64,000 nucleotides of DNA from a bacterium (lineage in GTDB: Bacteria > Acidobacteriota > Blastocatellia > HR10). The translations under genes were made by a program, and so were the position numbers. The stretch spans positions 128,001 to 192,000 of the forward strand of contig JBEPZV010000001.1 of assembly GCA_041640655.1 (NCBI GenBank), written 5' to 3'. The notes under the pieces were generated by a model. That model had not been told where the DNA came from. It did no database searches and saw nothing but the letters and a program-made list of their open reading frames with translations. Shown piece by piece: positions 1 to 64,000 of this stretch. How positions within the stretch are numbered: position 1 is the stretch's first letter; every line of letters begins with the position of its first letter.

Positions 1-2
1 AG

Positions 3-1535
3 CGACCCCGAGAAGACGCCCTCCTGCTGGCCGTGATCTTCCTGATCCTCGTGACGGGCTTCCTCATCGAAGGGTTGCGGATCGCCGCCACGCGCGATCC
101 ATGGGGCCGATGGTCTCCCGTCGGCTGGCTCCTCGCCCAGTGGTTCCACGCGCATTGGGAAGTGGCGATGATGCGGGAGGTGCACCGGTTCCTCTGGTGG
201 TTTCACCTTGTGCTCACCTTCGGATTGATCGCCTGGCTCCCCTACACAAAGCTCCTCCACATCTTCACGGCAGCGGCGAATATCTTCCTGCGCCCTCTGG
301 AACCCGCCCGCGCGCGGCTCGCACCGCTCGATCTGGAGACCGCTCAGACATTGGGCATCACCCGCATCGAGGACTTCACCTGGAAGGACCTGCTCGATCT
401 GGATGCGTGTACCGAATGTGGCCGGTGCCAACAGGAATGCCCTGCGACGGCGACGGGGAAGCCCCTCTCGCCGAAGACGCTCATCCTCGACCTTCGCGAG
501 GCCCTATCCGCCTCGGAGAAGGACAGCGCTCCTCTCATCGGACGATTCATCGGTGAGGAGACGCTCTGGTCGTGCACGACGTGCCTGGCATGCACGCGCG
601 CCTGTCCGGTCTTCATCGAGCATGTGCCGAAGATCGTCGGCATGAGGCGGTACCTCGTGATGGAAGAAGCGCGCGTGCCGGAGCTGATGGCGGAGACGCT
701 GCGGTCGCTCGAGGATCGGGGGCACCCCTTCCGCGGCGCGACACTCTCGCGCACCGACTGGTGCCGCGACCTCTCGATCCCATCCCTTCGAGAGGCCGAC
801 CATGTGGATTTCTTGCTCTGGGTCGGCTGCGCCTCCGCACTCAACGAACGAAATCACCGGGTCGTTCGAGCCCTCGTCCGCGCGCTTCGCGAGGCCGGCC
901 TCCGATTCGCCATCCTCGGCTCAGAAGAACGATGCACCGGCGACCCCGCTCGACGCATCGGAAACGAATACCTCTTCGAGCAGCTCGCGCGCGAGAACAT
1001 CCGCCGCTTGAACGCCTACGGCGTGCGACGGATCGTGACCGTATGTCCGCATTGCTTCAACTGCTTCACCCATGAGTATCCGCACTTCGGCGGACAGTAC
1101 GAGGTGATCCATCACAGCCAGCTCCTGGCTGATCTCGTGCGCGCCGGGCGACTTCATCCCCGACACCCTCACGCCATCGCCGTGACCTATCACGACCCGT
1201 GCTACCTCGGGCGATATAACGACATCTATGACGCACCGCGAGACGTCCTCCGCGCGTGCGCGCGCGACCTGCGCGAGATGTCGCGCTGTCGCGACCGCGC
1301 CTTCTGCTGCGGCGCCGGAGGCGGATTGATGTGGACGGAGGAGCTGGGACGGCGCATCAATCACGAACGCGCGCAGCAGGCGCTCCGGACCGAAGCCCAC
1401 GTCATCGCCGTCTCCTGCCCCTTCTGCCTGATCATGCTCGAGGAGGGCATCACGGCCAAAGCGGAAGGCCGGACCGTCGAGGTCCTCGATATCGCCGAGG
1501 TGCTGGAGCGCACTCTGGACCGGGAGCCCACATGA
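3..1535 (+). CDS. Membrane Fe-S oxidoreductase, FadF/EMO/HdrD-like (NarI-type TM region, two ferredoxin motifs, two CCG domains); 5'-truncated by the window edge
   Basis: TM segment with WWFHLVL; CTECGRCQQECP and CTTCLACTRACP; WVGC, ERCTGD, VCPHC, YHDPCYLGR, CCGAGGG, SCPFC. The frame is open to the window start. Confidence 0.9.
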   Translation, partial: RPREDALLLAVIFLILVTGFLIEGLRIAATRDPWGRWSPVGWLLAQWFHAHWEVAMMREVHRFLWWFHLVLTFGLIAWLPYTKLLHIFTAAANIFLRPLEPARARLAPLDLETAQTLGITRIEDFTWKDLLDLDACTECGRCQQECPATATGKPLSPKTLILDLREALSASEKDSAPLIGRFIGEETLWSCTTCLACTRACPVFIEHVPKIVGMRRYLVMEEARVPELMAETLRSLEDRGHPFRGATLSRTDWCRDLSIPSLREADHVDFLLWVGCASALNERNHRVVRALVRALREAGLRFAILGSEERCTGDPARRIGNEYLFEQLARENIRRLNAYGVRRIVTVCPHCFNCFTHEYPHFGGQYEVIHHSQLLADLVRAGRLHPRHPHAIAVTYHDPCYLGRYNDIYDAPRDVLRACARDLREMSRCRDRAFCCGAGGGLMWTEELGRRINHERAQQALRTEAHVIAVSCPFCLIMLEEGITAKAEGRTVEVLDIAEVLERTLDREPT

Positions 1536-1605
1536 GCCGCCTCGCCCGATGCTTCGACGCCCCCCAGGGAGTGCGCGCCAGCTCCCGCCGGATGAAAAAA
1601 GGGAC

Positions 1606-1634
1606 TTGACTCACGGCGGGACATGTGGTAATTT
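1606..1634 (+). promoter_or_regulatory. Sigma70-type promoter for the large catabolic gene run
   Basis: TTGACT (1606-1611), 17-nt spacer, TAATTT (1629-1634), with extended -10 TG at 1626-1627 and an A-tract upstream, in an AT-rich patch. Confidence 0.7.
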
Positions 1635-1653
1635 ACCAAACGGTTGTTTGATA
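1634..1653. promoter_or_regulatory. Putative TetR-family operator overlapping the transcription start
   Basis: Imperfect palindrome TACCAAACGGTTGTTTGATA; shares its core with the perfect palindrome at 20804-20831. Confidence 0.65.
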
Positions 1654-2033
1654 GCGGATGCGGGTGCGGCGGTGCGAGGACGCGTGCGGGGGGATTCCTG
1701 CAGACGGCGTTCGATCGGACGTGGGCGGATCCTACAACCGAGGGGCTTCCAGAACCGGTTCAGCCTGCGCGACCGGAACGGCGGTAGCGCGCCTCCTCTC
1801 CGCGCGGCTTCCCGGGGAGAGCTCCGGGCTCGCATGTCGGCTCCTCCAGATGGCAGACTCCCGTGTGAAGGCCTCAGGTCACCTCGCTCATCCGGAGACC
1901 CTCGAGGTGCTCCCCGGCGAGATCCCTATGCCGGGGAGCGGGAATCGGCTCCTGCGCCGATCTCGGGGGAGCGCCGAGTGAGGGGGATATTGCCGGAAGA
2001 CCCGCGGCTCTCGATCTCCAGGAGGACAACAGC

Positions 2034-3224
2034 ATGGCGGTCCGACGTATTGATCTGTCCGATATCCCGAACTCCTATTGGTCAGCTATTGACAACCTGA
2101 TGGCTCGCGAGATGTCCGAGGGGACGTTCCGCAAGACCGTCGTCGTGCTCCGGTTCAGCGAGGCGCGACCTGCGCTGAGTATCGGGATCAACGATGACGG
2201 GGATCGAATCCATCCGCGACGCGCCCGCGAGCGTGGGCATACCCCGTTTCGCCACCTCTGCTGCGGGGGCGGGGCCGGAGCGTTCACCGCCGGTTTGCCC
2301 CTGATCCTCTACTACTATCGAAAGCCCTACGAGAAGCCGGCCGTCACCCTCCTCTCAGAATCCACCCGGAACGGCGAGGCCAATGCGCGGGCCCTGCGTC
2401 GGCTCGGCTTCACGGCCGAATACCGGGCGATCGGCGATACGGAGATCCTCATCGGAGAGGCGCGCTACAAGGTCATCGCCAGCTACGCCGGTAACTACGC
2501 TCTGCCCGACTACTGGTCCGCCTGTAGCTCGATCATCTGGAGCCCGATCCCTCCCCAGACGGCCCAGGCCTATATGGAGTGCATCTATCACGACCCGGAG
2601 AAGTTCGAAGATAAGGAGGCGAAGACGCCGCAGGCGCGGATGAAACCGCTTCAGGAGGTGGCCAAACAGCAGGGGATTTCGATACAGTTAGAAGACGTCA
2701 TCGAGGCGGTGATCGAAGAGAACGTGAGGGCCCTCATGGGAGAGCAGACCGTGATCTCCGAGTCCTGGGCGCCGGAGGAGGAAGAGGAGTTGACGCGCAC
2801 CGTGCCCTTCTTCGAGAGCGAGACGTGGATCAAACGACTCTCCACCAAGCACCTCTGCGCGACGGCGCCGGTGGCCAGCCGAGTGGGCGTGGCCGCGTAC
2901 AAATCCCGTAAGCTCATCCGCGCGAGCCTCATCGTCACCGAACACGGGGAGATTCACGATTGCCTGATCACGGGGGATTTCTACTGGAGGCCGCAGCCGA
3001 CGATCTTCTCCTCCGGGGCCTTGGACTATTTCCGCGAGGCTCTGCGCGGTCTCCCCCTGGCTGCGGAAGACGAGATCGCGAAGGCCATCGAAGGCGTCTT
3101 CAATCGACCCGATTTCGAGATGCCGTTGATCCGACCCGAGGACGTCCTCCGCGCGATTCGGAAAGCCGGCGAACGGCTCATCCCCGTCGAGGCGTATCAG
3201 GAGCCGCTCGCAGCGCGCGCGTGA
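2034..3224 (+). CDS. Atypical lipoate-protein ligase A family protein with LplA C-terminal domain
   Basis: PALSIG, HLCCGGGAG (cf. RRxSGGG), YRAIGD..YKV, PEKFEDK, KLIRASL..I..CLITGDFY; AGGAGG RBS. Confidence 0.7.
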   Translation: MAVRRIDLSDIPNSYWSAIDNLMAREMSEGTFRKTVVVLRFSEARPALSIGINDDGDRIHPRRARERGHTPFRHLCCGGGAGAFTAGLPLILYYYRKPYEKPAVTLLSESTRNGEANARALRRLGFTAEYRAIGDTEILIGEARYKVIASYAGNYALPDYWSACSSIIWSPIPPQTAQAYMECIYHDPEKFEDKEAKTPQARMKPLQEVAKQQGISIQLEDVIEAVIEENVRALMGEQTVISESWAPEEEEELTRTVPFFESETWIKRLSTKHLCATAPVASRVGVAAYKSRKLIRASLIVTEHGEIHDCLITGDFYWRPQPTIFSSGALDYFREALRGLPLAAEDEIAKAIEGVFNRPDFEMPLIRPEDVLRAIRKAGERLIPVEAYQEPLAARA

Positions 3225-3252
3225 GGAGAGACTTCTCCAGGGAGAAGCCACC

Positions 3253-4536
3253 ATGCCGGATGCCTATTGGGAGGCCGCGCTGGAGACGATGCCGCGCGAG
3301 CAGCTCCTCCGTTGGCAGGAGGAACACCTGCGGCAGCATCTCGCCTACGTCTATGAGAAATCTCCCTACTATCGGCGCGCGTTCGAGGCGGCCGGGATCG
3401 CGCCCGCGGAGATCACGAACCTGGAGGCGTTCGCGGCCGCCGTGCCCTGCCTCACCAAGATGCAGATCATCGAGGATCAGCGGGAGCATCCCCCGTTTGG
3501 TCGGCTCCTGGCCGTCGAACCGACGGAGCTGATGCGCATCTATTGGTCGCCCGGACCGGAGCTGATCGTCTTCACGCCGCACGACTATGCCTATGTCCTC
3601 GATCTCGCCGCCAAGGCGTTCTACACCTGCGGCGCGCGCCCGCAGGATATCGTGGACGTGACCTGCACGTATCACTGGGTCATCGCGGGGACCGTTATCG
3701 ATGAGGCGTTCCGAAAGATCGGATGCACCGTGATCCCCGGAGGGGCCGGACAGAGCCGAATGCACATTGAGGTCATGCGCGCGACGCGGACGACGGTCCT
3801 GTTCGCCTTCTTCACCTTCGCCGAGGAATTGGGCCGCGTCGCTCGCGAGATGGGACTCGATCCCGCGCGCGATCTCACGCTCCGTCTCGCCATCGTGACC
3901 GGGGAGTTGAGGGCGCGCACGCTGCGTCACGAACTGGAGCAGACCTTCGGCCTTCGAACGCGCGAGATCTACGGGGCGAGCGAAGTCCCCTTCGTGGCGG
4001 CCGAATGCCCCGAAGGCGGCGGCATGCACCTGGATCCTCGCTTCATCGTGGAGGTCCTCGATCCGCAGACGCAACAGCCGGTCGCCGAGGGCGAGAGCGG
4101 CGAGCTGGTGATCACCGATCTCATCAAGCGAGCGCAACCGAGCATCCGCTATCGCACCGGCGACATCACCGAAGGACTGGACCTCACACCCTGCCCGTGC
4201 GGGCGGACGACGCCGAAGATGCGACCGATCCTCGGCCGGGTCGGACAGATCCCCCGAGTGAAAGGGCTCTTCATCGTCCCACGAGAGGTCGAGGAGGTCA
4301 TCCGCCGGTATCCGCAGCTCGGGCGGTTCCAGCTCATTGTGGATCGCCCGGAGATTCGCGATCGGCTCACCATCAAAATCGAGCTGAAATCCCCACCCGA
4401 AGGGACGAACTTGAGGGAGACGCTGCTGCGCGACTTGAAGGAGAAGATACGCGTGACGGCGGATGAGCTCGTCTTCGTTCCCGAGGGGAGCATCCCGGCC
4501 GATGTTCCTCTCGTCGAAGACCTGCGGCGCGTGTGA
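3253..4536 (+). CDS. Phenylacetate-CoA ligase family (PaaK-like) protein
   Basis: YVYEKSPYYR, TGE, EIYGASE, EVLDP, GELVIT, IRYRTGD, GRVGQIPRVKG. Confidence 0.88.
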   Translation: MPDAYWEAALETMPREQLLRWQEEHLRQHLAYVYEKSPYYRRAFEAAGIAPAEITNLEAFAAAVPCLTKMQIIEDQREHPPFGRLLAVEPTELMRIYWSPGPELIVFTPHDYAYVLDLAAKAFYTCGARPQDIVDVTCTYHWVIAGTVIDEAFRKIGCTVIPGGAGQSRMHIEVMRATRTTVLFAFFTFAEELGRVAREMGLDPARDLTLRLAIVTGELRARTLRHELEQTFGLRTREIYGASEVPFVAAECPEGGGMHLDPRFIVEVLDPQTQQPVAEGESGELVITDLIKRAQPSIRYRTGDITEGLDLTPCPCGRTTPKMRPILGRVGQIPRVKGLFIVPREVEEVIRRYPQLGRFQLIVDRPEIRDRLTIKIELKSPPEGTNLRETLLRDLKEKIRVTADELVFVPEGSIPADVPLVEDLRRV

Positions 4537-4570
4537 GTCCGTGGGACGCACCACGTATGTGAGTCGGACT

Positions 4571-5127
4571 ATGAGAGCTCAGGAGCCGCAATCCCCCAAG
4601 CGACCGATCTGGGGCACCCCACGTGGGGACCCTTCTGGTGGAGTCGTCACGATCTCCGGCCGTTCACCCTCAGCGATGAAGAGGCCTGGGAGCTCATCAC
4701 CACCCCGCCCTGGCGTTGCGTGATCGCATGGGTCACACGAGAGAACCAGCCCGTGGTCGCCCCCATGGCGTATCAGGTGCTCGATGGGAAGATCATGCTC
4801 ACCACGACGAAGAACCGAGATAAAGTGAAAGCCTTCCGGCGGAACCCTGCGATCTCCCTCTGCTTTCAGAACGCCAAGGGCTCCAAACCTGTGACCGTGC
4901 GCAGCCGCCTGGACTCCGACGATCCCGAGCTCACCCGCCGCTGGATCACGTCCATCGTGGACAGCTACGGGCATCCCCTGAGTCTGGAAGAGAAGCAGCT
5001 CGACATCGCGCGTTACAGCAGCCCGGATCGGCTCATCCTCATCGTCACGATGGAGGAACTGCTCACCTTCGATCGAGAGAAGATGATCCGGGCCGAGCGG
5101 GAGAACCTCGACGTGTGGGAGACGTGA
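4571..5127 (+). CDS. Pyridoxamine-5'-phosphate-oxidase-like (PPOX, FMN/F420 split-barrel) protein; start uncertain, 5' end possibly frameshifted at the palindrome
   Basis: The frame of ORF 4720-5127 extends upstream as DLRPFTLSDEEAWELI; also TTTKNRDKVKAFRRNPAISLCF. The only nearby ATG with a plausible RBS (4571) is in another frame. Confidence 0.6.
4611..4632 (+). repeat. Short form of the palindromic element
   Basis: GGGGCACCCCACGTGGGGACCC; core identical to the 9241 copy. Confidence 0.85.
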
Positions 5128-5140
5128 CGGAGGATCGCTC

Positions 5141-6037
5141 ATGGCTGCGAAGAAAGCGGACAAGGTGATGACGCTGACCGAAGCCGCGACACTCGTGCGC
5201 GATGGGGACACCGTGGCGCTGCAGGGCATGGGGACGCAGATGAGCCCACTCGCCCTCGTGCGCGAGCTGATTCGGGCGGGCAAGCGCGATCTCACGATCG
5301 TGATGATCGTCGGTGGCATCGGACTCGATTGGCTCATCGCCGCCGGATGCGTGCGCCGCGTCATCGCCATCATCGTCAATCTCGATGAGTTCGGCATGGC
5401 TCACGCCTTCCGCCGAGCCGTGGAGGCCGGGGAGGTCGTCATGGAGGAATACAGCGAGCATCAGCTCCTATCGCGCCTTTTGGCCGGAGCCTATGGGCTG
5501 CCATTCCTCGTCACGCGCGCTGGCCTCGGCACGGACCTGCTCGCCCTGCACCCGGAGACCACGCGAATCATCGCCTGTCCGTTCACCGGACAAGAGGTCG
5601 TCGCCTGCCGAGCGCTCGTGCCGGACGTCGCCATCCTCCACGCGCATCGCGCCGATCGCTACGGCAATGTCCAGTTCTTCCCGAAACCCATCTGGCTCGA
5701 CGCGGACGTCTTCCCCCGCGCCGCGAAGAAGGTCATCGTCACCGTCGAGGAGATCGTCGAGAACGAGGAGATCCGACGCACGCCCATTCATACGGGCATC
5801 CCCTATTTCAAGGTGGACGCCGTCGTCGAGGTCCCCTACGGGGCTCATCCCTGCTCCCTCTACCCCTTCTATGCGTTCGATCGCGCGCTCTTTCAGGAAT
5901 ACGCGACCGCCTCGCGAACGGCGGAGGGCACGCGCGCCTTCTTAGACCGATACGTCTATGGTCCGACGACCCACGCGGAGTACCTGCAGCGAGTGGGAGG
6001 AGCCGAGATGCTCCTCCGCATTCGAAAATGGGAGTGA
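5141..6037 (+). CDS. CoA-transferase family I alpha subunit (GctA/IpdA-like)
   Basis: VRDGDTVALQG, PLALVRELIR, GLDWLIAAGCV, GLPFLVTRAGLGTD, HAHRADRYGN, PYGAHP. Confidence 0.9.
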   Translation: MAAKKADKVMTLTEAATLVRDGDTVALQGMGTQMSPLALVRELIRAGKRDLTIVMIVGGIGLDWLIAAGCVRRVIAIIVNLDEFGMAHAFRRAVEAGEVVMEEYSEHQLLSRLLAGAYGLPFLVTRAGLGTDLLALHPETTRIIACPFTGQEVVACRALVPDVAILHAHRADRYGNVQFFPKPIWLDADVFPRAAKKVIVTVEEIVENEEIRRTPIHTGIPYFKVDAVVEVPYGAHPCSLYPFYAFDRALFQEYATASRTAEGTRAFLDRYVYGPTTHAEYLQRVGGAEMLLRIRKWE

Positions 6038-6041
6038 GCGT

Positions 6042-6848
6042 ATGGCCGAGATCGCCCGCGACTACACGGTGGACGAGCTGATGGTCGTCACACTCGCGCG
6101 ACAGTTCCGGAGCGAGGACATCGTCCTGAACGGCACCGTCTCCTTCATCCCCGTCGCCGCGATCATGCTGGCGCGCGCCACGCACGCGCCGGGACTCACC
6201 TGGGTCGCCGGAGCCGTCGGCGTGGATGCGGACCCCGAACCCCTCTCGGGCAATACGCTCGATCCGACGATGTGGCGCCGATGCGTCATGTATCTGCCAC
6301 AGGAGCACATGTGGTCCTACGTGCATCGCGGCGTCCTGGAGACCTTCTGCATCCGCGGCGCGCAGATCGACAAGTACGGCAACGTCAATAACACGGTCAT
6401 CGGCGAGTACACCCACCCCAGAGTGCGCTTGCCCGGGTCGGCCGGAATGGGCGATATGGGGTCGCTCGATAAACGCATCTTCATCTGGACGACGACGCAT
6501 ACCCCGAGGACGTTCGTGGAGCGCGTGGATTTTCGATCCTGTGCCGGATATCTCGACGGCGGCGATGCGCGCGAGCGGCTCGGATTGAAGAACGGCCCCC
6601 AGTTGGTCATCACCAACCTCTGCGTGATGGACTTCGAACCCGAGAGCAAGCACATGCGGCTCAAGTCGCTGCATCCGGGCGTCACTCTCGACGAGGTTCA
6701 GGCGCAAACAGGATTCCGATTGCTGATCCCCGAGGAGATCCCGCCGACGGAGCCACCGACGGTCGAGGAGATCCGATGGCTGCGCGAGGTCATTGATCCG
6801 CGCGGGATGCGAAAGCTGGAATTCCGCCGCGCTCCCGCGCGCGCCTAG
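6042..6848 (+). CDS. CoA-transferase family I beta subunit (GctB/IpdB-like), lacking the canonical catalytic Glu
   Basis: ELMVVTLAR, ARATHAPGL, GAQIDKYGNVN, RLPGSAG, FVERVDF, LKSLHPGVT. Confidence 0.9.
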   Translation: MAEIARDYTVDELMVVTLARQFRSEDIVLNGTVSFIPVAAIMLARATHAPGLTWVAGAVGVDADPEPLSGNTLDPTMWRRCVMYLPQEHMWSYVHRGVLETFCIRGAQIDKYGNVNNTVIGEYTHPRVRLPGSAGMGDMGSLDKRIFIWTTTHTPRTFVERVDFRSCAGYLDGGDARERLGLKNGPQLVITNLCVMDFEPESKHMRLKSLHPGVTLDEVQAQTGFRLLIPEEIPPTEPPTVEEIRWLREVIDPRGMRKLEFRRAPARA

Positions 6849-6860
6849 AGGCGAACCCTC

Positions 6861-8024
6861 ATGTCAGGCAGAACCATCGCCGGACACGAGAACACCGAGC
6901 GGCCACGCATCGAGGTCGGCGCGCCGGGAGGGATCATGCCTCCCTTTGAGAAAGTCGTCCAACAAGCGCAGCGGGCCGAGGCCCAAGGATACGACGCCGT
7001 CTGGTGGCCCTGCCACCTGATGGGATGGCACCCGCAGGCGATCTGGAAGCCGGAGATCACGCCCTTGGCCGCGACCCAGCCGAACGCCGACACGTACTTC
7101 GACCCCGTGGCGACGATCGCCGCCGTGGGCGTGCACACAACGCGCATCCGACTGGGGATCGGCGTCACCGATGTCATTCGCCGCCATCCGGCCATGCTCG
7201 CGCAGGCCGCCCTCACGCTCGATCACATCACGCGCGGACGCATGATCCTCGGCCTCGGTTCGGGCGAGCGGTTGAACATTACCCCCTACGGCCTCGACTT
7301 CGATCAGCCCGTCTCTCGGCTCGAGGAGGGCCTGGTGATCATCCGCCGCTTATGGGAGTCCGGAGGCCGGCCTGTGGAGTTCACGGGGCGCTTCTGGCGG
7401 CTCGAGAGCGCCGTGCTCGGCCTCCCACCATATGAGGGCCGATTCCCGCCCATCTGGATCGCCGCTCACGGACCGCGCATGCTCCGGCTCACCGGACGCT
7501 ACGCCGACGGATGGCTGCCGACGAAGATGACGCCCTCCGAATATCGGGAGAAGCTCGCGCACATCCGCCAAGCTGCCCGCGAGGCCGGACGCGACCCCGA
7601 AGCGATCACCCCGGGCATGCTCGCCTACGTGCTCGTGGACGAAGATCGCGCGGCCGTCTCCCGAATGATGGACGCGATCCTGGTGAGAGCGCTCTGCTTG
7701 CTCCTCCCCGCAGAGGTGTTCACCCGATTCGGATACGACCCCCCGTTCGGCCCGAAGGCGAGCGGCTTTCACGACTACATCCCCGCGCGCTTCGGATACG
7801 AGGACGCCCTGTCGGCGATTCGCAAAGTGCCGCGCGAGATCGTCGCGTACTTCACGCTCCATGGGACGCCGGAGGAGATCGCCGGACAGATCCACGATCT
7901 CGCGGAGGCCGGTCTCCGACATATCGTGCTCTGGAACATCACCCCCTTCGCCGATCCCGCGCGCACGCGCGCCTCATTTCGGGCGTTGGATCGCGTGAGG
8001 GATCTCGTGTCGGGGAGCCCATGA
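6861..8024 (+). CDS. LLM-class oxidoreductase, Rv2951c-like (probably F420-dependent ketoreductase)
   Basis: VTDVIRRHPAMLAQAALTLDHITRGRMILGLGSGERLNITPYG, IWIAAHGPRMLRLTGRYADGW. Confidence 0.8.
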   Translation: MSGRTIAGHENTERPRIEVGAPGGIMPPFEKVVQQAQRAEAQGYDAVWWPCHLMGWHPQAIWKPEITPLAATQPNADTYFDPVATIAAVGVHTTRIRLGIGVTDVIRRHPAMLAQAALTLDHITRGRMILGLGSGERLNITPYGLDFDQPVSRLEEGLVIIRRLWESGGRPVEFTGRFWRLESAVLGLPPYEGRFPPIWIAAHGPRMLRLTGRYADGWLPTKMTPSEYREKLAHIRQAAREAGRDPEAITPGMLAYVLVDEDRAAVSRMMDAILVRALCLLLPAEVFTRFGYDPPFGPKASGFHDYIPARFGYEDALSAIRKVPREIVAYFTLHGTPEEIAGQIHDLAEAGLRHIVLWNITPFADPARTRASFRALDRVRDLVSGSP

Positions 8025-8040
8025 ACCGGAGGAGAAGGGA

Positions 8041-8811
8041 ATGCGCTTCCTCAACAAGCGAGCCTTGGTGACCGGCGGCGCATCGGGCATCGGACGAGCG
8101 GTCGTCGAGCGGTTCGTCGCCGAGGGAGCGGCCGTCGCCATCAGCGACCTCAATGGCGAAGCCGCGCGCGCCCTGGTCGAGGAGCTGCGCGCCCGCGGCG
8201 CGCGCGTCACCGCTGTCATCGGCGATGTCTCTGAGCTCCGCGACGCCGAGCGCATGGTGGCGGAGGCCGTCGCCTTCCTGGGCGGCCTCGATATCTTGAT
8301 CAATAACGCGGGGATCGAGACGATCGGCTCGGTCACGACCGCCCGGGATGAGGAGTGGGAGCGCCAGATCGCCGTCAATCTCAATGGCGTCTATCGCATG
8401 AGTCGCTTCGCCATCCCCGAGATCATCCGGGCCGGCGGTGGCGCCATCGTCAACATCGCCTCGGTCGGCGGTCTGGTGGCCGTGCGCGAGTTCTCCGCCT
8501 ACGGCGCCTCAAAGGCCGCCGTCATTCAGCTCACGCGCAGCATGGCCGCCGATTACGCCGAGCATGGCATTCGCGTCAATTGCATCTGCCCAGGACCGGT
8601 GGATACCCCGCTGCTTGAGCGCGCCTGTCGGCGCGTCTCGGGCGAGAAAAGCCCGGAGCAGATCCGACAGATGTACGCCGACTTCACGCTCCTCAAACGC
8701 ATCGCGCGACCCGCGGAGATCGCCAGCTGCGTCGCCTTCCTCGCCAGCGAGGAGGCCAGCTATGTGACCGGCGCCGTCTTAGTCGTTGATGGAGGATTCA
8801 CGGCTCAGTGA
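8041..8811 (+). CDS. Short-chain dehydrogenase/reductase
   Basis: TGGASGIG, NNAG, YGASK, CPGPVDT, VDGG. Confidence 0.92.
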   Translation: MRFLNKRALVTGGASGIGRAVVERFVAEGAAVAISDLNGEAARALVEELRARGARVTAVIGDVSELRDAERMVAEAVAFLGGLDILINNAGIETIGSVTTARDEEWERQIAVNLNGVYRMSRFAIPEIIRAGGGAIVNIASVGGLVAVREFSAYGASKAAVIQLTRSMAADYAEHGIRVNCICPGPVDTPLLERACRRVSGEKSPEQIRQMYADFTLLKRIARPAEIASCVAFLASEEASYVTGAVLVVDGGFTAQ

Positions 8812-8839
8812 ACAACGTGAAGAAGGAGGACGACGACCG

Positions 8840-9235
8840 ATGACCCCATCTGAGCAGCTCGTTCGCGCCTATTTCGCCGCCGTGAACCAGACGCACCTTG
8901 AGGCCGTGATCGCGCTCTTCGCGCCCGAGGCCTCGCTGCATTTTCCCATGTCCGAGCCCATCATCGGACGCGAGGCGATCGGTCGGTTCTATGCGACCAT
9001 CCTGCAGTTTTACCCCGAACGGTTCGACGATGTGCGACGGCTCTTCTTCAGCCCCGAGGGCGACGTCGCCGCGGAGATCCACTTCGAAGGCGTGACGCAA
9101 ACCGGACGACGGGTCGTCTTCGACGCCGTGGATCTGTTCACCATCCGGGACGGGCGGATCCAGAAGCTGCAGATCTTCTACGACAGCGCGCGCGTCCTGG
9201 AGATGATCGGAACACTCCCGAACACGTCGAGCTGA
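8840..9235 (+). CDS. SnoaL-like / NTF2-fold (ketosteroid-isomerase-like) protein
   Basis: VRAYFAAVN..LFAPEA..GREAI..DLFTIRDGRIQ; AGGAGG RBS. Confidence 0.85.
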   Translation: MTPSEQLVRAYFAAVNQTHLEAVIALFAPEASLHFPMSEPIIGREAIGRFYATILQFYPERFDDVRRLFFSPEGDVAAEIHFEGVTQTGRRVVFDAVDLFTIRDGRIQKLQIFYDSARVLEMIGTLPNTSS

Positions 9236-9240
9236 CCTCA

Positions 9241-9264
9241 CGGGCACCCCACGTGGGGACCCCG
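9241..9264 (+). repeat. Short (24-bp) palindromic element, intergenic
   Basis: CGGGCACCCCACGTGGGGACCCCG equals the 40-bp element minus its inner 16 nt. Confidence 0.9.
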
Positions 9265-9282
9265 AATGGCGGGGAAGAGCAG

Positions 9283-10989
9283 ATGAGCGCCCTCTACGAA
9301 GACGTCTTCGAATGGCCGCGCCTGACATACGGGGAGGCCCTGGAGCGCCTCGCCGCACGGTTCCCCGACCGAGAGACCTTCGTCTTCCATCACATCGGCG
9401 CCGAGCGCGAGACGGCGGCGCCGCAGAGGGCGCGGCGACAGGCGTATACGGCGGCCGAGCTCTTGGCCGAGGCGAACCGATTGGCGCAAGGCCTGCTCGC
9501 TCTGGGCATCGCTCCGGGTGAGCGCATCGCGCTCTGGATGACCAATCTGCCGGAGGCCGCCATCGCGGAATTCGCCATCACGAAGATCGGCGCCGTGATG
9601 GTCCCCATCAATATTCGCTTCAAGACGAGCGAGCTCGAGTACGTGCTCCGACAGTCCGAAGCGAAGATGCTCATCATGATGGATCGCTTCGGGGAGACCG
9701 ATCTGGAGGCGATGGTGCGCCAGGTGTGCCCGGAGCTGACCCGATGCGCTCCAGGACAGCTTCGCTCCTCACGCTGCCCTCATCTTCAGGGCGTCATCAC
9801 GCTCGGGCCTCGGTCCCCCGGCCTGCTCGCTTATCAGGACGTGCTCGCCTTGGGGCACGCGGGCCTCGATCGCGCCCGGCGTGAGCGAGAGGCGAGCGTC
9901 ACCCCAGATGGCATCGCGCTCATTCAATACACGTCCGGCAGCACGGCCTTCCCCAAAGGGGTCATGCTCTCGCACGATCAGACCTTGCGCAACGCCTTCA
10001 TCATGTCCGGACGCGCGGGCTTGGACGCCGACGATCGCGTGCTCTCGGCCATGCCCATGTTCCACATCGGAGGCTCCGTTTGCGCCCTCCTGGGCGCCGT
10101 CACGCGCGGCTACGTCCTGCACATGATGACCAAGTTCGATGCCGGAGAGACCCTGCGCCTCATCGAGGAGGAGCGAATCACCGCCTATATCGGCATCGAG
10201 ACGATGTTCCTCATGCTCCGCGATCACCCCGACTGCTCACGACGCGATCGGTCGAGCCTGAGGAAAGGATGGGCGGCCGGCTCGCCCACCCTTCTGCGTC
10301 TGATCGCGGAGGAGATCGGCATCCCCTTCATCTGCTCCGTCTACGGTCTCTCCGAGTGCAGCCCCAACGTCTGCATCACCGATTGGCGGGACTCACTCGA
10401 GAAGCGCGTGGGGACGAACGGTCGCCCGCATCCGGGCGTCGAGGTGGAGATCCGAGATCCGATGACGGGCGAGCCATGTCCGCCGGGACAGCCCGGCGAG
10501 ATCTGCGTGCGCGGCTACGTCGTGATGAAGGGATACTATAACATGCCCGAGGAGACGGCGCGCACCATTGACCCCGACGGATGGCTGCATACGGGCGATC
10601 GCGGCCTCCTGACCGAGGACGGATACCTGGTGTTCCTGGGACGATGCAAGGACGTGCTCCGGGTCGGGGGAGAGAATGTCTCCGCCCTCGAAGTCGAGAA
10701 TTTCTTGCTCACTCACCCTCTGGTGGTGGCCGCGGCCGTCGTCAGCGTGCCCGACCCCCGGTGGGGAGAGGTCCCGGCCGCCTTCCTGAAGCTCAAGGAG
10801 GGAGAGTCGGTGACAGAAGATGAGGTCATCGCCTACTGTCGGGAGCATCTGGCCCCGTTCAAGGTCCCGCGATACGTCCGCTTCGTTCGGGAGTTCCCCA
10901 TGACCGGGAGCGGAAAGATCCAAAAATTCCTGCTGCAGGAGCACCTCCTCGCCGAGTTGGAGCCGAAGGCCTGCTCCCGTGATCCCTGA
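9283..10989 (+). CDS. Acyl-CoA synthetase (FadD-like AMP-binding protein)
   Basis: YTSGSTAFPKG, YGLSE, GWLHTGD, GRCKD..GGENV, KVPRYV, GSGKIQK. Confidence 0.93.
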   Translation: MSALYEDVFEWPRLTYGEALERLAARFPDRETFVFHHIGAERETAAPQRARRQAYTAAELLAEANRLAQGLLALGIAPGERIALWMTNLPEAAIAEFAITKIGAVMVPINIRFKTSELEYVLRQSEAKMLIMMDRFGETDLEAMVRQVCPELTRCAPGQLRSSRCPHLQGVITLGPRSPGLLAYQDVLALGHAGLDRARREREASVTPDGIALIQYTSGSTAFPKGVMLSHDQTLRNAFIMSGRAGLDADDRVLSAMPMFHIGGSVCALLGAVTRGYVLHMMTKFDAGETLRLIEEERITAYIGIETMFLMLRDHPDCSRRDRSSLRKGWAAGSPTLLRLIAEEIGIPFICSVYGLSECSPNVCITDWRDSLEKRVGTNGRPHPGVEVEIRDPMTGEPCPPGQPGEICVRGYVVMKGYYNMPEETARTIDPDGWLHTGDRGLLTEDGYLVFLGRCKDVLRVGGENVSALEVENFLLTHPLVVAAAVVSVPDPRWGEVPAAFLKLKEGESVTEDEVIAYCREHLAPFKVPRYVRFVREFPMTGSGKIQKFLLQEHLLAELEPKACSRDP

Positions 10990-11116
10990 GGTGGTGTCCG
11001 CCGAAGAATCGCCGCATCGCATCGGAGATCGCGAAGCGCGAGGGAGATGCCCTTGAACTTTGATGAGCGGCGCCCTCGCTGAGGACGCCCCAATCCTTCC
11101 CTGGGAGGTGAGCCTT

Positions 11117-14100
11117 ATGGATCGAGAGCGAAGAAACGGAGCTGCGCTTTGGGTCATCGTGCTCTCTCTCTGTCTCAGCTCCTGGAGCGCACGGCCTCTC
11201 TTCGCTCAAGGGGCCGTGACGACGGCGACCATCGCCGGAGATGTCACCGATAAGACAGGTGCGGTGATCCCCGGCGCCCGCGTCGCCATCAGGAACCAGG
11301 AGACGGGTTTGACCCGCGAGACCACGACGGGAGAGCAAGGGCAGTTCGTCCTCTCCCAGCTTCCGGCCGGACGGTACGATCTGAACGTCGAAGCTCCCGG
11401 GTTCAAGAAGGCGATCCTGCGCGATGTGGTGCTCACAGTCGGCGCGACCGAAACGGTGCGCATCACACTCGAAGTCGGTGAGCTCACCGAGAGCATTGAC
11501 GTGAGTACAGAAGTCGTCCCCGTCGTGGAGACGACCAAGGTCGAGGTCAGCACGGTCATCCTCCCCGTGCAAGTGCGCGAGCTGCCCTTGAATCAGCGGA
11601 GCTTCACCGCCTTGGTCACGCAGCAACCGGGGCTGGTGCGGATGACGAATGCGACGCCGCCAACTGTGCTGGGAGCGGCGACCAACACCGGTTCCTATAT
11701 CAGCGCCGGGGGGTTGATGGGGTCTTCCGTGGCCTACCTCATTGACGGCGTGAATTTCAGCAACGGGAATTTCACCGCTCCGGGAACGGCGGCCGCGGGC
11801 GATATGCCTGGCGTCGAGGCCATTCAGGAGTTCAAGGTGATCACCCATTCGTTCAGTGCCGCTTACGGCGGCGCCTCCGGAGCTGTCGTCAGCTTCGCCA
11901 CGCGCAGCGGGACCAACGAGCTGCACGGGAGCGCCTACGAGTTCGTGCGCAACGATGTCTTCGATACCCGCTCCTTCTTCGACCGCGAGAAGCCGCCCTT
12001 CCGCCGCAATCAGTTCGGCGCGGCCCTGGGCGGCCCCATCCGTCGAGATCGCGCGTTCTTCTTCACGAATTACGAGGGCTTGCGGCAGCGGCTCACGACC
12101 ACGGAGATCTCCTTCGTCCCGAGCGAGTGCGCGCGCAACGGCGGGCTCGGGGGGACATGCGACTTCCCCGTGATCGGTCCCGGAGGGCGACCGGTCGCCA
12201 TCTCCCCCGCCGTGAAGGCGATCCTCCAGTTGTATCCGAAACCGAACGGCGCCGATCTCGGCGGGGGGATCGCCGAATATATCTTCCAGAACCGCCAGCC
12301 GACGCGCCAGGATTTCGGGCTCGTTCACCTCACGTCCACGCTCTCGCCGAAGGATCAATTCGCCGGCCGCTGGTCGCTCACGGATGCCGATGCCCTCGCC
12401 GCCTTCCACTTCCCGACCTTCGAATTCGTGCGTACCGATCGCGTGCAAAACTATCTGCTCCGCTGGTCGCGCGTCTTCACGCCCAATCTCGTGAACACGG
12501 CGAGCTTCAGCTATCTGCGCTCCCGCGTCTTCGCGGCCACCGAGCCCACCGTCCCTCTGCGCCCGGAGCAGTTCACGGGGAATCCGGCGCGCCAGACGAT
12601 CGGTGTGATCTCCGTCGGCGGCGGCACGGCGGGTACTGTCAGCGGCACCCTGACGCTCTTGGGGAATGATGATGCCAGCCCCTTCCGCCTCGCGCGCAAT
12701 AGTTTCATCTTCAACGACGATCTCGTCTACACGCGCGGCCCCCACACGCTCAAGCTCGGAGGCATGGTGAACCGGTTCCAGTGGAATTGGAATTCGGCCG
12801 TCATCCCGGGCGGCAGCTATACCTTCCTCACTCTGAACGACCTGCTCGCCGCCAATCCCGCCGTCCTGATCATTCGCCGGGATGGGGCGGATGCGAGCTT
12901 CGGCGTTCGCACCACGCTCTTCGCCTGGTACGTAGAGGACGCCTGGCGGCTCTCACCTCGGGTGACGCTCACACTCGGGTTGCGACACGAATTCCAGGTC
13001 CCGATCCTCAAAGATATCCACAACAAGTTGGGGAATTGGCGACGACCGGAGGATACGCGGGTCACCATTGGACAGCCCTACGACAACTACTCCCTCACGC
13101 AATTCCAGCCGCGCGTGGGCATCGCCTACGACCCCTTCGGCAACGGGAAGACGGTCATCCGCGCGGGGTTCGGCCTCTTCAACGAATTCCTCGGATTCGA
13201 GGGCACAGCTCAAGGGATTCTGCAATGGAATGCACCTGAGCCCGTGCTCAATACGTTCTTCGGAGAGCCACTGGCCCCCGGGTTCTTACCGCGGATCCCG
13301 TTCCCACAGTGCGCGACCTGCACGCAGCCGACGCCCTACGTGGGGCTGGTCACCGGGCTGCTGGATCCGGTGAACTCGCCGACTTCCGTACAGTGGCATC
13401 TGGAGGTGGCCCGGGAGCTTCCGGCGAAGCTGAGCCTGACGCTCACCTACGCCGGGTCTCAATCCTATCACATTCCGCGCAAGATCGAGGCCAACCACAA
13501 TCTCCCCTGCCGCTTCGAGAACGGGCGGCCGATCTTCACCGGAGGATGCGGGACGGCGGCGCCAGCCGTGAGTCAGATCGCCTTCTCCCTCTACGCTCGC
13601 CGCTTCGACGCCACGGCGAATTACCACTCGATGAGCCTTCAGGTGGCACGCCGCCTCGCCGCCGGACTCACCTTCCAAAGCTCGTACGCCTTCTCCAGAG
13701 CCCTCTCGGAATCCGATGCCTTCAATTCCAATAACATCATTCGCGGAGTCGCTCAGGCGAGCCAATATCCGCCGGATCGCCGTCTGGATCGTTCGGAGTC
13801 GCTCTTCAGCATTCGCCATCGCGCGACCGTGAACGCCGTGTATGAGCTCCCCGTGGGGCGTGGCCGACGATTCCTCGGCGATGCGCGCGGTCTCACGCAA
13901 GCGCTCTTCGGGGGATGGAAGATCACGGCTCTCGGCGAGTTCCGCAGCGGATACCCCTTCTCCGTCCTCGCCGGATTCGGCATCACGGGCGTGGGGGATA
14001 ACATAGACTTCCCCGACCGACCGAATCTCCTGCGGGCCAATCCCGTCATCGGACGCGTGGATCGCTACTTCGATCCCAAAGCGTTCGCCTTGCAAGAGCC

Positions 14101-14452
14101 CGGTCGCCTGGGGAACGCCCCGCGCACGTCCGTGCGAGGTCCCGGCTTCTCGAATCTCGACGTCGGCGTGTCGAAGGAGTTCCCCATTCGGGAGACCGCG
14201 CGGTTGCAATTTCGCGTCGAAGCCTTCAACATCCTGAACCATCCGAACTTCGCCCTTCCGTTCAACCAGCTCTACATCGGCTTCGTGCCCCAATTCCGGC
14301 GCGTCCCGACGCCGGCGGAGTTGGACGCGCTCCCCTGCCGATTGACGGCCGAGCAGGCGCAAATTCACTCCTGCAACCCACAGGCGGGTCGGATCACCAG
14401 CACCGTCGGCACGCCGCGTCAGATCCAGTTCGCCTTGAAGTTGACATGGTAG
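11117..14452 (+). CDS. TonB-dependent receptor (Oar-like, N-terminal carboxypeptidase-regulatory domain)
   Basis: Signal peptide, G.VTDKTGAVIPGA, RSGTNELHGSAYEFVRND, RNQFG, FRVEAFNILNHPNF, PRQIQFALKLTW. Confidence 0.92.
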   Translation: MDRERRNGAALWVIVLSLCLSSWSARPLFAQGAVTTATIAGDVTDKTGAVIPGARVAIRNQETGLTRETTTGEQGQFVLSQLPAGRYDLNVEAPGFKKAILRDVVLTVGATETVRITLEVGELTESIDVSTEVVPVVETTKVEVSTVILPVQVRELPLNQRSFTALVTQQPGLVRMTNATPPTVLGAATNTGSYISAGGLMGSSVAYLIDGVNFSNGNFTAPGTAAAGDMPGVEAIQEFKVITHSFSAAYGGASGAVVSFATRSGTNELHGSAYEFVRNDVFDTRSFFDREKPPFRRNQFGAALGGPIRRDRAFFFTNYEGLRQRLTTTEISFVPSECARNGGLGGTCDFPVIGPGGRPVAISPAVKAILQLYPKPNGADLGGGIAEYIFQNRQPTRQDFGLVHLTSTLSPKDQFAGRWSLTDADALAAFHFPTFEFVRTDRVQNYLLRWSRVFTPNLVNTASFSYLRSRVFAATEPTVPLRPEQFTGNPARQTIGVISVGGGTAGTVSGTLTLLGNDDASPFRLARNSFIFNDDLVYTRGPHTLKLGGMVNRFQWNWNSAVIPGGSYTFLTLNDLLAANPAVLIIRRDGADASFGVRTTLFAWYVEDAWRLSPRVTLTLGLRHEFQVPILKDIHNKLGNWRRPEDTRVTIGQPYDNYSLTQFQPRVGIAYDPFGNGKTVIRAGFGLFNEFLGFEGTAQGILQWNAPEPVLNTFFGEPLAPGFLPRIPFPQCATCTQPTPYVGLVTGLLDPVNSPTSVQWHLEVARELPAKLSLTLTYAGSQSYHIPRKIEANHNLPCRFENGRPIFTGGCGTAAPAVSQIAFSLYARRFDATANYHSMSLQVARRLAAGLTFQSSYAFSRALSESDAFNSNNIIRGVAQASQYPPDRRLDRSESLFSIRHRATVNAVYELPVGRGRRFLGDARGLTQALFGGWKITALGEFRSGYPFSVLAGFGITGVGDNIDFPDRPNLLRANPVIGRVDRYFDPKAFALQEPGRLGNAPRTSVRGPGFSNLDVGVSKEFPIRETARLQFRVEAFNILNHPNFALPFNQLYIGFVPQFRRVPTPAELDALPCRLTAEQAQIHSCNPQAGRITSTVGTPRQIQFALKLTW

Positions 14453-14513
14453 AGAAGGCGGTGCGGAGATCGCACCGATGATGGCCTGAGAGCTCGCGCT
14501 CGGAGAGCGAGAG

Positions 14514-15557
14514 ATGAAATTCGGCATGCTCGTCAACACGCAGGATCCGCCCGATGGGGCGCGCATCGCGACGCTCTATGAGGAGATCCTCGAGGAGGCC
14601 GAGCTGGCTGAGGCCGTCGGGTTCGATGCCGTCTTCGTGCCCGAGCATCACATGATGCCCGACGGATACTTGAGCGCTCCGCTGGTCCTTCTGGCCGCGA
14701 TCGCCGCGCACACGACGCGCGTGCGCGTGGGAACGTCCATCCTGCAGCTCCCCGAATGGCACCCCATCCACGTCGCGGAGGAGGTCGCCGTCCTCGACAA
14801 TATCTCAAAGGGACGCGTCATCCTGGGCGTCGGATTGAATCTCGTCGACGCGGAATTCCAGCTCTTCGGAGTCGCGCGACAGGGGGTCACGCGACGCTTC
14901 GTCGAGCAGATCGAGATCCTCCGGCGCGCCTGGAGCGGAGAGACCTTCTCCTTCGAGGGCGAATTCTTCACGCTGCGAGATGTTCGGGTCACGCCGCGCG
15001 TCGTGCAGCGACCGCATCCGCCGATCTGGATCGGCGCCATGAGCGAACCGGCCCTGCGTCGCGCCGGACGCCTCGGCACGGGATGGATCTCCGACCCTCT
15101 GCACGTCATCCACGTCATGAAGGCGTGGGCCGACATCTACCGTCAATCGGCGATCGAACATGGCCACGCGGATCGCATCGAGGTCGTCCTCATCCGCGAT
15201 GGATGGGTCTCAGACGACCCCCGGGAAGTCCGCGAGCTGTGGTGGCCTACCGTGCGCGACTACCACCTCTTCTACAAACGCCTGGGCTTCTTCGAGTCCG
15301 GTCGTTTCAACGCCCAGTGGGAACCCTGGGTGCGCACGGCCCGCGACGAGGACTGGACCTATGAGCGCGTGGCCCCGGACCGCGTGATCGCCGGGACGCC
15401 GGACGACGTCATCGCCGAGATCGAACGCTATCGCCGCGAGGTCGGATGCGAATACATCGTCTTCTACTTCCGCCATCCGACCGGCCCCGATCACCGGGCG
15501 ACGATGCGCTGTCTCGAGGTGTTCGGCAAGGAGGTCATCCCGCACTTCCGCCGCTGA
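14514..15557 (+). CDS. LLM-class flavin-dependent oxidoreductase
   Basis: AEAVGFDAVFVPEHH, HPIHVAEEVAVLDNISKGR, PHPPIWIG. Confidence 0.88.
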   Translation: MKFGMLVNTQDPPDGARIATLYEEILEEAELAEAVGFDAVFVPEHHMMPDGYLSAPLVLLAAIAAHTTRVRVGTSILQLPEWHPIHVAEEVAVLDNISKGRVILGVGLNLVDAEFQLFGVARQGVTRRFVEQIEILRRAWSGETFSFEGEFFTLRDVRVTPRVVQRPHPPIWIGAMSEPALRRAGRLGTGWISDPLHVIHVMKAWADIYRQSAIEHGHADRIEVVLIRDGWVSDDPREVRELWWPTVRDYHLFYKRLGFFESGRFNAQWEPWVRTARDEDWTYERVAPDRVIAGTPDDVIAEIERYRREVGCEYIVFYFRHPTGPDHRATMRCLEVFGKEVIPHFRR

Positions 15558-15588
15558 AGCGCTCGCGGCTGGTCGAGGAGGGGGGATC

Positions 15589-16626
15589 ATGAGACTCCAT
15601 TATCTCTTGGACACGCACGCCGGACCATATGACCGTCCGATCCCGACGCGCGAGGAGGTGAGCGCGTTCATCGATCAGCTCTACCGCGAGATCGAACTGG
15701 CCGAAGCGGGCGGGTTCGATGCGATCGTCGTGCCCGAGCGTCACGGTCGCACCGAATGCTTCTTCCCCTCGTCGCTGGTGCTGCTGTCGGTCATCGCCGC
15801 GCGAACGAGCCGCCTTCGCCTGGGCAGTTACATCCTCGTGCTCCCCCTGCATCATCCGATCCACGTGGCCGAACAGGTGGCCATGATCGATCAGGTCTCG
15901 CGCGGACGCGTCATCTTCGGCGTCGCCGCCGGATACCATTCCGGATACAGCCGAATGTTCGGCATCCCTCATCACGAACGCGGCGCCCGATTCGAGGAGC
16001 AGGTCGAGATCATCAAACTCGCGTGGACCGAAGAGCGGTTCTCTTACCACGGCCGATACTATCACTTCACCGACGTCATGGTCACCCCCAAGCCCTATCA
16101 AACACCGATGCCCGAGTGGTGGGTCGGAGGGATGTTCCCCAAGACGATCGCCCGGGCCGGGCGCATCGGCGACGCCTGGTGTAGCGATCCGTTCCCCCTC
16201 GATCGCCAGGTCTGGCTCGAGCAGGTCCGCCTCTATCGCGAGGCGGCGCGCGCGGCCGGACGTCCGTCGAAGGTCATCCTCATGCGCGACGGATGGGTGG
16301 CGCCCACGCGCCAGGAGGCCGAGGAGGTGTTCGGACGGCTCGCCGTCGAAGAGTGGCTCTTTTACTTCCGATGGGGCATCCTCACGCACCATCCGGAGTT
16401 CCAGTCCGAATCCGATTTCACCCTCGAACGCGCCAGCCGTCACTTCGTCCTCGGGACTCCGGAGGACTGCATCCGACAAATCGAGATGTACGCGCGCGAG
16501 TACGATGTGGATGAGATCGTCATGCGCTTCCGCCTGCCCAAGGGGCCGCGATGGGATCAGGTCCTGCACTGCCTCGCCCTCTTCGGACGCGAGGTCGTGC
16601 CGTATTTCCATGGGAAGGCCTCATGA
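15589..16626 (+). CDS. LLM-class flavin-dependent oxidoreductase (tandem paralog)
   Basis: GFDAIVVPERH, HPIHVAEQVAMIDQVSRGR, GTPEDCI. Confidence 0.88.
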   Translation: MRLHYLLDTHAGPYDRPIPTREEVSAFIDQLYREIELAEAGGFDAIVVPERHGRTECFFPSSLVLLSVIAARTSRLRLGSYILVLPLHHPIHVAEQVAMIDQVSRGRVIFGVAAGYHSGYSRMFGIPHHERGARFEEQVEIIKLAWTEERFSYHGRYYHFTDVMVTPKPYQTPMPEWWVGGMFPKTIARAGRIGDAWCSDPFPLDRQVWLEQVRLYREAARAAGRPSKVILMRDGWVAPTRQEAEEVFGRLAVEEWLFYFRWGILTHHPEFQSESDFTLERASRHFVLGTPEDCIRQIEMYAREYDVDEIVMRFRLPKGPRWDQVLHCLALFGREVVPYFHGKAS

Positions 16627-17144
16627 CGAAGATCCTCGAACGCAACGTCAACGTGAAGATCTTCGACGATCGCGGGCCATCCCTGCGCGTGCAGGGATCG
16701 CTGCTTGATGTCGAGCACAGCTTTCACCTGGAGTTGATCGTGGAGGTCCAGACCGGACGTATCCTCTCCGCGCGCGCGGAGATGATCAAGCGCCCGTATC
16801 CCACGCTGTGCCCGCCCGCGTTGCAAAACGTCGCCCGCCTGGAGGGAGAGGTCATCGGACGGGGAATCAATCGGCGGATCGCCGAGCTCCTCGGCGGCGC
16901 GAGCGGATGCGTCCATCTTGTGGAGGTCGCCCAATCCGCCGTTCGCTTCACGGCCACCTATCTCATCGATCGGCGCACGGGGATGAGCGAAGAGGGATTG
17001 AGCGGACTCTCCGAGCACGAACATCGCCAGCGCTGGCTGCCCTTGCTGAAGAATACCTGCCATGTCTTCCGCGTGGAGGAGACGGAGCGCGCGCCGGTCC
17101 CCGAACACTCGAGCGCCGAGGGGCCTCGACCTCCGCATGTGTGA
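16623..17144 (+). CDS. DUF2889-like protein
   Basis: DVEH, PYPTLCP, LGGASGCVHL, KNTCH; ATGA overlap with the upstream gene. Confidence 0.7.
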   Translation: MTKILERNVNVKIFDDRGPSLRVQGSLLDVEHSFHLELIVEVQTGRILSARAEMIKRPYPTLCPPALQNVARLEGEVIGRGINRRIAELLGGASGCVHLVEVAQSAVRFTATYLIDRRTGMSEEGLSGLSEHEHRQRWLPLLKNTCHVFRVEETERAPVPEHSSAEGPRPPHV

Positions 17145-17178
17145 TCCATTCCCCGGAAGGGAGAAAGGAGGGAGAGAG

Positions 17179-20130
17179 ATGCGTTCACCGATCCGTTCCA
17201 TTCGCCGCGCGAGCCTCGTGAGGAGGGAACACATGGTCCTTTGTGAACTGATGGGACTCGCGCTTTGGTGTGGCACCCTGGCCCTGGCGGCGCAGACGCC
17301 GGCCATGGCGAGTCTGAGTGGGAGCGTGACCGATCCGGCGGGGAATGTCGTCGCCAGCGCACAGGTGAGCGTTCGGAATTTGGATACGGGCATCCTGCAA
17401 CGGGTCGAGACCAGCGAGCGCGGCATCTATCAGTTCGTCTCGCTGCCGCCGGGACGATACGAGCTGAAGGTGGAGGCCGTCGGCTTCGCCACGAGCGTCA
17501 TCCCGGAGGTCCGATTGACGGTGGGACAGGCGGCGACGGTGGACGTCACCTTGAAGGTGGGGACCGTTCAAGAGACGATCGAGGTGACGGCGCCGACGCC
17601 TCTGGTCGAGCCCACGCGCACGAGCCTCGCCCAGGTGCTGGAGGAGCGACAGGTTCATGAGCTGCCCATCAACACGCGGAACTTCGTGCAACTGACGCTC
17701 ATCACGCCCAAGGTCGTTCCGGCCAGCGCGGCCAGCGGACGCGGCGCCTACATGGGCGATCGGTATAAGGAGAATCAGTTCAGCTTCAGCGGACTGCGCT
17801 ATCAATTCAATTACCAGACGGTGGACGGGGCATCCTCCTACGTGTGGACGGCCAACGTGGTGAAGTCGTTCTACTCGCTGGAGACGGTCAAAGAGTTCCG
17901 CGTGCTCAACAGCCTCTACACGGTCGAGCAGGGACACGCGATGGGGGGGATCATCACCGTGATCACGCGCTCGGGGACGAACGAATGGCATGGGACGCTC
18001 TACGAGTTCCTGCGCAACGATAAGCTCGATAAGACGGACATCCTGACGACGCCGGGCTTCAGCGCCTTCCGCCGGAATCAATTCGGAGCGGCCGTGGGGG
18101 GACCGCTGGCGCGGGATCGCGTCTTTGTCTTCGGCAACTACGAAGGGCAGCGACAGGCCAAGGCCCCGCGCTTCCCCGCCGTCTACCTGCAAAATCTCGA
18201 CGCCATCAATGCCGCTCTGGCGCGCTTGGGCTTCCCGCCGGAGACGCCCTATGTCCTGCAGACGGCCGATACAGATCAGTTCCTCCTCCGGTTCGACGCC
18301 CTGCTCAGTCCGGTCCACAACCTGATGGGGCGCTATAACTTCTACAACACCGAGAACGCGAACGATCGGATCGGAGCCTCGGGCGTGACCGGGGAGCCGA
18401 TCACCACGCTCGCCGCGCGACACCACCGGTTACGCGATCAGGGCGTGGTGCTCTCGCTCAACTCCACGCCGTCCTCTCGCTGGGTCAACGCCGCCGTCTT
18501 CGGCTTCGAGAAGCATCGCTATCGGCTCGATCCGAGACCCGGCGTGCCCTTGATCGAGCTGGCCGTCGTCGGCGCCTTCTCGACGGGCGTCGAAGCCGCC
18601 GATGAACAAGGGCTCAACGAGCGGCGATTCCACCTCTCGGACACGCTCACCTATCTGCGGGGACACCATCAGTTCAAATTCGGCATCGAATATTTGCGCA
18701 CCGACGTCTCCAATCACGTCACGCCGGGGAGCCTCGCGATCATCCCCGGATTATCCGCATTCTTGGCTCCGGAACCCATCGTGGCTCAGGTTCGCATCCA
18801 TCCGGAGCAGTACAAACTGCGCCTTCACATGAAGGCCAATCAGTTCGGATTCTTCCTTCAAGATCAATGGCAAGCGCGGCGGAACCTCACCTTCACTTAC
18901 GGCCTGCGCTACGACGTCGAGCGGATTCGCGGGATCATCGCGCTCTCCGAGGATGATGTGAACAACGTCCAACCGCGCGTGGGCTTCGCCTACGCGTTCG
19001 GCGCGCAACGCCCCACGGTCATCCGCGGCGGCTACGGGATCTTCATCTCGGATCGGTATCACCCATACCTCTTCATTGACGGCTTCGTCCATGGGACGAA
19101 CTTCCCGAGCTTCAATGACGCGTATCGGGCCGCCAACCCCTTCGTGCGAAAGTACAAGCCGCTGCCCGATACCGTCGCCCCGCTGATCATCACCGGAGCG
19201 GGTCCGGCGACGGCAGCGTTCAAGGATTATGTGCTGCGGGGGATCATCCCTTCAGGACCAGCCGCGCTCTTCGTCGTCATCTCGGCGCCGGATCTGCCCA
19301 ATCCGTATGCCCAGCAGTGGAGCCTGGAGGTCGAGCGACAATTGACTCCTTCTTGGGCCGTGACCCTCGGCTATTCGGGCCTGCGCTCGTTCAAGCTGCC
19401 GCTGCTCATCAATCACAACCTGAGGCCAGCCGTCGCCAAGCTCCCCAGCGGCAAGAACGATTATCAAGCCCAACTCTATGATCCGCGCTTTGGCGTGACC
19501 TACATCGGGCAACCGTTCGGCTCTTCGATCTATCATGCGGGGACGCTCACCGTGCGCCGGATGTTCGCGCGCCACATCGGACTCACAGCGAACTACGTCT
19601 TCTCGCGAGCGATTGACAACGGAGCGGGCAACAGCACCTTCATCGCGCCGGAGGACCCGTACAACACGCGGCTCGATCGAGCGCTCTCGGCCGAACACGC
19701 CAAGCATCGGTTCACCCTGAGCCTGATGGCCGACGCTCCCGCCTCCTGGCCCGGACTTCGAGGATTCGGCGTGCGGCTCCTGGCCATCGCCCAAAGCCCG
19801 CGATATTTCAACGTGACGGTCGGCTCCGATGTCAATCGCGATCTGAACGCCGTGACGGATCGCCCCGATGTGCTCGGTCGCAATACCTGGCGAGGAGATG
19901 ACTACGTCACCTTCGATCTGCGCATCCTGCGCCGGTTCCAGTTCCGAGAGCGCTACGGGCTGGAGGCCGTGGTCGAGTTCTACAATCTCTTCAATCGCGT
20001 GAATATCACCGATCTCTTCACCGTCTGGGGGCGTCCGACGCTGGCGCAACCCCCGATTGCCACCTTCAACACGCCACGCGCCGTCGGCGATGCCTTCAAG
20101 ACCCAACTCGCCTTGAAGTTCACCTTTTGA
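17179..20130 (+). CDS. TonB-dependent receptor (Oar-like)
   Basis: SGSVTDPAG, LPINTRNF, RSGTNEWHG, RRNQFG, QPRVGFAY, EFYNLFNRVN, terminal LKFTF. Confidence 0.92.
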   Translation: MRSPIRSIRRASLVRREHMVLCELMGLALWCGTLALAAQTPAMASLSGSVTDPAGNVVASAQVSVRNLDTGILQRVETSERGIYQFVSLPPGRYELKVEAVGFATSVIPEVRLTVGQAATVDVTLKVGTVQETIEVTAPTPLVEPTRTSLAQVLEERQVHELPINTRNFVQLTLITPKVVPASAASGRGAYMGDRYKENQFSFSGLRYQFNYQTVDGASSYVWTANVVKSFYSLETVKEFRVLNSLYTVEQGHAMGGIITVITRSGTNEWHGTLYEFLRNDKLDKTDILTTPGFSAFRRNQFGAAVGGPLARDRVFVFGNYEGQRQAKAPRFPAVYLQNLDAINAALARLGFPPETPYVLQTADTDQFLLRFDALLSPVHNLMGRYNFYNTENANDRIGASGVTGEPITTLAARHHRLRDQGVVLSLNSTPSSRWVNAAVFGFEKHRYRLDPRPGVPLIELAVVGAFSTGVEAADEQGLNERRFHLSDTLTYLRGHHQFKFGIEYLRTDVSNHVTPGSLAIIPGLSAFLAPEPIVAQVRIHPEQYKLRLHMKANQFGFFLQDQWQARRNLTFTYGLRYDVERIRGIIALSEDDVNNVQPRVGFAYAFGAQRPTVIRGGYGIFISDRYHPYLFIDGFVHGTNFPSFNDAYRAANPFVRKYKPLPDTVAPLIITGAGPATAAFKDYVLRGIIPSGPAALFVVISAPDLPNPYAQQWSLEVERQLTPSWAVTLGYSGLRSFKLPLLINHNLRPAVAKLPSGKNDYQAQLYDPRFGVTYIGQPFGSSIYHAGTLTVRRMFARHIGLTANYVFSRAIDNGAGNSTFIAPEDPYNTRLDRALSAEHAKHRFTLSLMADAPASWPGLRGFGVRLLAIAQSPRYFNVTVGSDVNRDLNAVTDRPDVLGRNTWRGDDYVTFDLRILRRFQFRERYGLEAVVEFYNLFNRVNITDLFTVWGRPTLAQPPIATFNTPRAVGDAFKTQLALKFTF

Positions 20131-20217
20131 GGACGTTCGAAAGCGAAGGGTCCACAAGAAGCCGCGCCCGCTCGCCCCTGAAGTGCGGGCGGTCGAGAAC
20201 GATTCGAGGAGGAGAAG

Positions 20218-20799
20218 ATGCCCGCTGTCCCGTTAAAAGATGTGAACGATCTTCCGCCTGACCTGCAGCATCTCATCGCCGAGTATGACGCGTGGATCGG
20301 AGATACGACCTTCGCCCGCGTCATCGCCCATCGGCCCGAGGCCTTTCGGGCGTTTCACGCCTTGTACGTGTCGCTGCTCGAGGGCCGCGTCGAATCGGCG
20401 ATCAAGGAGCTGGCCCGACTGCGACTCGCGCGACTGAACGGATGTGCGTACTGAACGGCGGCGAATCTCGCCTGGGCCAGGCGAAACCAAATCCCCGAGG
20501 AGAAGATCCGCGGGCTCGATGACCCCGAGCGCGGGCCATTCACACCCCGCGAGAGGGCCGTCCTGAAACTGGCCGAGATCATGGCGCATCGCTCGCAGAT
20601 CGTCCTGGAAGCGGCGGTGCTGGAGGAGCTGAAGCGCGAGCTGACCGACGAGGAGCTCGTGGAGCTCGGCATGTACTTCGCGCTCGTCACCGGATTTCAG
20701 AAGTTCAACACCGCGTTCCGCATCCTCTACGCCTGCGCGACGGAGCCGTCCACCTCACCCGGCGGCGCCGATTTGACAGAGGAACGGGAGATGCGATAA
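20218..20799 (+). CDS. AhpD/carboxymuconolactone-decarboxylase-like selenoprotein candidate (CxxU), 193 aa
   Basis: ORFs 20218-20454 and 20581-20799 are in the same frame, separated only by the TGA at 20452-20454. Joined they read KELARLRLARLNGCAY-U-TAANL..FTPRERAVLKLAE..LTDEELVELG. Confidence 0.85.
20468..20484 (+). promoter_or_regulatory. Putative bacterial SECIS hairpin
   Basis: TCGCCTG-GGC-CAGGCGA perfect 7-bp stem; the G-containing loop starts 20 nt after the UGA. Confidence 0.7.
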
Positions 20800-20803
20800 A
20801 GTC

Positions 20804-20831
20804 CGTTGACCAAACGGACGTTTGGTCAACG
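20804..20831. promoter_or_regulatory. Perfect palindrome, putative TetR operator
   Basis: CGTTGACCAAACG-GA-CGTTTGGTCAACG (13-bp arms), directly before the GAGGAGG RBS. Confidence 0.75.
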
Positions 20832-20844
20832 AGGAGGCAGCGGC

Positions 20845-21261
20845 ATGATCGGCGGCGTGAATCACATCGCGCTTTTGGTCGCGGACCTGGAGGCGAGCAT
20901 CGAACGCTTCCAGCGCCTGTTGGGAGCGACGCTTCGGGAGCGCAGCTTCTTGCCCGAATCCAAGACCGAGGTGGCCGTGCTCGAGATCGGGGGCGTCCAC
21001 CTGGAGTTGCTCAGCGCGCGGGATCCGGATACCAAGGTCGGGCGCTTGCTCCGAGAGCGCGGGGAGGGGATCCACCACATCTCGTTTCACGCTCACGGCC
21101 TGGAGGCCGAATTGGCGCGCCTGCGCGAACAAGGGGCGCGCGTCCTCGATCCCCAACCGCGCACCGGATTGCATGGGCGGAAGATCGCGTTCCTCAATAT
21201 GGGCACAAACGGCGAGATCCTCATCGAGCTGGCCGAGGAGCCGAGCGAGTCCGCGGGCTGA
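20845..21261 (+). CDS. VOC-family protein, methylmalonyl-CoA epimerase-like
   Basis: NHIALLV, LELL, GEGIHHISF, PRTGLHGRKIAFL, LIELAE. Confidence 0.85.
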   Translation: MIGGVNHIALLVADLEASIERFQRLLGATLRERSFLPESKTEVAVLEIGGVHLELLSARDPDTKVGRLLRERGEGIHHISFHAHGLEAELARLREQGARVLDPQPRTGLHGRKIAFLNMGTNGEILIELAEEPSESAG

Positions 21262-21271
21262 GGAGAGTCAT

Positions 21272-22126
21272 ATGAAGGGAGCCATTGACGTCTGGTGCAA
21301 CCCGTTTACGCCCTCGGGGATCAAGCACCTCTTCCTCGACAACGAGGAAGTCTACTTCATGATGGGGATTCAATGGGGACGCGCCGAGAATATGAAGGGG
21401 CATGAGCCGCGCGAGTTCATCGCGATGATGGACCGGCTCGGCATCGAGAAGGTCTGCGTCCCCGCGCTCAAGCAGGCGTTCTATCGGAAGAACAAGATGG
21501 GCGCCGACTTCGCCTACGAGGAGATCGCCGAGCTGGTGCGGGCGTATCCGGATCGCATCGTGGGATTGGCCGGCATCAATCCCTTCGAGCGCATGCAGGG
21601 CGTGCGCCAGCTCGAACGGGCCGTTCGCGAGTACGGCTTCCGCGGCGCCCATATCCATCCGTACGGGTTCGGACTCCCGCTCAATGCGGCCGAGTGGTAC
21701 CCCTTCTACGCCAAATGCGCGGAGCTGGACATCCCGATCGTCATCCAGACGGGCCATTCGGCCGAGTTCATGCCGAGCGCCTGCGGTCGCCCGATCCTGC
21801 TCGACGACGTCGCCCTCTATTTCCCCGAGCTGCGATTGGTCGCCGCGCATACGGGATGGCCCTGGGTCGAGGAGCTGATCGCCCTGGCATGGAAACATCC
21901 TAACGTCTATATCGCCGTCAGCGGACATGCTCCGAAATATTGGGACAAGTCGCTCGTTCACTTCCTCAACTCGCGCGGCATTGGGAAGGTGATGTGGGGG
22001 ACGGATTATCCGCTCATCCTGCATGAGGAGAGCCTGACGCAGATCGAACAGCTCGGGTTGAAGCCGGAGGCCAAGCGGGCGCTCCTGCGGGAGACGGCCG
22101 TGAAGGTCTTCAAGTTCGAGGAGTGA
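21272..22126 (+). CDS. Amidohydrolase_2 family protein
   Basis: AYPDRIVGLAGINP, YPFYAKCAELDIP, VAAHTGWPWVEE, KHPNVY, WGTDYP. Confidence 0.88.
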   Translation: MKGAIDVWCNPFTPSGIKHLFLDNEEVYFMMGIQWGRAENMKGHEPREFIAMMDRLGIEKVCVPALKQAFYRKNKMGADFAYEEIAELVRAYPDRIVGLAGINPFERMQGVRQLERAVREYGFRGAHIHPYGFGLPLNAAEWYPFYAKCAELDIPIVIQTGHSAEFMPSACGRPILLDDVALYFPELRLVAAHTGWPWVEELIALAWKHPNVYIAVSGHAPKYWDKSLVHFLNSRGIGKVMWGTDYPLILHEESLTQIEQLGLKPEAKRALLRETAVKVFKFEE

Positions 22127-22129
22127 GCC

Positions 22130-22921
22130 GTGTCCGACTATCGGTTCCTGACGATCCATCGGGACGAGGGCGTGGCGGAGGTCATCCTGCGGAAGCCGCC
22201 GATGAACACGCTGGATCCCGCGCTCTACCAGGAGCTGATGCGCGTGAGCGAGGAGTTGGAGGCCGATGAGCGGACGCGCGCCGTCGTCTTCACGAGCGCT
22301 CTGGAGCGGGTCTTCATCGCCGGAGCGGACATCAAGCAGATGGCCGAATATCGGTTCGAGCGGAAACCGTTGGAGCGAAAGATCGAGCTGGTCCACGCCA
22401 CCTTCACCCGCGTGGAGCGCCTCTCCAAGCCGACGGTGGCGGCCATCACCGGACACGCCCTCGGCGGGGGATGCGAATTCGCACTAGCGCTCGACTTCCG
22501 CTTCATGTCCAAGGGGGCACCGCGCATCGGATTGCCGGAGGTCAAACTGGGCATCCTCCCCGGAGGAGGGGGGACGCAACGCCTGCCCCGGTTGATCGGT
22601 CGCATGCGCGCGGCGGAGCTGATCATGACCGGAGAGCTTCTCGACGCCGAGCGCGCGGAGGCCATCGGGCTGATCACGCGCGCCTGTGAGCCGGAACGCA
22701 CGCGAGCAGAGGCGCTCGAGTTCGCGCGCCGTCTGGCGGCGCAAGCCCCGCTGGCCGTGCGCGCCATCAAGCGATGTTTGATCGAATCGGCGGCGACGGA
22801 TCTGGAAACCGGTCTGGCCATCGAAAAACGGTATTGCCTGGAGGCCCTCCTCTCGGAAGATGCGCGCGAGGGGATCACGGCTTTCCTCGAGAAACGTTCT
22901 CCGCATTGGAGGGGGCGATGA
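22130..22921 (+). CDS. Enoyl-CoA hydratase/isomerase
   Basis: FIAGADI, GHALGGGCE, GLPEVKLGILPGGGGTQRL. Confidence 0.92.
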   Translation: MSDYRFLTIHRDEGVAEVILRKPPMNTLDPALYQELMRVSEELEADERTRAVVFTSALERVFIAGADIKQMAEYRFERKPLERKIELVHATFTRVERLSKPTVAAITGHALGGGCEFALALDFRFMSKGAPRIGLPEVKLGILPGGGGTQRLPRLIGRMRAAELIMTGELLDAERAEAIGLITRACEPERTRAEALEFARRLAAQAPLAVRAIKRCLIESAATDLETGLAIEKRYCLEALLSEDAREGITAFLEKRSPHWRGR

Positions 22922-24036
22922 GACGCGTGGCCATCCTCGGGGCGGCTCAGACGCGACTGGAGGCCTGCAAGGCCTCGCTCGCGTACAACGAATTGGTCTA
23001 CGGCGTCGTGCGCGAGGTGCTCGATCGCACGGGCGTGCCGATGCGGGAGATCGAGAGCATGGTGACGGCCTCGCAGGATGCCTACGATGGGAAGACCATC
23101 TCCGGGATGGCCATCAACGAGGTCGTCGGGGCGTACCTGAAATCCGAGGCGAAGGTGGCCGCCGACGGACTTCAGGCACTGCTCTATGGCGTCGCCCGCA
23201 TCCTCTCGGGCGAATTCGACCTGACGCTCGTCGTCGCCCATTGCAAGGAGTCGGAGGGGGATCCCGCCGCCATCACGGGCTTGATGTTCGATCCCTTCGT
23301 CCAACGCCCTCTGCACCTCGATGAGCTGACGGCGGCGGCGCTGCAGGCGCGTCGCTACTGTCGGAAGAAGGGGCTCGCTCCGGAGGACGTCGCGCTCGTC
23401 TCGGTGAAGGCGCATCGCCAGGCGCTCAAGAATCCGTACGCTCAGCGGGCCGGGATGTTCAGCGTGTCCGACGTGCTCGCGTCCCCCCTGTTGGCGGATC
23501 CGATCCACGAGCTGGAGGCGGCCCCGCATTCCGACGGCGCCTGCGCGCTGCTGCTGGCGAGCGAGGCGCGCGCGCGCGCCCACACGGATCATCCCGTGTT
23601 CATCGTCGGCATCGGGAACTGCACCGACGCCTATTGGACCGAGCGCGATCTGGCCGAGGCCCGCGCGCTCCAGGAGGCGGCGCGGCGCGCATATGCCATG
23701 GCGGGGATCCGCGAGCCGGCGCGCGAGATTCACGTCGCGGAGATCTCGGCGCGCTATGCGCACGAGGAGTTGATGGCCATCGAAGCGCTCGGCCTCCACC
23801 CGAATCCGGTGGAGCTGATCGCCCAAGAGCGCGCCGCATTCATCAATCCCTCCGGCGGCCCGCTCTGCGGGAATCCCCCCACGGTGAGTGGGCTCGTGCG
23901 CGCCATCGAAGCATATGCGCAATTGAGCGGAGAGGCCGGAGCGCGCCAGATCGAAGGCGCGCGCACGGCCCTGGCCCACGGAGCGGGCGGCATCTGCGGT
24001 CAGAACCAGACGGTCGTGATCCTCCAGAGGGAGTGA
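22918..24036 (+). CDS. SCP-x-type thiolase-like protein lacking the catalytic Cys (Ltp4-like)
   Basis: SQDAYDGKTIS, EAKVAADG (no Cys), SDGACALLLA, AEISARYAHEE, NPSGGPL. Confidence 0.8.
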   Translation: MRRVAILGAAQTRLEACKASLAYNELVYGVVREVLDRTGVPMREIESMVTASQDAYDGKTISGMAINEVVGAYLKSEAKVAADGLQALLYGVARILSGEFDLTLVVAHCKESEGDPAAITGLMFDPFVQRPLHLDELTAAALQARRYCRKKGLAPEDVALVSVKAHRQALKNPYAQRAGMFSVSDVLASPLLADPIHELEAAPHSDGACALLLASEARARAHTDHPVFIVGIGNCTDAYWTERDLAEARALQEAARRAYAMAGIREPAREIHVAEISARYAHEELMAIEALGLHPNPVELIAQERAAFINPSGGPLCGNPPTVSGLVRAIEAYAQLSGEAGARQIEGARTALAHGAGGICGQNQTVVILQRE

Positions 24037-24042
24037 AGGGAT

Positions 24043-25206
24043 ATGCCGCGACGCGTCGCCATCATCGCCACGGGACAGACCAAACACGCCGCGCGACGAC
24101 TCGATGTCAATATCGCCGAGCTGATCACCGAGGCCGTCACCCGCGCCCTTCAGGATGCGGACCTCACGATGCGGGACATTGATGCCGTCCTGCTCGGTAA
24201 TATGGAGCCGTTCGAGGGATTCCTCTTCCCGGAATTGTGGGCCGTCGAAGGGTGGGGGGGGTATATGAAGCCCTCGGTGAAGTTCAATACCGGCGGGACC
24301 GTGGGGACGACCACGGCCATCGCGGCCTACTACTACGTCGCCAGCGGCATCTACGATACGGTGCTGGCCATCGGATTTCAGAAGCAGTCCGAAGGCCATA
24401 CGCAGACGGCGATCACGACAGTGGGCGACCCCATCTGGGAGCGCTCGGTCATGGCCGGAGCCATCGGCAACTTCGCCGTCATGGCGACGACCTATATGCA
24501 CGAGAGCGGCGTGACCGAGGAGCAAGCGGCTAAGGTCGCCGTCAAAGCGCGCCGCAATGCCTGCCTCAACGAATACGCGCATCTGCAGATGCCCGACATC
24601 ACCGTCGAAGATGTCTTGAAGTCCGAGATGCTCGCCTATCCGGTGAAGCGACTCGACATGTGCCCGCAGTCGGATGGGGCGGTCGCCGTCATCTTCGCCG
24701 AGGAGTCGAAGGCGCAGAAGCTCTGTCCGCGGCCGGCGTGGATCAAGGCCGTCGCGACGGCGCACGAACAGCAGTACATGGGGGACAGCCCCAAACGCTT
24801 GGCCGAGATGCGGAGTTTGATCGCGGCGTCGCGTCGCGCCTATCAGGCCGCGGGGATCACGAATCCGCGCCGGGAGCTGGATGTCGCCGAGATCTACGAG
24901 GTCGCCTCGTTCGCCGAATTGGCCATGTACGAGAATCTCGGATTTTGCGAACGGGGCGAAGGGGGGAAACTCATCGACGCCGGAGTCACCGAGTTGACCG
25001 GAGAGTTGCCGGTCAACCCCTCGGGCGGCGTCCTGTCCACGAATCCGATCGGCGCGACGGCGCTCATTCGCGTCGCCGAAGCCGCCTTGCAGATCATGGG
25101 CAAGGCGGGGAGACGACAGGTCGAGGGCGCGCGCACGGCCCTGGCCACGGGATACGGAGGGAACGCATGGACCGACATCCTCATCCTGAGTCGCGAGAAG
25201 CCGTGA
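24043..25206 (+). CDS. SCP-x-type thiolase-like protein / aldolase (Ltp3-like)
   Basis: FNTGGTVGTTT (no Cys), CPQSDGA, AEIYE, NPSGGVLSTNPIGA. Confidence 0.82.
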   Translation: MPRRVAIIATGQTKHAARRLDVNIAELITEAVTRALQDADLTMRDIDAVLLGNMEPFEGFLFPELWAVEGWGGYMKPSVKFNTGGTVGTTTAIAAYYYVASGIYDTVLAIGFQKQSEGHTQTAITTVGDPIWERSVMAGAIGNFAVMATTYMHESGVTEEQAAKVAVKARRNACLNEYAHLQMPDITVEDVLKSEMLAYPVKRLDMCPQSDGAVAVIFAEESKAQKLCPRPAWIKAVATAHEQQYMGDSPKRLAEMRSLIAASRRAYQAAGITNPRRELDVAEIYEVASFAELAMYENLGFCERGEGGKLIDAGVTELTGELPVNPSGGVLSTNPIGATALIRVAEAALQIMGKAGRRQVEGARTALATGYGGNAWTDILILSREKP

Positions 25207-25670
25207 GCCGGGAGGAGACGACGCTCCGCGTCCCCTTCCTCCTGGACATGGAATATCGCTACGCCGTCGGCCAATACGGGAGGCGATTTTTCGCCGAACT
25301 GCGCGATCGCGCCCGCCTGATGGGCGTGCGCTGCCCCGAGTGCGAACGGGTCTATGTGCCGCCGCGCCCCGTCTGCGGCATCTGCTACTGCGAGTTGCAT
25401 GAATGGGTCGAGGTCGGCCCCGAAGGGACGATCGTCGGATGGACCGTCGTGCGTATCCCCTTCATTGATCCCATGACCGGCGAGCAGCGCCCCGTCCCCT
25501 ACGGCTTCGCCATCATCCGCCTGGATGGCGCGGCGACGAGCCTCTACCACTTCCTGGACGAGACCGACGAACGCAAGATTCGCGTCGGACAGCGCGTGCG
25601 CGCCGTCTTTCGGGAGAAACGCGAGGGATCGCTGCGCGACATCCTCCACTTCCGCCTCCTCGAGGAGTGA
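25203..25670 (+). CDS. DUF35 Zn-ribbon/OB-fold protein
   Basis: CPECERVYVPPRPVCGIC; GQRVRAVF; GTGA overlap. Confidence 0.9.
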   Translation: MSREETTLRVPFLLDMEYRYAVGQYGRRFFAELRDRARLMGVRCPECERVYVPPRPVCGICYCELHEWVEVGPEGTIVGWTVVRIPFIDPMTGEQRPVPYGFAIIRLDGAATSLYHFLDETDERKIRVGQRVRAVFREKREGSLRDILHFRLLEE

Positions 25671-25671
25671 G

Positions 25672-26088
25672 ATGAGCGAGTGGATCGTTCGACAAAAGAT
25701 TCGCATCCCCTTCCACTATACGACCGGTCGCACCCTCACGCGCTTCCTCACAGGGCTCGCCCAATGTCGCATCTGGGCGACCCGATGCGCTGCCTGCGCG
25801 CGCGTCTACGTCCCGCCGCGTAGCTTCTGCGGACGATGCTGGCGGGAGATCACCGAATGGCGGGAATTGCCCGCCGAAGGAGAGGTGATGAGCTACACGG
25901 TGCGACCTGCCGACCCCCCGCTGATCCTCGGCCTCATCCGCTTGGATGGAGCCGACACCGCTCTCGTGCATCGCCTGGGCGAGGTCGAGCCCGAGGAGCT
26001 GGAGCGCGTGGTTCGCGTCCGCGCCGTATGGCGCGAGGATCGAATCGGGAGCATCCTGGACATCGCCTACTTCGCCCCAGTGCGATAG
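25672..26088 (+). CDS. DUF35 Zn-ribbon/OB-fold protein
   Basis: CAACARVYVPPRSFCGRC; LDGADTALVH. Confidence 0.9.
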   Translation: MSEWIVRQKIRIPFHYTTGRTLTRFLTGLAQCRIWATRCAACARVYVPPRSFCGRCWREITEWRELPAEGEVMSYTVRPADPPLILGLIRLDGADTALVHRLGEVEPEELERVVRVRAVWREDRIGSILDIAYFAPVR

Positions 26089-26098
26089 GGAGGGAGCC

Positions 26099-27247
26099 AT
26101 GGATTTCGGATTCACCCAAGAGCAGTTGCAGATCAAGAAGGCCGTGCGGGAATTCGCCCTGCGCGAGATCGCTCCCCATGTGGCCGCGTATGACCAGCAG
26201 GAGCGATTCCCCGTCGAGATCGTCCGAAAGGCGGCGGCGCAGGGCTATATGGGGGGCGTCGTCCCCGTCGAGTACGGCGGCGCGGGCCTGGATTACGTCA
26301 CCTATACGCTCATCATCGAGGAGATCTCGCGGGTGTGCCAGATCGTCGGCTGCGCCCTCTCCTTCCCCAGCGGCCTGGCGGGATCGGCCATCCTCCGCTA
26401 CGGGACGGAAGAGCAGAAGCAGAAGTATCTGAGGCCGCTCGCTCAGGGCGAAGCGTTCGCCTCCGTGGCGCTCACCGAGCCGGGATCGGGGACGGACGTC
26501 GCCGCCATGCGCACGATGTGTCGGCGGGATGGGAGATATTACGTTCTCAATGGGGCGAAAGCCTGGATCAGCTTCCTCGATGTGTGTGATTGGGTGCTGA
26601 CCTTCGCCACCCTGGATCGCAGCTTGGGCCATAAGGGCATCTGCGCCTTCATCGTCGAACGCGGCACACCGGGCATGACCTTTCGACCTTACACGCACAA
26701 GCTCGGGTTCAAACCCTTGTGCACGGGCGAAGTCGTCTTCGAGGACTGTCGCGTCCCCATTGAGAACCGCATTGGGGAGGAGGGCGAGGGCTTCCGCGTC
26801 GCCATGTGCGCAGTTGAGAACGGACGTCTGGGCGTCGCCGCGCGCGCCGTGGGGATGGCTCAGGCGTGCCTGGACGAGGTCATCGCGTATGCGCGCGAGC
26901 GCGTCGTCTTCGGTCAGCCCATCGGGAAGTTCCAACTGGTCCAGTCCAAGATCACCGATATGGTCGTGGGGATCGAGAGCGCGCGCTATCTGACTTACCG
27001 GCTGGCCTGGCTCAAGGACCAAGGCGTTCAGGATGTTCGCCGCGAGGCCTCCATCGCCAAGATGGTCGCCACCGATGTCGCCCTCATGGCGGCCACTCAC
27101 GCCGTGCAGATCTTCGGCGCCTACGGCTGTTCGGCCGAATATCCCGTCAGCCGATACTATCGCGACGCCAAGGTCTTTCAGATCGTCGAGGGCGTCAATG
27201 AGCTGCATCGCGTGCTCATCGCCGAGTATACTCTGGGCTATCGCTGA
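26099..27247 (+). CDS. Acyl-CoA dehydrogenase
   Basis: ALTEPGSGTD, NGAKAWIS, FGQPIGKFQ, YYRDAKVFQIVEG. Confidence 0.93.
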   Translation: MDFGFTQEQLQIKKAVREFALREIAPHVAAYDQQERFPVEIVRKAAAQGYMGGVVPVEYGGAGLDYVTYTLIIEEISRVCQIVGCALSFPSGLAGSAILRYGTEEQKQKYLRPLAQGEAFASVALTEPGSGTDVAAMRTMCRRDGRYYVLNGAKAWISFLDVCDWVLTFATLDRSLGHKGICAFIVERGTPGMTFRPYTHKLGFKPLCTGEVVFEDCRVPIENRIGEEGEGFRVAMCAVENGRLGVAARAVGMAQACLDEVIAYARERVVFGQPIGKFQLVQSKITDMVVGIESARYLTYRLAWLKDQGVQDVRREASIAKMVATDVALMAATHAVQIFGAYGCSAEYPVSRYYRDAKVFQIVEGVNELHRVLIAEYTLGYR

Positions 27248-27264
27248 CGTGAGGGAGAGGGCTT

Positions 27265-28662
27265 ATGGCGAAGTACGACGTCGTCATCATCGGCGCCGGA
27301 GCCGCCGGACTGACGGCCGGAGCCCTGTTGGCCAAGTTCGGGAAGCGGGTGCTCATCCTGGAACGCGACGCCTATCTCGGCGGCCGCGCTATGGCCATCC
27401 CTTATGAGGGGTATCGGCTCAACCTCGGTGGCCATCTCCTCGAGGATAGCGGATCGGGCATCACCCGGATCTTCCAGTTCCTCGGGAAGCGGCTCGAGCA
27501 CGGTGTCGTCAATCAGGGCCTCCCCTTCTGGGACAATCGCGACGGACGATGGCGGCCCATCCAGGAGCGCTATCGCGTGGAGAAGGGCGAGCTGAAGAAG
27601 ATCATCCGCATCCTCTGCGAGACCGATTTCTCGGAGTTCGACCGCTACGATCATCTCCCCCTGCGAGCGTGGCTCCTGGAGCATACGCGCAGCGAGGGCA
27701 TCATCGAGCTGTTCGAGTACATCGCCATGGCGGAATGTCTCACCGAGCGGTGGTACGATCACTCGGCCAGCGATAATCTCTACGTGCGCAAGATGCATTA
27801 TCAGGAGAAGCAAACGGCAGGATATTCCTTCTGGCCCGTCGGCGGATGGGACGGGATGTTCCACACCCTCGCCGAGGCCGTTCGCGAACGTGGGGGAGAG
27901 ATCCGACTGCACACGCGCGCCCATCGCGTGCTCATCGAGAACGGGCGCGTGACGGCCGTGGCCCTGGAGCCGGTAGAGAAGGCCATCCCCACGGAAGCCT
28001 TCAACCTGGAGTATGTGGAGACAGATGTGGTCATCTCCACCCTGCCCGTCTGGAACGTCCTGGAGGTCGTGCGCGAGCAGGATCTGCCCGATTGGTACGT
28101 GGCCCAGGTGAAGACGCTCGCGCAGGATCGCTTCCGCGTCTGCTGGCTGGGCTTTTACGTCGCCTGTCACGAGCCGATCACCACGGGCACGTCGCTCACG
28201 GAGCTGGCCGTGTGGTTCGAAGCCCCATACAGCCGATTGCCCGGATGGGCGTTTCTGGTCTCGGGGATGGATCCGACGACGGCTCCCGAGGGGAAACACT
28301 TGTTCAACTGCGGATTCGCGTTCCAGGGCGTGCGCGACCGGGAATGGATCGAGCGGAAGTTCGAGGAGGCCGAGCGCGACCTGGCCGCCATGTACCCGAC
28401 GACGTTCACGCCGAGGAACATCATCTGGAAGAAGCGCCACCTGGTGATGTATCCCCCCTTCGGCGTCATTCAAAAGCCGTGTCTGGTCGGTCGCTACCGA
28501 CCCGATTATCGCGCACCGAACGTGGAGGGGTTATACTTCGCCTCGGAGACCTTTCGCTCGCGTGGCATCGGCGTGGATCGCGCCGCGCGCGCGGCCTTGA
28601 CCTGCGTCGAACAGATCCTGGGCTTTCGCATCCCGGAGTTCGCCGATTCATGGCATTACTGA
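27265..28662 (+). CDS. FAD-dependent oxidoreductase (phytoene desaturase/amine oxidase fold)
   Basis: VIIGAGAAGL, LERDAYLGGRA, PVGGW, APEGKHL, NVEGLYFAS. Confidence 0.8.
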   Translation: MAKYDVVIIGAGAAGLTAGALLAKFGKRVLILERDAYLGGRAMAIPYEGYRLNLGGHLLEDSGSGITRIFQFLGKRLEHGVVNQGLPFWDNRDGRWRPIQERYRVEKGELKKIIRILCETDFSEFDRYDHLPLRAWLLEHTRSEGIIELFEYIAMAECLTERWYDHSASDNLYVRKMHYQEKQTAGYSFWPVGGWDGMFHTLAEAVRERGGEIRLHTRAHRVLIENGRVTAVALEPVEKAIPTEAFNLEYVETDVVISTLPVWNVLEVVREQDLPDWYVAQVKTLAQDRFRVCWLGFYVACHEPITTGTSLTELAVWFEAPYSRLPGWAFLVSGMDPTTAPEGKHLFNCGFAFQGVRDREWIERKFEEAERDLAAMYPTTFTPRNIIWKKRHLVMYPPFGVIQKPCLVGRYRPDYRAPNVEGLYFASETFRSRGIGVDRAARAALTCVEQILGFRIPEFADSWHY

Positions 28663-28676
28663 GCAGGGGCGCGCCC

Positions 28677-29579
28677 ATGAGGAGCATCGAGCGAAAATCG
28701 CTGATCATCGACGAGCGGGAGGCCGCCTCCTGGATCCGCGATGGGATGACCATCGCCATCGGCGGCTTCATCAATTCGAGCCATCCGATGGCCATCGTGC
28801 GCCAGATCATCCGTCGGGGAGTGCGCGATCTCACGGTCATTGGACCGGCCTCGGGCGGCCTCGATCTGGATCTCCTCATCGGAGCCGGATGCGTCCGGAA
28901 GCTCGTGACGGCTTACATGGGGGGCGAACACTACTGTCCGGTCGCCCCGATGTTCCGCGCCGCCGTCGAACGCGGGGAGCTCCAGGTTTGGGAGTGCGAT
29001 GAGGGGATGTATTACTGCGCCCTGCGCGCGGCAGCCCAGCGCCTGCCCTTCACGCCGTGGAAGGCCGGGATCGGGACGTCGTTCCCCGACGTCAACCCGG
29101 ACATCAAGGTCTTCCCCGATCCGATCACGGGCGAGCCGCTTCTGGCCATCCCGGCCATCAAGCCCGACATCGCCCTCATCTACGCCGCCCACGCCGATCC
29201 ATACGGGAACATCCAACACATCGGGACGGGATTCGGCGATCGGGCCCTCTGGCGCGCCGCCGATCGGACGATCGTGCAGGTCGAGCGGATCATCCCCAAC
29301 GAGGAGGTGCGGAAGAATCCGTTGGCGACATCCCTCTACGGCGTGGACGCGATCGTGCGCGCCCCCTACGGCTCGCATCCGTTCGCCGCGCCGGGCTACT
29401 ACATCGAGGATGCCGAGCATCTGCGCGAATATGTGGCCGCGGCCACCGCCTACGCCAAGCACGGCGATCGCGGACCCTTCGAGGCGTACCTGCGGCAATA
29501 TGTCCTCGAGCCGGAGACGCATGCCGATTACCTGGAGGTCATCGGGATTCGCCGCCTCATCAGCTTGCACGAGTATTGA
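28677..29579 (+). CDS. IpdA-like CoA-transferase-family alpha subunit
   Basis: DGMTIAIGG, PMAIVR; WECDEGMYYCALRAAAQRLPF closely resembles the IpdA EMDEGM..AAAQRLPF segment. Confidence 0.88.
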   Translation: MRSIERKSLIIDEREAASWIRDGMTIAIGGFINSSHPMAIVRQIIRRGVRDLTVIGPASGGLDLDLLIGAGCVRKLVTAYMGGEHYCPVAPMFRAAVERGELQVWECDEGMYYCALRAAAQRLPFTPWKAGIGTSFPDVNPDIKVFPDPITGEPLLAIPAIKPDIALIYAAHADPYGNIQHIGTGFGDRALWRAADRTIVQVERIIPNEEVRKNPLATSLYGVDAIVRAPYGSHPFAAPGYYIEDAEHLREYVAAATAYAKHGDRGPFEAYLRQYVLEPETHADYLEVIGIRRLISLHEY

Positions 29580-29582
29580 CCT

Positions 29583-30380
29583 ATGGCCAAGACGTCCGCC
29601 AGAGACTTCACGACCAAAGAACTCATCGCCGCCTTCATCGCCCATCAGGTGCGCGATGGAGAGCGCGTGGCCGTCGGCGCCGGACTTCACGTGCCGCGCG
29701 CCGGGATCCTGCTGGCGCACCTGCTCTATTGCCCCAACGTGCGGCTCTACATCGTCATGACATTCACCAATCTGCTCAAGGAGCCGCGGATGGAGCCCTT
29801 CTACACGGTGACCGATTTCCGCCCGGCGAAATGGGCCGAAGCCTACGTCCTGCACGACGATTTCCAAGAGAACCCCCGCCTGGTCTCAAATATGTTCGTC
29901 GTGGGCGCTCTGCAGATTGATCCCTACGGGAATTCGAACCTCATCGGCGTCGGCCGGGACTATCACCGACTGAGCTTTCGTGGGCCCGGGGCGGTGGGCA
30001 CGACCTCGATGGCCCATTACGTGGATCGCTACTACCTCTACGTGCAATCTCACGATCGGCGCATCTTCGTCGAGAAGTGCGACTTCATCTCCACCCTCGG
30101 TTGGGGAGAGGGGGGTCCCGATGGGCGCCGACGACTCGGCCTCCCCGATAACGGGCCGATCTATTGCATCACCCCGCTGGGCATCATGGACTTCGAGCCG
30201 CAGACCAAGCGCATGCGACTCAAGTCCGTCCATCCCGGCGTGACCGTGGACGACGTGGTGCGAAACACGGGATTTGAGCTGATCATCCCCGATGTGGTGC
30301 CGGAGACCGAACCACCGACGGTCGAAGAGCTGCGCGTGCTTCGCGAGCGCATTGACGTGGAGGGGATGCTGCGACGATGA
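29583..30380 (+). CDS. IpdB-like CoA-transferase-family beta subunit
   Basis: GALQIDPYGNSN, FRGPGAVG, FVEKCDF, LKSVHPGVT; no catalytic Glu. Confidence 0.88.
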   Translation: MAKTSARDFTTKELIAAFIAHQVRDGERVAVGAGLHVPRAGILLAHLLYCPNVRLYIVMTFTNLLKEPRMEPFYTVTDFRPAKWAEAYVLHDDFQENPRLVSNMFVVGALQIDPYGNSNLIGVGRDYHRLSFRGPGAVGTTSMAHYVDRYYLYVQSHDRRIFVEKCDFISTLGWGEGGPDGRRRLGLPDNGPIYCITPLGIMDFEPQTKRMRLKSVHPGVTVDDVVRNTGFELIIPDVVPETEPPTVEELRVLRERIDVEGMLRR

Positions 30381-32287
30381 CCTGGAAACTCCTGGAGCCG
30401 ATCACCTTCAGCGGTCTGCGCGTGAAGAATCGGATCGTCATGCCCCCCATGGGGATGGGGTATGCGAACGAGGACGGTACCGTCTCCGATCGCATGATCC
30501 GCTATTACCTCCGGCGGGCGCAAAGCGGCGTCGGCATGATCGTCATCGAGAACTGCATCGTGGACCCTCAGGTCGTCGGCGTGGGACCGGAGCTGCGCAT
30601 TCACGACGATCTCTACATCGAGGGATTGCGCCGGCTCGTGCGCGCGCTCAAGCCCTACGACGTCATCGTCGGCTTGCAGTTGAACCACATGGGGCGGCAA
30701 ACGACCTTGGGCACGCCCGTCGCCCCCTCGCCCATCCCCATCTCGCCCAAAGGGCCGATCCCGCGCGCCCTCACGACGGAGGAGATTCGCGTCGTCGTGA
30801 GCGAATTCGTCGAGGGAGCGCGGCGCGCGCGCGAGGCCGGCTTCGACTTCGTCGAGATCCACGGCGCGCACGGATACCTCGTCTGCGAATTCCTCTCCCC
30901 GGCCTCCAATCGCCGGGAGGACGAGTATGGAGGCTCCCTGGAGGGCCGACTGCGCTTCCCCCTGGAGATCGTCGCGGGCATCCGCGAACGTGTGGGCGCG
31001 GATTTCCCCATTCAGTTTCGCCTCTCCGCTCAGGAATACGTGCCCGAGGGGTTGACGCTGGAGGAGACCCGCCAGGTCGCGCGGCGTCTGGAGCAGGCTG
31101 GCGTCAGCGCGATCAGCGTCTCCGCGGGGAATTGGCAAACGCTCCATTACATCATGGCGCCCATGTTCATGCCCAAGGGGTACCTCGTCGAGGACGCCGC
31201 GGCGATCAAATCCGCCGTGCACATCCCGGTCATCGCCGTCGGCCGCCTGCATGACGTCGCCGTGGCCGAGCGCGTCCTGCGCGAGGGGAAGGCCGATCTC
31301 ATCGCCGTCGGCCGCGGGCTCATCGCCGATCCCGAATGGGCGAAGAAGGTGAGGGAAGACCGCATCGAGGACATCCGACCCTGCATCTCCTGCAACTATT
31401 GCGTGGACTTCGTCTCGCGGGCGCTAGAGGCGCGCTGTACGGTCAATGCCGAACTCGGCGAGGAGTTCACGTTCCATGTTCGACCGGCGCGACAGCGCAA
31501 GCGCATCGTCATCATCGGTGGCGGACCGGCCGGACTGGAGGCGGCGCGCGTGGCGGCCGAACGCGGGCACGAGGTCTGGCTCTTCGAGAAGGATCGGCGC
31601 CTGGGCGGGAAGCTCCACGTCTCGGCCGCCGCGCCCTCCAAGGCGGAGATCCATCGGTTCACGGAATATCTGATCCGCCAGATCCAGAAGCATCGCGTCC
31701 GCGTCGAATTGGGCGTGACGCTCACGCGCGAGGAGCTGCTCGGAGGACATCCCGACATCATCATCCTGGCGACGGGGAGCGTGCCCGCGATCCCTCCGCT
31801 TGTGGGCGCGGACCTCCCCATGGTGGCGCTCGCCGAAGACGTGCTGCTTGGGCGCACCACCGTGGGCCCTCGCGTGGTGATCGTGGGCGGAGGCGGAACC
31901 GGGTGCGACGTGGCCGAATATCTGCTCCATCGCGGCCACGAGCTGACGATCCTCGAACTGCTCTCGCATATCGGCCGGGGCGTGGAAGCCATCACCCGCC
32001 GCTACCTGTACTATGCGTTCAAAAAGGCGGGCGTGCGCCTGCTGACGCGACACCGTATCGCGCGAATCGAGCCAGGACGGGCCATCGCACTCGATGAGCA
32101 GGATCGCGAACACCTCATCCCATGCGACTCCGTCGTCCTCGCCATGGGATACCGGCCGAATGACGAGATGGCCTTCTGTCTGGAAGAGGACTTCCCCGTA
32201 CCCGTGTATCGGATCGGGGATTGCGTCCGTCCGGGGACGATCCTGGACGCGGTGACCCAGGGCGCTCACCTGGCGGCGAAGCTGTGA
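30377..32287 (+). CDS. Old-yellow-enzyme-type NADH:flavin oxidoreductase with Fe-S cluster (FadH/BaiCD-like)
   Basis: NRIVMPPM, EIHGAHGYL, REDEYGGS, CISCNYC..C.VN, two GxGxxG motifs. Confidence 0.9.
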   Translation: MTWKLLEPITFSGLRVKNRIVMPPMGMGYANEDGTVSDRMIRYYLRRAQSGVGMIVIENCIVDPQVVGVGPELRIHDDLYIEGLRRLVRALKPYDVIVGLQLNHMGRQTTLGTPVAPSPIPISPKGPIPRALTTEEIRVVVSEFVEGARRAREAGFDFVEIHGAHGYLVCEFLSPASNRREDEYGGSLEGRLRFPLEIVAGIRERVGADFPIQFRLSAQEYVPEGLTLEETRQVARRLEQAGVSAISVSAGNWQTLHYIMAPMFMPKGYLVEDAAAIKSAVHIPVIAVGRLHDVAVAERVLREGKADLIAVGRGLIADPEWAKKVREDRIEDIRPCISCNYCVDFVSRALEARCTVNAELGEEFTFHVRPARQRKRIVIIGGGPAGLEAARVAAERGHEVWLFEKDRRLGGKLHVSAAAPSKAEIHRFTEYLIRQIQKHRVRVELGVTLTREELLGGHPDIIILATGSVPAIPPLVGADLPMVALAEDVLLGRTTVGPRVVIVGGGGTGCDVAEYLLHRGHELTILELLSHIGRGVEAITRRYLYYAFKKAGVRLLTRHRIARIEPGRAIALDEQDREHLIPCDSVVLAMGYRPNDEMAFCLEEDFPVPVYRIGDCVRPGTILDAVTQGAHLAAKL

Positions 32288-32396
32288 GCCGATGCCGGGG
32301 CCTCAAGCGTTCCCTCGACGCGCGCGGGCTTGCCCGGCGCCGGCGCCGTGCGGCAAGCTTGAAGCGCGGGGCATCTTCGCGAAAGGAGGAGAAGAC

Positions 32397-33077
32397 GTGG
32401 TCGTCGCACGAGGACGCGCCAGACGACACCCCGGCGAAGAGGGGGAACGCTTCGAGGAGATCTTGAGGGCCGCCGCCGAACTCTTCTATGAGAAGGGATA
32501 TCACGCGACAACGATGCAGGACGTCGCCGATCGGGTGGGGATGCTCAAGGGATCGCTCTACTACTACATCGACTCCAAAGAGGACCTGCTCTACATCACG
32601 CTCGATCAGGTCATCAAAAAGGGCGACGATTATTTCCTGCAGAAGGTCGCTTCAGCGCGCGATCCGATCGAGAAGCTGCGCCGCGCCATCGAGGCCGAGA
32701 TCGAATACGTCATCCGAGATCAGGTGACCGTCGGGCTTTTCCTGCATGAGTTCGACACGCTCTCGGATCGGCGCCGCCGTCGTATCCTCGCCCGCATGCG
32801 CCGGTTCCAGAATCGCTACATCGAGATCATCCGCGAGGGACAAGCGGCGGGCGTCTTCCGCGAGCTCGATCCTCGGCTGGTGGTCTACGGGATCCTCGGC
32901 ATGTGCAATTGGGTGTATCGGTGGTATCGGCCCGATCTCGGGTTCCCGCTCGAGCAGATCACCGCCGTCTTCACCCGCCTCATCCTCGACGGCATCGTGA
33001 AGCCGGACGCCAGGCCGGATTCGTCCAGAGCGCGGAGACGATCGGGGCGGACACCGAGATCGCGTCCCTCGAGATGA
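32397..33077 (+). CDS. TetR-family regulator (KstR2/PaaR-like)
   Basis: ILRAAAELFYEKGYHATTMQDVA..KGSLYYY; ILGMCNWVYRWYRP; GTG start after AAAGGAGG. Confidence 0.9.
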   Translation: MVVARGRARRHPGEEGERFEEILRAAAELFYEKGYHATTMQDVADRVGMLKGSLYYYIDSKEDLLYITLDQVIKKGDDYFLQKVASARDPIEKLRRAIEAEIEYVIRDQVTVGLFLHEFDTLSDRRRRRILARMRRFQNRYIEIIREGQAAGVFRELDPRLVVYGILGMCNWVYRWYRPDLGFPLEQITAVFTRLILDGIVKPDARPDSSRARRRSGRTPRSRPSR

Positions 33078-33146
33078 CGTGGGCGCGCCCGTCCCGAATC
33101 GCGAGACGGGACGCCGTGAGAGAATCCGCATGAGGAGGTGAGGGCC

Positions 33147-34352
33147 ATGGTCGCGCACCGTTCGGAGAAGAACGTCCCCCTCGACGGGGGATTGAATTTC
33201 GACCTCGGCAAGGAGAAGGAGCTGCTGCGACAGAATATCCGCGCGTTCGTCGAACGCGAGTGTCCGCGCGAGTACGTGCGCGAGCTGGATGAGCGGGAGG
33301 AATATCCGGAGCGCATCTGGCAGAAGCTCGCCGAATACGGGTTTCTGCAACTCCCCGTTCCGGAATCCTACGGGGGAATCGGGGGGGATATCGTGGATCT
33401 GGCCATCGTCACCGAGGAGCTGGCGCGACGCAGCGGGGCCATCGCCCTGACGTTCTGGATGTCCGCATGCTTCGGCGCCATGACGCTGAATCTGGTGGGG
33501 ACCGAGGAGCAGAAGCGGCGGTATCTGCCCCTGCTCGCCGAGGGGAAGATCAAGTTCGCTATCTCCCTGACCGAGCCCGATGGTGGGACTGACGTGGCCG
33601 GAGCCATGAAGACGCGCGCGGTCGAGGATGGCGACGGATACGTGATCACGGGACAGAAGGTGTGGACGACGGCGGCTCACGTCTCCGATTACCTGATCGT
33701 CTTCGCGCGCACAAACGAGAACGTCGCGAAGCGGGTGGATGGCATCTCGGCCTTCCTCGTGGACCGGCGCACGCCGGGCATCACGCTGCGGAGGTTGGAG
33801 AAGATCGGTATCCGCGCCACGCCATCCTTCGAGGTCTTCTACGATCAGGTGCGCGTCCCGCGGGAGAATCTGCTCGGAGAGCGGGATAAGGGGCTCTATC
33901 AGTTGTTCGGCATGCTCAACGAGGAGCGCATCCTCACGGCCGCCATGTGCGTGGGCGAAGCTCAAGGGGCCTTCGAGGACGCGCTCGCGTACGCCAAGCA
34001 GCGGCAGGCCTTCGGCAAGCCGATCGGCCAATTTCAAGCCATTCAGCACAAGCTCTCGTGGATGTACACGAAGCTGGAGCTGGCGCGGTTGATCACCTAC
34101 AAGGCGGCCTGGCTGCAATCGCAGGGACGAGACTGCGCCCTCGAGGCCAATATGGCGAAGCTCGTGGCGGCCAACTTCGGTTTCGAGATCGCCGACATGG
34201 GGATGCAGATTCTCGGCGGATACTGCTACAGCCGCGAATACGATATGCAGCGCTACTGGCGCGACGTGCGGCTGCATCGCGTCGGCCCGATCTCCGACGA
34301 GATGGTGCTGAATTTCATCGGAGAGCGCCTGGGCTTGCCGCGCAGCTATTGA
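33147..34352 (+). CDS. Acyl-CoA dehydrogenase
   Basis: SLTEPDGGTD, GQKVWT, LNEER, FGKPIGQFQAIQH, RYWRD. Confidence 0.93.
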   Translation: MVAHRSEKNVPLDGGLNFDLGKEKELLRQNIRAFVERECPREYVRELDEREEYPERIWQKLAEYGFLQLPVPESYGGIGGDIVDLAIVTEELARRSGAIALTFWMSACFGAMTLNLVGTEEQKRRYLPLLAEGKIKFAISLTEPDGGTDVAGAMKTRAVEDGDGYVITGQKVWTTAAHVSDYLIVFARTNENVAKRVDGISAFLVDRRTPGITLRRLEKIGIRATPSFEVFYDQVRVPRENLLGERDKGLYQLFGMLNEERILTAAMCVGEAQGAFEDALAYAKQRQAFGKPIGQFQAIQHKLSWMYTKLELARLITYKAAWLQSQGRDCALEANMAKLVAANFGFEIADMGMQILGGYCYSREYDMQRYWRDVRLHRVGPISDEMVLNFIGERLGLPRSY

Positions 34353-34365
34353 TGCGGGGGAGGCG

Positions 34366-35190
34366 ATGCTCTCGCTCGAGGGGAAGGTCGCCATCGTGAC
34401 CGGATCGGGACGCGGGATCGGACGCGCCACGGTCCTGACCCTGGCGGCGCTCGGCGCCCGCGTCGTCATCAATGATGTGGACGAGGAGCCGGCGCGCGAG
34501 ACCGAAGCCCTCGTGCGCCAGCGGGGCGGACACGCGGTCGTCCTGATCGGGAGCGTCGCGCGCTCGGACGTGGCTCCGGCGCTTGTGCGCGCGGCCCTCA
34601 CGCACTTCGGAGAGCTCGATATCCTCGTCAATAACGCCGGAGTCACCGCCGATGCCATGCTCCACCGGATGACCGACGAACAATACGACCGCGTCATGGA
34701 CGTCGTGCTGCGCGGCACGTTCTACGGCATGCGCGCGGCGGCGGCTTATTTCCGGGAGGCCTTCCGACAGGACCAGCAGCGCGGCGCGCGCGTGCACCGC
34801 AAGATCATCAACGTCAGCTCGATCGCCGGTATTCACGGGGCCGTCGGCAACGCCAACTACGCCGCGGCCAAGGCCGGAGTGATCGGCTTGACCAAGGCCG
34901 CCGCCCGCGAGCTGGCGCCCTTTCTGGTCAACGTGAACGCGGTCGCCCCCGGCTTCATCGAAACCCGTTTGACCGCTGCGCGCGACGCGACCGCCTCACC
35001 CGAGCTTGGCCTTCCCCCATCGGTGCGCGAGCGCATCCTGCAACAGATGCCTTTCGGGCGTCCCGGATATCCGGAGGATGTGGCCGCGGCCATCGCGTTC
35101 CTGGCCTCTCCGCATGCCGATTTCATCACCGGACAGGTCCTGCAGATTGATGGCGGATTGGAGTTCATCAATCCCGTCTCCGGGACATAA
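34366..35190 (+). CDS. SDR, 3-oxoacyl reductase-like
   Basis: TGSGRGIG, NNAG, NYAAAKAG, APGFIETR. Confidence 0.92.
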   Translation: MLSLEGKVAIVTGSGRGIGRATVLTLAALGARVVINDVDEEPARETEALVRQRGGHAVVLIGSVARSDVAPALVRAALTHFGELDILVNNAGVTADAMLHRMTDEQYDRVMDVVLRGTFYGMRAAAAYFREAFRQDQQRGARVHRKIINVSSIAGIHGAVGNANYAAAKAGVIGLTKAAARELAPFLVNVNAVAPGFIETRLTAARDATASPELGLPPSVRERILQQMPFGRPGYPEDVAAAIAFLASPHADFITGQVLQIDGGLEFINPVSGT

Positions 35191-35224
35191 CCGATCCTCA
35201 CATCGCCGCAGGGAGGACGTCACC

Positions 35225-35713
35225 ATGCCGAAACTGAAGTTCGATCACATCGCTTTTCTAGTGCGCGATCTGGATCAGGCCGTGCGGGATTATCAGCAGA
35301 TCCTGAGCGTCCTCGACCCGGAACAGGCGGAGCAGGTCGTCTGGGACGAGGGCGAAGCCGATGGCTATAAGCTCCGCTGGGCAACCTTCGTCAATCCCCA
35401 CGGGACCTCGATCCAATTCTTCGAGAGTCAGCACCCGGCCGATCAAAAGCTCTTGGAGAAGTACGGCGAGCGCGTGCATCATCTGGCGTTCACGACGAGC
35501 GATCTCCCGCAGACGATCGCGGAGTTGCAAAAGGCGGGCATTCCGCTGATCAGCGCCGAGCCCACGGGGCCATCGCATATCCCCTGGTTGAAGTGGGTCT
35601 TCGTTCCTCCGCGCAAGGCGCACGGCGTGCTCATCGAGGTCGCCACGCGCTATCGCGTGGAGAATAACCGATGGGTGCCCGATGTGGAGGGAGGAGACGA
35701 GGCATCGTCCTGA
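35225..35713 (+). CDS. VOC-family protein (epimerase-like)
   Basis: DHIAFLV, GERVHHLAF, FVPPRKAHGVLIE. Confidence 0.82.
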   Translation: MPKLKFDHIAFLVRDLDQAVRDYQQILSVLDPEQAEQVVWDEGEADGYKLRWATFVNPHGTSIQFFESQHPADQKLLEKYGERVHHLAFTTSDLPQTIAELQKAGIPLISAEPTGPSHIPWLKWVFVPPRKAHGVLIEVATRYRVENNRWVPDVEGGDEASS

Positions 35714-35727
35714 GCGGAGGACCGAGC

Positions 35728-37104
35728 ATGGCGTCGGGGGAGCACCGATCCGAGGCGTACTTCGAACCGCAGTGGGAGTTGATGCCGCGCGAACAGCTCG
35801 AGGCCGTGCGGCTGCAGAAGTTGCACCGGCAACTCCGCTACGCGTACGAGGCGTCGGCCTTCTACCGGGAGAAGTTTCATCAGGCGGGGGCGCGCCCCCA
35901 GGACATCCGCACGCTCGAGGATCTCCGCCGGTTGCCGATCTTCATCACGCCGGAGATTCATCGGGAGAGCCAGGAGCAGTCGCTGCGCGAGGAGGGACAT
36001 CCCTTCGGGATGTTCCTCTGCGCGCCCCCGGAGCAGGTCATCGCCGTGGCGGCGACCTCGGGGACCACGGGAGAGCCCACCTTCTACGCCTTCACCCGAC
36101 AAGATGTGGAGGTGACCAACCGCCTCTGGGCGCGCGCCTTCTGGCGCGCGGGGATCAGACCGGGCGATACGGTGATGCACGCCTTCGGCTTGAGCATGTT
36201 CCTGGCCGGAGTCCCCGTCGTCCGCGCCCTGGAATGGATGGGCGCGCGCCCCATCCCCTGCGGGGCCGAGGCCGGAAGCGAGCGCTTGCTGAAGCTCATC
36301 CGGTGGACGCGCCCGCGCGCGCTGCTGTGCACGCCCTCATACGCCGAGTATCTGATCGAGGTCGCCCCCAAGGTCCTCGGCTGCGACGTCGGCGATCTGG
36401 GCATCGAGATCATCTGCTGCGCGGGCGAGCCGGGAGCCGGATTGCCGGAGGTTCGCCGCAAGATTCAGGACGCCTACGGCGCGCGCCTCTACGATATGCT
36501 CGGGGGCGCTCATGGGATCATGAACGTCTCCTGCGAGGCCTCCGAATACCAGGGGATGCATGTCCTCGGCGATGACTTCTCCGTCTCCGACGACCTCGTG
36601 GATCCGGAGACGAAGGAGCCCATCCCCCTCACAGAGGGAGCCATCGGCGAGCGGGTGAAGACGGCACTGCAGTGGGAGGCGCAGCCGCCGATCCGATACT
36701 CCGTCGGGGACATCTATCAGGTGTTCACCGAGCCGTGCCCCTGCGGGCGACCGGGACCGCGGATCAAGGTGCTCGGGCGCGTGGATGATCTGCTGATCGT
36801 CAAGGGCGTCAAGGTGTACCCGGCGGCCGTGAAGAACCTCGTGGAATCGTTCGGCCCACGCACGACCGGAGAGATGCGCATCGTGCTCGAGGCACCGGGA
36901 CCACGGGTGACGCCCCCGCTGCGGCTGCGCGTCGAATATCGCGCTGGTCTGGAGGGCGAACAGATCGAGCGCCTCAAGGCGGAGATCGCCGAGGCTATGC
37001 ACCACCGATTGCGCGTGCGCCCGGAGATCGAGATGGTCCCCGAAGGGACGCTCCCGCGCACGGCCCATAAGACGACGCTCATCGAACGACGATACGCCAG
37101 ATGA
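35728..37104 (+). CDS. Phenylacetate-CoA ligase family protein
   Basis: TSGTTGEP, TPSYA, AGEPG, IRYSVGD, GRVDDLLIVKGV. Confidence 0.9.
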   Translation: MASGEHRSEAYFEPQWELMPREQLEAVRLQKLHRQLRYAYEASAFYREKFHQAGARPQDIRTLEDLRRLPIFITPEIHRESQEQSLREEGHPFGMFLCAPPEQVIAVAATSGTTGEPTFYAFTRQDVEVTNRLWARAFWRAGIRPGDTVMHAFGLSMFLAGVPVVRALEWMGARPIPCGAEAGSERLLKLIRWTRPRALLCTPSYAEYLIEVAPKVLGCDVGDLGIEIICCAGEPGAGLPEVRRKIQDAYGARLYDMLGGAHGIMNVSCEASEYQGMHVLGDDFSVSDDLVDPETKEPIPLTEGAIGERVKTALQWEAQPPIRYSVGDIYQVFTEPCPCGRPGPRIKVLGRVDDLLIVKGVKVYPAAVKNLVESFGPRTTGEMRIVLEAPGPRVTPPLRLRVEYRAGLEGEQIERLKAEIAEAMHHRLRVRPEIEMVPEGTLPRTAHKTTLIERRYAR

Positions 37105-38768
37105 CGAACCGAACGGAGAAGATCCTCACGCTCGCCGAAGCCGTCCGGCAGATCGAGGACGGGAGCACGATCGCCCTCGGCGGTCTCTCCTACTTCAACG
37201 CGCCAATGGCGCTGGTGCGCGAATTGATCCGCCAGCGAAAGCGCGGGCTGACGGTGATCACCTCCGCCGTGACGGGCCTGCAGGCGGATCTGCTCATCGC
37301 CGCCGGAGGCGTGCGCCGGCTCATCAGCCCCTACGTGGGCCTGGAAGAGCTGGGCATGGCGCCGAATTTCCGGCGCGCGGCCGAGCGCGGGGAGATCGAG
37401 ATCTGCGAGATCGGAGAGGCCTTCCTCGCCTTCGGTCTGAAGGCGGGAGCAGCCGGCGCGCCCTTCTTCCCCCTCCCTCGCGCGCTCGCCCGCACGGATC
37501 TCGTTCGGGTGAATACCGACTATCGCTTCACCCGAGACCCATTCACCGGCGAGGAGGTCCTCTGCGTGCCGGCGCTTGTGCCCGATTGGGCGCTGCTGCA
37601 CGCGCAGCAGAGCGATCCGTTCGGAAACGCGCGCCATCTCGGATCGGCTTACATGGACCTGCTGTTGGCGCGCGCCGCGCGCCGCTGTATCGTGAGCTGC
37701 GATGAGGTGATCCCTCAAGAGGCCGTGCGCGCGGAGCCGCAGCGCACGACGCTGCCGGCAGTTCTCGTGGACCACGTCGTCCCGCTCTTCGGGAGCGCGC
37801 ATCCGACGGCGAGCGAGCCGCTCTACGATGTGGACCGCGAGCACCTGCGGCTCTATCTCGAACTCAGCCGGACGCCCGAAGGCGCGGCGCAATATCTCCA
37901 GGAATTCGTGCGCTCCTCCGACGAATCGGCGTATCTCCAGAAGGTGAGGGGGACTGCGCAGGTCTCCGCATCCCGAGTGGAATCGACCGCGTGCGAACCC
38001 GAGGAAGCGCCGCCATCGGTCGGAGAACTCTTGGCCATCATCTTCTCGCGCCTGGTCGAGGATGGGGACGTCGTGGGCGTCGGCACGGGATGTATGGAGG
38101 TCGCGGCCGGACTTCGATTGGCGCAGCTCACACACGCTCCCAACCTCTCCTTCATCATGGGCGGAACGGGGGCGCTCAATCCGGACGCGGAGGAGTTGCC
38201 CCCCTCGGTGAACTCGGCGCGGGCGATCTCCCGAGCCGAAGCCGTGCTGCGGCTGGAGGATCTGTTCGATCTGGAGCTGAAGGGCGATCTCGATGTGATG
38301 TTCCTGAGCGGCTTGCAGATTGATCGGCACGGGAACGTGAACCTCGTGGGCATTGGTCCGTGGTCGGCACCGCGACGCCGAGGGCCGGGAAGCGTGGGAT
38401 TGGAGCTGGCTCCCCGCGCGCGACGCCGCGTGGCCTTCTTCCGTCGGCACACGCGCCAGATCTTCGTCGAACGGGTTGATTTCATCTCGGCCCCGGGTTA
38501 TGTTCCCCAGGTGATCGAAGGCGGAGCCTACTGGGTCATCACCGATCTGGCCGTGATGGATTTCGATGACGAGGGGCGAATGCGGCTGGCCTCCCTCCAT
38601 CCCGGCGCGACGGTGGAGCAGGTTCGAGAGCGAACGGGCTTTGAACTCCTCATCCCGGCCTCGGTGCCGACGACGCCACCGCCGACGCACGAGGAGCTTC
38701 ACTTGTTACGCACCCAGGTGGACCGCCGAGGGCTCCTGCGGGCGGGTCCCCGCATGGGGTGTCCGTGA
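37101..38768 (+). CDS. Fused alpha-beta CoA-transferase-family (IpdAB/Gct-like) protein
   Basis: Alpha half: DGSTIALGG, HAQQSDPFGN, SAHP. Beta half: LTHAPNL, LQIDRHGNVN, LASLHPG. Confidence 0.88.
   Translation: MTNRTEKILTLAEAVRQIEDGSTIALGGLSYFNAPMALVRELIRQRKRGLTVITSAVTGLQADLLIAAGGVRRLISPYVGLEELGMAPNFRRAAERGEIEICEIGEAFLAFGLKAGAAGAPFFPLPRALARTDLVRVNTDYRFTRDPFTGEEVLCVPALVPDWALLHAQQSDPFGNARHLGSAYMDLLLARAARRCIVSCDEVIPQEAVRAEPQRTTLPAVLVDHVVPLFGSAHPTASEPLYDVDREHLRLYLELSRTPEGAAQYLQEFVRSSDESAYLQKVRGTAQVSASRVESTACEPEEAPPSVGELLAIIFSRLVEDGDVVGVGTGCMEVAAGLRLAQLTHAPNLSFIMGGTGALNPDAEELPPSVNSARAISRAEAVLRLEDLFDLELKGDLDVMFLSGLQIDRHGNVNLVGIGPWSAPRRRGPGSVGLELAPRARRRVAFFRRHTRQIFVERVDFISAPGYVPQVIEGGAYWVITDLAVMDFDDEGRMRLASLHPGATVEQVRERTGFELLIPASVPTTPPPTHEELHLLRTQVDRRGLLRAGPRMGCP
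38742..38765 (-). repeat. Degenerate short palindromic element forming the last codons of the fused CoA-transferase
   Basis: GCGGGTCCCCGCATGGGGTGTCCG; 19/24 identical to the reverse complement of the 9241 copy. Confidence 0.55.
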
Positions 38769-38791
38769 CGAACGAGAGAGGACGCTCTCGG

Positions 38792-40195
38792 ATGATCGGG
38801 ATCACAGGATACGCCGTATATCTGCCGCGCCATCGGATCGAGCGGGAGAAGATCGCAGCCGCTCATGGGACGAAGCCGATTCTGGGAGGAGAGCGAACGG
38901 CCATCGGCTTCGATGAGGATGCGCTGACGCTGGCTCTGGAAGCCGTGCAGGCTCTGGAGCTCCCCGAATGCCGGGGGATATATTTCGCGTCCACGACGGC
39001 GCCCTACCTGGAGCGCATGAACGCGGCGCTTCTGGCCACGGCGTGCGATCTCCCGGAAGAGGTCGCCGTGGCCGACTTCGCGCATTCGCTGCGAGCGGGG
39101 ACGGTGGCGCTCGCCGCGGCCCTGGATCGCGTAGCAGTCGGCGGCCAGGACCCCATCGTGGTGGTGGCCGCCGACGCGCGCGAAGCGCCACCGGAATCAC
39201 CCGAAGAGCAATGGTTCGGCGATGGCGCGGCGGCCCTGGCCATCGGGCGGGGAGCAGAGGTCTTGGCCGCAGTGCGAGCGCGGACGAGCGTGACCGATGA
39301 TTTCCTCGATTTCGTCCGGCGCGATAAGGATGAGCAGATCACGAGCTTCGCCTCCCGATTCACCCTGGAGGGGTATCGGCGAATCGTCGGTCGAGCCATC
39401 ACGCAGGTCCTCGAACACAGTGGGGTGAATCCGTCGGAGATCGCGCGCGTCATCCTGCCACCTCTGGATCCGAAAGCCTCCATTCGCACGGCCATGGAGT
39501 TGGGATTTCGGGCCGATCAGGTTCAGGAGACGTTCCTCGACCGCGTGGGGATGATCGGATGCGCCATGCCGCTCTTCCTCTTGAGCGCGGCCTTGGAGAC
39601 GGCACGGCCTGGCGATCTGATCCTCCTGGTGGGCTACGGGAGCGGCGCCGATGCCTTGCTCTTCGAGGTGACACCCGCTCTGGAGCGCTCCCGCAGATGT
39701 CCCTCGATCGCGGATCACTTGGAGGGCGGACTCCGATTCCCATCATACGAATTGTTCCGGAAAGCCCGGGCCTACTTCCGACGCCACGACGACGGGCCGG
39801 TGGTGTCGAACATCTTCTATGAGAAGGAAGAGGTGCGCACGATTCGGCTCCGAGGGACCGAATGCGGAGAATGCGGGCTGCGACAGTTCCCGCCGACGGC
39901 CGTGTGTCAGCGCTGTCGGAGCACAGAGGGATTGCGAGAGGTGAAGCTCGGGCGGCGCGGAGCCGTGTTCACCTATACCGTGGATTGGCTGGCGACTTCG
40001 CCCATGCCGCCGACGATCCTGGCCGTCGTGGATGTGGAGGGGGGAGGACGGCTCTATCTGCAAATGACCGACGTCGAGCCATCGGCAGTGCGCATCGGCA
40101 TGCCCGTGCGCGTGACGCTGCGACGGCTCGGAGCCGGTGGCGGTTTGTACCATTACTACTGGAAGTGCCGACCGGAGGGACGAAGCGATGGGTGA
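38792..40195 (+). CDS. HMG-CoA-synthase-like (no catalytic Cys) / DUF35 fusion protein
   Basis: GITGYAVYLP, DEDALTLA, SLRAGTVAL, GDGAAA, YGSGADA; C-terminal CGEC..CQRC and OB fold. Confidence 0.85.
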   Translation: MIGITGYAVYLPRHRIEREKIAAAHGTKPILGGERTAIGFDEDALTLALEAVQALELPECRGIYFASTTAPYLERMNAALLATACDLPEEVAVADFAHSLRAGTVALAAALDRVAVGGQDPIVVVAADAREAPPESPEEQWFGDGAAALAIGRGAEVLAAVRARTSVTDDFLDFVRRDKDEQITSFASRFTLEGYRRIVGRAITQVLEHSGVNPSEIARVILPPLDPKASIRTAMELGFRADQVQETFLDRVGMIGCAMPLFLLSAALETARPGDLILLVGYGSGADALLFEVTPALERSRRCPSIADHLEGGLRFPSYELFRKARAYFRRHDDGPVVSNIFYEKEEVRTIRLRGTECGECGLRQFPPTAVCQRCRSTEGLREVKLGRRGAVFTYTVDWLATSPMPPTILAVVDVEGGGRLYLQMTDVEPSAVRIGMPVRVTLRRLGAGGGLYHYYWKCRPEGRSDG

Positions 40196-41351
40196 GAGCC
40201 TCAAGGACAGAGTGGCCATCATCGGGATCGGTTGCACGAAGTTCGGCGAGCTGCACGAGAAGAGCCTTCAAGACCTGATGGTCGAGGCGAGCTTCGCCGC
40301 TTACGCGGACGCGGGGATCGAGCCCGATCGCGTGGAAGCGGCGTGGCTGGGAACGTTCTCACCGGGTTTCGGGGGAGGGAAGGCGAGCGTCACCCTGGCC
40401 GACGCGCTGCGACTCTATGGCAAGCCGATCACCCGCGTGGAGAACTACTGCGCCACGGGGACCGATGCCTTCCGAAACGCGTGCCTGGCCGTGGCCGCCG
40501 GCGTCTACGAAGTGGCCTTGGTCGTCGGAGCGGAGAAGTTGCGAGATCGGCCCGTGCGGGGATTGCAACGCGAGGGGACGCATCCGTACTTGGAAGCGGG
40601 CTCGACCCCACCGGGACTTTTCGCCCTGGCAGCGAATCGGTATTTCCATCGCTTCGGCGGGGATCGGCGGACGTTGGCCAAGGTCGCCGTCAAGAATCAT
40701 CACAACGGAGCCCTCAATCCGAAAGCCCATTTTCAGATGGAGGTGACCGAGGAGCAGGTCCTCAACGCGCCGCTCATCGCCTATCCGTTCGGTCTGTATG
40801 ACTGCTGCCCCACGACAGACGGAGCCGCGGCCGTCATCATCTGTCGGGCCGATCTGGCGCGGCAGTTTCGAGACGATCCGGTCTACGTGAAGGGCATCGG
40901 ATTGGCCGTGGAGACGGGATGGCCTTTCTTCGATCCCACGTTCGAGTACATCGGGTTCCCGGCGACGACGGCGGCGGCGGCCGAAGCCTATCGCATGGCG
41001 GGAATCCGCCACCCGGCGCGGGAGATCTCCGTGGCCGAAGTGCATGATTGTTTCACGTGGACCGAGATCGCCAATTATGAGGACCTGGGCTTCTGTCGGA
41101 AGGGCGAGGGGAGGTACTTCATCGAGGAGGGACGGAGCGCGCTCACGGGCGATCTGCCCGTGAATCCGAGCGGCGGATTGAAATCGTTCGGCCATCCGAT
41201 CGGAGCCAGCGGCGTGCGCATGCTCACGGAGATCGTCCTGCAGTTGCGCGGTCAAGCCGGAGCTCGCCAGGTGAAGAACGCCGAGCTGGGACTCGTGCAT
41301 AATCTGGGCGGACCCGGCTCGGTCGCCTGCGTCGTCATTCTCGGACGGTGA
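40188..41351 (+). CDS. SCP-x-type thiolase / acetyl-CoA acetyltransferase
   Basis: RVENYCATG (Cys kept), EVHDCF, GHPIGASG. Confidence 0.92.
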   Translation: MGESLKDRVAIIGIGCTKFGELHEKSLQDLMVEASFAAYADAGIEPDRVEAAWLGTFSPGFGGGKASVTLADALRLYGKPITRVENYCATGTDAFRNACLAVAAGVYEVALVVGAEKLRDRPVRGLQREGTHPYLEAGSTPPGLFALAANRYFHRFGGDRRTLAKVAVKNHHNGALNPKAHFQMEVTEEQVLNAPLIAYPFGLYDCCPTTDGAAAVIICRADLARQFRDDPVYVKGIGLAVETGWPFFDPTFEYIGFPATTAAAAEAYRMAGIRHPAREISVAEVHDCFTWTEIANYEDLGFCRKGEGRYFIEEGRSALTGDLPVNPSGGLKSFGHPIGASGVRMLTEIVLQLRGQAGARQVKNAELGLVHNLGGPGSVACVVILGR

Positions 41352-41359
41352 ACATCGTT

Positions 41360-41383
41360 CGGGCAACCCCGCGGGGGATCCCT
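41360..41383 (+). repeat. Degenerate short palindromic element, intergenic
   Basis: CGGGCAACCCCGCGGGGGATCCCT resembles the 24-bp form. Confidence 0.45.
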
Positions 41384-41396
41384 GAAGGAGTCGAGG

Positions 41397-42248
41397 ATGC
41401 GTATCGTCGTCTGCCTGACGCAGATTCTCGATCCGGAGATGCCGCCGAGTGAATTTCGACTGGATCCGCAACGAAAGGCGGCCGCCGAGGGGATCGGACA
41501 GCTCGTCGTCAGCATCTTCGATGAGAACGCGCTCGAGGTGGCGCTGCAGGTGCGCGAGCGCATAGCCGAGCGCGAGGGAGCACCCCACGCGATCTCTCGA
41601 TCGCGTGAGGACCCCGGCCCGGTGGAGATCGTCGCGCTCACCGTCGGTCCTCCTTCGGCCGCCGACGTCCTGCGGAAGGCGCTCAGTCTGCGCGCCGATC
41701 GCGCCATTTTGATCTCCAGCGAGGGATGGCCTCCGCTGGAAGGCGCCATCGTCGCCCGCCTTCTGGCCGCCGCCGTGAGACGGCTCCATCCGGTGGACCT
41801 CGTGCTCTGCGGGCGCGAGACGGGAGATTGGCATGGGGGACAGGTCGGCGCCTTCCTGGCCGAAGCGCTCGGATGGGCGAGCGTGAGCTTCGTCTCCCGC
41901 ATCGAGGTGGAGGGGGAGACCTTCCTCATGCGACGCCAATCGGACGAAGGATGGGAGATCGTGCGCGCGAGACGACCCGCCGTGGCGACGATCACCAACG
42001 ATGAGACGAACGTCCCGCGCTTGCCGAAGGTCAGAGATACGATGCTGGCCGCCCGCGCGTCGCTCCCCGTGTGGACGATCCCGGAACTGGTCGAAGATCC
42101 GAGAGAGCTGTGGCAGGCGAATGCCCTGCAGGTGCGCGAGTTGTTCATTCCGAGCAGCTCGAAGGCGTGCGAGGTGATCGAGGGGGAGACGGTTCAGGAG
42201 AAAGCCGTTCGGCTTCTCCAGGCGCTGCGCCGACGACGGATTCTCTGA
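41397..42248 (+). CDS. etfB: Electron transfer flavoprotein beta subunit, with an in-frame palindrome insertion
   Basis: MRIVVCLTQILDP, FDENALEVAL, TVGP, DLVLCG..GQVG, NVPRLP. Confidence 0.92.
   Translation: MRIVVCLTQILDPEMPPSEFRLDPQRKAAAEGIGQLVVSIFDENALEVALQVRERIAEREGAPHAISRSREDPGPVEIVALTVGPPSAADVLRKALSLRADRAILISSEGWPPLEGAIVARLLAAAVRRLHPVDLVLCGRETGDWHGGQVGAFLAEALGWASVSFVSRIEVEGETFLMRRQSDEGWEIVRARRPAVATITNDETNVPRLPKVRDTMLAARASLPVWTIPELVEDPRELWQANALQVRELFIPSSSKACEVIEGETVQEKAVRLLQALRRRRIL
41577..41616 (+). repeat. 40-bp palindromic element inside etfB
   Basis: GGAGCACCCCACGCGATCTCTCGATCGCGTGAGGACCCCG; 35/40 match to consensus; encodes GAPHAISRSREDP. Confidence 0.9.
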
Positions 42249-42268
42249 GCTGAGAGGAGGACGTCCTC

Positions 42269-43264
42269 ATGCGCACCGTGATGGTTCTCCTGCCGACATC
42301 CCGCATCGAGCGGGCCGAGCGCGAGGCCATCGGCGCCGCGCGCGCGTTGTCGCGGGAATGGTCGGCGAACGTGCAGGTGGCCCTCATCGCCCCAACGGCG
42401 GAGGGAATCGAAGGCCTCCGAGGGAGGACGGAGGCCTCTGGAGATGTGCGCCTGTGGATCGCCGCCCATCCGCAGCTGGCGGCGTATTCGCCCGAGCTGT
42501 ATGTGAGCGCCAGCGAACAGCTCATCACACGCGCGCGACCGGACGTGATTGTCTTCCCCAGTCGGACGATCCCGCTTGAGATCGCGCCGCGTCTCGCATA
42601 CCGGATCGGGGCGGCGATGGCGACCGATGTCATCGAGCTGCGCGCCGAGGATGAGACCGTCCGCATCACGAAGCCCGTCTACGGCGGCAAGGCGCACGCG
42701 GTGTTGATGGCGCAACGGTTCCCCCTCGTCCTCTGCGTGCGCCCGCGCGCGTTCGATCCGTTTGAGGGGGAGCTGCGCGACGATGCGGCGATGCGCGTCC
42801 AGGTGACGCTCGATCCCTCGTCCGTCCGCACGCAGCTCGTCCGACGGATTCAAGAGGACGCCGCGGCGGGAGTGTCGCTCGAAGAGGCGCGCGTCATCGT
42901 CAGCGGCGGGCGCGGCCTCGGCGGACCCGAGGGCTTCCGATTGCTCGAAGAATTGGCGCGGTGGCTCGGCGGCGCCGTCGGCGCTTCGCGCGCGGCGTGC
43001 GACGCCGGGTGGGTGCCGGCCAGCTGGCAAATCGGGCAAACGGGAAAGAAGGTCGCCCCCGATCTCTATATCGCCGTCGGGATCTCCGGAGCCAGCCAGC
43101 ACATCGTCGGCATCTCCGGGGCCAAGTGCATCGTCGCCATCAACACGGACCCCAAAGCGCCGATCTTCACAGTGGCGGATCTCGGGATCGTCGGCGATTA
43201 TCGAGCGGTCGTCCCCGCTCTGATCGCGGAGGTCAAACGGATGCGTGAGGAAGCAGAGGGATGA
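42269..43264 (+). CDS. etfA: Electron transfer flavoprotein alpha subunit
   Basis: [45 protein letters not shown]. Confidence 0.95.
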
Positions 43265-43302
43265 ACGCTTGAACGCGACGAGACCTTCTGGGAGGACGCG
43301 AC

Positions 43303-44100
43303 ATGAGTGAGCCGACGGTGCAGCTTGTCGTGGACGATGGCGTGGCCACGGTGACGCTCAACCGGCCCGAGGCGTTGAACGCTATTGACGCGACGTTGGC
43401 GGCCGAGTTGCGCGAGGTCTTTCGAACGTTGGGAGCGCGAGAGGATGTTCGGGCCGTGATCCTGACGGGAGCGGGACGGGCGTTCTCGGCGGGTGCGGAT
43501 TTGAAGTACCTTCACCGGAGATTGGAGGAGGGCGCTTCGGCCGAACAGTTGCTGGACGAGTTGCTCGGGCCGTTGAACGATACAATTCGACTCATTCGGG
43601 GCATGCCGAAGATCATCATCGCGGCCATTCACGGGGTCGCCAGCGGTGGCGGCTGTAACCTCGCGCTGGCGTGCGATTATCGGGTGGCGGCTGTGGGGAC
43701 GCGGTTCAACCAGGCGTTCGTGCGACTCGGGATCGCTCCGGATTGCGGAGGGACGTTCATTGTGCCGCGCCTGATCGGCTGGACGAAGGCGTTCGAATGG
43801 ATGGTGAGTGGAGCGTTGATCGAGGCTGAGGAGGCGGCCGCCTGGGGACTCGTGCATCGCGTCGTCCCCGAGGATCGCGTGCTCGAAGAGGCGCGCGCCT
43901 TCGCGCGCTCCGTGTGCGAAGGGCCGACACGAGCGATCGTGACCATCAAACACTTGCTCGCGATGAGCCTCGGAGCCTCCCTGGATGAGCAGCTGGAGCG
44001 GGAGCGGCAGCTCGTGGGCTTGCTCGCCGGCACCGAGGATTTCCGCGAAGGCGTGCGCGCCTTCCTCGAGAAGCGCCCCCCGCGCTTCTCCGGGCGATGA
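43303..44100 (+). CDS. Enoyl-CoA hydratase/isomerase (PaaG-like)
   Basis: LNRPEALNA, FSAGADL, AFVRLGIAPDCGG, EDFREGVRAF. Confidence 0.9.
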   Translation: MSEPTVQLVVDDGVATVTLNRPEALNAIDATLAAELREVFRTLGAREDVRAVILTGAGRAFSAGADLKYLHRRLEEGASAEQLLDELLGPLNDTIRLIRGMPKIIIAAIHGVASGGGCNLALACDYRVAAVGTRFNQAFVRLGIAPDCGGTFIVPRLIGWTKAFEWMVSGALIEAEEAAAWGLVHRVVPEDRVLEEARAFARSVCEGPTRAIVTIKHLLAMSLGASLDEQLERERQLVGLLAGTEDFREGVRAFLEKRPPRFSGR

Positions 44101-44114
44101 CGCGTCGCCCCGAT

Positions 44115-44159
44115 CCTCCCGGGGTCCCCACGCGATCCGGAGATCGCGTGGGGTGCCCG
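44115..44159 (-). repeat. 40-bp palindromic element plus 5-nt flank, intergenic
   Basis: Reverse complement is identical over 45 nt to 47010-47054. Confidence 0.95.
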
Positions 44160-44179
44160 AACTCCCCGAACGGAGGACT

Positions 44180-45136
44180 ATGTCGAGCGCATTCGAATTC
44201 GTTCCCCCCGGTCTCGATCTCGCCGATGATGACATCCATCCCATCGGTCCGGAACCCTGGTGGCGCGAGGCCTGGTACTTCGAATTCTTCGACCCGGCTT
44301 CGCGCGTTCAGTTCCAGGTCTATCAAGGCATCTTCCCGAACGCCGGTCGAGGGGATCTGACCTGCTACGTGTTCGTGGAGGGACGCCTGCGATACGAGCT
44401 GATGAAGATGGACTTCGCGATTCCGTCCGACATCGGGCGGGAGCGCTTGTGCTTCGGCCCCTTGAAATTAGAGATGCTCGAGCCCTTCGTCCGATGGCGC
44501 TTGCGCTACGATAGCCCGAGGATGCAGTGCGATCTCTCCTTCCGCGCGCTCCATCGCGCCTTCAGTTGGGCGGAGACCCGGCTCTGGATGGAAGACGCTC
44601 CGGTCGGGCAGCAGAGCCGCCATTTCGATCAGGTGGGATGGTACGAGGGATGGCTGCATCTGGATGACGAGCAGCTCTCCATCTCGGCGATCGGGATGCG
44701 CGATCGGATGTGGGGGTGGGGAGGGCGCGCTCTCTGGCGCGGGTATCTGGTCCTGTGGGCGCCCTTCTCCGAAGCCTTCGTCGTCAATGTGGCGGCCATG
44801 AACTTCGCCGACGGTCGACGCCACCTCTGCGGATATCTCCATCGCGAGGGCGAACGCACCTATCTCGACTCCGCGCGCCTGACCATCACCTGGAGCGAGC
44901 AGCGATGGAAGTCGGTCGAACGTGTGCACGCGCAGCTCACCGATCGGCGCGGGCGGTCGCTCGCGCTCTCGGCCCGACCGCTCGGCATCATTGATACATC
45001 GCATCATTGGCCGCACCGATTCGATCACCTCCTCTTCTCCATCGGCGAATATGAGTGCCAGGGGATGACCGGCTACGGATGCCTGACGTGGAGCTTCGTC
45101 ACGGCGGAGGAGAAGATGCGCGCCATCGAGTTCTGA
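44180..45136 (+). CDS. Hypothetical beta-rich protein (AttH/CrtC/tocopherol-cyclase-like fold)
   Basis: WREAWYFEFFD, LEPFVRWRLRY, HFDQVG, GMRDRMWG; GGAGG RBS. Confidence 0.6.
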   Translation: MSSAFEFVPPGLDLADDDIHPIGPEPWWREAWYFEFFDPASRVQFQVYQGIFPNAGRGDLTCYVFVEGRLRYELMKMDFAIPSDIGRERLCFGPLKLEMLEPFVRWRLRYDSPRMQCDLSFRALHRAFSWAETRLWMEDAPVGQQSRHFDQVGWYEGWLHLDDEQLSISAIGMRDRMWGWGGRALWRGYLVLWAPFSEAFVVNVAAMNFADGRRHLCGYLHREGERTYLDSARLTITWSEQRWKSVERVHAQLTDRRGRSLALSARPLGIIDTSHHWPHRFDHLLFSIGEYECQGMTGYGCLTWSFVTAEEKMRAIEF

Positions 45137-45160
45137 GAGGCGAAGCTCGGAGACGTGGCC

Positions 45161-46372
45161 ATGAAGTCGACCGACCTCACCGGGATCCTCCCGCGATCTC
45201 TCGATCGCGTGGCGTGCCTGAACGCGCTGCTCCATCGGTTCGGGGAGAGCGTCCGTCACTTCTTCCGCGCCGAGCAACGCTCGCACCTGTTCTCCCCCCT
45301 CTTTCATCTCCCCGGGCGATTGATCGCGGGGAGCTATTGCTACTACGAGCACCTGGTGCCCTTGTTGCGACAGGTGGCGCGACAGATGCCGCCGGAAGCC
45401 CTCGCGCATCGGGTGAAGCGACTCGGGGCGCGACCCAACGAGATCAACGCCAATTCTCTGCTGCTCGGGTATCTGAACGGGCGGGAGCAGCGGCGGCTGC
45501 TCGGCCATCGCGTGGCAGATGATCCGGAGGAGATCGCCTTCCTCCTGGACTTCTGGGCGCGCTTCCTCGCCGCCTATCGCGCCGATGGTCGGCTCTTGCC
45601 GGAGGAGAGCGGATTCGTTCTGCCGGTGCTCGAAGCGCGAGCGCTCGAAGTGCTCCTGCCGGAACTCCATCCGGAACCGGAGCACGCACGACGCCAGCGA
45701 GGTCCCCATGTGATCGGGAGATCGCGTGGGGTGCCCGAGCGGATGCGTCGCGCCCTGGCCACGCTCGAGCTCTTCGCCTTCGTCTTCAACGGCGAGGCGC
45801 GCGTCGGCCTCTTTCACCACGGGCCCTATCCCCGACCCGACGGCACGTGCGTGCTCGTCAAGGAGCTGGTGGGGTTGCAGGACGATTTCTATTCCTGGGC
45901 GGAGGAGTCCGTGCGACTCCCCGTGGCCCATGTGGCCTGCCTCTTGCTCGTGAAGGACGTCGAAGTGAGAATCGGTTTATTCGGATCGCTCCGGACGGAG
46001 CCCCGGGAGTACGCTCAGAACGTCGTGGCCTGTGGCCTCTTCACCGCCACGGGGGAAGACGTTCGTCCTCTCACGCTCGAGGAGCTGGAGGAGATCGCCG
46101 CGCACGCGGCTGAGGCGCAGATGCGCCTCTATCGCCACTTCCTCACATGGGATGATCGGCGTCGCATCGCCTATGGAGCGGAGCTCTACGGGAACCTGCT
46201 GCGCGTCTTCGGCGATCAGGCGGGACTCGGGCCGGATTTCCATCGGGAGATCCGAGAGCGCTTCCGGGAGAGCACGGACCGACATCTACAAGCCATACTC
46301 GCTGGCGAGCCTCCGGCCATCCTGCGGCATATCGCGGAGACGGCGGGAGAGATCTACAGCCCCCTCGCATGA
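45161..46372 (+). CDS. Hypothetical protein, paralog A, with an in-frame palindrome insertion
   Basis: Long ORF with typical codon use; aligns with the next ORF (ARPN, DDPE..F.LDFW, YR.DG.LLPE, TLEL, HGPY). Confidence 0.8.
   Translation: MKSTDLTGILPRSLDRVACLNALLHRFGESVRHFFRAEQRSHLFSPLFHLPGRLIAGSYCYYEHLVPLLRQVARQMPPEALAHRVKRLGARPNEINANSLLLGYLNGREQRRLLGHRVADDPEEIAFLLDFWARFLAAYRADGRLLPEESGFVLPVLEARALEVLLPELHPEPEHARRQRGPHVIGRSRGVPERMRRALATLELFAFVFNGEARVGLFHHGPYPRPDGTCVLVKELVGLQDDFYSWAEESVRLPVAHVACLLLVKDVEVRIGLFGSLRTEPREYAQNVVACGLFTATGEDVRPLTLEELEEIAAHAAEAQMRLYRHFLTWDDRRRIAYGAELYGNLLRVFGDQAGLGPDFHREIRERFRESTDRHLQAILAGEPPAILRHIAETAGEIYSPLA
45698..45737 (-). repeat. 40-bp palindromic element inside paralog A
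   Basis: CGAGGTCCCCATGTGATCGGGAGATCGCGTGGGGTGCCCG; 36/40 match to the 44120-44159 copy; encodes RGPHVIGRSRGVP. Confidence 0.9.
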
Positions 46373-46384
46373 AGACCGGGTCGG

Positions 46385-47614
46385 ATGAGGCGCATGACCC
46401 TCGAGGAGATCAATCGCCACATCCGGCTGATCGCGGAACAGCTGAAGGCGTTCATGCGCTCGGAGCAACGCGCGCTCCTGCGATCGGCGCTTTTTGACGT
46501 CCCCCGCCGCTCCTCGCTCGGATGGGAATGCCTCTACCGCACGGCCTATCCGCTGCTGGCGGACCTCACGTCGGTCGTCACGCCTGAGGAGATCGGACGC
46601 CGGATGAAGCGCGTGTGCGCGCGCCCGAATTTCCTCACGCTGAGCATTCTGATCTGCTGCTACCTCGGGGGACGCCAGCAGCGGATCCTCGATCTCGGCG
46701 TGCGACCGGGAGAGCCCTTCCCCGAGGATGATCCCGAGCAGATCGGCTTCGTCCTCGACTTCTGGTGGCGCGTCTGCCGCACCTATCGCGAGGATGGTGC
46801 CCTCTTGCCGGAAGAGCGAGGAGGGACGATGCCGATCCTGCCGGCCGGAACGATCGCTCGACTCCGCGCGCTGCTGGTCGAGACGGATCCGCTCACGGTG
46901 AAACGCCTTCGTCGTCTGGCGGCGACGCTGGAGCTGTACGCGTTCATCCTGCACGGGGAGCAACGCGATGGCCTCTTCGCGCACGGCCCGTACGCGCTGC
47001 AGGAGCGGGCGGGCACCCCACGCGATCTCCGGATCGCGTGGGGACCCCGGGAGGTGCTCGTCATTCGCGAGTTCACCGACCTGCAGAACAGTTATCTCCC
47101 CTGGGCGCAGACGCGCGCGCGGAACCTCTACCCGAATCTGGCGCTCGCGCTCCAGCTTCGGGACGTGACGGCTCAGTTCGATCTCTTCGGAGGGGTGCGA
47201 TTCGATCCCCCGGAATATGCTGATCGCGTTCGCGCCGTCGCGTTGGTGACCGTGGCCGACAATGGGGAGATCCGAGCCGTCCCTTTCGAGGAGATCGAGG
47301 AGATCGAACGCCGCGCGGCCGACGCCCAGATGGAGCTGTATCAACGCGCGCTCTGCTGGTCGCCGCGCTTCAAGATCGAATACGGCCTCTACCTGTTCGC
47401 GAACCACGTGAAGGCGTTCTTCGATCTGGCGGGGGTGGAGGCGGGCGAGCGCATTCGTCGGGCGTTCGAAGAGGCCGCCGCTCCGTTCCTGCAGCGGTTG
47501 CTCGCCGATGCCGAACCACCATTCATCTGGCGGTTCATGGCGACGACAGAAGGCGATTTCTTCTATCCGATCTCCGCGCAGATGCCCGAACGTGAGGGAG
47601 GAGAGGGGCGATGA
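46385..47614 (+). CDS. Hypothetical protein, paralog B, with an in-frame palindrome insertion
   Basis: Aligns end to end with 45161-46372; ATGA overlap with the next gene. Confidence 0.8.
   Translation: MRRMTLEEINRHIRLIAEQLKAFMRSEQRALLRSALFDVPRRSSLGWECLYRTAYPLLADLTSVVTPEEIGRRMKRVCARPNFLTLSILICCYLGGRQQRILDLGVRPGEPFPEDDPEQIGFVLDFWWRVCRTYREDGALLPEERGGTMPILPAGTIARLRALLVETDPLTVKRLRRLAATLELYAFILHGEQRDGLFAHGPYALQERAGTPRDLRIAWGPREVLVIREFTDLQNSYLPWAQTRARNLYPNLALALQLRDVTAQFDLFGGVRFDPPEYADRVRAVALVTVADNGEIRAVPFEEIEEIERRAADAQMELYQRALCWSPRFKIEYGLYLFANHVKAFFDLAGVEAGERIRRAFEEAAAPFLQRLLADAEPPFIWRFMATTEGDFFYPISAQMPEREGGEGR
47010..47049 (+). repeat. 40-bp palindromic element inside paralog B (consensus copy)
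   Basis: CGGGCACCCCACGCGATCTCCGGATCGCGTGGGGACCCCG; encodes GTPRDLRIAWGPR. Confidence 0.95.
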
Positions 47615-49767
47615 GAGAGGAGAGCCTCTTGATGGTTCACCAGCAGGAGCCGCTTGGTCAGAGCGAGCCCGCTCGGGAATACTCCTGCGCTGTGGATACG
47701 GGGGGGACGTTCACCGACTGCGTCGTCGGCGATTCGGAGGGGAATCTGGTCTTCGCCAAGAGCCCCTCGACGCCGCACGATTTTTCGGCGGGCTTCTTCG
47801 CCGCACTCGCCCTGGCGGCGGAGCAGCTTGGGCTCACGCTCACCGAACTGATGGCGCGCACGCGACGGCTCATGCACGGGACGACGGTGGGCACCAACGC
47901 CATGGTGGAGCTCAAAGGGGCGCGCGTGGGGTTGATCACGACGCGGGGGCATGGGGATGCCATCCTCATCATGCGCTCGGTGGGCCGCTCGGCGGGATTG
48001 CCGATCGAGCGGTTGCTGCATGTCTCCCGTCATCAGAAACCCCGGCCCCTCGTCCCCCGCCACCTCATTCGCGAGGTGAGCGAACGCGTGGACTGGCGCG
48101 GCGAGGTCATCGTGCCTCTGAATCGAGAAGAGGCGCGTCGCGCCATCGAGGAGTTGCTGGAGCAGAAGGTCGAGGCCATCGCCATCGCCTTCCTCTGGGG
48201 ATTCGTGAATCCCATCCACGAGCGCGAGGTTCGCCGCATGGTCGAGGAGATAGCGCCCGACCTCTTCGTCACCTGCGCGCACGAGTTGATCGCGAAGCCG
48301 GGCGAGTATGAGCGGACGGCGGCGACCGTGATCAATTGTTTCATCGGGCCGAAGACGACGCAGTACATCCGCCGGGTGGAAGAGCGGGCTCGCGCGCTCG
48401 GCTGCACGGCTCCCCTCCTCATCATGCAAGCATCAGGTGGCGTCGCGCCGGCCCGGGAGATCCTGCGCGCGCCGTTGTTCACCATCGGCTCGGGGCCGGC
48501 AGGGGGCTTGATGGGATGCCAGTTCCTGGCCGAGACCCTCGGACATCCCCACGTCATCGCCACGGACATGGGGGGGACGAGCTTCGACGTCGGCCTCATC
48601 GTGGACGGGATGCCGCTGTCGGCGTCCGAGACCACACTCGAGCAGTACACCTTCTTCATGCCTCGCTTGGACATCCTCTCCATCGGCGCGGGCGGAGGAT
48701 CCATCATCTGGATCGATGAGCGGAGCGGAACCCTGAAAGTCGGTCCGGAATCAGCGGGGGCAGACCCGGGACCCGCCTGCTACGGACGCGGAGGCACACG
48801 ACCCACGGTGACCGATGCGGACCTCATCCTCGGCTATTACAATCCGGAGTTCTTCCTGGGGGGGAGGCTGACGCTCAATCCTGAAGCGGCTCACCACGCG
48901 ATGCGCACGGTCGCCGACCCCCTCGGGTTGGACATCACCGAGGCGGCCGACGGAGCCACGCGGATCGTTGAGATGCAGATGGCCGATCTCATCCGGCAGA
49001 TGACCATCCAGCGGGGATACGATCCGCGCGATTTCGTCATCTACGCCTACGGCGGAGCCGCCGGCGCCCATGCGGCTGTCTACGCGCGGGAGTTGGGATG
49101 CCGCACGGTCGTCATCCCGCGCGGAGTCCTGGCCGCCACCTGGTCGGCCTTCGGGATCCTCTCGACGGATGTCCAGCACGTCTTCGAGAGATCGGAGCTG
49201 CTCATCGCACCCCTGGATGCGACGCGCGTCACGGAGATCTTCCTCGAGCTGGAAGAGCGAGCCCGCCGACAATTGTGCGAGGAGGGGGTGGCCGAGGATC
49301 AGATCCTCCTGCGCCGCTTCGCGGAGATGAAGTTCCGACTGCAGATCCATCGCGTCGAGATCCCCGTCCCCGGTGGGATTCTGACCGATCAGGACATGCG
49401 CGATCTGGAGCAGGCATTCGTACAAAAGTACGAGACGCTCTATGGACGCGGATCGGCATTCACGGCGGCGGGCATGGAGATCGGCCTGCTGCGCGTGGTG
49501 GCGCTCGGGCGCATCGCTCGCGGGCCGTTGAAGCAGCTCTCCACCGAGCACCGCAGCGGATGGACGCCCGTCGGACGGCGCCAGGTCTACTGGCGGGAAC
49601 TCGGACGACGGATTCAAACGCCCATCTTCTCCGGGGAAGGGATCCCCCCTGAGACATCTCTGGAGGGTCCGGCGATCGTCGAACTGCCCGTGACGACCAT
49701 CGTCGTCCGCCCGGGCGACCGCCTCACCACCGATGCATATGGGAATTTCATCCTCACCCTCCCCTGA
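47611..49767 (+). CDS. Hydantoinase A/oxoprolinase family (acetone/acetophenone carboxylase ATP-binding subunit-like)
   Basis: DTGGTFTD, HGTTVGTN, SGPAGG, DMGGTSFD, GAGGGSI, SAGADPGPACYGRGG, YGGAAG. Confidence 0.92.
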   Translation: MREESLLMVHQQEPLGQSEPAREYSCAVDTGGTFTDCVVGDSEGNLVFAKSPSTPHDFSAGFFAALALAAEQLGLTLTELMARTRRLMHGTTVGTNAMVELKGARVGLITTRGHGDAILIMRSVGRSAGLPIERLLHVSRHQKPRPLVPRHLIREVSERVDWRGEVIVPLNREEARRAIEELLEQKVEAIAIAFLWGFVNPIHEREVRRMVEEIAPDLFVTCAHELIAKPGEYERTAATVINCFIGPKTTQYIRRVEERARALGCTAPLLIMQASGGVAPAREILRAPLFTIGSGPAGGLMGCQFLAETLGHPHVIATDMGGTSFDVGLIVDGMPLSASETTLEQYTFFMPRLDILSIGAGGGSIIWIDERSGTLKVGPESAGADPGPACYGRGGTRPTVTDADLILGYYNPEFFLGGRLTLNPEAAHHAMRTVADPLGLDITEAADGATRIVEMQMADLIRQMTIQRGYDPRDFVIYAYGGAAGAHAAVYARELGCRTVVIPRGVLAATWSAFGILSTDVQHVFERSELLIAPLDATRVTEIFLELEERARRQLCEEGVAEDQILLRRFAEMKFRLQIHRVEIPVPGGILTDQDMRDLEQAFVQKYETLYGRGSAFTAAGMEIGLLRVVALGRIARGPLKQLSTEHRSGWTPVGRRQVYWRELGRRIQTPIFSGEGIPPETSLEGPAIVELPVTTIVVRPGDRLTTDAYGNFILTLP

Positions 49768-49799
49768 GCAGGGGGCTATCCCTTCGGAGGAGGACGACT

Positions 49800-52064
49800 A
49801 TGTCATCCATCGCGTGGGACGGCCGGCAATACCCCTACGTCTATGGCCGAGAGCTGAAGATCGCTCCCGGCCTGAAACTCCACACGGAGGCGGTCGAGCG
49901 TATAGACCCGATCACCTACGAGGTCATCCGCCACGCCCTCTGGAATATCAACGTCGAACACGGGCTGACCATCATGAAGATCTCCGGCTCCCCCATCTGC
50001 GCCTACGGGCATGACTTCAATCCCTGCCTCCTTGACGAGAAGGGGGATTTCGTCTTCTTCGGCCCGTTCCTTCAGTATCTCTCCTCGGCGACCAGCTCGG
50101 CGGTGAAGTGGACGCTGGAGTATCGCTCGGAGAATCCGGGGATCGAGGAGGACGACATCTTCTTGACGAACGATCCGTGGATCGGCGCGACCCATCAATC
50201 GGATGTGACGTTGATCGCGCCCGTCTTCTGGGAGGGGGAGCTGTTCTGCTGGGTGGGGAATACGCTGCACCAGTGGGATTTAGGGGGGACATCGCCCGGA
50301 GGGTTCAATCCCATGGCCCCCGATGTCTATTGGGAGGCCGGATGCATCCCCCCGATCAAGATCGTCGAACGCGGACGCTTGCGGCGCGATCTGGAGGAAG
50401 AGTACATCCGCCGGTCGCGAATGCCGGAACTGGTGGCCCTGGATCTGCGCGCGGAGATCGCCGGCTGCCACGTCGCCCGCGAGCGCATCAAACAGTTGCT
50501 CGCGCGATACGGAGCCGCGACCGTCAAGGGCGTCATGCGCAAGCTTCAGGAGGATTCGGAGCGCGCCTTCGTGCGACGCTTGGCGACCATCCCCGATGGG
50601 ACGTGGCGCGAGGTCGGATGGGTGGAGTGGGCGCACCCGGGCGATCGGCGCGTGTACCGGAATTGCCTGACGCTCACCAAGCGCGGCGATCAGTTGATCT
50701 TCTCCAACGAGGGGACTGACCCACAAGCCGGCACGCTCAATTGCACGCTCGTCGCCTGGAGGGGGGCCATCATGGCCATGGTCTCGGCGCAACTGCTCTT
50801 CGATCAGATGTTCGTCGTCGAAGGCGCCTATCGGCATGTCCAGTTCCAGGTGCAGCCGGGGACGCTCACGTGCGCGCTCTTTCCGGCCGCGGTGAGCGCT
50901 GCCCCCGCGCTCACGCTCCTTCAGACGATCGCCCTCTCGGGACTCGTGATCTCCAAGATGCTCGCCTGTTCGGACGATCCCGAGTTGCGGATGGAAGTCC
51001 AAAGCTGCATGGGCGCACCCATGTATCCGATCGCGGCCGTGAGCGGCCTCAATCAGCGGGGATCGCCCTACGTCTCCTTCCTGCTCGATCCGGTGGGAGC
51101 CGCCCTGGCCGGACTCTCCTGGCGAGATGGCGTGGATACGGGCGGCTGGCCCTGGGATCTGCAAAGCACCATGCCCAATGTCGAGGAGAACGAGTGGTTC
51201 TATCCGATCCTCTACCTCTGGCGTCGCGAGCTGCCCGATTCAGGCGGAGCGGGAATGTTCCGCGGTGGGAACGCCGCCGAATTGGCCTTCCTCCCTCATG
51301 GGACGGAACGCATCACGCTCTTCACCGCGACCGGACATTGCGCCGTCCCGGGACCGGGGCTGTTCGGCGGCTTCCCCACTTCGACGACGCGGTATGCCCT
51401 TGTTCGCAACACTCGCGCGCGATCACTCTTGTCCGCCGGACACGTGCCAGATCGCCTGGAGGTTCTCGGAGGACATGTGGAATATCTCCCGCCCAAGGCC
51501 TTCGACATCGTTCAGAATCCCGACGACGTCTTCATCATGTCCTGGGCCTCAGCGGGCGGCTACGGGGATCCGTTGCGGCGCGATCCTGAGCGCGTGGCCG
51601 AGGACTATCGCGAAGGGCGCTTGACCCGGGAGTGGGCGCAACGAGCCTATGGGGTCGTGCTCGATGAGACCGGAGCTGTCCTCGCGCCGGAGACGGAGCA
51701 GCTGCGCCAGCAGATGCGCCGGCATCGTATAGGAGCCGAGCCGAAGCCGCAAACGGCTCCTGATGAACCCGAGGCGCGCCTCTTGGCTGAAGGTCTGAAA
51801 CTCGTCGGGGGATGGATCCGCTGCCGGTATTGCGATCATCCCCTCTCACCCCCGACGGAGAACTATAAGCGCCACTGCCTCCGAAAAAGCCTCTCCATTC
51901 AGGACGCGAACCCGCATATCCGCGATCCGAAGCTCTACATCGAAGAGACTCTGGAGTGGCGCCACTTCTACTGCCCGGGATGCGGCGCGCTCCTTCAGAC
52001 GGAATTGGCGCGACCTTCGGATCCTCCCCTCTGGGACCTGCAGCTTGATCTCGGCGCGAAGTGA
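49800..52064 (+). CDS. Hydantoinase B/oxoprolinase family fused to an acetone-carboxylase gamma-like Zn domain
   Basis: DPITYEVI, NDPWIGATHQSD, DSGGAGMFRGG, GGYGDPL; C-terminal CRYC..HFYCPGCG. Confidence 0.9.
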   Translation: MSSIAWDGRQYPYVYGRELKIAPGLKLHTEAVERIDPITYEVIRHALWNINVEHGLTIMKISGSPICAYGHDFNPCLLDEKGDFVFFGPFLQYLSSATSSAVKWTLEYRSENPGIEEDDIFLTNDPWIGATHQSDVTLIAPVFWEGELFCWVGNTLHQWDLGGTSPGGFNPMAPDVYWEAGCIPPIKIVERGRLRRDLEEEYIRRSRMPELVALDLRAEIAGCHVARERIKQLLARYGAATVKGVMRKLQEDSERAFVRRLATIPDGTWREVGWVEWAHPGDRRVYRNCLTLTKRGDQLIFSNEGTDPQAGTLNCTLVAWRGAIMAMVSAQLLFDQMFVVEGAYRHVQFQVQPGTLTCALFPAAVSAAPALTLLQTIALSGLVISKMLACSDDPELRMEVQSCMGAPMYPIAAVSGLNQRGSPYVSFLLDPVGAALAGLSWRDGVDTGGWPWDLQSTMPNVEENEWFYPILYLWRRELPDSGGAGMFRGGNAAELAFLPHGTERITLFTATGHCAVPGPGLFGGFPTSTTRYALVRNTRARSLLSAGHVPDRLEVLGGHVEYLPPKAFDIVQNPDDVFIMSWASAGGYGDPLRRDPERVAEDYREGRLTREWAQRAYGVVLDETGAVLAPETEQLRQQMRRHRIGAEPKPQTAPDEPEARLLAEGLKLVGGWIRCRYCDHPLSPPTENYKRHCLRKSLSIQDANPHIRDPKLYIEETLEWRHFYCPGCGALLQTELARPSDPPLWDLQLDLGAK

Positions 52065-52096
52065 CCGCCCGACCTTCGCCGACAAGGAGACCGACG

Positions 52097-52441
52097 ATGA
52101 GGAAAATCGGGGAAGGGGAGCCGACGTCCGGACACGGCGCCGTCGGCATCTTGCGCAAAGTCGAAACCTTGGAGGACGTCCTGCGGTTGATGGAGATCGA
52201 TCTCTCGGAGACGATCGTCTTCACTCCCTCGGCCTCGGTGACGGCCATCACGCCGATCCTTCCCAAGATCCGAGGGCTCATCTGCGCTTCCGGAGGCTTC
52301 ACGTCGCATCTGGCGATCGTCGCCCGGGAGTTCGATCTGCCGTGCCTGATGGGAAGCCACCTCGAGGAGGTGAGCGCCCTCGAAGGACGTCGCGTGCGAT
52401 TCACGGCCCAAGGGGAGATCTTTCTCGAGGACGATGTCTGA
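52097..52441 (+). CDS. Stand-alone PEP-utilising mobile (phosphohistidine) domain
   Basis: GLICASGGFTSHLAIVAREFDLPC; AAGGAG RBS. Confidence 0.88.
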   Translation: MRKIGEGEPTSGHGAVGILRKVETLEDVLRLMEIDLSETIVFTPSASVTAITPILPKIRGLICASGGFTSHLAIVAREFDLPCLMGSHLEEVSALEGRRVRFTAQGEIFLEDDV

Positions 52442-53312
52442 ACGGCGCCCGAAGATTTACCTGAATCTGAGCTTCCCCCAATTGGCCGCTCGGTACGCGC
52501 ATCTTCCCGCCGATGGCGTCGGGCTCTTGCGCGCCGAATTCCTCGCCCTCTCGCTGGGTGTCCATCCGAAGCAGCTCCTCGCCGAAGGGGGGGCGGAGAC
52601 CTTCATCCGAGCCTTCGCCGAGGGAGTGATCGAGGTCGCGCGCCAGTTCTGGCCCCGACCGGTCACCTATCGCGCGCTCGACCTGAAATCGAACGAATAT
52701 CGCGGCCTGCGCGGAGGCCAGCAGCTCGAGGAGCCGGAAGAGAACCCCGCGCTCGGTCTGCGCGGATGCCGCCGCTATCTGGATGATCCGGAGCTCCTCC
52801 GCCTCCAAGCGCGCGCCGTACGAAGCGTCCATGAGGCCGGATGGACCAACGTGCGCCTGATGCTCCCCTTCGTGCGCACCGTGTCGGAGGTCCTCGCCTG
52901 CCGCGAGATCCTTCAGCAGGAGGGGCTCTTCGAGAGAGGTATCCCCCTCTGGATCATGGTCGAAGTGCCCTCGGTCGTCTTCCTCATCGAACGATTCCTC
53001 CCGTTGGTGGACGGCGTCTCCATCGGAACCAACGATCTCACGCAGCTCATCCTCGGCGTGGATCGAGATAACCCGCGATTGATCCCCCTGTGGGATGAGC
53101 GCGACGACGCCATCATGCGCGCTATCGAATGGGTCGCGCGCGCATGCCGGGAGAGCGCCCTGGAGTGCTGCGTCTGCGGCGATGCCCCCTCGCGACGCCC
53201 GGAGCTGATCCCCCAGCTGCTGCAACTGGGCCTCACGGCCCTCTCGGTCTCCCCCGAGGCCTTTGAGCGAACGCTTCGAATCGTGCGCGAGAGAGAGCCC
53301 GGCTCAGGGTGA
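52434..53312 (+). CDS. Stand-alone PEP-binding TIM-barrel domain (PEP synthase/Enzyme I C-terminal type)
   Basis: DGVGLLRAEF, EENPALGLRGCR, MVEVPS, SIGTNDLTQ, VCGD. Confidence 0.92.
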   Translation: MSERRPKIYLNLSFPQLAARYAHLPADGVGLLRAEFLALSLGVHPKQLLAEGGAETFIRAFAEGVIEVARQFWPRPVTYRALDLKSNEYRGLRGGQQLEEPEENPALGLRGCRRYLDDPELLRLQARAVRSVHEAGWTNVRLMLPFVRTVSEVLACREILQQEGLFERGIPLWIMVEVPSVVFLIERFLPLVDGVSIGTNDLTQLILGVDRDNPRLIPLWDERDDAIMRAIEWVARACRESALECCVCGDAPSRRPELIPQLLQLGLTALSVSPEAFERTLRIVREREPGSG

Positions 53313-53964
53313 GCCGCTAGCGTACGTCGCTCGCCCAGAGCCGCGAGCCTTCTTGCTCCCATCACCCTCCCCGGGTTCCCCACCCTATCCCCCATCGCCA
53401 CGATTTCCGCCTCATCTCAGTCCGTGCGGGGACGTCCGCTGCTGCTCTCGCTCTTGTTTCGTCCGTCGGCCCGCCGGATCCCCGGTCACCTCTCCATCCC
53501 CTCTGAATCCGACGCCTTTCAGGAACCGCCGCTGTGCCGGAAGCCACGACAGGCTCGATCGCGCATCATCGGGCGAAAATCCCTATATCCACATGAGCCT
53601 CCGCACGCTCATACCCGAAGCAGACGGCATCGGAACGTAGATCCCAGGTCGACCGCCTCGCCCACAACCTGCGAGGCAGCTCCCGCAGCAGATGCCTCAG
53701 CCTTCGACCATATCGGGGGCATCGGGTTTGGGCCGCGTCCTCCGACAGGCGAAGCGCGCTCCCCATCCCACATCGGGGGGAGGGAGTCGGTCCGAGGATC
53801 CGCTCTTCGGGCTTTAAAACGAGCTTCGGTATGCCTTATGATTGATCTTCCACAGGAGCGAGCACGATGTGTGAGCTGGACATGGAGAGAATGGCTCAGC
53901 GTGGGCATCCTGTGATCGGCGCGCGCTTCGCTCCGAGCGCGCTCTCTCAATAGGGAGGATCGCG

Positions 53965-55215
53965 ATGGCCTTCACCATGAAGGATCTCCACGATTTGATT
54001 CGGATCTTGGAGAAGCATCCGGAGTGGCGCACGGAACTGCGGCGGCTCCTTCTGACCGATCAGCTGCTGGAGCTGCCCGTCATCGTTCGCGAGTTGGCCG
54101 AAGCACAGCGACGAACGGAGGAACGCGTGGAGGCGTTGGCCGAGGCGCAGCGGCGGACGGAAGAACAGGTGCGGGCCTTGACGCAGCAGGTGCAGGCCTT
54201 GGCCGAGGCGCAACGGCGGACGGAGGAGCGGGTCAGTCGGGTGGAGGAAGAGCTGGCCAAGTTGGCCGAAGCGCAACGGCGGACGGAAGAACAGGTGCGG
54301 GCCTTGACGCAGCAGGTGCAGGCCTTGGCCGAGGCGCAACAGCGGACGGAGGAGCGGGTCAGTCGGGTGGAGGAAGAGCTGGCCAAGTTGGCCGAAGCGC
54401 AACGGCGGACGGAAGAACAGGTGCGGGCCTTGACGCAGCAGGTGCAGGCCTTGGCCGAGGCGCAACAGCGGACGGAGGAGCGGGTCAGTCGGGTGGAGGA
54501 AGAGCTGGCCAAGTTGGCCGAAGCGCAACGGCGGACGGAAGAACAGGTCCGGGCCTTGACCGAGGCGCAGCGACGAACGGAAGAACAGGTGCGAGCCTTG
54601 ACTGAAGCGCAGCGGCGGACGGAGGAGCAGGTGCAAGCCTTGACCGAAGCGCAGCGGCGGATCGAACAGCAAGTCGCCGATCTGGTGGCCGCTCAACAGC
54701 GCACCGAGCGCACCTTGCAACGCCTCCTCGAATGGCAACAGGGCGAAGCGGGACGGCGCGAGGGCGAGCGATACGAGCGGCGCATCGTGGTGCGCGCGCC
54801 CAACCTGTTCTTCGGTGGCGAGGGCGGTGCACCCGGGGAGCCGGATGTGCGTCGTCAACTCAGCCGGTGGCTTCACCCGTTCTATCGAGAGGGTCGAGCC
54901 CCGGATCCCCCCGCCGATCCTCTCCTGGCCGACCTCATTTGGTGGAAAGGAGAGGAAGTGTTCGTCGTGGAGGTGTCGCAGAAAGTGGACCCTCAGGACA
55001 TCCACCGCGCCCGTCAACGAGCCGATACCTTGCGCGAAGCGGGCGTGAACGCCACACCGGCTGTGATCGGCGAGGAGTGGGCGACGCCGGAGTCACAGGC
55101 GCTGGCCCAACAGGAATCGGTGGAATGGTTGGTCGGCGGAGGCCTTTCCCAGGGGTTCCTGCGCTTCCGCCGCCTGTCAGCCGAGACGCTGGAAAATCCC
55201 CCACGCGAAGGATGA
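53965..55215 (+). CDS. Heptad-repeat coiled-coil protein with a C-terminal PD-(D/E)xK-like domain
   Basis: LEKHPEWRTELRR N-terminus; LAEAQRRTEE repeats; ADLIW..VVEVS..DIHRA. Confidence 0.8.
   Translation: MAFTMKDLHDLIRILEKHPEWRTELRRLLLTDQLLELPVIVRELAEAQRRTEERVEALAEAQRRTEEQVRALTQQVQALAEAQRRTEERVSRVEEELAKLAEAQRRTEEQVRALTQQVQALAEAQQRTEERVSRVEEELAKLAEAQRRTEEQVRALTQQVQALAEAQQRTEERVSRVEEELAKLAEAQRRTEEQVRALTEAQRRTEEQVRALTEAQRRTEEQVQALTEAQRRIEQQVADLVAAQQRTERTLQRLLEWQQGEAGRREGERYERRIVVRAPNLFFGGEGGAPGEPDVRRQLSRWLHPFYREGRAPDPPADPLLADLIWWKGEEVFVVEVSQKVDPQDIHRARQRADTLREAGVNATPAVIGEEWATPESQALAQQESVEWLVGGGLSQGFLRFRRLSAETLENPPREG
54136..54513 (+). repeat. Three near-identical 126-bp tandem repeats (42 aa), flanked by 42-bp subunits
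   Basis: Units start at 54136, 54262 and 54388. Confidence 0.92.
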
Positions 55216-55449
55216 GCCCCAAAACTCGCGCCGCCAAACCCTGAGACCCGGCGGAGCAGTCATCCCCGTGGCAACCCGGTGACCTCTCTCGCTCGCGCAT
55301 CCTCCCCTCACGATCCAGGTCAGGCGTTGAATTCGGCTTCACTCGAATGGAGTCCGGATGCCTGCCCTGGCACGTGCTGCGCCTCTTCTCCATCCCTGCC
55401 TCTTCGTCCACGGCCCTGAGGGGTTCCTCTCACACCCGGAGCGCGACGC

Positions 55450-55662
55450 TTGATCTCAACGATGGATCGAGCCCTCTCAGCCTCTCCCCCTTCCGGAGCG
55501 AACCCGCGCTGTCGGGAGATCGCTATGCGTCCTGAAAATGTCAATAGGTATCTCCGGCACATAGCAGAAGAGCATGCGGCGGTTCTGGCGAGCGGTGCGA
55601 TTATACGCGTGACTGAAGTGCGTATCCAGATTCGCACTCTCCCCTTGCGAACAGAGGAGTAG
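55450..55662 (+). pseudogene. 3' remnant of a DUF5615 PIN-like toxin gene
   Basis: MRPENVNRYLRHIAEEH..GAIIRVTEVRIQIRTLP resembles the DUF5615 C-terminus; N-terminal catalytic part absent. Confidence 0.6.
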
Positions 55663-55678
55663 TCGCCATGGCGCAGAA

Positions 55679-55736
55679 GCCTAACACTCGCTCCAGCCGA
55701 CCCGCCGCGGCAGGCGGCTGAGCCTGGTCGTTAGGC
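55679..55736 (+). mobile_element. Integron attC recombination site (solitary)
   Basis: R'' GCCTAAC, L'' GCTCCAGC, L' GCTGAGC, R' GTTAGGC; 58 bp; extra unpaired base in L''. Confidence 0.78.
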
Positions 55737-55872
55737 GGCATTCCGGGTGCCAAAGGAGGAGCGCGATGAACCATCCACGGCAATCGGTGATGGACATTTG
55801 GATCATACGGGTTGGAATCCGGCGAATCACAAGAGTTGTCGGGTTCTAGAAAATCTCACGAAAGGAGGGAGT

Positions 55873-56508
55873 ATGCGACGGAGAACGTTTCACTCGATGA
55901 CGAAAGTGGGGGCGATGATCGCGCTCATGGGGATGTATGCTTGGGGTGTGGAGGCCCGTCTCTCCCAAGCGCCGCCCGTCCAGGATTCACGCCTGGAGCC
56001 GGCGCTCCAGCAAGCCCGGCAGGTGGCCAATGAGTTGGCCGACACAGTTCGCCGCCTGCTGTTCAAAGAGCTGGAGAAAGGAGGATATGCTGATGCGGTG
56101 CGCGTTTGCTCGGAAGTGGCCCAGGACATCCCGCGCGAGTTCACCGCTCGCACCGGTCATTCTGTTCGCCGCGTGAGCCTCGGCTATCGCAATCCCAAGG
56201 ATGTGCCCGATGACTATGAGCGGCAGAAGCTCGAAGAATTCGACCGCCTCAATCGGGGGAAGAAGCTAGAGAACGATTACTTTGAGGTTGTGAAAGAAGG
56301 CGAGCGTGAGTATCTCCGTTATCTCAAGCCACTCATTGCCGGGCCGATGTGTCTCACCTGTCACGGCGAGACGGCGAACATCCCGCCGGAGGTGAGGGCG
56401 ATTCTCGCTGAGAAGTACCCTGAGGACCGAGCGACCGGCTATCACACGGGCGACGTGCGCGGAGCTATCAGTGTGAAGATCGCCTTGCCGCCGGGCAAGC
56501 CTCAATGA
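55873..56508 (+). CDS. Tll0287/DUF3365-like c-type heme protein
   Basis: Signal peptide, AVRVC, RRVS..RNP, CLTCH, YPEDRATGY..GDVRGAISV. Confidence 0.88.
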   Translation: MRRRTFHSMTKVGAMIALMGMYAWGVEARLSQAPPVQDSRLEPALQQARQVANELADTVRRLLFKELEKGGYADAVRVCSEVAQDIPREFTARTGHSVRRVSLGYRNPKDVPDDYERQKLEEFDRLNRGKKLENDYFEVVKEGEREYLRYLKPLIAGPMCLTCHGETANIPPEVRAILAEKYPEDRATGYHTGDVRGAISVKIALPPGKPQ

Positions 56509-56525
56509 TGTCTGGAGGAAGATGA

Positions 56526-56735
56526 ATGGTGACCAAAGAGACGCTCATTGAAGACATCGTCAGCCAGCACCCGGAGTCGGTGCGGTTTTTGTTCGAGAAG
56601 GGAATCAAGTGCATCGAGTGCGGCGAGCCGGCGTGGGGAACGCTGGAGGAAAACGCGCGGCGGAAAGGTCTGGATGAGGCGGCAATTGAGCGCCTCGTCC
56701 AGGAGTTGAATCAGTGGCTGGTTGAACACCCGTGA
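56526..56735 (+). CDS. DUF1858 small redox-disulfide domain protein
   Basis: TKETLIEDIV..HP..GIKCIECG..TLE. Confidence 0.8.
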   Translation: MVTKETLIEDIVSQHPESVRFLFEKGIKCIECGEPAWGTLEENARRKGLDEAAIERLVQELNQWLVEHP

Positions 56736-56905
56736 CGCTGCTTGGTGAAAGTATCACCCGTGTCCAGCTTCACCAGGACTGTCGGCTGATTCGGCAGTTG
56801 ATAGACGATGTAGCGGAAGCCGGTTGCCACGTGACAGCCGTTACAGAAATTGACCATGTTGGTGAAATTGGTCTGGAAAGCGTTGAAACCCTGGTTGACG
56901 ATGCC
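56735..56905 (-). pseudogene. C-terminal fragment of a c-type cytochrome-like gene
   Basis: FNAFQTNFTNMVNFCNGCHVATGFRYI (CxxCH); no plausible start or N-terminus. Confidence 0.5.
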
Positions 56906-57160
56906 TTCAGTCCGCCCCTGCACACTCGGTCTTCAACCGAGCCATCGTCTGCTCTAGCTCGGCCAGATGGTGCTTGAGCTGCTTTGTATGCTTTCGTACC
57001 ACTTTGGGAGCCATCCGGTTGACATCTTTCCTGAGGCGCTCCAGATCATTCAACACCGTGCTCATCTCCTTCATCGTGGATTCCGAACCTGGTTGTTTAC
57101 CCCTACCGGCAATAGCGTTCTTTCCAAGAGCCGAGGGAACAAAGTCAGGAAAAGCACGAC

Positions 57161-57271
57161 ACGCTGCTGACGCTGTTTGTACTGCCTGTGCTCTACCGCC
57201 GGTTTGAGAAGGAGTGGGCCGAGGTGGAGATCGAGCTGGATTTTGTTGACACGACAAGCCGCGCCAGTTGA
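57161..57271 (+). pseudogene. Extreme C-terminal fragment of a CusA/CzcA-type RND pump
   Basis: TLLTLFVLPVLYRRFE..stop is the typical last TM helix. Confidence 0.55.
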
Positions 57272-57436
57272 CCCACCAACGGCGGCAAATGCCCCGACCG
57301 ACTCGGCCCTCGACGCATCTGGCTTGGCCGGTTGTGAAATCGGGCGCGTGCCACATCACCAACGAGATCCATGCGTTAATTGGTCTCTCTAAATTTGCCT
57401 ACGGCGTTCATTCCTCGCTGGCATGATATTTGCTTA

Positions 57437-57450
57437 TCCGCATAGGCGGA
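57437..57450. promoter_or_regulatory. Possible ArsR autoregulatory operator
   Basis: TCCGC-ATAG-GCGGA inverted repeat overlapping the arsR RBS. Confidence 0.35.
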
Positions 57451-57457
57451 GGAAGAA

Positions 57458-57853
57458 ATGAAAGAATTGGAGAAAACACTCAAAGCGTTGGCTGATCCAA
57501 GCCGATTGAGAATCTTGAACATCTTGTTCCACCAAGAAGTCTGTGTTTGCGATCTGCAATCGGTGTTGGGATTGCCCCAACCATTGCTTTCCCGGCACTT
57601 GGCGTATCTCCGAAACGCGCACCTGGTGCGAGACCGTCGAGACGGTCCGCGCGTGTGGTATTCGCTGGCGCTCGATGACGAAGTGGGACGCGCAGTTCGA
57701 GAGTTTCTTCAGAGAGTGTTTCCACTTTTTGAAACCTTTCAGACAGATTCAGCGAGAATGCGGCAATTTACGGAGAGTTGCGCCACCCCGCGAGGACATC
57801 AAAAGCTCCATCGGCGGGCCAATAGCTTAGCATTCGAGGAGATGACATCATGA
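57458..57853 (+). CDS. ArsR/SmtB-family regulator
   Basis: KALADPSRLRIL, EVCVCDL, SRHLAYLR. Confidence 0.92.
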   Translation: MKELEKTLKALADPSRLRILNILFHQEVCVCDLQSVLGLPQPLLSRHLAYLRNAHLVRDRRDGPRVWYSLALDDEVGRAVREFLQRVFPLFETFQTDSARMRQFTESCATPRGHQKLHRRANSLAFEEMTS

Positions 57854-58896
57854 TGAAGGACCTCATCCTGGCCGGTGTCGTGGCGCTCAAAGATTACATC
57901 GCGCTGCATGTGATCACCTGTCTTATCCCGGCCTTTCTGCTGGCGGGCGCGCTGGTGACGTTCATCTCGCGCGAGGCCATCATCCGGTATCTGGGTGCGG
58001 CGGCGCGCAGGATCACCTCGTTTGGGCTGGCGTCGGTGGCGAGCTTTTTCGTGGCGGCCTGTTCGTGCACGGTCATTCCCGTGTCGAGCGGAATTTACTA
58101 TGGCGGAGCAGGCATCGGGCCGGCCTTCATCATCCTGTGGGTCGCACCCGCGGCCAACATCCTGGCGCTCGTCTACACGGGAGCGATCTTGGGCGGGCAG
58201 ATGGTGGCCGCGCGCATCGCCGCAGCGCTCACCATGGCCTTTGTAGTGGGCACCGTCATGAGCCTGGCCTTTCGGCGGGAAGAGTCCACTCGGGCTTCAG
58301 CCTTTGTCGCCCATCCGGGCGAGAAGGTCATGTCCCGGAAAGATGTGATCTTGATTCTGCTCATTGTGGCCGACTTGCTGGCGCCGAACTACCTCATTCG
58401 CAGCGGGCCGTATCTTCACAAGGTTTACGTATGGGCCGTGGGCATGGTGGTGATCGCGATCTATGCCTACTTGACCAAGAGCAGAGAGGACATCCTCGCC
58501 TGGGTGAAGGAGACCTGGTGGTTTGTGCGCGTGATCTTTCCGCTGTTGCTTGTCGGTGTGTTCATCGTCGGCGTCATCGGCGCGATTCTGCCCCAGTGGT
58601 GGATTCAGAACTGGCTGGGTGGTTCAGGGATTTTCGCTTCGTTTCTGGCCACTCTGATCGGTGCCATCAGCTATTTTGCCACCCTGACCGAAGCGCCGTT
58701 TGTGGACAAACTCATGAGCTTGGGCATGGGCAAAGGGCCGGCCCTGGCGCTGTTGCTGACGGGGCCGGGCTTGAGCCTGCCCAATTGGCTCGCCATCGGG
58801 CGTGTGTTCGGAGTGAAGAAGGCCGTCATCTACGTCATCACCATCGTCGTTCTCGGCACATGTGTGGGATGGTTTGCCGGGAACGTGATTTTCTAA
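57850..58896 (+). CDS. ArsP/DUF318-family permease
   Basis: HVITCLIPAF, ACSCTVIP, YFATLTE, GPALALLLTGPGLSLP. Confidence 0.88.
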   Translation: MMKDLILAGVVALKDYIALHVITCLIPAFLLAGALVTFISREAIIRYLGAAARRITSFGLASVASFFVAACSCTVIPVSSGIYYGGAGIGPAFIILWVAPAANILALVYTGAILGGQMVAARIAAALTMAFVVGTVMSLAFRREESTRASAFVAHPGEKVMSRKDVILILLIVADLLAPNYLIRSGPYLHKVYVWAVGMVVIAIYAYLTKSREDILAWVKETWWFVRVIFPLLLVGVFIVGVIGAILPQWWIQNWLGGSGIFASFLATLIGAISYFATLTEAPFVDKLMSLGMGKGPALALLLTGPGLSLPNWLAIGRVFGVKKAVIYVITIVVLGTCVGWFAGNVIF

Positions 58897-58999
58897 ATGG
58901 AGCTTCGTAGCGCCGCCCTCTTGGTGGCATGCCGGGAGAGAGACGGGCGCTACGGTGATAGGCGACGAAAATCTTGAACGTGAAGGGGAGGGAGCCGAG

Positions 59000-59284
59000 A
59001 TGAGAATCGAAGTGTTAGGTCCGGGATGCTCTCGCTGCCATAACACGTTGAGGACTATTGAACACGCGCTCCAGGCGCTCGGCGTCGCCGCCGAGGTCGT
59101 TCATATCCACGACCCACGAGAGTTTGCCACCCGGGGAGTGCTTTTCACCCCCGCCGTCTTCATCAACGGTGTGATGAAAGCATCGGGGCGAATTCCCAAG
59201 CTGGAAGAAGTGAAACAGTGGTTGATGGAGTGCCAAGAAACGAACACACAGAAGGGCGAAAGATCGAGCGAGGAGTCGCCGTGA
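59000..59284 (+). CDS. Small redox-active disulfide protein (thioredoxin_3 / MTH895 type)
   Basis: IEVLGPGCSRC, GVLFTPAVFING, GRIP. Confidence 0.9.
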   Translation: MRIEVLGPGCSRCHNTLRTIEHALQALGVAAEVVHIHDPREFATRGVLFTPAVFINGVMKASGRIPKLEEVKQWLMECQETNTQKGERSSEESP

Positions 59285-59405
59285 CGCCGTGAGGTTTCAC
59301 CAACGACGAGGGACTCCATGGAGTTGAGCATGTCGCCTGACCGATGCGAAGAAACGATGAAAAATTGGTGTGCCTCTCCCCCACGGCAAGCCCGATTTTC
59401 GATGA

Positions 59406-59651
59406 CTACATCGCCGAGGCTCAGGTATTGAGGCTGCTTTTCTTCTACCCGCGACCATCACGTTCGACATTCGCGCCGTGCGGCCACGCAAGCTGGCGGC
59501 CATGCGAGCGTATCGCAGCCAAAGCCACCTCGTGAAAGCGTTGCGACAGGATCATGTGGCGTGGCACGCGCCGCAGGAATACTTTCATCGGGCGTTCCCT
59601 GCGTTGTCCGAACAACATCAAGAAAGCACGGAGGCTGTCATGTGCGCGTAA
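59406..59651 (+). pseudogene. 3' remnant of a PIG-L family deacetylase
   Basis: FDIRAVRPRKLAAMRAYRSQ..QEYFHRAFP; in-frame stop upstream, no start. Confidence 0.5.
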
Positions 59652-59666
59652 TCGTGAGTCGGAAGT

Positions 59667-60050
59667 ATGACGGAGCGATTGGAGCAACAAGCTGAGGCGT
59701 TACACCAGATGGTCACCGAGTTGGTGAAGGAATACCCCTTTCGCGACCATCAAGAAATCTGCTGTCATGGTATTTCCGTCTCGCCGGACGATGCGCTGGC
59801 AGCTCTCAATGAGTCAAAGAAACTGACGAAGGGGAATTGGCCGAGCCGATGCACCGGATTATCGCTCGATGCGATTGATCTGTTTGAAATCAACGAAGCG
59901 TTTGCGGTGGTAGAGCTGGCGGCGATTCGACCGCTCAAACTCGATCCCCAGAAGGGGAACGTCAATGGCGGCGCGGTCGCCTTTGGTCCTCTGACGCTCT
60001 GCATCGGCGGCGGCGAGGCCGTGGCGATGGTGGTGGAACGAGCATCCTGA
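59667..60050 (+). pseudogene. Chimeric remnant: MarR-like N-terminus joined to an internally deleted thiolase C-terminus
   Basis: [17 protein letters not shown], then [32 protein letters not shown] with the GHP segment missing. Confidence 0.7.
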
Positions 60051-60174
60051 GGTTAGCCTGGAGGGCGGCGCGCGCTCACCGTGGAGCGCTACTGGTGTAA
60101 TCACAGCCGACATTTCAGTAAGGCGGCTGTTGAACGATAGAGAGTCATCACCCAGGACACGGTAAGCGATGGCC

Positions 60175-63100
60175 TTACACCTTCACCACGTTCACGCGCG
60201 TGTCGTAGAACGAGACGCTGCCGCCGACGGTGTCAACCATGCACGTGTTCTTCAAGTAGTCGTCCACGCGCATGGCCGCATTGGCGTGGACGCCCTGAGC
60301 GCGACGCTCGTCGCCGGGAATGCGCACACCGTCAATCATGATGTCGCTTGAGCCGACGGCCCAGTGGCCAAAGCCCAGCGCAAAGCTGACCACTCCAGGA
60401 CGTATTCCCAGGACCGGTTTGACCGTGCCGATCATCGGCACGCGCCGTCCGTTCTTCAGATCCCACACCCCATTGGGATTCGTCGCCGAGACGATCTTCA
60501 CCCGGTCACCGTCTGCCAACCCCATTCGGTACGCGTCCTCAACGTTCATCAAGACGAAGTTCTCCGGCATCAGATCGAGCAGCCAGTAATCCACCACCGT
60601 GCGCGATTTGGTGTGGAAGATCTCGCGGTGCGTGATCAGATGCAGGGCGAACCCTTCATCCCTGACCTCGCGCCCCAGCGCATCGCGAATGGGCAGGTAC
60701 ACGGCTACGCCCGGCAGGTACTCTCCCGTCATGGCGCTCCTGGTGGTCGCCACTTTCTCCAGGTAAATGCTGGCCAGCTTGCCGTACTTGGATTTCGCCT
60801 GATCGCCGACCCAAGCATCGCTGTAGTTCTCGAAGCGCCCCCCGCGATTGAGCACGTAGATGACCTTGCGCCACCACCGGGAGCCGACGATCTGCTCCCA
60901 TCGCGCGGGATCGAAGACCGTTGGCGGCAAGTGCCGCCGGGCTTTCAGGAACAGCTCGACCTCCTCATCGCTGGCATCCGGCACCGCATCCGTGCCATCG
61001 GATTTGTCGCCGAAGGCGATGTTGGCGACCACGCGGAGATGAAAATCCTCCGGACGCTTCAAATCTTTCCCCGGCTCGAATCCGTTCGGACCGAATCCCG
61101 GCAATCCCATCTTCTCGGCCAGGCCGAGCAACAAGGCTTCCAACGAGAGCGGCATCTCCTCGCCGAACACGGTGACGGTTTCCGTGAGCGGTGCGACGAC
61201 CGGCTGGCGCACCGGCGAAACCTTCTGCGGAATGGAGGGATGCGAGCCGTGAAATTCCCAGCGCTCCAGGTAGGAGAGGTCGGGGAAGATATAATCGGCG
61301 TACATCGAGGTCTCGCCGATGATGATGTCGCTGGCCACGATGAGGGGAATCTTGTTCGGATCGGCGAGGATCTCGATGTTGGTGTGACCGGCCGGCAGCG
61401 CATAGACCGGCGATCCCATGTAGATGAAGAGCGCCTTGATGGGATAGGGATAGCCATCACCTGCTGACGGGATGATCTCCTGATAAATGTCGCTCGCAAA
61501 CGGATACCAGTTGCGCGGTGCCGGATAGCCCGAGAAGAGGGTCGTCTTCTCGTAATTCACCTCATGCCGGATGATACTGATCCCAAACGGCGTCAGCTTC
61601 GCCGGATGCTTGCCCAGGTTGAACGGCTTGCCCGGCGTCGAACCCATCTGATCATACGTCCCACCGCCATAGATCATGCCGCCTTTCCAATCGAAGTTAC
61701 CGATGAGCAGGTTGACGGTCATCACCGCCAGCACGTTGTAGAACCCGTTGGTGTGCTGTGCGACGCCGCGATGCGGCTCCATGACGGCGCGTTTGCCGTG
61801 AGCGGTGAACTCGCGAGCGAGATCAACGATGTCTTGAGCAGCAATGCCGCAGATCTGGGCCCACTCCTCAATCGTTCGCGAGGCCGCCGATTCGTAAACG
61901 AGTTGCAGCGCGCTCTTGACGCGAATGCCGCCGACCACCGCATCGACAAAGAGGTCGCCCTCCACCACCGTCTGCTCATCGTCAACCTTGAACGCCCGTG
62001 GCTGGCCATTTCGGAGCACGACGAAACTATCGGCGTCGCCCAGTCCAATTTCATCGGCTCGCAGGAATTTCGAGGGCCGCCCATCGGCCTCGATCTTGAC
62101 GAGCCAGGACGCATTGGTCCAGGTCGGTTCATTGTCGGCTCTGGCCGCGCCTCGGTTGGCGTTCTCCAGGAACCTTCGATCATACCGCTCGTTTTCGATG
62201 ATCCAGCGGATCATGCCCAGGGCGAGAGCCGCTTCCGTGCCCGGTTTGATCGGCACCCACTTCCAGGCTTTCGCGGCGGTCTTGGAGAAACGGGGATCAA
62301 CAACGGCGATCTTCAGCCGGTTGTCCACGGCCCCTTTGGTGATCTTCCCGGCCTTGAACGGCGGGCCGTAGTTGGCTTCCAGCGGGCTCGCGCCGATGTA
62401 GATGATGAACTCGGCGTGGGCCGTGTCCGCCATCCAGTAGGCTTTGCGCCCGCCCGTCCATTTGCCGCCGGTGTACTGATCGCTCATCGCCTTGCCGGTG
62501 AAATAGAGCGACCCCTGACACACCGTCGTGTGGCCGTGCGCGTTGATCGAACCGAAGCTATCGCGGACGAACCGGCTGATGAATTCCGCCCTTCCGGCTT
62601 TGAGTCGGCCCCACATGAAGACGAGTTGATTATTCTTCGGGCCGAGATCGGGATGATCGGGGTCAATCAGCTTGTCCAAGTGCGCGGCGTACTTGGCCTT
62701 GAACTCCTCGACGGTCATTTTCTTGTCCCAGATCCGGGCCACATCATCGGCCATGGATTTCATCAACGCCGGGTCGCGCACGGCCCACAGCTCCCGCAGT
62801 CCGGTGACCACGCGATTCTCTTCACCGGGGACATGGGCGAACAGCAGGCCGCCGTTGACGATCTCCTCGATGGCTTGTTCAAACGGAATCGTCATCCACT
62901 TGTTCTCGCCGCGACGGCCCGCTCGCTTGAGCACTTTGACGACACGATACGGATCGTAGTGCGTTTGAATGCCCGCCTGACCTTTGGGGCAGATGTGTCC
63001 GTCCACGGTGGCCATGTCCAGCGGCGAGCTGTCATACGCCACATGCGGCCACATCGCGCGCGGCCCGTAGGGGCTGCCGTCAATCTTCACCACCACGCCG

Positions 63101-63399
63101 TCGAGAATCTTGGCTTTGATCTCGCAGCCGGTGTTGCACTGGAGGCAAGTGGTGTAGAGGACATTCTCCGCCTTCGCCAGTTCGTACTCCGGTCCCGGAG
63201 CCTGCGCCTGAGCCGGCGCGAAGATGTTGTGCATCCATTTCGCTCGGCTGGCCAGGAGCGCGGAGCCACCGAGCAGGGCCGAGGTTTTCAGCACAGCTCG
63301 CCGCGTCGCGCAAAAGGTCGGATCACTGATGTTCTCGCTCGACGGCGTCGGCGACGAGTTTTGAGAAGCGGTGCTGTCGGTGAGCATTCTCTCTTTCAT
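60175..63399 (-). CDS. Tat-exported molybdopterin oxidoreductase catalytic subunit, TtrA-like clade
   Basis: TRRAVLK Tat motif, CLQCNTGC..C, HTTVCQGS, ETSMYADYIFPD..LERW, RPGVV..GFGHW; AAGGAGG RBS. Confidence 0.9.
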   Translation of the reverse strand: MKERMLTDSTASQNSSPTPSSENISDPTFCATRRAVLKTSALLGGSALLASRAKWMHNIFAPAQAQAPGPEYELAKAENVLYTTCLQCNTGCEIKAKILDGVVVKIDGSPYGPRAMWPHVAYDSSPLDMATVDGHICPKGQAGIQTHYDPYRVVKVLKRAGRRGENKWMTIPFEQAIEEIVNGGLLFAHVPGEENRVVTGLRELWAVRDPALMKSMADDVARIWDKKMTVEEFKAKYAAHLDKLIDPDHPDLGPKNNQLVFMWGRLKAGRAEFISRFVRDSFGSINAHGHTTVCQGSLYFTGKAMSDQYTGGKWTGGRKAYWMADTAHAEFIIYIGASPLEANYGPPFKAGKITKGAVDNRLKIAVVDPRFSKTAAKAWKWVPIKPGTEAALALGMIRWIIENERYDRRFLENANRGAARADNEPTWTNASWLVKIEADGRPSKFLRADEIGLGDADSFVVLRNGQPRAFKVDDEQTVVEGDLFVDAVVGGIRVKSALQLVYESAASRTIEEWAQICGIAAQDIVDLAREFTAHGKRAVMEPHRGVAQHTNGFYNVLAVMTVNLLIGNFDWKGGMIYGGGTYDQMGSTPGKPFNLGKHPAKLTPFGISIIRHEVNYEKTTLFSGYPAPRNWYPFASDIYQEIIPSAGDGYPYPIKALFIYMGSPVYALPAGHTNIEILADPNKIPLIVASDIIIGETSMYADYIFPDLSYLERWEFHGSHPSIPQKVSPVRQPVVAPLTETVTVFGEEMPLSLEALLLGLAEKMGLPGFGPNGFEPGKDLKRPEDFHLRVVANIAFGDKSDGTDAVPDASDEEVELFLKARRHLPPTVFDPARWEQIVGSRWWRKVIYVLNRGGRFENYSDAWVGDQAKSKYGKLASIYLEKVATTRSAMTGEYLPGVAVYLPIRDALGREVRDEGFALHLITHREIFHTKSRTVVDYWLLDLMPENFVLMNVEDAYRMGLADGDRVKIVSATNPNGVWDLKNGRRVPMIGTVKPVLGIRPGVVSFALGFGHWAVGSSDIMIDGVRIPGDERRAQGVHANAAMRVDDYLKNTCMVDTVGGSVSFYDTRVNVVKV

Positions 63400-63412
63400 C
63401 GTCACCCCCTCC

Positions 63413-64000
63413 TTATCGGTGACACACGCGGCAGGATAGCAGTCGGCGCACATTGGGCAATTCGTCCTCGATATAGAAGACGCGCGGCTGAGTCCCGGCG
63501 CTGGCCTTCACCTGCATCACCTTGTGCGTGGCCAGCAATTCGGAGACGAGACTCTGCGGATCATTCCTGTCGCCGAAGGACATCGCCCCGCCGATGCAGG
63601 TGGTCACGCAGGCCGGCAACATCCCGGCGTTGAGCCGATGCAAACAGAAGTGGCACTTGCGCGCGCGGCCGACCGGCGTCTGACCGCCCGCGCGCGTGTA
63701 CTCGCCTTCGTATTCGTAGAACCTGCGCGTCTCGTAGGGCTGCGTCCCGCCGGGTGTATCGCTCGTGTAGAAATCACCGTCGTCGAAATAGAGGGCCGTG
63801 TATGGACAGGCCTGACGCGCGGCCTCGAACGCTTCGCGCGAAGTGAATTTCGTGTAATCAATCGCCACGATGCCGTCGGGCCGCTTGGTGATCGCCCCCG
63901 GCGGGGCCGCTCTCATACAAGGCGGGTTGTCGCATTGCATGCAGTTGGTCGGCATGAACACGCGATTGAGGTTCGGGTACGTCCCGAATTCGATTTCGGG
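63413..64000 (-). CDS. TtrB/DmsB-like Fe-S electron-transfer subunit; 5'-truncated by the window edge
   Basis: EFGTYPN, CMQCDNPPC, KCHFCLHR..PACVTTC, GTQPRVFY. The frame is open to the window end. Confidence 0.88.
   Translation of the reverse strand, partial: PEIEFGTYPNLNRVFMPTNCMQCDNPPCMRAAPPGAITKRPDGIVAIDYTKFTSREAFEAARQACPYTALYFDDGDFYTSDTPGGTQPYETRRFYEYEGEYTRAGGQTPVGRARKCHFCLHRLNAGMLPACVTTCIGGAMSFGDRNDPQSLVSELLATHKVMQVKASAGTQPRVFYIEDELPNVRRLLSCRVCHR

What the first reader, a model, noticed from the sequence alone, without database searches (positions are those of the whole stretch)
4611..47054. Palindromic mobile-like element, stop-free in all six frames, inserting both between genes and in frame inside proteins
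Seen: a 40-bp nested hairpin, CGGGCACCCCACGCGATCTCCGGATCGCGTGGGGACCCCG, at 41577, 44120(-), 45698(-) and 47010. A 24-bp internally deleted form lies at 4611 and 9241, with degenerate copies at 38742 and 41360. The intergenic 44115-44159 copy is identical (inverted) over 45 nt to the intragenic 47010-47054 copy, implying recent spread. The consensus has no stop codon in any frame, and the three intragenic full copies are read in three different frames or orientations (GAPHAISRSREDP, RGPHVIGRSRGVP, GTPRDLRIAWGPR). Established: Rickettsia palindromic elements insert in frame into genes; REPs are spread by RAYT transposases but are mostly extragenic. Inference: a very short REP/RPE-like family that creates new peptide loops in this lineage.
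Basis: partly seen in the sequence, partly recalled or inferred. Interest (0 to 1): 0.88.

Follow-up and report, generated by a model that had tools for sequence, protein, structure and literature searches.

The report
Frame-preserving 42-base hairpin mobile element
A 42-base GC-rich DNA hairpin has copied itself into dozens of places in a small group of hot-spring acidobacteria, mostly inside working genes, where it adds 14 amino acids to loops and linkers; such in-gene selfish repeats are known from Rickettsia and a few other bacteria, so this is a new variant, not a new kind.

Summary
The 40-nt nested hairpin is at the stated places, and I found one more decayed copy at 45180-45221.

- **It is an insertion.** Eighteen distinct copies in three sister genomes differ from an empty orthologous site by exactly 42 nt; one differs by 45 nt.
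- **Spread is recent.** Empty sites exist both ways between genomes with 91-98% identical flanks, and in other hot-spring populations.
- **Most copies are in genes.** At least 11 of the 16 full copies in this genome are in frame inside genes. All three frames and both orientations are used, in loops, interdomain linkers and tails.
- **Decay keeps the frame.** Old intragenic copies lose 15, 27 or 30 nt; the two intergenic short forms are 26-nt units.
- **No known machinery fits.** There is no GTAG/CGTC tag, no fixed target duplication, no conserved target motif, and no Y1 (RAYT/IS200) transposase in seven genus genomes.
- **Copies cluster.** Eighteen of 22 hits lie on one contig holding 7% of the genome.
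- **The stop-free property is weak evidence.** It holds for 20-35% of random 42-mers here.

Intragenic REPs are already published, and this scan has noted similar hairpins in other phyla. Verdict: a real new variant of a known kind, with the mobilising mechanism unknown.

The parts
41577..41618 (+). Full copy (42-nt insertion) in frame inside etfB (41397-42248). It encodes GAPHAISRSREDPG in a loop.
   Evidence: The 42 nt are absent from the orthologues of G001, G003, G004 and G006; G002 keeps a 15-nt remnant. The segment falls in a gap against PDB 6fah_B. The AlphaFold model shows coil between helix 44-60 and strand 77-84, with pLDDT below 50 at residues 63-73.
44119..44160 (-). Full copy in the 79-nt spacer between the enoyl-CoA hydratase gene (stop at 44100) and the DUF7065/DUF7064 gene (ATG at 44180).
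   Evidence: Exact 40-mer. G002 has a short form at this site and other genus members have unrelated short spacers. Logan contigs X5/X6 skip 49 nt here and carry 7 other letters.
45180..45221 (-). Decayed full copy at the 5' end of paralogue A. It codes for an N-terminal extension (TDLTGILPRSLDRV) if the start at 45155/45161 is used.
   Evidence: nhmmer E=4.5e-5. One contig of run X13 (depth 3.3) skips exactly 42 nt, 45178->45221. G002 has 18 nt between the flanks.
45697..45738 (-). Full copy in frame inside paralogue A (45155-46372), read as RGPHVIGRSRGVPE.
   Evidence: The 42 nt are absent in G002, G001 and G004 and in loci L015-L017 and L019-L021. Logan contigs X5/X6 skip 42 nt, 45695->45738, with 4 nt of microhomology.
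47009..47050 (+). Full copy in frame inside paralogue B (46385-47614), read as GTPRDLRIAWGPRE.
   Evidence: Exact 40-mer. The 42 nt are absent in G001, G003 and G004. G002/L015 keep a 27-nt remnant after an in-frame 15-nt internal deletion, which is also seen in runs X5, X6 and X13. L018 has 42 unrelated nt at this site.
4611..4636 (+). Short form (26-nt unit = 42 minus the 16-nt inner palindrome), intergenic.
   Evidence: Sequence. The site is empty in G002 and G005. It lies between the stop at 4536 and the first start of the next ORF at 4720.
9241..9264 (+). Short form, intergenic (after the stop at 9235).
   Evidence: Sequence. The site is empty in G002 and G005. Gene context.
38742..38765 (-). 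Degenerate short form at the junction between the CoA-transferase gene and the next gene.
   Evidence: Sequence. G002 has 9 nt between the flanks, against 24 in G000.
41360..41383 (+). Degenerate short form in the thiolase-etfB spacer.
   Evidence: Sequence. G002 has a better-preserved short form at the same site; other genus members have unrelated 38-43-nt spacers.
41397..42248 (+). Host gene etfB (electron transfer flavoprotein beta subunit).
   Evidence: Pfam ETF match E=3.8e-25, beginning only at residue 72, after the insert. PDB matches.
45155..46372 (+). Host gene paralogue A (405 aa, no Pfam family).
46385..47614 (+). Host gene paralogue B (409 aa, no Pfam family; 38% identical to A).

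Best explanation
This is a family of tiny non-autonomous mobile elements. The inserted unit is 42 nt: a 40-nt GC-rich imperfect palindrome plus one base on each side.

**Structure (shown).** The palindrome has a 4-bp outer stem, a conserved 2x2 CA/AC mismatch that gives it polarity, a 12-bp inner stem and a 4-nt variable loop.

**Insertion (shown).** The unit lands at new sites as a whole, without a fixed target-site duplication and without a recognisable target motif. It has done so repeatedly and recently in one clade (G000, G002, G005) of a hot-spring Blastocatellia-like genus.

**Tolerance in genes (shown, with translation inferred).** The unit is 14 codons long and, being GC-rich, has no stop codon in any frame. 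An insertion into a gene therefore neither shifts nor ends the reading frame. It is most simply read through as 14 extra residues. Copies survive where the protein tolerates this: surface loops, interdomain linkers, and N- and C-terminal tails.

**Decay (shown).** Copies later lose the hairpin centre. Inside genes these deletions keep the frame.

**Enzyme (inferred).** The element is moved in trans by an enzyme that recognises the folded single-stranded hairpin, as RAYT or IS200/IS605 TnpA do for REPs. No such gene was found, so this step is open.

**Local spread (inferred).** Spread is mostly local, which would explain the regional clustering.
For: **Identity and stability**
- Identical or near-identical copies lie at unrelated sites.
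- The hairpin folds at -34.8 kcal/mol, z=-6.1 against shuffles.

**Exact 42-nt filled/empty differences in 18 distinct copies**
- G000 copies: C1:37859, 49356, 57595, 57843, 61546, 169578, 173180, 173698, 175009 and C6:29269.
- Copies in relatives: L049:12361, L054:1103, L054:6468, L039:4729, L073:795, L074:875, L078:420 and L079:54.
- Sources.
- One further copy differs by 45 nt (L055:729).

**Recent and ongoing spread**
- Polymorphism runs in both directions between G000 and G002, whose flanks are 91-98% identical.
- Polymorphism is also seen in Logan contigs of other hot-spring runs.

**Polarity of the change**
- Orthologues from other genus members and from other phyla lack the inserts.

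**Position in genes**
- At least 11 of the 16 full G000 copies lie in ORFs: EtfB, paralogues A and B, OpcA, the MerT-HMA linker, the MerA-like HMA/oxidoreductase linker, Crp/Fnr between the cNMP and HTH domains, DUF3179, the BatA/VWA protein (two copies) and the DUF1015 tail.
- All three reading frames and both orientations are used.

**Evidence for read-through**
- In-gene remnants keep the frame: 27, 15 and 30 nt were lost in G002.
- Both 26-nt short forms are intergenic.
- The EtfB insert lies in a low-confidence loop of the model.

**Distribution**
- The covariance model finds the family in 6 of 8 family genomes. Counts, both strands included: G005 49, G000 29, G002 22, G006 6, G003 1, G001 1, G004 0, G007 0.
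- The strict pattern finds none in 34 genomes outside the genus.
- There are 55 metagenome loci with an exact inner stem.
Against: - **No transposase.** No Y1/RAYT/IS200 gene (PF01797) scores over the cut-off in any of the 7 genus genomes. The three element-rich genomes are only 73-90% complete, so absence is not shown.
- **No tag, duplication or motif.** There is no GTAG/CGTC tag. Junction microhomology varies from 0 to 8 nt, and no target motif is conserved.
- **Weak covariation.** One pair carries 3 compensatory cells, and 15 of 500 shuffles reach the observed score. Hairpin conservation may simply reflect youth.
- **Same-length replacements.** Two cases do not fit simple cut-or-copy insertion. 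G002 carries 32 nt of the element in place of 32 native nt in etfA. L018 has 42 unrelated nt at the paralogue B site.
- **Unexplained clustering.** Eighteen of 22 hits lie on 7.2% of the genome, p=1.4e-17.
- **No expression data.** There are no RNA or peptide data, so translation of the inserts is inferred.
- **Draft genomes.** All genomes are metagenome-assembled drafts.
Confidence: 0.8

Rival explanations
1. Copies spread by templated repair rather than transposition. In this reading, microhomology-mediated template switching or short-patch gene conversion copies an existing hairpin into a break or stalled fork at another site, preferentially nearby.
For: - Junction microhomology of up to 7-8 nt matches the element's own ends (CGTGCGG and CCGGGCGG).
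- Same-length patch replacement occurs in etfA of G002 and at the paralogue B site.
- Copies cluster strongly by region.
- No transposase was found.
Against: - The unit is exactly 42 nt in 18 copies whatever the target, and several junctions have 0-2 nt of microhomology. Template switching would be expected to give variable lengths.
- Copies also occur on other contigs and in many metagenome contigs.
Confidence: 0.13
2. The hairpin is a host-selected functional site whose copies are kept because they are useful. It could act as an intercistronic mRNA stabiliser or processing signal, or as a protein-binding site. The in-gene copies would then be incidental.
For: - Several copies and short forms sit in short spacers between co-directional genes of operons: 38742, 41360, 44120, 4611 and 9241. 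This is the usual place for REPs according to passages of PMC3733652.
- The stem is very stable.
Against: - Most full copies are inside genes, in either orientation.
- Sister genomes do without individual copies.
- Copies decay quickly by deletion.
- A function would not explain how identical 42-mers arrive at new sites.
Confidence: 0.1
3. The in-gene copies are not translated. They are skipped by the ribosome or removed from the RNA.
For: The -35 kcal/mol hairpin would be a strong obstacle to translation. Translational bypass of short GC-rich inserts is known in some yeast mitochondria; this is recalled and was not looked up.
Against: - All copies are stop-free and 14 codons long in the host frame.
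- Partial remnants that can no longer fold still keep the frame.
- There are no conserved take-off or landing codons in the flanks.
Confidence: 0.04
4. The segments are ancestral coding sequence lost in relatives, or assembly artefacts.
For: None beyond the fact that every genome here is a metagenome-assembled draft.
Against: - Outgroups in other genera and phyla, and solved ETF structures, lack the segments.
- The same 42-mer occurs in unrelated genes, in all frames, and between genes.
- Independent assemblies and runs carry the same copies.
Confidence: 0.02

Closest known systems
Intragenic REPs of the GTAG- and CGTC-tagged superfamilies (Di Nocera, De Gregorio & Rocco 2013, PMC3733652; passages read)
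   Same: - Both are short (20-40 bp) GC-rich imperfect palindromes, interspersed, as single units.
- Some copies are in frame inside known genes, including N- and C-terminal positions.
- The CGTC type has no dedicated transposase.
- One family (T. roseum GTAG-23) is reported as clustered.
   Different: - This element has no GTAG or CGTC tag.
- It comes from Acidobacteriota-like bacteria. The passage seen lists GTAG repeats in Proteobacteria, Cyanobacteria, Chloroflexi and the PVC group.
- The majority of full copies are intragenic here (at least 11 of 16), whereas the paper says most REPs are intergenic.
- The unit is a fixed 42 nt, so every insertion keeps the frame.
Rickettsia palindromic elements (RPE; Ogata et al. 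2000, seen only as cited in PMC3733652 and PMC10969869, passages)
   Same: Both are selfish palindromic repeats inserted in frame into many unrelated genes that stay functional. Both have empty sites in relatives, and both add peptide segments.
   Different: - RPEs are about 100-150 bp, according to the passage in PMC10969869.
- RPEs are restricted to Rickettsia. RPE-4 and RPE-6 end in CGTC (PMC3733652).
- This element is 42 nt, unrelated in sequence, and lives in a free-living thermophile with a GC-rich genome.
REP/REPIN-RAYT systems of gamma-proteobacteria (Nunvar 2010, Bertels & Rainey 2011; recalled, and cited in PMC3733652)
   Same: The hairpin has a polarity-giving mismatch, there is no target duplication, and the likely substrate is single-stranded DNA.
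   Different: - No RAYT was found.
- Copies are singlets rather than inverted doublets.
- Copies are mostly intragenic.
- There are tens of copies per genome, not hundreds.
MITEs and IS200/IS605-derived palindrome-associated elements
   Same: Both are non-autonomous and found in genomes that carry TnpB-only IS copies. The hairpin even rides inside the 3' end/omega-RNA region of one TnpB IS family in metagenome contigs.
   Different: - The element is 42 nt, with no terminal inverted repeats beyond the hairpin itself.
- There is no fixed target duplication and no conserved target tetranucleotide.
- The ends of the G000 TnpB IS do not resemble it.

Membership tests
REP (repetitive extragenic palindrome, sensu Di Nocera 2013 / Nunvar 2010) | Short (20-40 bp) imperfect palindrome repeated at many unlinked sites | tested here: met
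   There are 16 full copies and about 16 weaker ones in G000. The fold is -34.8 kcal/mol.
REP (repetitive extragenic palindrome, sensu Di Nocera 2013 / Nunvar 2010) | GTAG or CGTC tetranucleotide at one end | tested here: not met
   Alignment of 16 copies with their flanks shows neither tag. The ends are N-CGGGCA...CCCCG-N.
REP (repetitive extragenic palindrome, sensu Di Nocera 2013 / Nunvar 2010) | Cognate RAYT (Y1 transposase, PF01797) in the genome, typically flanked by REPs | tested here: inconclusive
   None of the 7 genus genomes has a PF01797 match over the cut-off; the one sub-threshold hit is in G003. The element-rich genomes are 73-90% complete.
REP (repetitive extragenic palindrome, sensu Di Nocera 2013 / Nunvar 2010) | Predominantly extragenic location | tested here: not met
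   At least 11 of the 16 full G000 copies are in ORFs, 2 are clearly intergenic and 3 are unclear.
Rickettsia palindromic elements (RPE) | In-frame insertion in functional genes, with empty sites in orthologues | tested here: met
Rickettsia palindromic elements (RPE) | About 100-150-bp unit of the RPE sequence families, with a CGTC end | tested here: not met
   The unit is 42 nt, with no CGTC end. The size of RPEs is taken from a passage of PMC10969869.
MITE | 70-300 bp with terminal inverted repeats and a fixed-length target-site duplication | tested here: not met
   The unit is 42 nt, and the junction repeat varies from 0 to 8 nt.
IS200/IS605-type hairpin element mobilised by TnpA | Insertion next to a conserved tetra- or pentanucleotide target, without duplication | tested here: not met
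   No duplication is seen, which fits. No conserved flank was seen in the empty/filled pairs either.
IS200/IS605-type hairpin element mobilised by TnpA | Y1 TnpA present | tested here: inconclusive
   No PF01797 match. TnpB (PF07282) is present in 5 of the 7 genus genomes.

The most novel reading that the evidence does not exclude
The element spreads by a mechanism that is not the RAYT/REP one. The observations that point this way are:
- a fixed 14-codon unit;
- no tag, no target duplication and no target motif;
- insertion hot regions shared by three species but hit at different sites;
- same-length 'patch' replacements of native coding sequence.

Together these would fit either an undescribed hairpin-specific enzyme acting locally or a conversion-like copying process. 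In either case the element acts as a standing generator of new 14-residue loops and interdomain linkers in the proteins of a thermophile.
Probability: 0.2. Interest if true: 0.8.

Novelty: new variant of a known kind. Interest (0 to 1): 0.55.

Why it matters
- **Range.** It extends in-gene palindromic selfish DNA to a free-living, GC-rich, thermophilic acidobacterial lineage. There the element is mostly intragenic.
- **A natural experiment.** Filled, empty and decayed states of the same sites exist in sister genomes. This shows where proteins tolerate 14 extra residues: EtfB, MerT-HMA, a MerA-like protein, Crp/Fnr and OpcA.
- **A tractable mechanism question.** The exact 42-nt unit and the lack of any known mobilising gene make it a good case for asking how tag-less REP-like hairpins move. 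That question was left open for CGTC REPs in PMC3733652.
- **Annotation.** The inserts break domain matches. The ETF profile begins only after the insert. The element also breaks short-read contigs at its copies.

Tried and rejected
- **RNA evidence.** No RNA holder was listed among 22 runs. All four runs laid were contigs, so nothing can be said about expression.
- **Rfam.** No family matched at E<=0.01 on the TnpB-linked loci L100 and L112-L114, L134.
- **Viral contigs.** There were 0 matches to the inner-stem pattern.
- **Y1 transposase.** None scored over the cut-off.
- **TnpB IS as the source of the hairpin.** I rejected this. The G000 IS (C1:28738-30255) lacks the hairpin and has unrelated ends. 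In the metagenome copies the hairpin sits about 150-180 nt inside the end, and so looks like a passenger.
- **TnpB presence against element load.** The agreement is only loose across 7 related genomes, so it is not evidence.
- **Inner 16-nt palindrome as a separate element.** I rejected this. Thirteen of 17 genomic occurrences are inside family members.
- **The unrelated 42-mer of L018 as a second repeat family.** I rejected this. It is unique in G005 and absent from G000, G002 and G006 at up to 3 mismatches.
- **Origin or terminus as the cause of clustering.** C1 has a GC-skew sign change near C1:145-150 kb. However, dnaA is on C3 and skew on other contigs is noisy, so no conclusion follows.
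- **My GC-frame gene caller.** It under-called genes on the lower-GC contig C1, marking only 53% as coding. It wrongly labelled copies 37860, 49357 and 61547 as intergenic; Pfam corrected this. My interim idea that all CTATAG-loop copies (which contain TAG) are intergenic was therefore wrong. Two of the three are in genes, read as S-I-D-R.
- **Frame usage.** Frames are not significantly skewed on my hand tally of the peptides: roughly 15, 10-11 and 16 for the three classes. The same orthologous site is counted more than once in that tally.
- **Intragenic calls for G002 and G005.** The counts (9 of 18 and 16 of 31) use the same conservative caller and are lower bounds.
- **Earlier scan notes by sequence.** Nothing was found.
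- **Literature.** Searches for a description of this element in Acidobacteria/Blastocatellia returned nothing relevant in the listings. I did not read those papers.
- One search failed because the frame was off by one; I corrected it.

Full report
**1. The observation**

None were expected in 100 dinucleotide-preserving shuffles. Diverged copies lie at 41577 (+, 5 substitutions) and 45698 (-, 4 substitutions). The 45-nt identity between 44115-44159 and the inverted 47010-47054 is exact.

The 24-nt forms at 4611 and 9241, and the degenerate ones at 38742 and 41360, are as described. The three peptides are correct translations. I found one more decayed full copy at 45180-45221.

The consensus has no stop triplet on either strand. 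So do 20.4% of random 42-mers of this genome, and 35.0% of those with similar GC. That property follows from composition and is not evidence of design.

**2. Anatomy**

Aligning 16 full copies gives N-CGGGCACCCCACGCGATC-nnnn-GATCGCGTGGGGACCCCG-N. The parts are:
- a 4-bp outer stem;
- a conserved CA/AC 2x2 mismatch that makes the two strands distinguishable;
- a 12-bp inner stem;
- a 4-nt variable loop.

As RNA it folds at -34.8 kcal/mol, z=-6.1. Older in-gene copies are weaker: -22.4 kcal/mol in etfB and -28.0 in paralogue A.

Covariation is weak. One pair has three compensatory cells, and 15 of 500 shuffles reach the observed score. Conservation of the stem may simply reflect recent copying.

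**3. Census and distribution**

In the window's own genome (3.13 Mb, 128 contigs, 89.8% complete):
- A substitution search finds 16 full copies: 13 on C1, 2 on C6 and 1 on C7.
- An nhmmer profile finds 32 distinct places at E<=0.1 and 22 at E<=1e-3.
- Eighteen of those 22 are on contig C1, which holds 7.2% of the bases (binomial p=1.4e-17).

Across relatives:
- Covariance model R1 finds the family in 6 of 8 genomes of the taxonomic family. Matches at E<=0.001, both strands counted, are G005 49, G000 29, G002 22, G006 6, G003 1, G001 1, G004 0 and G007 (another genus) 0.
- A strict pattern hits 3 of 41 related genomes and none of 34 outside the genus.
- The closest named relatives returned for a neighbouring protein are Blastocatellia/Acidobacteriota MAGs and two 'Bacterium HR' hot-spring bins. 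The public runs that hold the window are hot-spring metagenomes.
- An exact inner-stem pattern finds 55 metagenome loci and no viral contig.

**4. It is an insertion, and a recent one**

*etfB.* The G000 gene is 42 nt longer than the orthologues of G001, G003, G004 and G006. The extra piece is exactly the element. G002 keeps a 15-nt remnant at the same site.

*Paralogues A and B.* These tandem genes are 38% identical, and each carries a copy where the other has a gap. In a 14-sequence alignment that includes loci from Gemmatimonadota and Gammaproteobacteria MAGs, only G000 has the paralogue A insert. At the paralogue B site:
- G000 has the full copy;
- L015 has a 27-nt remnant;
- L018 has 42 nt of unrelated sequence;
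- the other four B-type sequences have nothing extra.

*Systematic flank comparison.* Exact 42-nt filled/empty differences appear for 18 distinct copies:
- Ten in G000: C1:37859, 49356, 57595, 57843, 61546, 169578, 173180, 173698, 175009 and C6:29269.
- Eight in G002/G005 that are empty in G000: L049:12361, L054:1103, L054:6468, L039:4729, L073:795, L074:875, L078:420 and L079:54.
- Sources.

Of the remaining automated comparisons, one copy differs by 45 nt (L055:729), two gave 33 and 36 nt on truncated hits, and four were too complex to score. One of its 42-nt rows (C1:172119 against L047) is not a true empty site, because G002 carries a short form there. Flanks of the G000/G002 pairs are 91-98% identical.

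*Other populations.* Logan contigs of other hot-spring runs show the same polymorphisms:
- X5/X6 skip exactly 42 nt at 45695->45738.
- X5/X6 carry the 27-nt deletion in the etfB copy, and X5, X6 and X13 carry the 15-nt deletion in the paralogue B copy.
- One contig of X13 (depth 3.3) skips 42 nt at 45178->45221.

**5. Junctions**

Junction microhomology ranges from 0 to 8 nt. Where it is present, it matches the element's own ends (CGTGCGG, CCGGGCGG, ACGG, CGCT, TCGG). I found no fixed-length duplication and no conserved flanking motif.

Intergenic insertions are also exactly 42 nt (57843). The 14-codon length is therefore a property of the element, not only a filter imposed by selection.

**6. 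Where the copies sit**

My GC-frame gene caller was too strict on the lower-GC contig C1, calling only 53% of it coding. Pfam scans corrected three 'intergenic' calls.

Of the 16 full G000 copies, at least 11 are in ORFs:

| Host | Position of the copy | Peptide, where read |
|---|---|---|
| EtfB | surface loop | GAPHAISRSREDPG |
| Paralogue A | internal | RGPHVIGRSRGVPE |
| Paralogue B | internal | GTPRDLRIAWGPRE |
| OpcA | C-terminal domain | GSPRDLSIAWGA |
| MerT-HMA fusion protein | linker | RAPHAISGSRGDPV (absent in G002) |
| MerA-like ORF | HMA/oxidoreductase linker | GHPMRSIDRMGTP |
| Crp/Fnr regulator | between cNMP and HTH domains | GVPRRSIDRLGGP |
| DUF3179 protein | inside the domain | APHATSSSRGDP |
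| BatA/VWA protein | C-terminal part, two copies | GHPTRSSDRMGTP; RHPTRSEDRMGIP |
| DUF1015 protein | last residues | DIPRDLQTAWGPRE |

Two copies are clearly intergenic (57844 and 172120 = window 44120). Three are unclear (912, 45314, 214998).

All three frames and both orientations are used. In the EtfB model the insert is coil between helix 44-60 and strand 77-84, with pLDDT below 50 at residues 63-73. The model is only moderate: mean pLDDT 68.8 from six sequences. The insert falls in a gap against the solved CarD/ETF beta chain 6fah_B.

**7. Decay**

In G002 the in-gene copies have lost 27 nt (etfB), 15 nt (paralogue B) and 30 nt (OpcA site). All three are multiples of three. A 15-nt half-element also sits in G002's paralogue B at a second site.

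The two short forms in the window are 26-nt units, which is 42 minus the 16-nt inner palindrome. Both are intergenic, and both are absent from G002 and G005. They are either quick deletion derivatives or a variant that spreads itself.

The inner palindrome is not an independent family: 13 of its 17 genomic occurrences lie inside elements.

The contrast between frame-keeping deletions in genes and 26-nt units in spacers is the main indirect evidence that the in-gene copies are translated.

**8. Mechanism**

Shown:
- whole-unit insertion of a fixed 42 nt;
- no target duplication;
- recent activity;
- tolerance in permissive protein sites;
- decay by internal deletion.

Inferred: mobilisation in trans by an enzyme that recognises the folded single strand, as for REP/RAYT or IS200/IS605.

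Against that inference, no PF01797 protein scores over the cut-off in seven genus genomes, although the three rich genomes are 73-90% complete. There is also no GTAG/CGTC tag.

TnpB-only IS copies exist in 5 of the 7 genomes. In several metagenome contigs the hairpin lies inside the 3' end/omega-RNA region of a TnpB IS that is homologous to G000 C1:28796-29133. The G000 IS lacks the hairpin and its ends are unrelated. I therefore read the hairpin there as a passenger.

Three observations remain unexplained:
- **Regional clustering.** Copies of G002 and G005 sit at other sites, but map mostly to regions homologous to G000 C1 and C6:18-33 kb. That is 10+2 of 18 for G002 and 9+12 of 31 for G005.
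- **Same-length replacement in etfA.** In G002, 32 nt of the element replace 32 native nt. Logan contigs X5/X6 show a joint, 42779 to 44120 on opposite strands, that fits an element copy at that site.
- **The paralogue B site in L018.** It has 42 unrelated nt, and this 42-mer is unique in G005.

These keep a conversion-like or template-switch rival alive.

**9. Comparison with what is known**

In passages of Di Nocera et al. 2013 (PMC3733652), REPs are 20-40-bp palindromes tagged by GTAG or CGTC and are mostly intergenic. Intragenic copies are reported in several species, with the highest numbers in Opitutus terrae and Rickettsia conorii. CGTC REPs lack a dedicated transposase.

Passages of PMC10969869 describe RPEs of about 150 bp inserted in frame in Rickettsia genes. 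I saw PMC2996958 and PMC1779305 only as search listings.

The present element works like these. It fails the tag test and the size test, and it has no RAYT.

This scan has also noted similar in-frame GC-rich hairpins in Patescibacteria, Omnitrophota and others. Those are unchecked AI notes. First-stage notes on this same genome (e1-1066348, -349, -350) describe the same element.

**10. Verdict**

It is a new variant of a known kind, distinguished by:
- an exact 14-codon unit;
- being mostly intragenic;
- lacking a tag;
- having no detected transposase;
- regional clustering;
- a thermophilic acidobacterial host.

The mobilising mechanism is the open question.

Noticed in passing
G000 contig C1:28738-30255 (outside the window); loci L100, L112-L114, L131, L133, L134: G000 has a TnpB-only IS of about 1.5 kb where G002 and G005 have 88 nt. 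In metagenome contigs, copies of a related TnpB IS, or shorter derivatives of it, carry the 42-nt hairpin about 150-180 nt inside the conserved end. Some of them carry a short form as well. Rfam gave no match.
   Followed up: partly
window ~42775-42810 (etfA) compared with L047:16522-16553 (G002): G002 has 32 nt of the element (peptide LRAGTPHDLQIACDP) exactly replacing 32 nt of native etfA sequence, with no length change. Logan contigs X5/X6 show a joint there that fits the same state.
   Followed up: partly
L018:~230-280 (paralogue B site); G005:C49:241-279: The same site that holds the element in G000 carries 42 nt of unrelated sequence. This 42-mer is unique in G005.
   Followed up: partly
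G000 contig C1:~37-50 kb (outside the window): This is a mercury-resistance-like cluster with MerR-like, MerT-HMA fusion and two MerA-like ORFs. One MerA-like ORF stops after 290 aa. In the other, the HMA and oxidoreductase parts lie in different frames, which may be frameshifts or assembly errors. Several element copies lie here, and GC is lower (0.56-0.62).
   Followed up: no
window 45155-47614, with neighbours 44180-45136 and 47611-49767: The tandem paralogues A and B have no Pfam family. They are conserved next to a DUF7065/DUF7064 gene and the 718-aa gene in loci from Blastocatellia, Gemmatimonadota and Gammaproteobacteria MAGs. In L018 the homologue of the 718-aa gene has its own element copy near the N-terminus (VRQWAPHAISRSRGDPR).
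   Followed up: partly
L035 (G005:C124) 3087-5704: Seven family members lie within 2.6 kb: three inside one 1045-aa ORF, three inside an 801-aa ORF (two of them adjacent, 4 nt apart), and one between the two ORFs.
   Followed up: partly
L091, L093, L118, L120 (JABAHQ01 contigs): A related hairpin family has the same inner stem but different outer stems (CCGGGCCCCCACGCGATC...GGGGAACCCCCGCC). The flanks are 74-80% GC, so it is probably in another organism.
   Followed up: no
window ~16000-22000 (C1:145-150 kb): GC skew changes sign here, from negative on the left to positive on the right. dnaA is on another contig (C3), and skew on other contigs is noisy.
   Followed up: partly

Follow-up and report, generated by a model that had tools for sequence, protein, structure and literature searches.

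The gene at 20218..20799 on the forward strand of the window (the whole stretch of 64,000 nt that was analyzed) appears to encode a small selenoprotein of the AhpD/CMD fold, 193 codons long when its internal TGA is read through and with a conserved core of residues 1-173, and this TGA, codon 79, is very likely read as selenocysteine (Sec). One gene that databases split in two is thereby rescued, and its class has been known since 2005. Within this known class, the protein seems to represent a distinct His-less three-thiol subfamily, and the selenoprotein call itself is well supported. The gene marks an AhpD/CMD branch with a different active site, in which Asn or Asp stands in for His and a tail Cys is present; a literature search, made mostly without subscription papers, found no study of an Asn/Asp, tail-Cys branch. 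Because selenocysteine is usually the catalytic residue, position 79 is indicated as the working center of the whole branch. Genes of this family may already have been entered in BSepDB. As a small protein of hot-spring bacteria, it is also a practical AhpD/CMD-type selenoprotein to test.

Two half-ORFs, 20218-20454 (78 aa) and 20581-20799 (72 aa), share one frame and are preceded by a ribosome-binding site, GAGGAGGAG, read from the sequence at 20206..20214 (+). From the ATG at 20218, the sole in-frame stop before the gene end is the TGA at 20452-20454, in the context RLNGCAY*TAANLAW, and the ORF coordinates thus bear out the original prediction of two halves joined by a single TGA. The prediction had also placed this TGA at the second Cys of a CxxC motif, as the alignment with NGCAYC of PA0269 confirms, and had described the 42 codons separating it from the second ATG as family-like; these codons have a coding score of +16.0 in a hexamer model and align with the helices of the family. 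The Pfam CMD domain (PF02627) matches across the TGA (residues 40-120, 38.6 bits versus a cut-off of 23). The conserved gap and a predicted single-domain fold argue against two genuine genes, which the prediction had named as a possible refutation. In contigs of four runs, two of them possibly the source of this DNA, no alternative base was found at 20452-20454 (21 lesser-supported differences were left out). Protein databases store the family as halves, the N-halves being spread across some 30 clusters.

The predicted Sec codon lies in the motif C76-A-Y-U79 (20443..20454, +), where the in-frame UGA aligns with a Cys of homologs and is conserved among orthologs. TGA is found at codon 79 in all 15 distinct ortholog alleles (taken from 18 loci) and in each of the nine genomes with an ortholog; these nine all come from the same order, the class being represented by 201 genomes, and a phylum sample of 401 genomes gave no further orthologs. 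Moreover, 29 of 30 database N-halves terminate at C-x-[YH], at identities down to about 52%. One N-half carries the name Acidiferrobacterales, named records assign close relatives to Blastocatellia/Acidobacteriota, and the majority of the listed runs with the gene are hot-spring metagenomes. No full-length Cys ortholog was found: identity of the full-length matches did not exceed 37% in a set of 48 matches or 40% in the best 150; the best-scoring full-length Cys relative, P0097, has 36% identity. The genome (89.8% complete) encodes selA, selB, tRNA-Sec (selC) and selD, each above its curated cut-off, and selD has its own in-frame TGA. Among related genomes, selA was detected in four of five and tRNA-Sec in four of five, with selA not found in G011 (94% complete; tRNA-Sec present) and tRNA-Sec not found in G005 (73% complete). 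The Sec machinery, the conserved TGA and the conserved hairpin described below together support the proposal of a selenoprotein with a SECIS element, and its proposed refutation, a genome lacking the machinery with close homologs that all carry Cys, is contradicted by the machinery present and by orthologs that keep TGA.

A bacterial SECIS-type hairpin is located at 20468..20484 (+), with the 7-bp stem TCGCCTG/CAGGCGA and a GGC loop that starts 20 nt after the TGA, just as the perfect stem and G-containing loop had been noticed from the sequence at the outset. The bSECIS model, as set out in the accessible text of PMC13188914, has a loop of 3-9 nt with G in the first two places, an upper stem of 4-16 bp, a distance of 16-37 nt from the UGA and an MFE of at most -7.5 kcal/mol, and the hairpin here fits it in full (3-nt loop, 7 bp, 20 nt, -15.1 kcal/mol). 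The folding energy of the hairpin is ordinary (z = -0.23, 0.18 and -0.58 for three lengths), and a 7-bp Watson-Crick stem with a G-containing loop occurs 16-37 nt downstream of 47 of 2124 TGA gene ends (2.2%) and after 1.0% of 8193 Cys codons, so that the hairpin convinces by its conservation and not alone. Synonymous divergence is 0.099 at codons 84-89 versus 0.444 elsewhere, the lowest of 144 six-codon windows, and Arg88 is encoded by AGG in 13 of 15 alleles, AGG accounting for only 4% of the Arg codons of the genome. Across 13 sequences, 91 of 91 stem cells are paired, compared with 14-45% in slid controls. The stem changes are one compensatory C-G to U-A and one wobble U-A to U-G; the compensatory change is a single event shared by two sister genomes, and the covariation score was reached by 10 of 500 shuffles. 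The residues that the stem encodes, LAWARR, are conserved at the protein level too. Furthermore, a comparable hairpin is found 3' of the TGA both in distant AhpD-like genes and in further Sec candidates that this genome encodes. These results indicate that the hairpin is under selection.

The predicted structure is an all-helical AhpD-like domain (pLDDT 93.1), whose fold matches are 13 AhpD-like entries with Z of 16.7-19.7, and Foldseek concurs on the family. Its active site is predicted to lie in a hairpin of two helices (60-73 and 77-89) bearing Glu64, Cys76 and Sec79, which agrees with the AhpD-type peroxidases/reductases PA0269 and M. tuberculosis AhpD. The residues of the proton relay known from PA0269 are partly retained: Glu64 (20407..20409, +), the equivalent of PA0269 Glu36, is invariant (8 of 8), Cys76 and Tyr78 are likewise present, and Sec79 takes the place of PA0269 Cys51. 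Four residues past the second Cys, where solved AhpD-like proteins have an invariant His (PA0269 His55), the protein has Asn83 (20464..20466, +), which is Asn in 15 of 15 alleles. A conserved tail cysteine, Cys173 (20734..20736, +; motif YAC), lies immediately past the last helix and is present in 15 of 15 alleles and in 23 of 24 database C-halves, P0098 being the one without it, and pLDDT drops from 96 to 63 in the block containing this residue. Invariant residues beyond the CxxU motif include those of WIGDTxFAR and LVTGFQxFN. A PF02627 match above the gathering score combined with CxxU agrees with a CMD-like selenoprotein. The protein scores 47.4 on TIGR01926, versus a cut-off of 81.8 and 178.6 for a paralog in the same genome, and 58.6 on the YciW-related NF053654, versus a cut-off of 310; NF041047 and NF041238 gave no match at E 0.001. 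It is likely that this His-less branch with an extra tail Cys has a somewhat different chemistry, as a redox helper of the surrounding pathway.

At the other end of the protein, 14 of 24 C-halves stop two residues past the position of the tail Cys, and in G010 and G011 (loci L031 and L032) the stop just after the tail Cys is TGA. A second Sec at the C-terminus was rejected as very improbable, because no model-fitting hairpin was found 3' of that C-terminal TGA stop, TGA is the usual stop, extended forms lack Cys there, and P0098 stops there without a Cys.

Sargasso Sea data led in 2005 to the prediction of AhpD-like and CMD-like CxxU selenoproteins (PMC1088965), which are abundant in GOS data (PMC2398784); they have predicted status in Table 1 of a 2026 inventory, whose accessible text gives no AhpD/CMD-type selenoprotein as experimentally verified (PMC13188914). 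The present protein is like the CMD-like (PF02627) and AhpD-like (COG2128/TIGR01926) CxxU selenoproteins in its CMD domain with U at the second Cys, the SECIS just 3' of the UGA and the Cys homologs elsewhere, whereas it differs from the known AhpD-like CxxU class by falling below the TIGR01926 and NF053654 cut-offs, by Asn in place of His and by the tail Cys. Its best PDB sequence match is PA0269 of P. aeruginosa (PDB 2O4D/2IJC; E 1e-15, Z 17.5, about 30% identity), with which it shares Glu, Cys-Ala-Tyr and the helix hairpin, and from which it differs by Sec for Cys51, Asn for His55, an additional N-terminal segment and the tail Cys. In PA0269 the relay consists of Glu36, Cys48, Tyr50, Cys51 and His55, and both Cys and the His are invariant (PMC3141380). 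The AhpD of Streptococcus pneumoniae (PDB 6E8L) has the same AhpD fold (Z 18.5) at 14% identity. Meng et al. in 2020 are said to have assigned that protein a three-cysteine active site, its third Cys reportedly lying in the last helix, versus the tail position of Cys173 here.

Among 122 CxxC rows, the tail Cys is present in 40 of 42 with Asn or Asp at position 83 (eight of them the Sec family) versus 1 of 36 with His, an association that largely mirrors one clade and not independent cases. Two quick, midpoint-rooted trees of partial samples (the second with 65 rows, namely 55 of 129 and 10 other Sec genes) make the Cys protein P0097 the sister of the Sec family (support 90 and 98) and nest the two in an Asn/Asp, tail-Cys clade (support 92 and 87). 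Another ten Sec AhpD-like genes of Acidobacteriota lie on the opposite, mainly His-type side of the tree, and a single origin with them is rejected, since forcing all 18 Sec rows into one group gives a p-AU of 8e-37. As the nearest relatives are Cys proteins that share the Asn83-type residue and the tail Cys, Sec was probably gained separately on this branch, and so the loss of His and the tail Cys would have preceded the gain of Sec. The notion that selenium replaces histidine was rejected as the cause of the loss, because the histidine was apparently lost before Sec was gained: Asn or Asp is likewise present in P0097 and in 31 more Cys proteins of its clade. Other Sec AhpD-like genes retain His. 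Taken over the superfamily, these results suggest repeated Sec gains within AhpD/CMD proteins. Other split AhpD-like CxxU genes with hairpins were also seen in Acidobacteriota, at loci L036, L038, L047, L052, L079-L081, L085 and L086. In plasmid searches for the context of the Cys sisters, P0013 and P0114 gave no match, P0107 gave two weak partial matches, and P0001 and P0097 gave distant ones; the best of these matches, L110 (Arg-type, with a tail Cys), adjoins an EthD gene in an unrelated setting. An Atlas look-up of P0097 returned only CMD clusters without a named function.

The gene belongs to a cluster that spans about 53 kb on one strand and contains CoA ligases, CoA transferases, LLM oxidoreductases, short-chain dehydrogenases, a SnoaL-like protein, thiolases with ChsH2-type partners, hydratases, acyl-CoA dehydrogenases, ETF and a TetR regulator. 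One of the cluster LLM proteins exceeds the F420-type cut-off, and the genome encodes cofD. Judged from these gene families, the substrate may be of steroid or terpenoid type. The membership in a catabolic cluster, claimed originally, is upheld by a fixed place, with a glyoxalase-family gene and an amidohydrolase downstream in 15 of 15 ortholog loci (L054-L068), all close kin in a synteny sample of one order only. The adjoining TonB-type receptor gene (17062-20130) is present in 14 of these 15 loci. It is absent from L067 and also from beside the gene in L031 and L032, three loci in which DUF2889 is directly upstream, and the TonB-type receptor is thus not a fixed partner. The gap of 87 bp between the receptor and the gene has no terminator-like site, which makes their co-transcription plausible, and the link between the gene and the receptor is weak. 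A GC-rich hairpin was seen at 20163-20190, past the receptor gene and ahead of the ribosome-binding site. This receptor, the second of TonB type, shares only about 27% identity with the first; given also its absence at this place in the sister family, either a later insertion or a loss is suggested. A general partnership with DUF2889 was rejected, as all eight of the other Acidobacteriota loci with DUF2889, and likewise the DUF2889 locus of the same genome, lack a CMD gene within about 1.5 kb.

At the 3' end of the gene, a sigma-70-like promoter (TTGACA, 18 nt, TAAAGT) that would serve the downstream genes is found at 20773..20802 (+) and overlaps the variable tail, and the TTGACA hexamer occurs in 10 of the 10 loci listed. 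It is followed at 20809..20826 (+) by a palindromic operator-like site, ACCAAAC-N4-GTTTGGT, present in 10 of 11 loci searched. Because these promoter- and operator-like sites are conserved, the gene is probably the last in its upstream unit, and the overlapping promoter could explain the variable tail past Cys173. Two further copies of the palindrome, with 2 mismatches, lie near the cluster start, at 1635 and just before the window (G000:C1:127483). For the Thermus regulator TTHA0973, the pattern CNAACGNNCGTTNG has been described (PMC6651687), and the palindrome agrees with it. It is likely that the promoter-like hexamer and the palindrome mark a regulon of the cluster, and the TetR gene at 32292-33077 (TetR_C_24) is the likely regulator.

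We favor, at a probability of about 0.6, that the protein is a Sec79-containing small selenol/thiol reductase serving this CoA-dependent breakdown cluster. The delivery of Sec-tRNA by SelB bound to a hairpin is established in bacteria, and almost certainly SelB would here bind the GGC-loop hairpin and deliver Sec-tRNA at codon 79. Occupying the position of the second AhpD cysteine, Sec79 would attack an oxidized substrate, most likely a hydroperoxide or an oxidized thiol (CoA disulfide or the catalytic Cys of the cluster thiolases) arising in the pathway. Cys76 would resolve the Sec79 adduct, and Cys173 on its mobile tail would then pass electrons to the Cys76-Sec79 pair and re-reduce it. Such a Cys173 shuttle would have been set in a branch that lost the Glu-water-His relay, and a selenol is ionized without a base. 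CxxU has been described as the redox motif for AhpD-like and CMD proteins (PMC1088965), and a weak thiol-dependent peroxide-reducing activity is given for PA0269 (PMC3141380). Since His55 is described in the same source as essential and invariant for AhpD-type catalysis (PMC3141380), peroxidase-type chemistry is not assured here; nor is a general need for this protein as a peroxidase evident in a genome that already has a His-keeping AhpD-like and a Prx-type Sec candidate. The original prediction had argued from the receptor for a role beyond peroxide defense. Such a role is suggested by the missing His and the extra Cys better than by the receptor.

Alternatively, though this is doubtful, the selenoprotein could be a dedicated pathway enzyme like Bmp8, its redox pair reducing a bond in an organic intermediate with removal of a halide, oxygen or sulfur substituent from a steroid-/terpenoid-like intermediate of the cluster. 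With Z 19.7 (rmsd 2.1 A over 172 residues), the tetrabromopyrrole debrominase Bmp8 (PDB 6OHI/6OHJ) heads the fold matches, the fixed place of the gene is among F420-type LLM oxidoreductases, CoA ligases, thiolases and hydratases, and the invariant non-motif residues (WIGDTxFAR and LVTGFQxFN) could form a pocket. However, four other AhpD-like entries come within 1 of this Z (18.8-19.6, the second Bmp8 entry included), identity to Bmp8 is only 17%, and a halogenated substrate is not indicated. The debrominase reportedly depends on a histidine, which we take to correspond to Asn83 here. Bmp8 is described as a dehalogenating CMD homolog inside a small-molecule pathway, biosynthetic versus catabolic here, and Sec is not reported for it in the accessible text (PMC7918430). 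A far-reaching proposal, which we regard as unlikely, is that the protein belongs to an uncharacterized His-less three-thiol branch in which Sec was gained independently, and would catalyze a dedicated reductive step in an undescribed F420-/CoA-dependent steroid-/terpenoid-type pathway, a swinging tail Cys replacing the AhpD proton relay.

Improbable, too, is a metal or metalloid site formed by Cys76, Sec79 and Cys173 together with Asn83, which would make the protein a chaperone or sensor, not a redox catalyst, with the zinc- or iron-dependent enzymes of the cluster as clients. Three conserved S/Se ligands along with the loss of the catalytic His would fit such a role, as would the zinc-ribbon, amidohydrolase and glyoxalase-family proteins of the cluster, but the tail is predicted at low confidence, the relay residues Glu64 and Tyr78 are retained, and the third Cys is missing in P0098. 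A nonsense pseudogene or two genuine small genes, to which the storage of the gene as two pieces in databases and the use of TGA as the main stop of the genome (2130 of 2579 called gene ends) might point, are extremely improbable, because the same TGA is retained at 59-95% protein identity, residues are conserved on either side of it and within the 42-codon gap, the hairpin is under synonymous constraint in a genome with complete Sec machinery, and the predicted single-domain fold requires both halves.

The other Sec candidates of the genome are among 11 rows chosen by eye from a genome-wide list that is mostly noise and in which no formate dehydrogenase Sec gene was conspicuous; one of the 11 rows, L108, seems to be spurious. 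A second AhpD-like candidate, at L104:624-1262 (-), near 218158 of G000:C1, has CFYU, keeps the His, scores 178.6 bits on TIGR01926 and has a 7-bp hairpin with a GGA loop. Four candidates occur within about 5 kb in L103 (G000:C1:52500-61500), namely a CopZ/HMA-like CPLU protein, a WCU protein, a YUPVC protein and an AGULT protein. The latter three had no match in NCBIfam; we take them to be a small membrane protein, a secreted protein and an OsmC-like protein, respectively. In L105, L106 and L107 (G000 C5, C15 and C45), UXX-star, peroxiredoxin-like (TGGU) and DsbA-like (UxxC) Sec candidates were seen. Among the candidates with similar hairpins, the TIGR01926 AhpD-like and UXX-star proteins score above their cut-offs, and the Prx-, DsbA- and CopZ-like proteins score below theirs.

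What the first reader, a model, noticed from the sequence alone, without database searches (positions are those of the whole stretch)
45640..47070. Reciprocal empty-site evidence: each of two tandem paralogs carries the element where the other lacks it
Seen: paralog A has about 15 extra residues in ELHPEPEHARRQRGPHVIGRSRGVPERMRRALATLEL, where B reads LLVETDPLTVKRLRRLAATLEL. Paralog B has about 14 extra residues in HGPYALQERAGTPRDLRIAWGPREVLVIRE, where A reads HGPYPRPDGTCVLVKE. Both extra segments coincide with the palindrome. Inference: two independent frame-preserving insertions, the A copy (4 mismatches) older than the B copy (none).
Basis: seen in the sequence. Interest (0 to 1): 0.75.

Follow-up and report, generated by a model that had tools for sequence, protein, structure and literature searches.

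The report
Palindromic mobile repeat inside two paralogs
A 40-base hairpin-forming selfish repeat has landed in frame at different places in two neighbouring sister genes, adding a 14-residue surface loop to each; this behaviour is known from Rickettsia, but here it is caught in the act in hot-spring Acidobacteria.

Summary
Paralogs A (45155-46372) and B (46385-47614) each carry exactly 14 extra codons (42 nt). Those codons are a copy of a 40-nt imperfect palindrome, consensus CGGGCA-CCCCACGCGATC-nnnn-GATCGCGTGGGG-ACCCCG. A covariance model finds it at 26 sites in this genome. It is common only in part of one genus.

Orthologs give clean empty sites. The A insert is missing from four sister genomes and from a contig about 97% identical, which skips exactly 45696-45737. 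Loop lengths at both sites are otherwise near constant: 68 of 71 and 65 of 71 homologs.

Both inserts fall in low-confidence loops of otherwise confident structure models. A third, degenerate copy lies at the N-terminus of A.

The imperfect A copy is the younger one, found only in this lineage. The perfect B copy is shared with a sister genome, where it has lost 15 nt.

Between two genomes about 94% identical, 7 of 8 gains are +42 nt. Old copies decay by internal deletions, in frame when coding.

No transposase was identified, and no Y1/RAYT gene was found in 7 genomes. The element works like Rickettsia RPEs and intragenic REPs but belongs to neither. This scan had already noted the family on overlapping DNA.

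The parts
45155..46372 (+). Paralog A, 405 aa, no Pfam family. It hosts two element copies.
   Evidence: ORF; Pfam scan; 101 homologs; model pLDDT 90.7.
46385..47614 (+). Paralog B, 409 aa, no Pfam family above cut-off. It hosts one element copy.
   Evidence: ORF; Pfam scan; 210 homologs; model pLDDT 93.7.
45696..45737 (-). 42-nt insertion in A. It is the 40-mer at 45698-45737 (forward orientation on the minus strand) plus a 2-nt AG repeat. It encodes RGPHVIGRSRGVPE, aa 182-195.
   Evidence: Empty in G001-G004 and in P0121. A contig of run X5 joins 45695 to 45738. The site is a coil between H176-181 and H193-211 with pLDDT about 55.
47010..47049 (+). 40-nt element in B, identical to the consensus. 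Net insert is 42 nt, encoding AGTPRDLRIAWGPR, aa 209-222.
   Evidence: DNA hairpin energy is -20.3 kcal/mol, z -6.95. It forms the loop between strands E197-204 and E223-230, with block pLDDT 80 and 56. G002 and the X5 contig carry the same copy minus 15 nt.
45181..45220 (-). Degenerate third copy in codons 9-22 of A (TGILPRSLDRVACL).
   Evidence: G002 has the same copy with 24 nt deleted. In G001, G003 and G004 the gene starts at this point without the element.
44120..44159 (-). Intergenic copy between the enoyl-CoA hydratase gene and the DUF7064/7065 gene. It was inserted next to an older collapsed remnant at 44108-44118.
   Evidence: The +42 nt is present in G000 only. G002 keeps only a 24-nt collapsed copy at this place.
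41577..41616 (+). In-frame copy in the electron-transfer flavoprotein (ETF-domain) gene 41397..42248.

Best explanation
Both extra loops are separate insertions of one small, non-autonomous, hairpin-forming mobile repeat. It is a 40-nt imperfect palindrome with 18-nt arms, a conserved 2-nt internal mismatch that gives it an orientation, and a 4-nt loop.

The usual net gain is 42 nt. That is a multiple of three, so the reading frame is kept. Consensus copies have no stop codon in any of the six frames. Every reading gives a hydrophilic peptide bounded by Gly or Pro. So hits in permissive surface loops survive selection.

The family is active in a sub-clade of one hot-spring Acidobacteria genus. 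Copies are gained between genomes about 94% identical. They then decay by internal deletions that collapse the hairpin, in multiples of three when the copy is coding.

Shown here: repeat family, empty sites, insert length, loop location and decay. Inferred: that the element moves as a single-stranded hairpin, handled in trans by an enzyme not yet identified, and that it tends to land in or beside hairpin-prone DNA, including older copies.
For: Repeat family:
- The core has 18 sites in the genome against 0 for the reversed control.
- The covariance model finds 26 distinct sites.

Empty sites:
- The A insert is absent in 4 of 4 sister genomes compared.
- It is absent in 35 of 35 A-type homologs aligned.
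- It is absent in a contig of run X5 that skips exactly 42 nt.

Loop lengths:
- At the A site, 68 of 71 sequences have 23 residues; A has 38.
- At the B site, 65 of 71 have 11 residues; B has 25.

G000 against G002, collinear at 92-95% identity:
- 8 filled/empty pairs were found.
- 7 of them are +42 nt and 1 is +44 nt, the latter intergenic.

Decay in G002:
- Coding copies lost 15, 24 and 30 nt, so 3 of 3 are in frame.
- An intergenic copy lost 16 nt.

Coding use:
- 15 of 26 sites lie in called ORFs.
- 11 of those are backed by Pfam or homologs.
- All 3 phases and both orientations are used.
- Consensus copies have 0 of 6 frames with a stop.

Structure:
- Both inserts are low-pLDDT coil in models with mean pLDDT 93.7 and 90.7.

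Hairpin:
- Energy is -20.3 kcal/mol, z about -7.
- 9 cells changed on both sides, against a shuffle mean of 3.3; 0 of 500 shuffles reached the observed value.
Against: - No mobilising enzyme was found. PF01797 (Y1/RAYT) is over the cut-off in 0 of 7 genus genomes. The IS630-type DDE, DDE_Tnp_1 and TnpB scans show no pattern that tracks the element.
- Only 3 of 8 filled/empty pairs show a 2-nt direct repeat around the 40-mer, and no target motif emerged.
- The hairpin-target idea is weak. Mean stem is 4.1 against 3.2 (P 0.024), and the energy test gives P 0.14 with n = 8.
- Copy number is low, at 26.
- In G005 the B site holds 42 nt of unrelated, unique sequence, which I cannot derive from the element.
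- All genomes are draft assemblies, 73-98% complete.
Confidence: 0.85

Rival explanations
1. The hairpin is a selected cis-acting signal, such as an mRNA stabiliser or attenuator or a protein-binding site. It would have been recruited into this operon, with coding copies kept for that role and not as selfish insertions.
For: Arm changes are compensated more often than in shuffles. The internal mismatch and orientation are conserved. Five copies lie within 5.5 kb of one gene cluster, against 0.47 expected at the contig's own density (P about 1e-4).
Against: Copies are gained and lost between genomes about 94% identical, and they collapse freely. They sit in unrelated genes in all phases and both orientations. 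No Rfam family matched. Sister genomes run the same operon without them. Compensated arms are equally expected if the hairpin is needed for mobility.
Confidence: 0.1
2. The loops are ancestral protein features that were lost in the other paralog and in most orthologs. On this reading the DNA palindrome is incidental.
For: Only the bare fact of reciprocal length differences.
Against: The same 40-mer is found at 26 unrelated sites, 11 of them intergenic. A lineage about 97% identical lacks exactly the 42 nt. Loop length is constant in 65-68 of 71 homologs.
Confidence: 0.02
3. Copies spread by recombination or gene conversion between pre-existing short palindromes, not by an element-specific enzyme.
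For: The A target lies in the loop of a 9-bp inverted repeat. Microhomologies of 2 to 6 nt occur at several junctions. New copies abut or nest in old ones.
Against: There is no extended homology between the flanks of different copies. The gain is a constant 42 nt in 7 of 8 pairs.
Confidence: 0.1

Closest known systems
Rickettsia palindromic elements (RPE; Ogata et al. 2000). Seen as passages of the reviews PMC10969869 and PMC3733652; the primary paper was not read.
   Same: A palindromic selfish repeat inserted in frame into unrelated, still functional genes. Inserts are compatible with the protein fold.
   Different: RPEs are about 100-150 bp and are described from Rickettsia. Each family encodes a conserved peptide. 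This element is 40 nt, occurs in Acidobacteria, is read in all three phases and both orientations, and has an unrelated sequence.
REP elements, including intragenic REPs (Di Nocera et al. 2013, PMC3733652; abstract and passages read).
   Same: A 20-40 bp imperfect palindrome in a dispersed family. Some REPs are found inside genes, and they often occur in pairs or clusters.
   Different: There is no GTAG or CGTC tag at either end. No RAYT/Y1 gene is over the cut-off in 7 genomes. 15 of 26 copies lie in called ORFs, whereas REPs are mostly extragenic. Copy number is low.
Bacterial MITEs such as the Correia element (review PMC10969869; passages read).
   Same: Non-autonomous, with two inverted arms, presence/absence variation between close genomes, and the ability to fuse in frame with host ORFs.
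   Different: At 40 nt it is below the 70-300 bp range given in PMC3733652. The target duplication is inconsistent (3 of 8 pairs). No parent insertion sequence with these arms was found.

Membership tests
REP (GTAG/CGTC-tagged palindromic repeats) | 20-40 bp imperfect palindrome repeated in the genome | tested here: met
   40-nt consensus with 18-nt arms and a 2-nt internal mismatch; 26 sites.
REP (GTAG/CGTC-tagged palindromic repeats) | GTAG or CGTC tetranucleotide at one end (PMC3733652) | tested here: not met
   The 44-column consensus nnCGGGCACCCC...GGGGACCCCGnG has neither tag at its ends.
REP (GTAG/CGTC-tagged palindromic repeats) | Associated RAYT (Y1 tyrosine transposase, PF01797) in the genome | tested here: not met
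   0 of 7 genus genomes have a match over the cut-off; the control rang in 6 of 14 reference genomes. Caveat: these are drafts, 73-98% complete.
REP (GTAG/CGTC-tagged palindromic repeats) | Predominantly extragenic | tested here: not met
   15 of 26 sites lie inside called ORFs, and 11 of those are backed by Pfam or homologs.
Rickettsia palindromic elements (RPE) | In-frame insertion into functional ORFs at structurally tolerated places | tested here: met
Rickettsia palindromic elements (RPE) | About 100-150 bp unit that encodes a conserved family peptide | tested here: not met
   The unit is 40 nt, and three phases and both orientations give different peptides.
MITE | Terminal inverted repeats of 15-30 bp | tested here: met
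   The two 18-nt arms make up nearly the whole element.
MITE | Length 70-300 bp and a fixed-length target duplication | tested here: not met
   Length is 40 nt. A 2-nt direct repeat occurs in 3 of 8 filled/empty pairs only.
MITE | Parent insertion sequence with the same ends | tested here: inconclusive
   The 22 lone-arm matches in G000 showed no partner arm in the 30 nt printed beside them, and pairs further apart around a gene were not examined. DDE and TnpB scans gave no linked gene. The assemblies are incomplete.
IS200/IS605-derived hairpin elements | Y1 HUH transposase, with insertion 3' of a fixed short target and no duplication | tested here: inconclusive
   No Y1 gene was found and no common flank motif. 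An imperfect hairpin with a mostly duplication-free gain is compatible with this family.

The most novel reading that the evidence does not exclude
The hairpin may be a structure-directed mobile module that needs no RAYT. It would home to hairpin loops and to its own older copies, which would explain doublets, nested copies and local clusters. It may also be exchanged between phyla in hot habitats. The same 36-40 nt core with the same asymmetric flanks occurs in Thermoflexus-titled MAG records, in a 70-73% GC record titled Pseudomonadota (inside a repeat of about 110-190 nt) and in a record titled Bacillota. That would point to an unidentified, horizontally shared enzyme that recognises it.
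Probability: 0.2. Interest if true: 0.7.

Novelty: new variant of a known kind. Interest (0 to 1): 0.45.

Why it matters
This is a clean natural experiment. Two paralogs and their orthologs record at least seven separate hits by a 14-codon cassette, with exact empty sites and a visible decay series. It shows which loops of an uncharacterised, confidently folded protein family tolerate insertions.

It extends RPE-like 'selfish DNA in coding genes' to thermophilic Acidobacteria and to REP-sized elements. It also warns that similarity to the consensus does not date such copies.

In practice these repeats break assemblies at that point and inflate apparent loop diversity in protein families.

Tried and rejected
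- Rfam: no match for the hairpins or for the 41-48 kb stretch.
- CRISPR link: the two array repeats found by a crude script look unrelated to the element, on my reading.
- Viral carriers: 0 exact core matches in viral contigs.
- TnpB link: a TnpB-like ORF at C1:28684-29967 lies between two copies, but they are 0.6-0.8 kb from it, and the other TnpB loci have no copy on their contigs. Dropped.
- Mis-binning as the cause of the cross-phylum hits: rejected, since those contigs have 70-73% GC and share only 39-60 nt with G000.
- Defluviicoccus copies: they lie in a 4.1-kb duplicated block that begins in the rRNA operon, not in an insertion sequence.
- Replication origin as the cause of the C1 cluster: dnaA is on C3. 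Not pursued further.
- Fold of A/B: Foldseek on PDB gave nothing at E <= 0.001. VIA wide gave a best Z of 2.7.
- Population variation of the A insert in runs X1, X3 and X4: only contigs were available. They carry the insert and break at the B copy, and contigs cannot show rare alleles.
- Literature: three full-text searches found no description of this family. One preprint hit was irrelevant.
Full report
**Observation.**
ORFs 45155..46372 (A, 405 aa) and 46385..47614 (B, 409 aa) are tandem paralogs on the + strand. They are 38% identical (E 7e-71). The alignment opens one gap in B opposite A's ...RRQRGPHVIGRSRGVPERM... and one gap in A opposite B's ...ERAGTPRDLRIAWGPRE.... Both extra segments are copies of one palindrome. 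Its 28-nt core occurs 5 times in the window at up to 3 mismatches, at 41583, 44126, 45187, 45704 and 47016. None is expected by chance, and 0 of 100 shuffles reached 5. The arms extend to 18 nt at 89% complementarity.

**The element.**
Twenty-two oriented copies from this genome align without gaps. The consensus is CGGGCA CCCCACGCGATC nnnn GATCGCGTGGGG ACCCCG.
- A conserved 2-nt internal mismatch (CA opposite AC; GT/TG in the other orientation) gives the palindrome an orientation. The covariance model scores the right strand about 30 bits higher.
- As single-stranded DNA, perfect copies fold at -20.3 kcal/mol (z about -7). The A copy folds at -10.6 kcal/mol and the N-terminal copy at -8.7 kcal/mol.
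- In the arms, 89% of cells pair. Nine cells carry changes on both sides against 3.3 in shuffles (0 of 500 as high), mostly CG to UA or GC at one pair. The copies are related, so this shows only that the hairpin tends to be kept.
- No Rfam family matches.

**Distribution.**
The core has 18 sites in the 3.13-Mb, 128-contig assembly, against 0 for the reversed control. The covariance model lists 26 distinct sites.
- Nineteen of the 26 lie on contig C1, which is 7.2% of the bases (binomial P about 7e-17). Five lie within 5.5 kb around A and B, against 0.47 expected even at C1's density.
- C1 is also the compositional outlier among the 17 contigs over 50 kb. Its GC is 61.0% against 62.6-64.7%, and its tetranucleotide correlation is 0.970 against 0.99 or more.
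- Among 41 genomes sampled from the class, the core occurs in only 4, all in the window's genus: G000 18, G002 14, G005 27 and G006 6 sites.
- With the model, my counts of distinct listed sites are about 26, 21, 34, 11, 2, 1 and 0 for G000, G002, G005, G006, G001, G003 and G004.

**Empty sites for the two paralogs.**
The A-B pair is tandem in G001-G004. G005 holds B at a contig start.
- *A site.* G000 reads ...CGCCAG|CGAGGTCCCC...GGGGTGCCCGAG|CGGATG.... G002 reads ...CGCCAG|CGGATG..., and G001, G003 and G004 are likewise uninterrupted. The gain is 42 nt. It can be read as the 40-mer plus a 2-nt AG repeat, or equivalently as 4 nt of junction ambiguity.
- None of 35 A-type homologs has the segment. 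One of them, P0121, is 96% identical in the alignment (93% by BLASTP).
- A 3828-nt contig of run X5, from another study, has 85 differences in 2559 aligned bases. It joins 45695 to 45738, skipping 42 nt with 4 ambiguous bases. It also lacks 15 nt at 47026.
- *B site.* G000 carries the perfect 40-mer. G002 has the same junctions and orientation with 15 internal nt deleted. G005 has 42 nt of unrelated sequence that is unique in its genome. G001, G003 and G004 are empty.
- *Loop lengths.* Between the conserved anchors, the length is 23 residues in 68 of 71 sequences at the A site (A has 38). It is 11 residues in 65 of 71 at the B site (B has 25). In the A-type alignment, 35 of 37 sequences have 11 at the B site.

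**Age.**
The A insertion is private to the G000 lineage. The B insertion predates the split from G002 and the X5-type lineage. The order proposed from mismatch counts is reversed. The N-terminal copy is older still:
- It is full length in G000 and in P0121.
- It is collapsed by 24 nt in G002.
- In G001, G003 and G004 the gene starts (MERA...) exactly there without it.

**Turnover between two close genomes.**
G002 contigs C10 and C7 are collinear with G000 C1 at 92-95% identity. Eight filled/empty pairs were found.
- Six are G000-only: A, the intergenic 44120 copy, and C1:37860, 49357, 57595 and 61547.
- Two are G002-only, opposite window positions about 6898 and about 53436.
- Seven pairs are +42 nt and one, intergenic, is +44 nt.
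- A 2-nt direct repeat flanks the 40-mer in 3 of 8 pairs (AG, CA, CA). The others show none, and no common target motif is visible.
- Copies shared by both genomes also exist (C1:28067, 57844, 58520 and 80633).
- Decay is by internal deletion. G002 lost 15 nt (B), 24 nt (A N-terminus) and 30 nt (OpcA gene), all in frame. An intergenic copy lost 16 nt. That pattern argues the host genes stay under selection.

**Coding use.**
A crude codon-score gene call puts 15 of 26 sites inside ORFs. Pfam or homologs support 11 of these:
- an ECF sigma factor
- OpcA
- a pyridine-nucleotide disulphide oxidoreductase
- DUF3179
- a Crp-type regulator
- the ETF gene
- DUF4175
- DUF1015
- A (two copies) and B

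In the 13 of these 15 tabulated (the two weakly scored ORFs at C1:37860 and 58520, without Pfam support, were left out), the copies use all three phases (5, 6 and 2 copies) and both orientations (8 the same as the gene, 5 opposite). This gives different peptides such as AGTPRDLRIAWGPR, RGPHVIGRSRGVPE and GAPHAISRSREDPG. Consensus copies have a stop in 0 of 6 frames. Variants with a TATA loop have stops in 2 frames. Overall 22 of 156 frames contain a stop. This rules out a selected peptide motif and fits a frame-neutral cassette.

**Structure.**
- The B model has mean pLDDT 93.7 and pTM 0.92. The insert (aa 209-222) lies between strands E197-204 and E223-230. Block pLDDT there falls to 80 and 56.
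- The A model has mean pLDDT 90.7. Its insert (aa 182-195) is coil between a short helix 176-181 and helix 193-211. Block pLDDT is 55, and residues 188-190 are under 50. In B the equivalent helix (169-189) is continuous, so the insert splits off the helix's first turns.
- Neither protein has a Pfam family.
- The B model has no match in solved structures: Foldseek gave none at E <= 0.001, and VIA wide gave a best Z of 2.7.

**More hits in the same gene pair elsewhere.**
- In the metagenome locus L092, the A-type gene holds an inverted doublet of two copies (84 nt, 28 aa).
- The L092 B-type gene keeps a half element directly after ...YAL. It lies 9 nt from G000's site and is in the opposite orientation by its flank.
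- In L090 the B-type gene holds a nested copy (75 nt) at a third site, and the A-type gene holds a copy in the loop homologous to B's.
- G002's B gene also has a lone 18-nt arm at a further site, a net gain of 15 nt.
- On a protein tree, the L090/L092 clade groups with the empty G001/G003/G004 clade with support 89/91.

Together with the opposite orientation, this means the B hairpin loop was hit at least twice independently. Survival only in permissive loops is the simplest reason for such recurrence.

**Mechanism.**
- No Y1/RAYT gene is over the cut-off in 7 of 7 genus genomes.
- An IS630-type DDE occurs only in element-poor G001.
- DDE_Tnp_1 and TnpB do not track the element.
- The lone arms show no partner arm in the 30 nt printed beside them.
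- The A target is the loop of a 9-bp inverted repeat, GCGCGACGC[cag^cggat]GCGTCGCGC. The 44120 copy landed in the loop of a 5-bp repeat, beside an older remnant. Over 8 empty sites the mean spanning stem is 4.1 against 3.2 at random (P 0.024), while the folding-energy test gives P 0.14.

I therefore commit, as inference only, to movement as a hairpin handled in trans, with a bias towards hairpin-prone DNA.

**Beyond the genus.**
An exact-core scan of one genome per species gave 41 loci. Going by the record titles the tool printed, 26 come from other lineages.
- Seven of these carry the same asymmetric flanks: three Thermoflexus-titled loci, three from one record titled Pseudomonadota, and one titled Bacillota.
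- The Pseudomonadota copies sit in a repeat of about 110-190 nt.
- These contigs have 70-73% GC and share only 39-60 nt with G000, so they are not mis-binned.
- Each of those genomes has 1-4 sites.
- Several Alphaproteobacteria-titled records hold a 26-27-nt variant with other flanks.
- No viral contig has the core.

**Comparison and novelty.**
In-frame palindromic repeats are known from Rickettsia RPEs, and intragenic REPs are known too. I read passages of PMC10969869 and the abstract and passages of PMC3733652. This element works like them, but it fails REP's tag, RAYT and extragenic criteria, and it fails RPE's size and peptide criteria. Three full-text searches found no description of this family. 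Earlier notes of this scan had already flagged the family and the ETF-gene copy on overlapping DNA.

Noticed in passing
window 45181-45220: Third, degenerate element copy in codons 9-22 of A. Its right arm contains an in-frame GTG at the position where G001, G003 and G004 have the start codon, so the true start of A, and a hairpin over it, are open questions.
   Followed up: partly
window 44108-44159: A new full copy sits directly beside an older collapsed remnant. G002 keeps only a 24-nt collapsed copy there. Doublets and nested copies recur in L090, L092 and G005 contigs C76 and C124.
   Followed up: partly
window about 6898 and about 53436: These sites are empty here but filled in G002. One gain is +42 nt in codon 13 of ORF 6861..8024. 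The other is +44 nt and, going by the gene bounds in earlier notes of this scan, intergenic.
   Followed up: yes
G000 contig C1 (the window is C1:128001-192000): 19 of 26 copies lie on this 224-kb contig. It is also the compositional outlier (GC 61.0%, tetranucleotide correlation 0.970) and shows a cumulative GC-skew minimum near 140 kb. dnaA is on C3.
   Followed up: partly
L065, L073, L074, L070, L072, L079, L044: The same core with the same asymmetric flanks occurs in MAG records titled Thermoflexus, Pseudomonadota and Bacillota. In the Pseudomonadota record it is the centre of a repeat of about 110-190 nt.
   Followed up: partly
L005:229-270 (G005 B site): Exactly 42 nt of unrelated sequence, unique in that genome, occupy the place of the element. 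The origin is unexplained.
   Followed up: partly
window 45155-47614: The A/B protein family has no Pfam family and no match to solved structures, despite models with pLDDT 91-94. The pair is conserved in tandem across the genus and is widespread in metagenomes.
   Followed up: partly
L029:8684-9967 (G000 C1:28684-29967) and L085:2577-2636: A TnpB-like ORF sits downstream of opcA, next to a 157-aa ORF that I read, untested, as the C-terminal part of a 6-phosphogluconolactonase. A 60-nt stretch inside it is 91.7% identical to a Thermoflexus-titled contig.
   Followed up: no
window 47004-47060: Contigs of runs X1, X3 and X4 end or branch at the B copy, with loose ends that lead into the flanks of other copies. 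The repeat breaks short-read assemblies.
   Followed up: no
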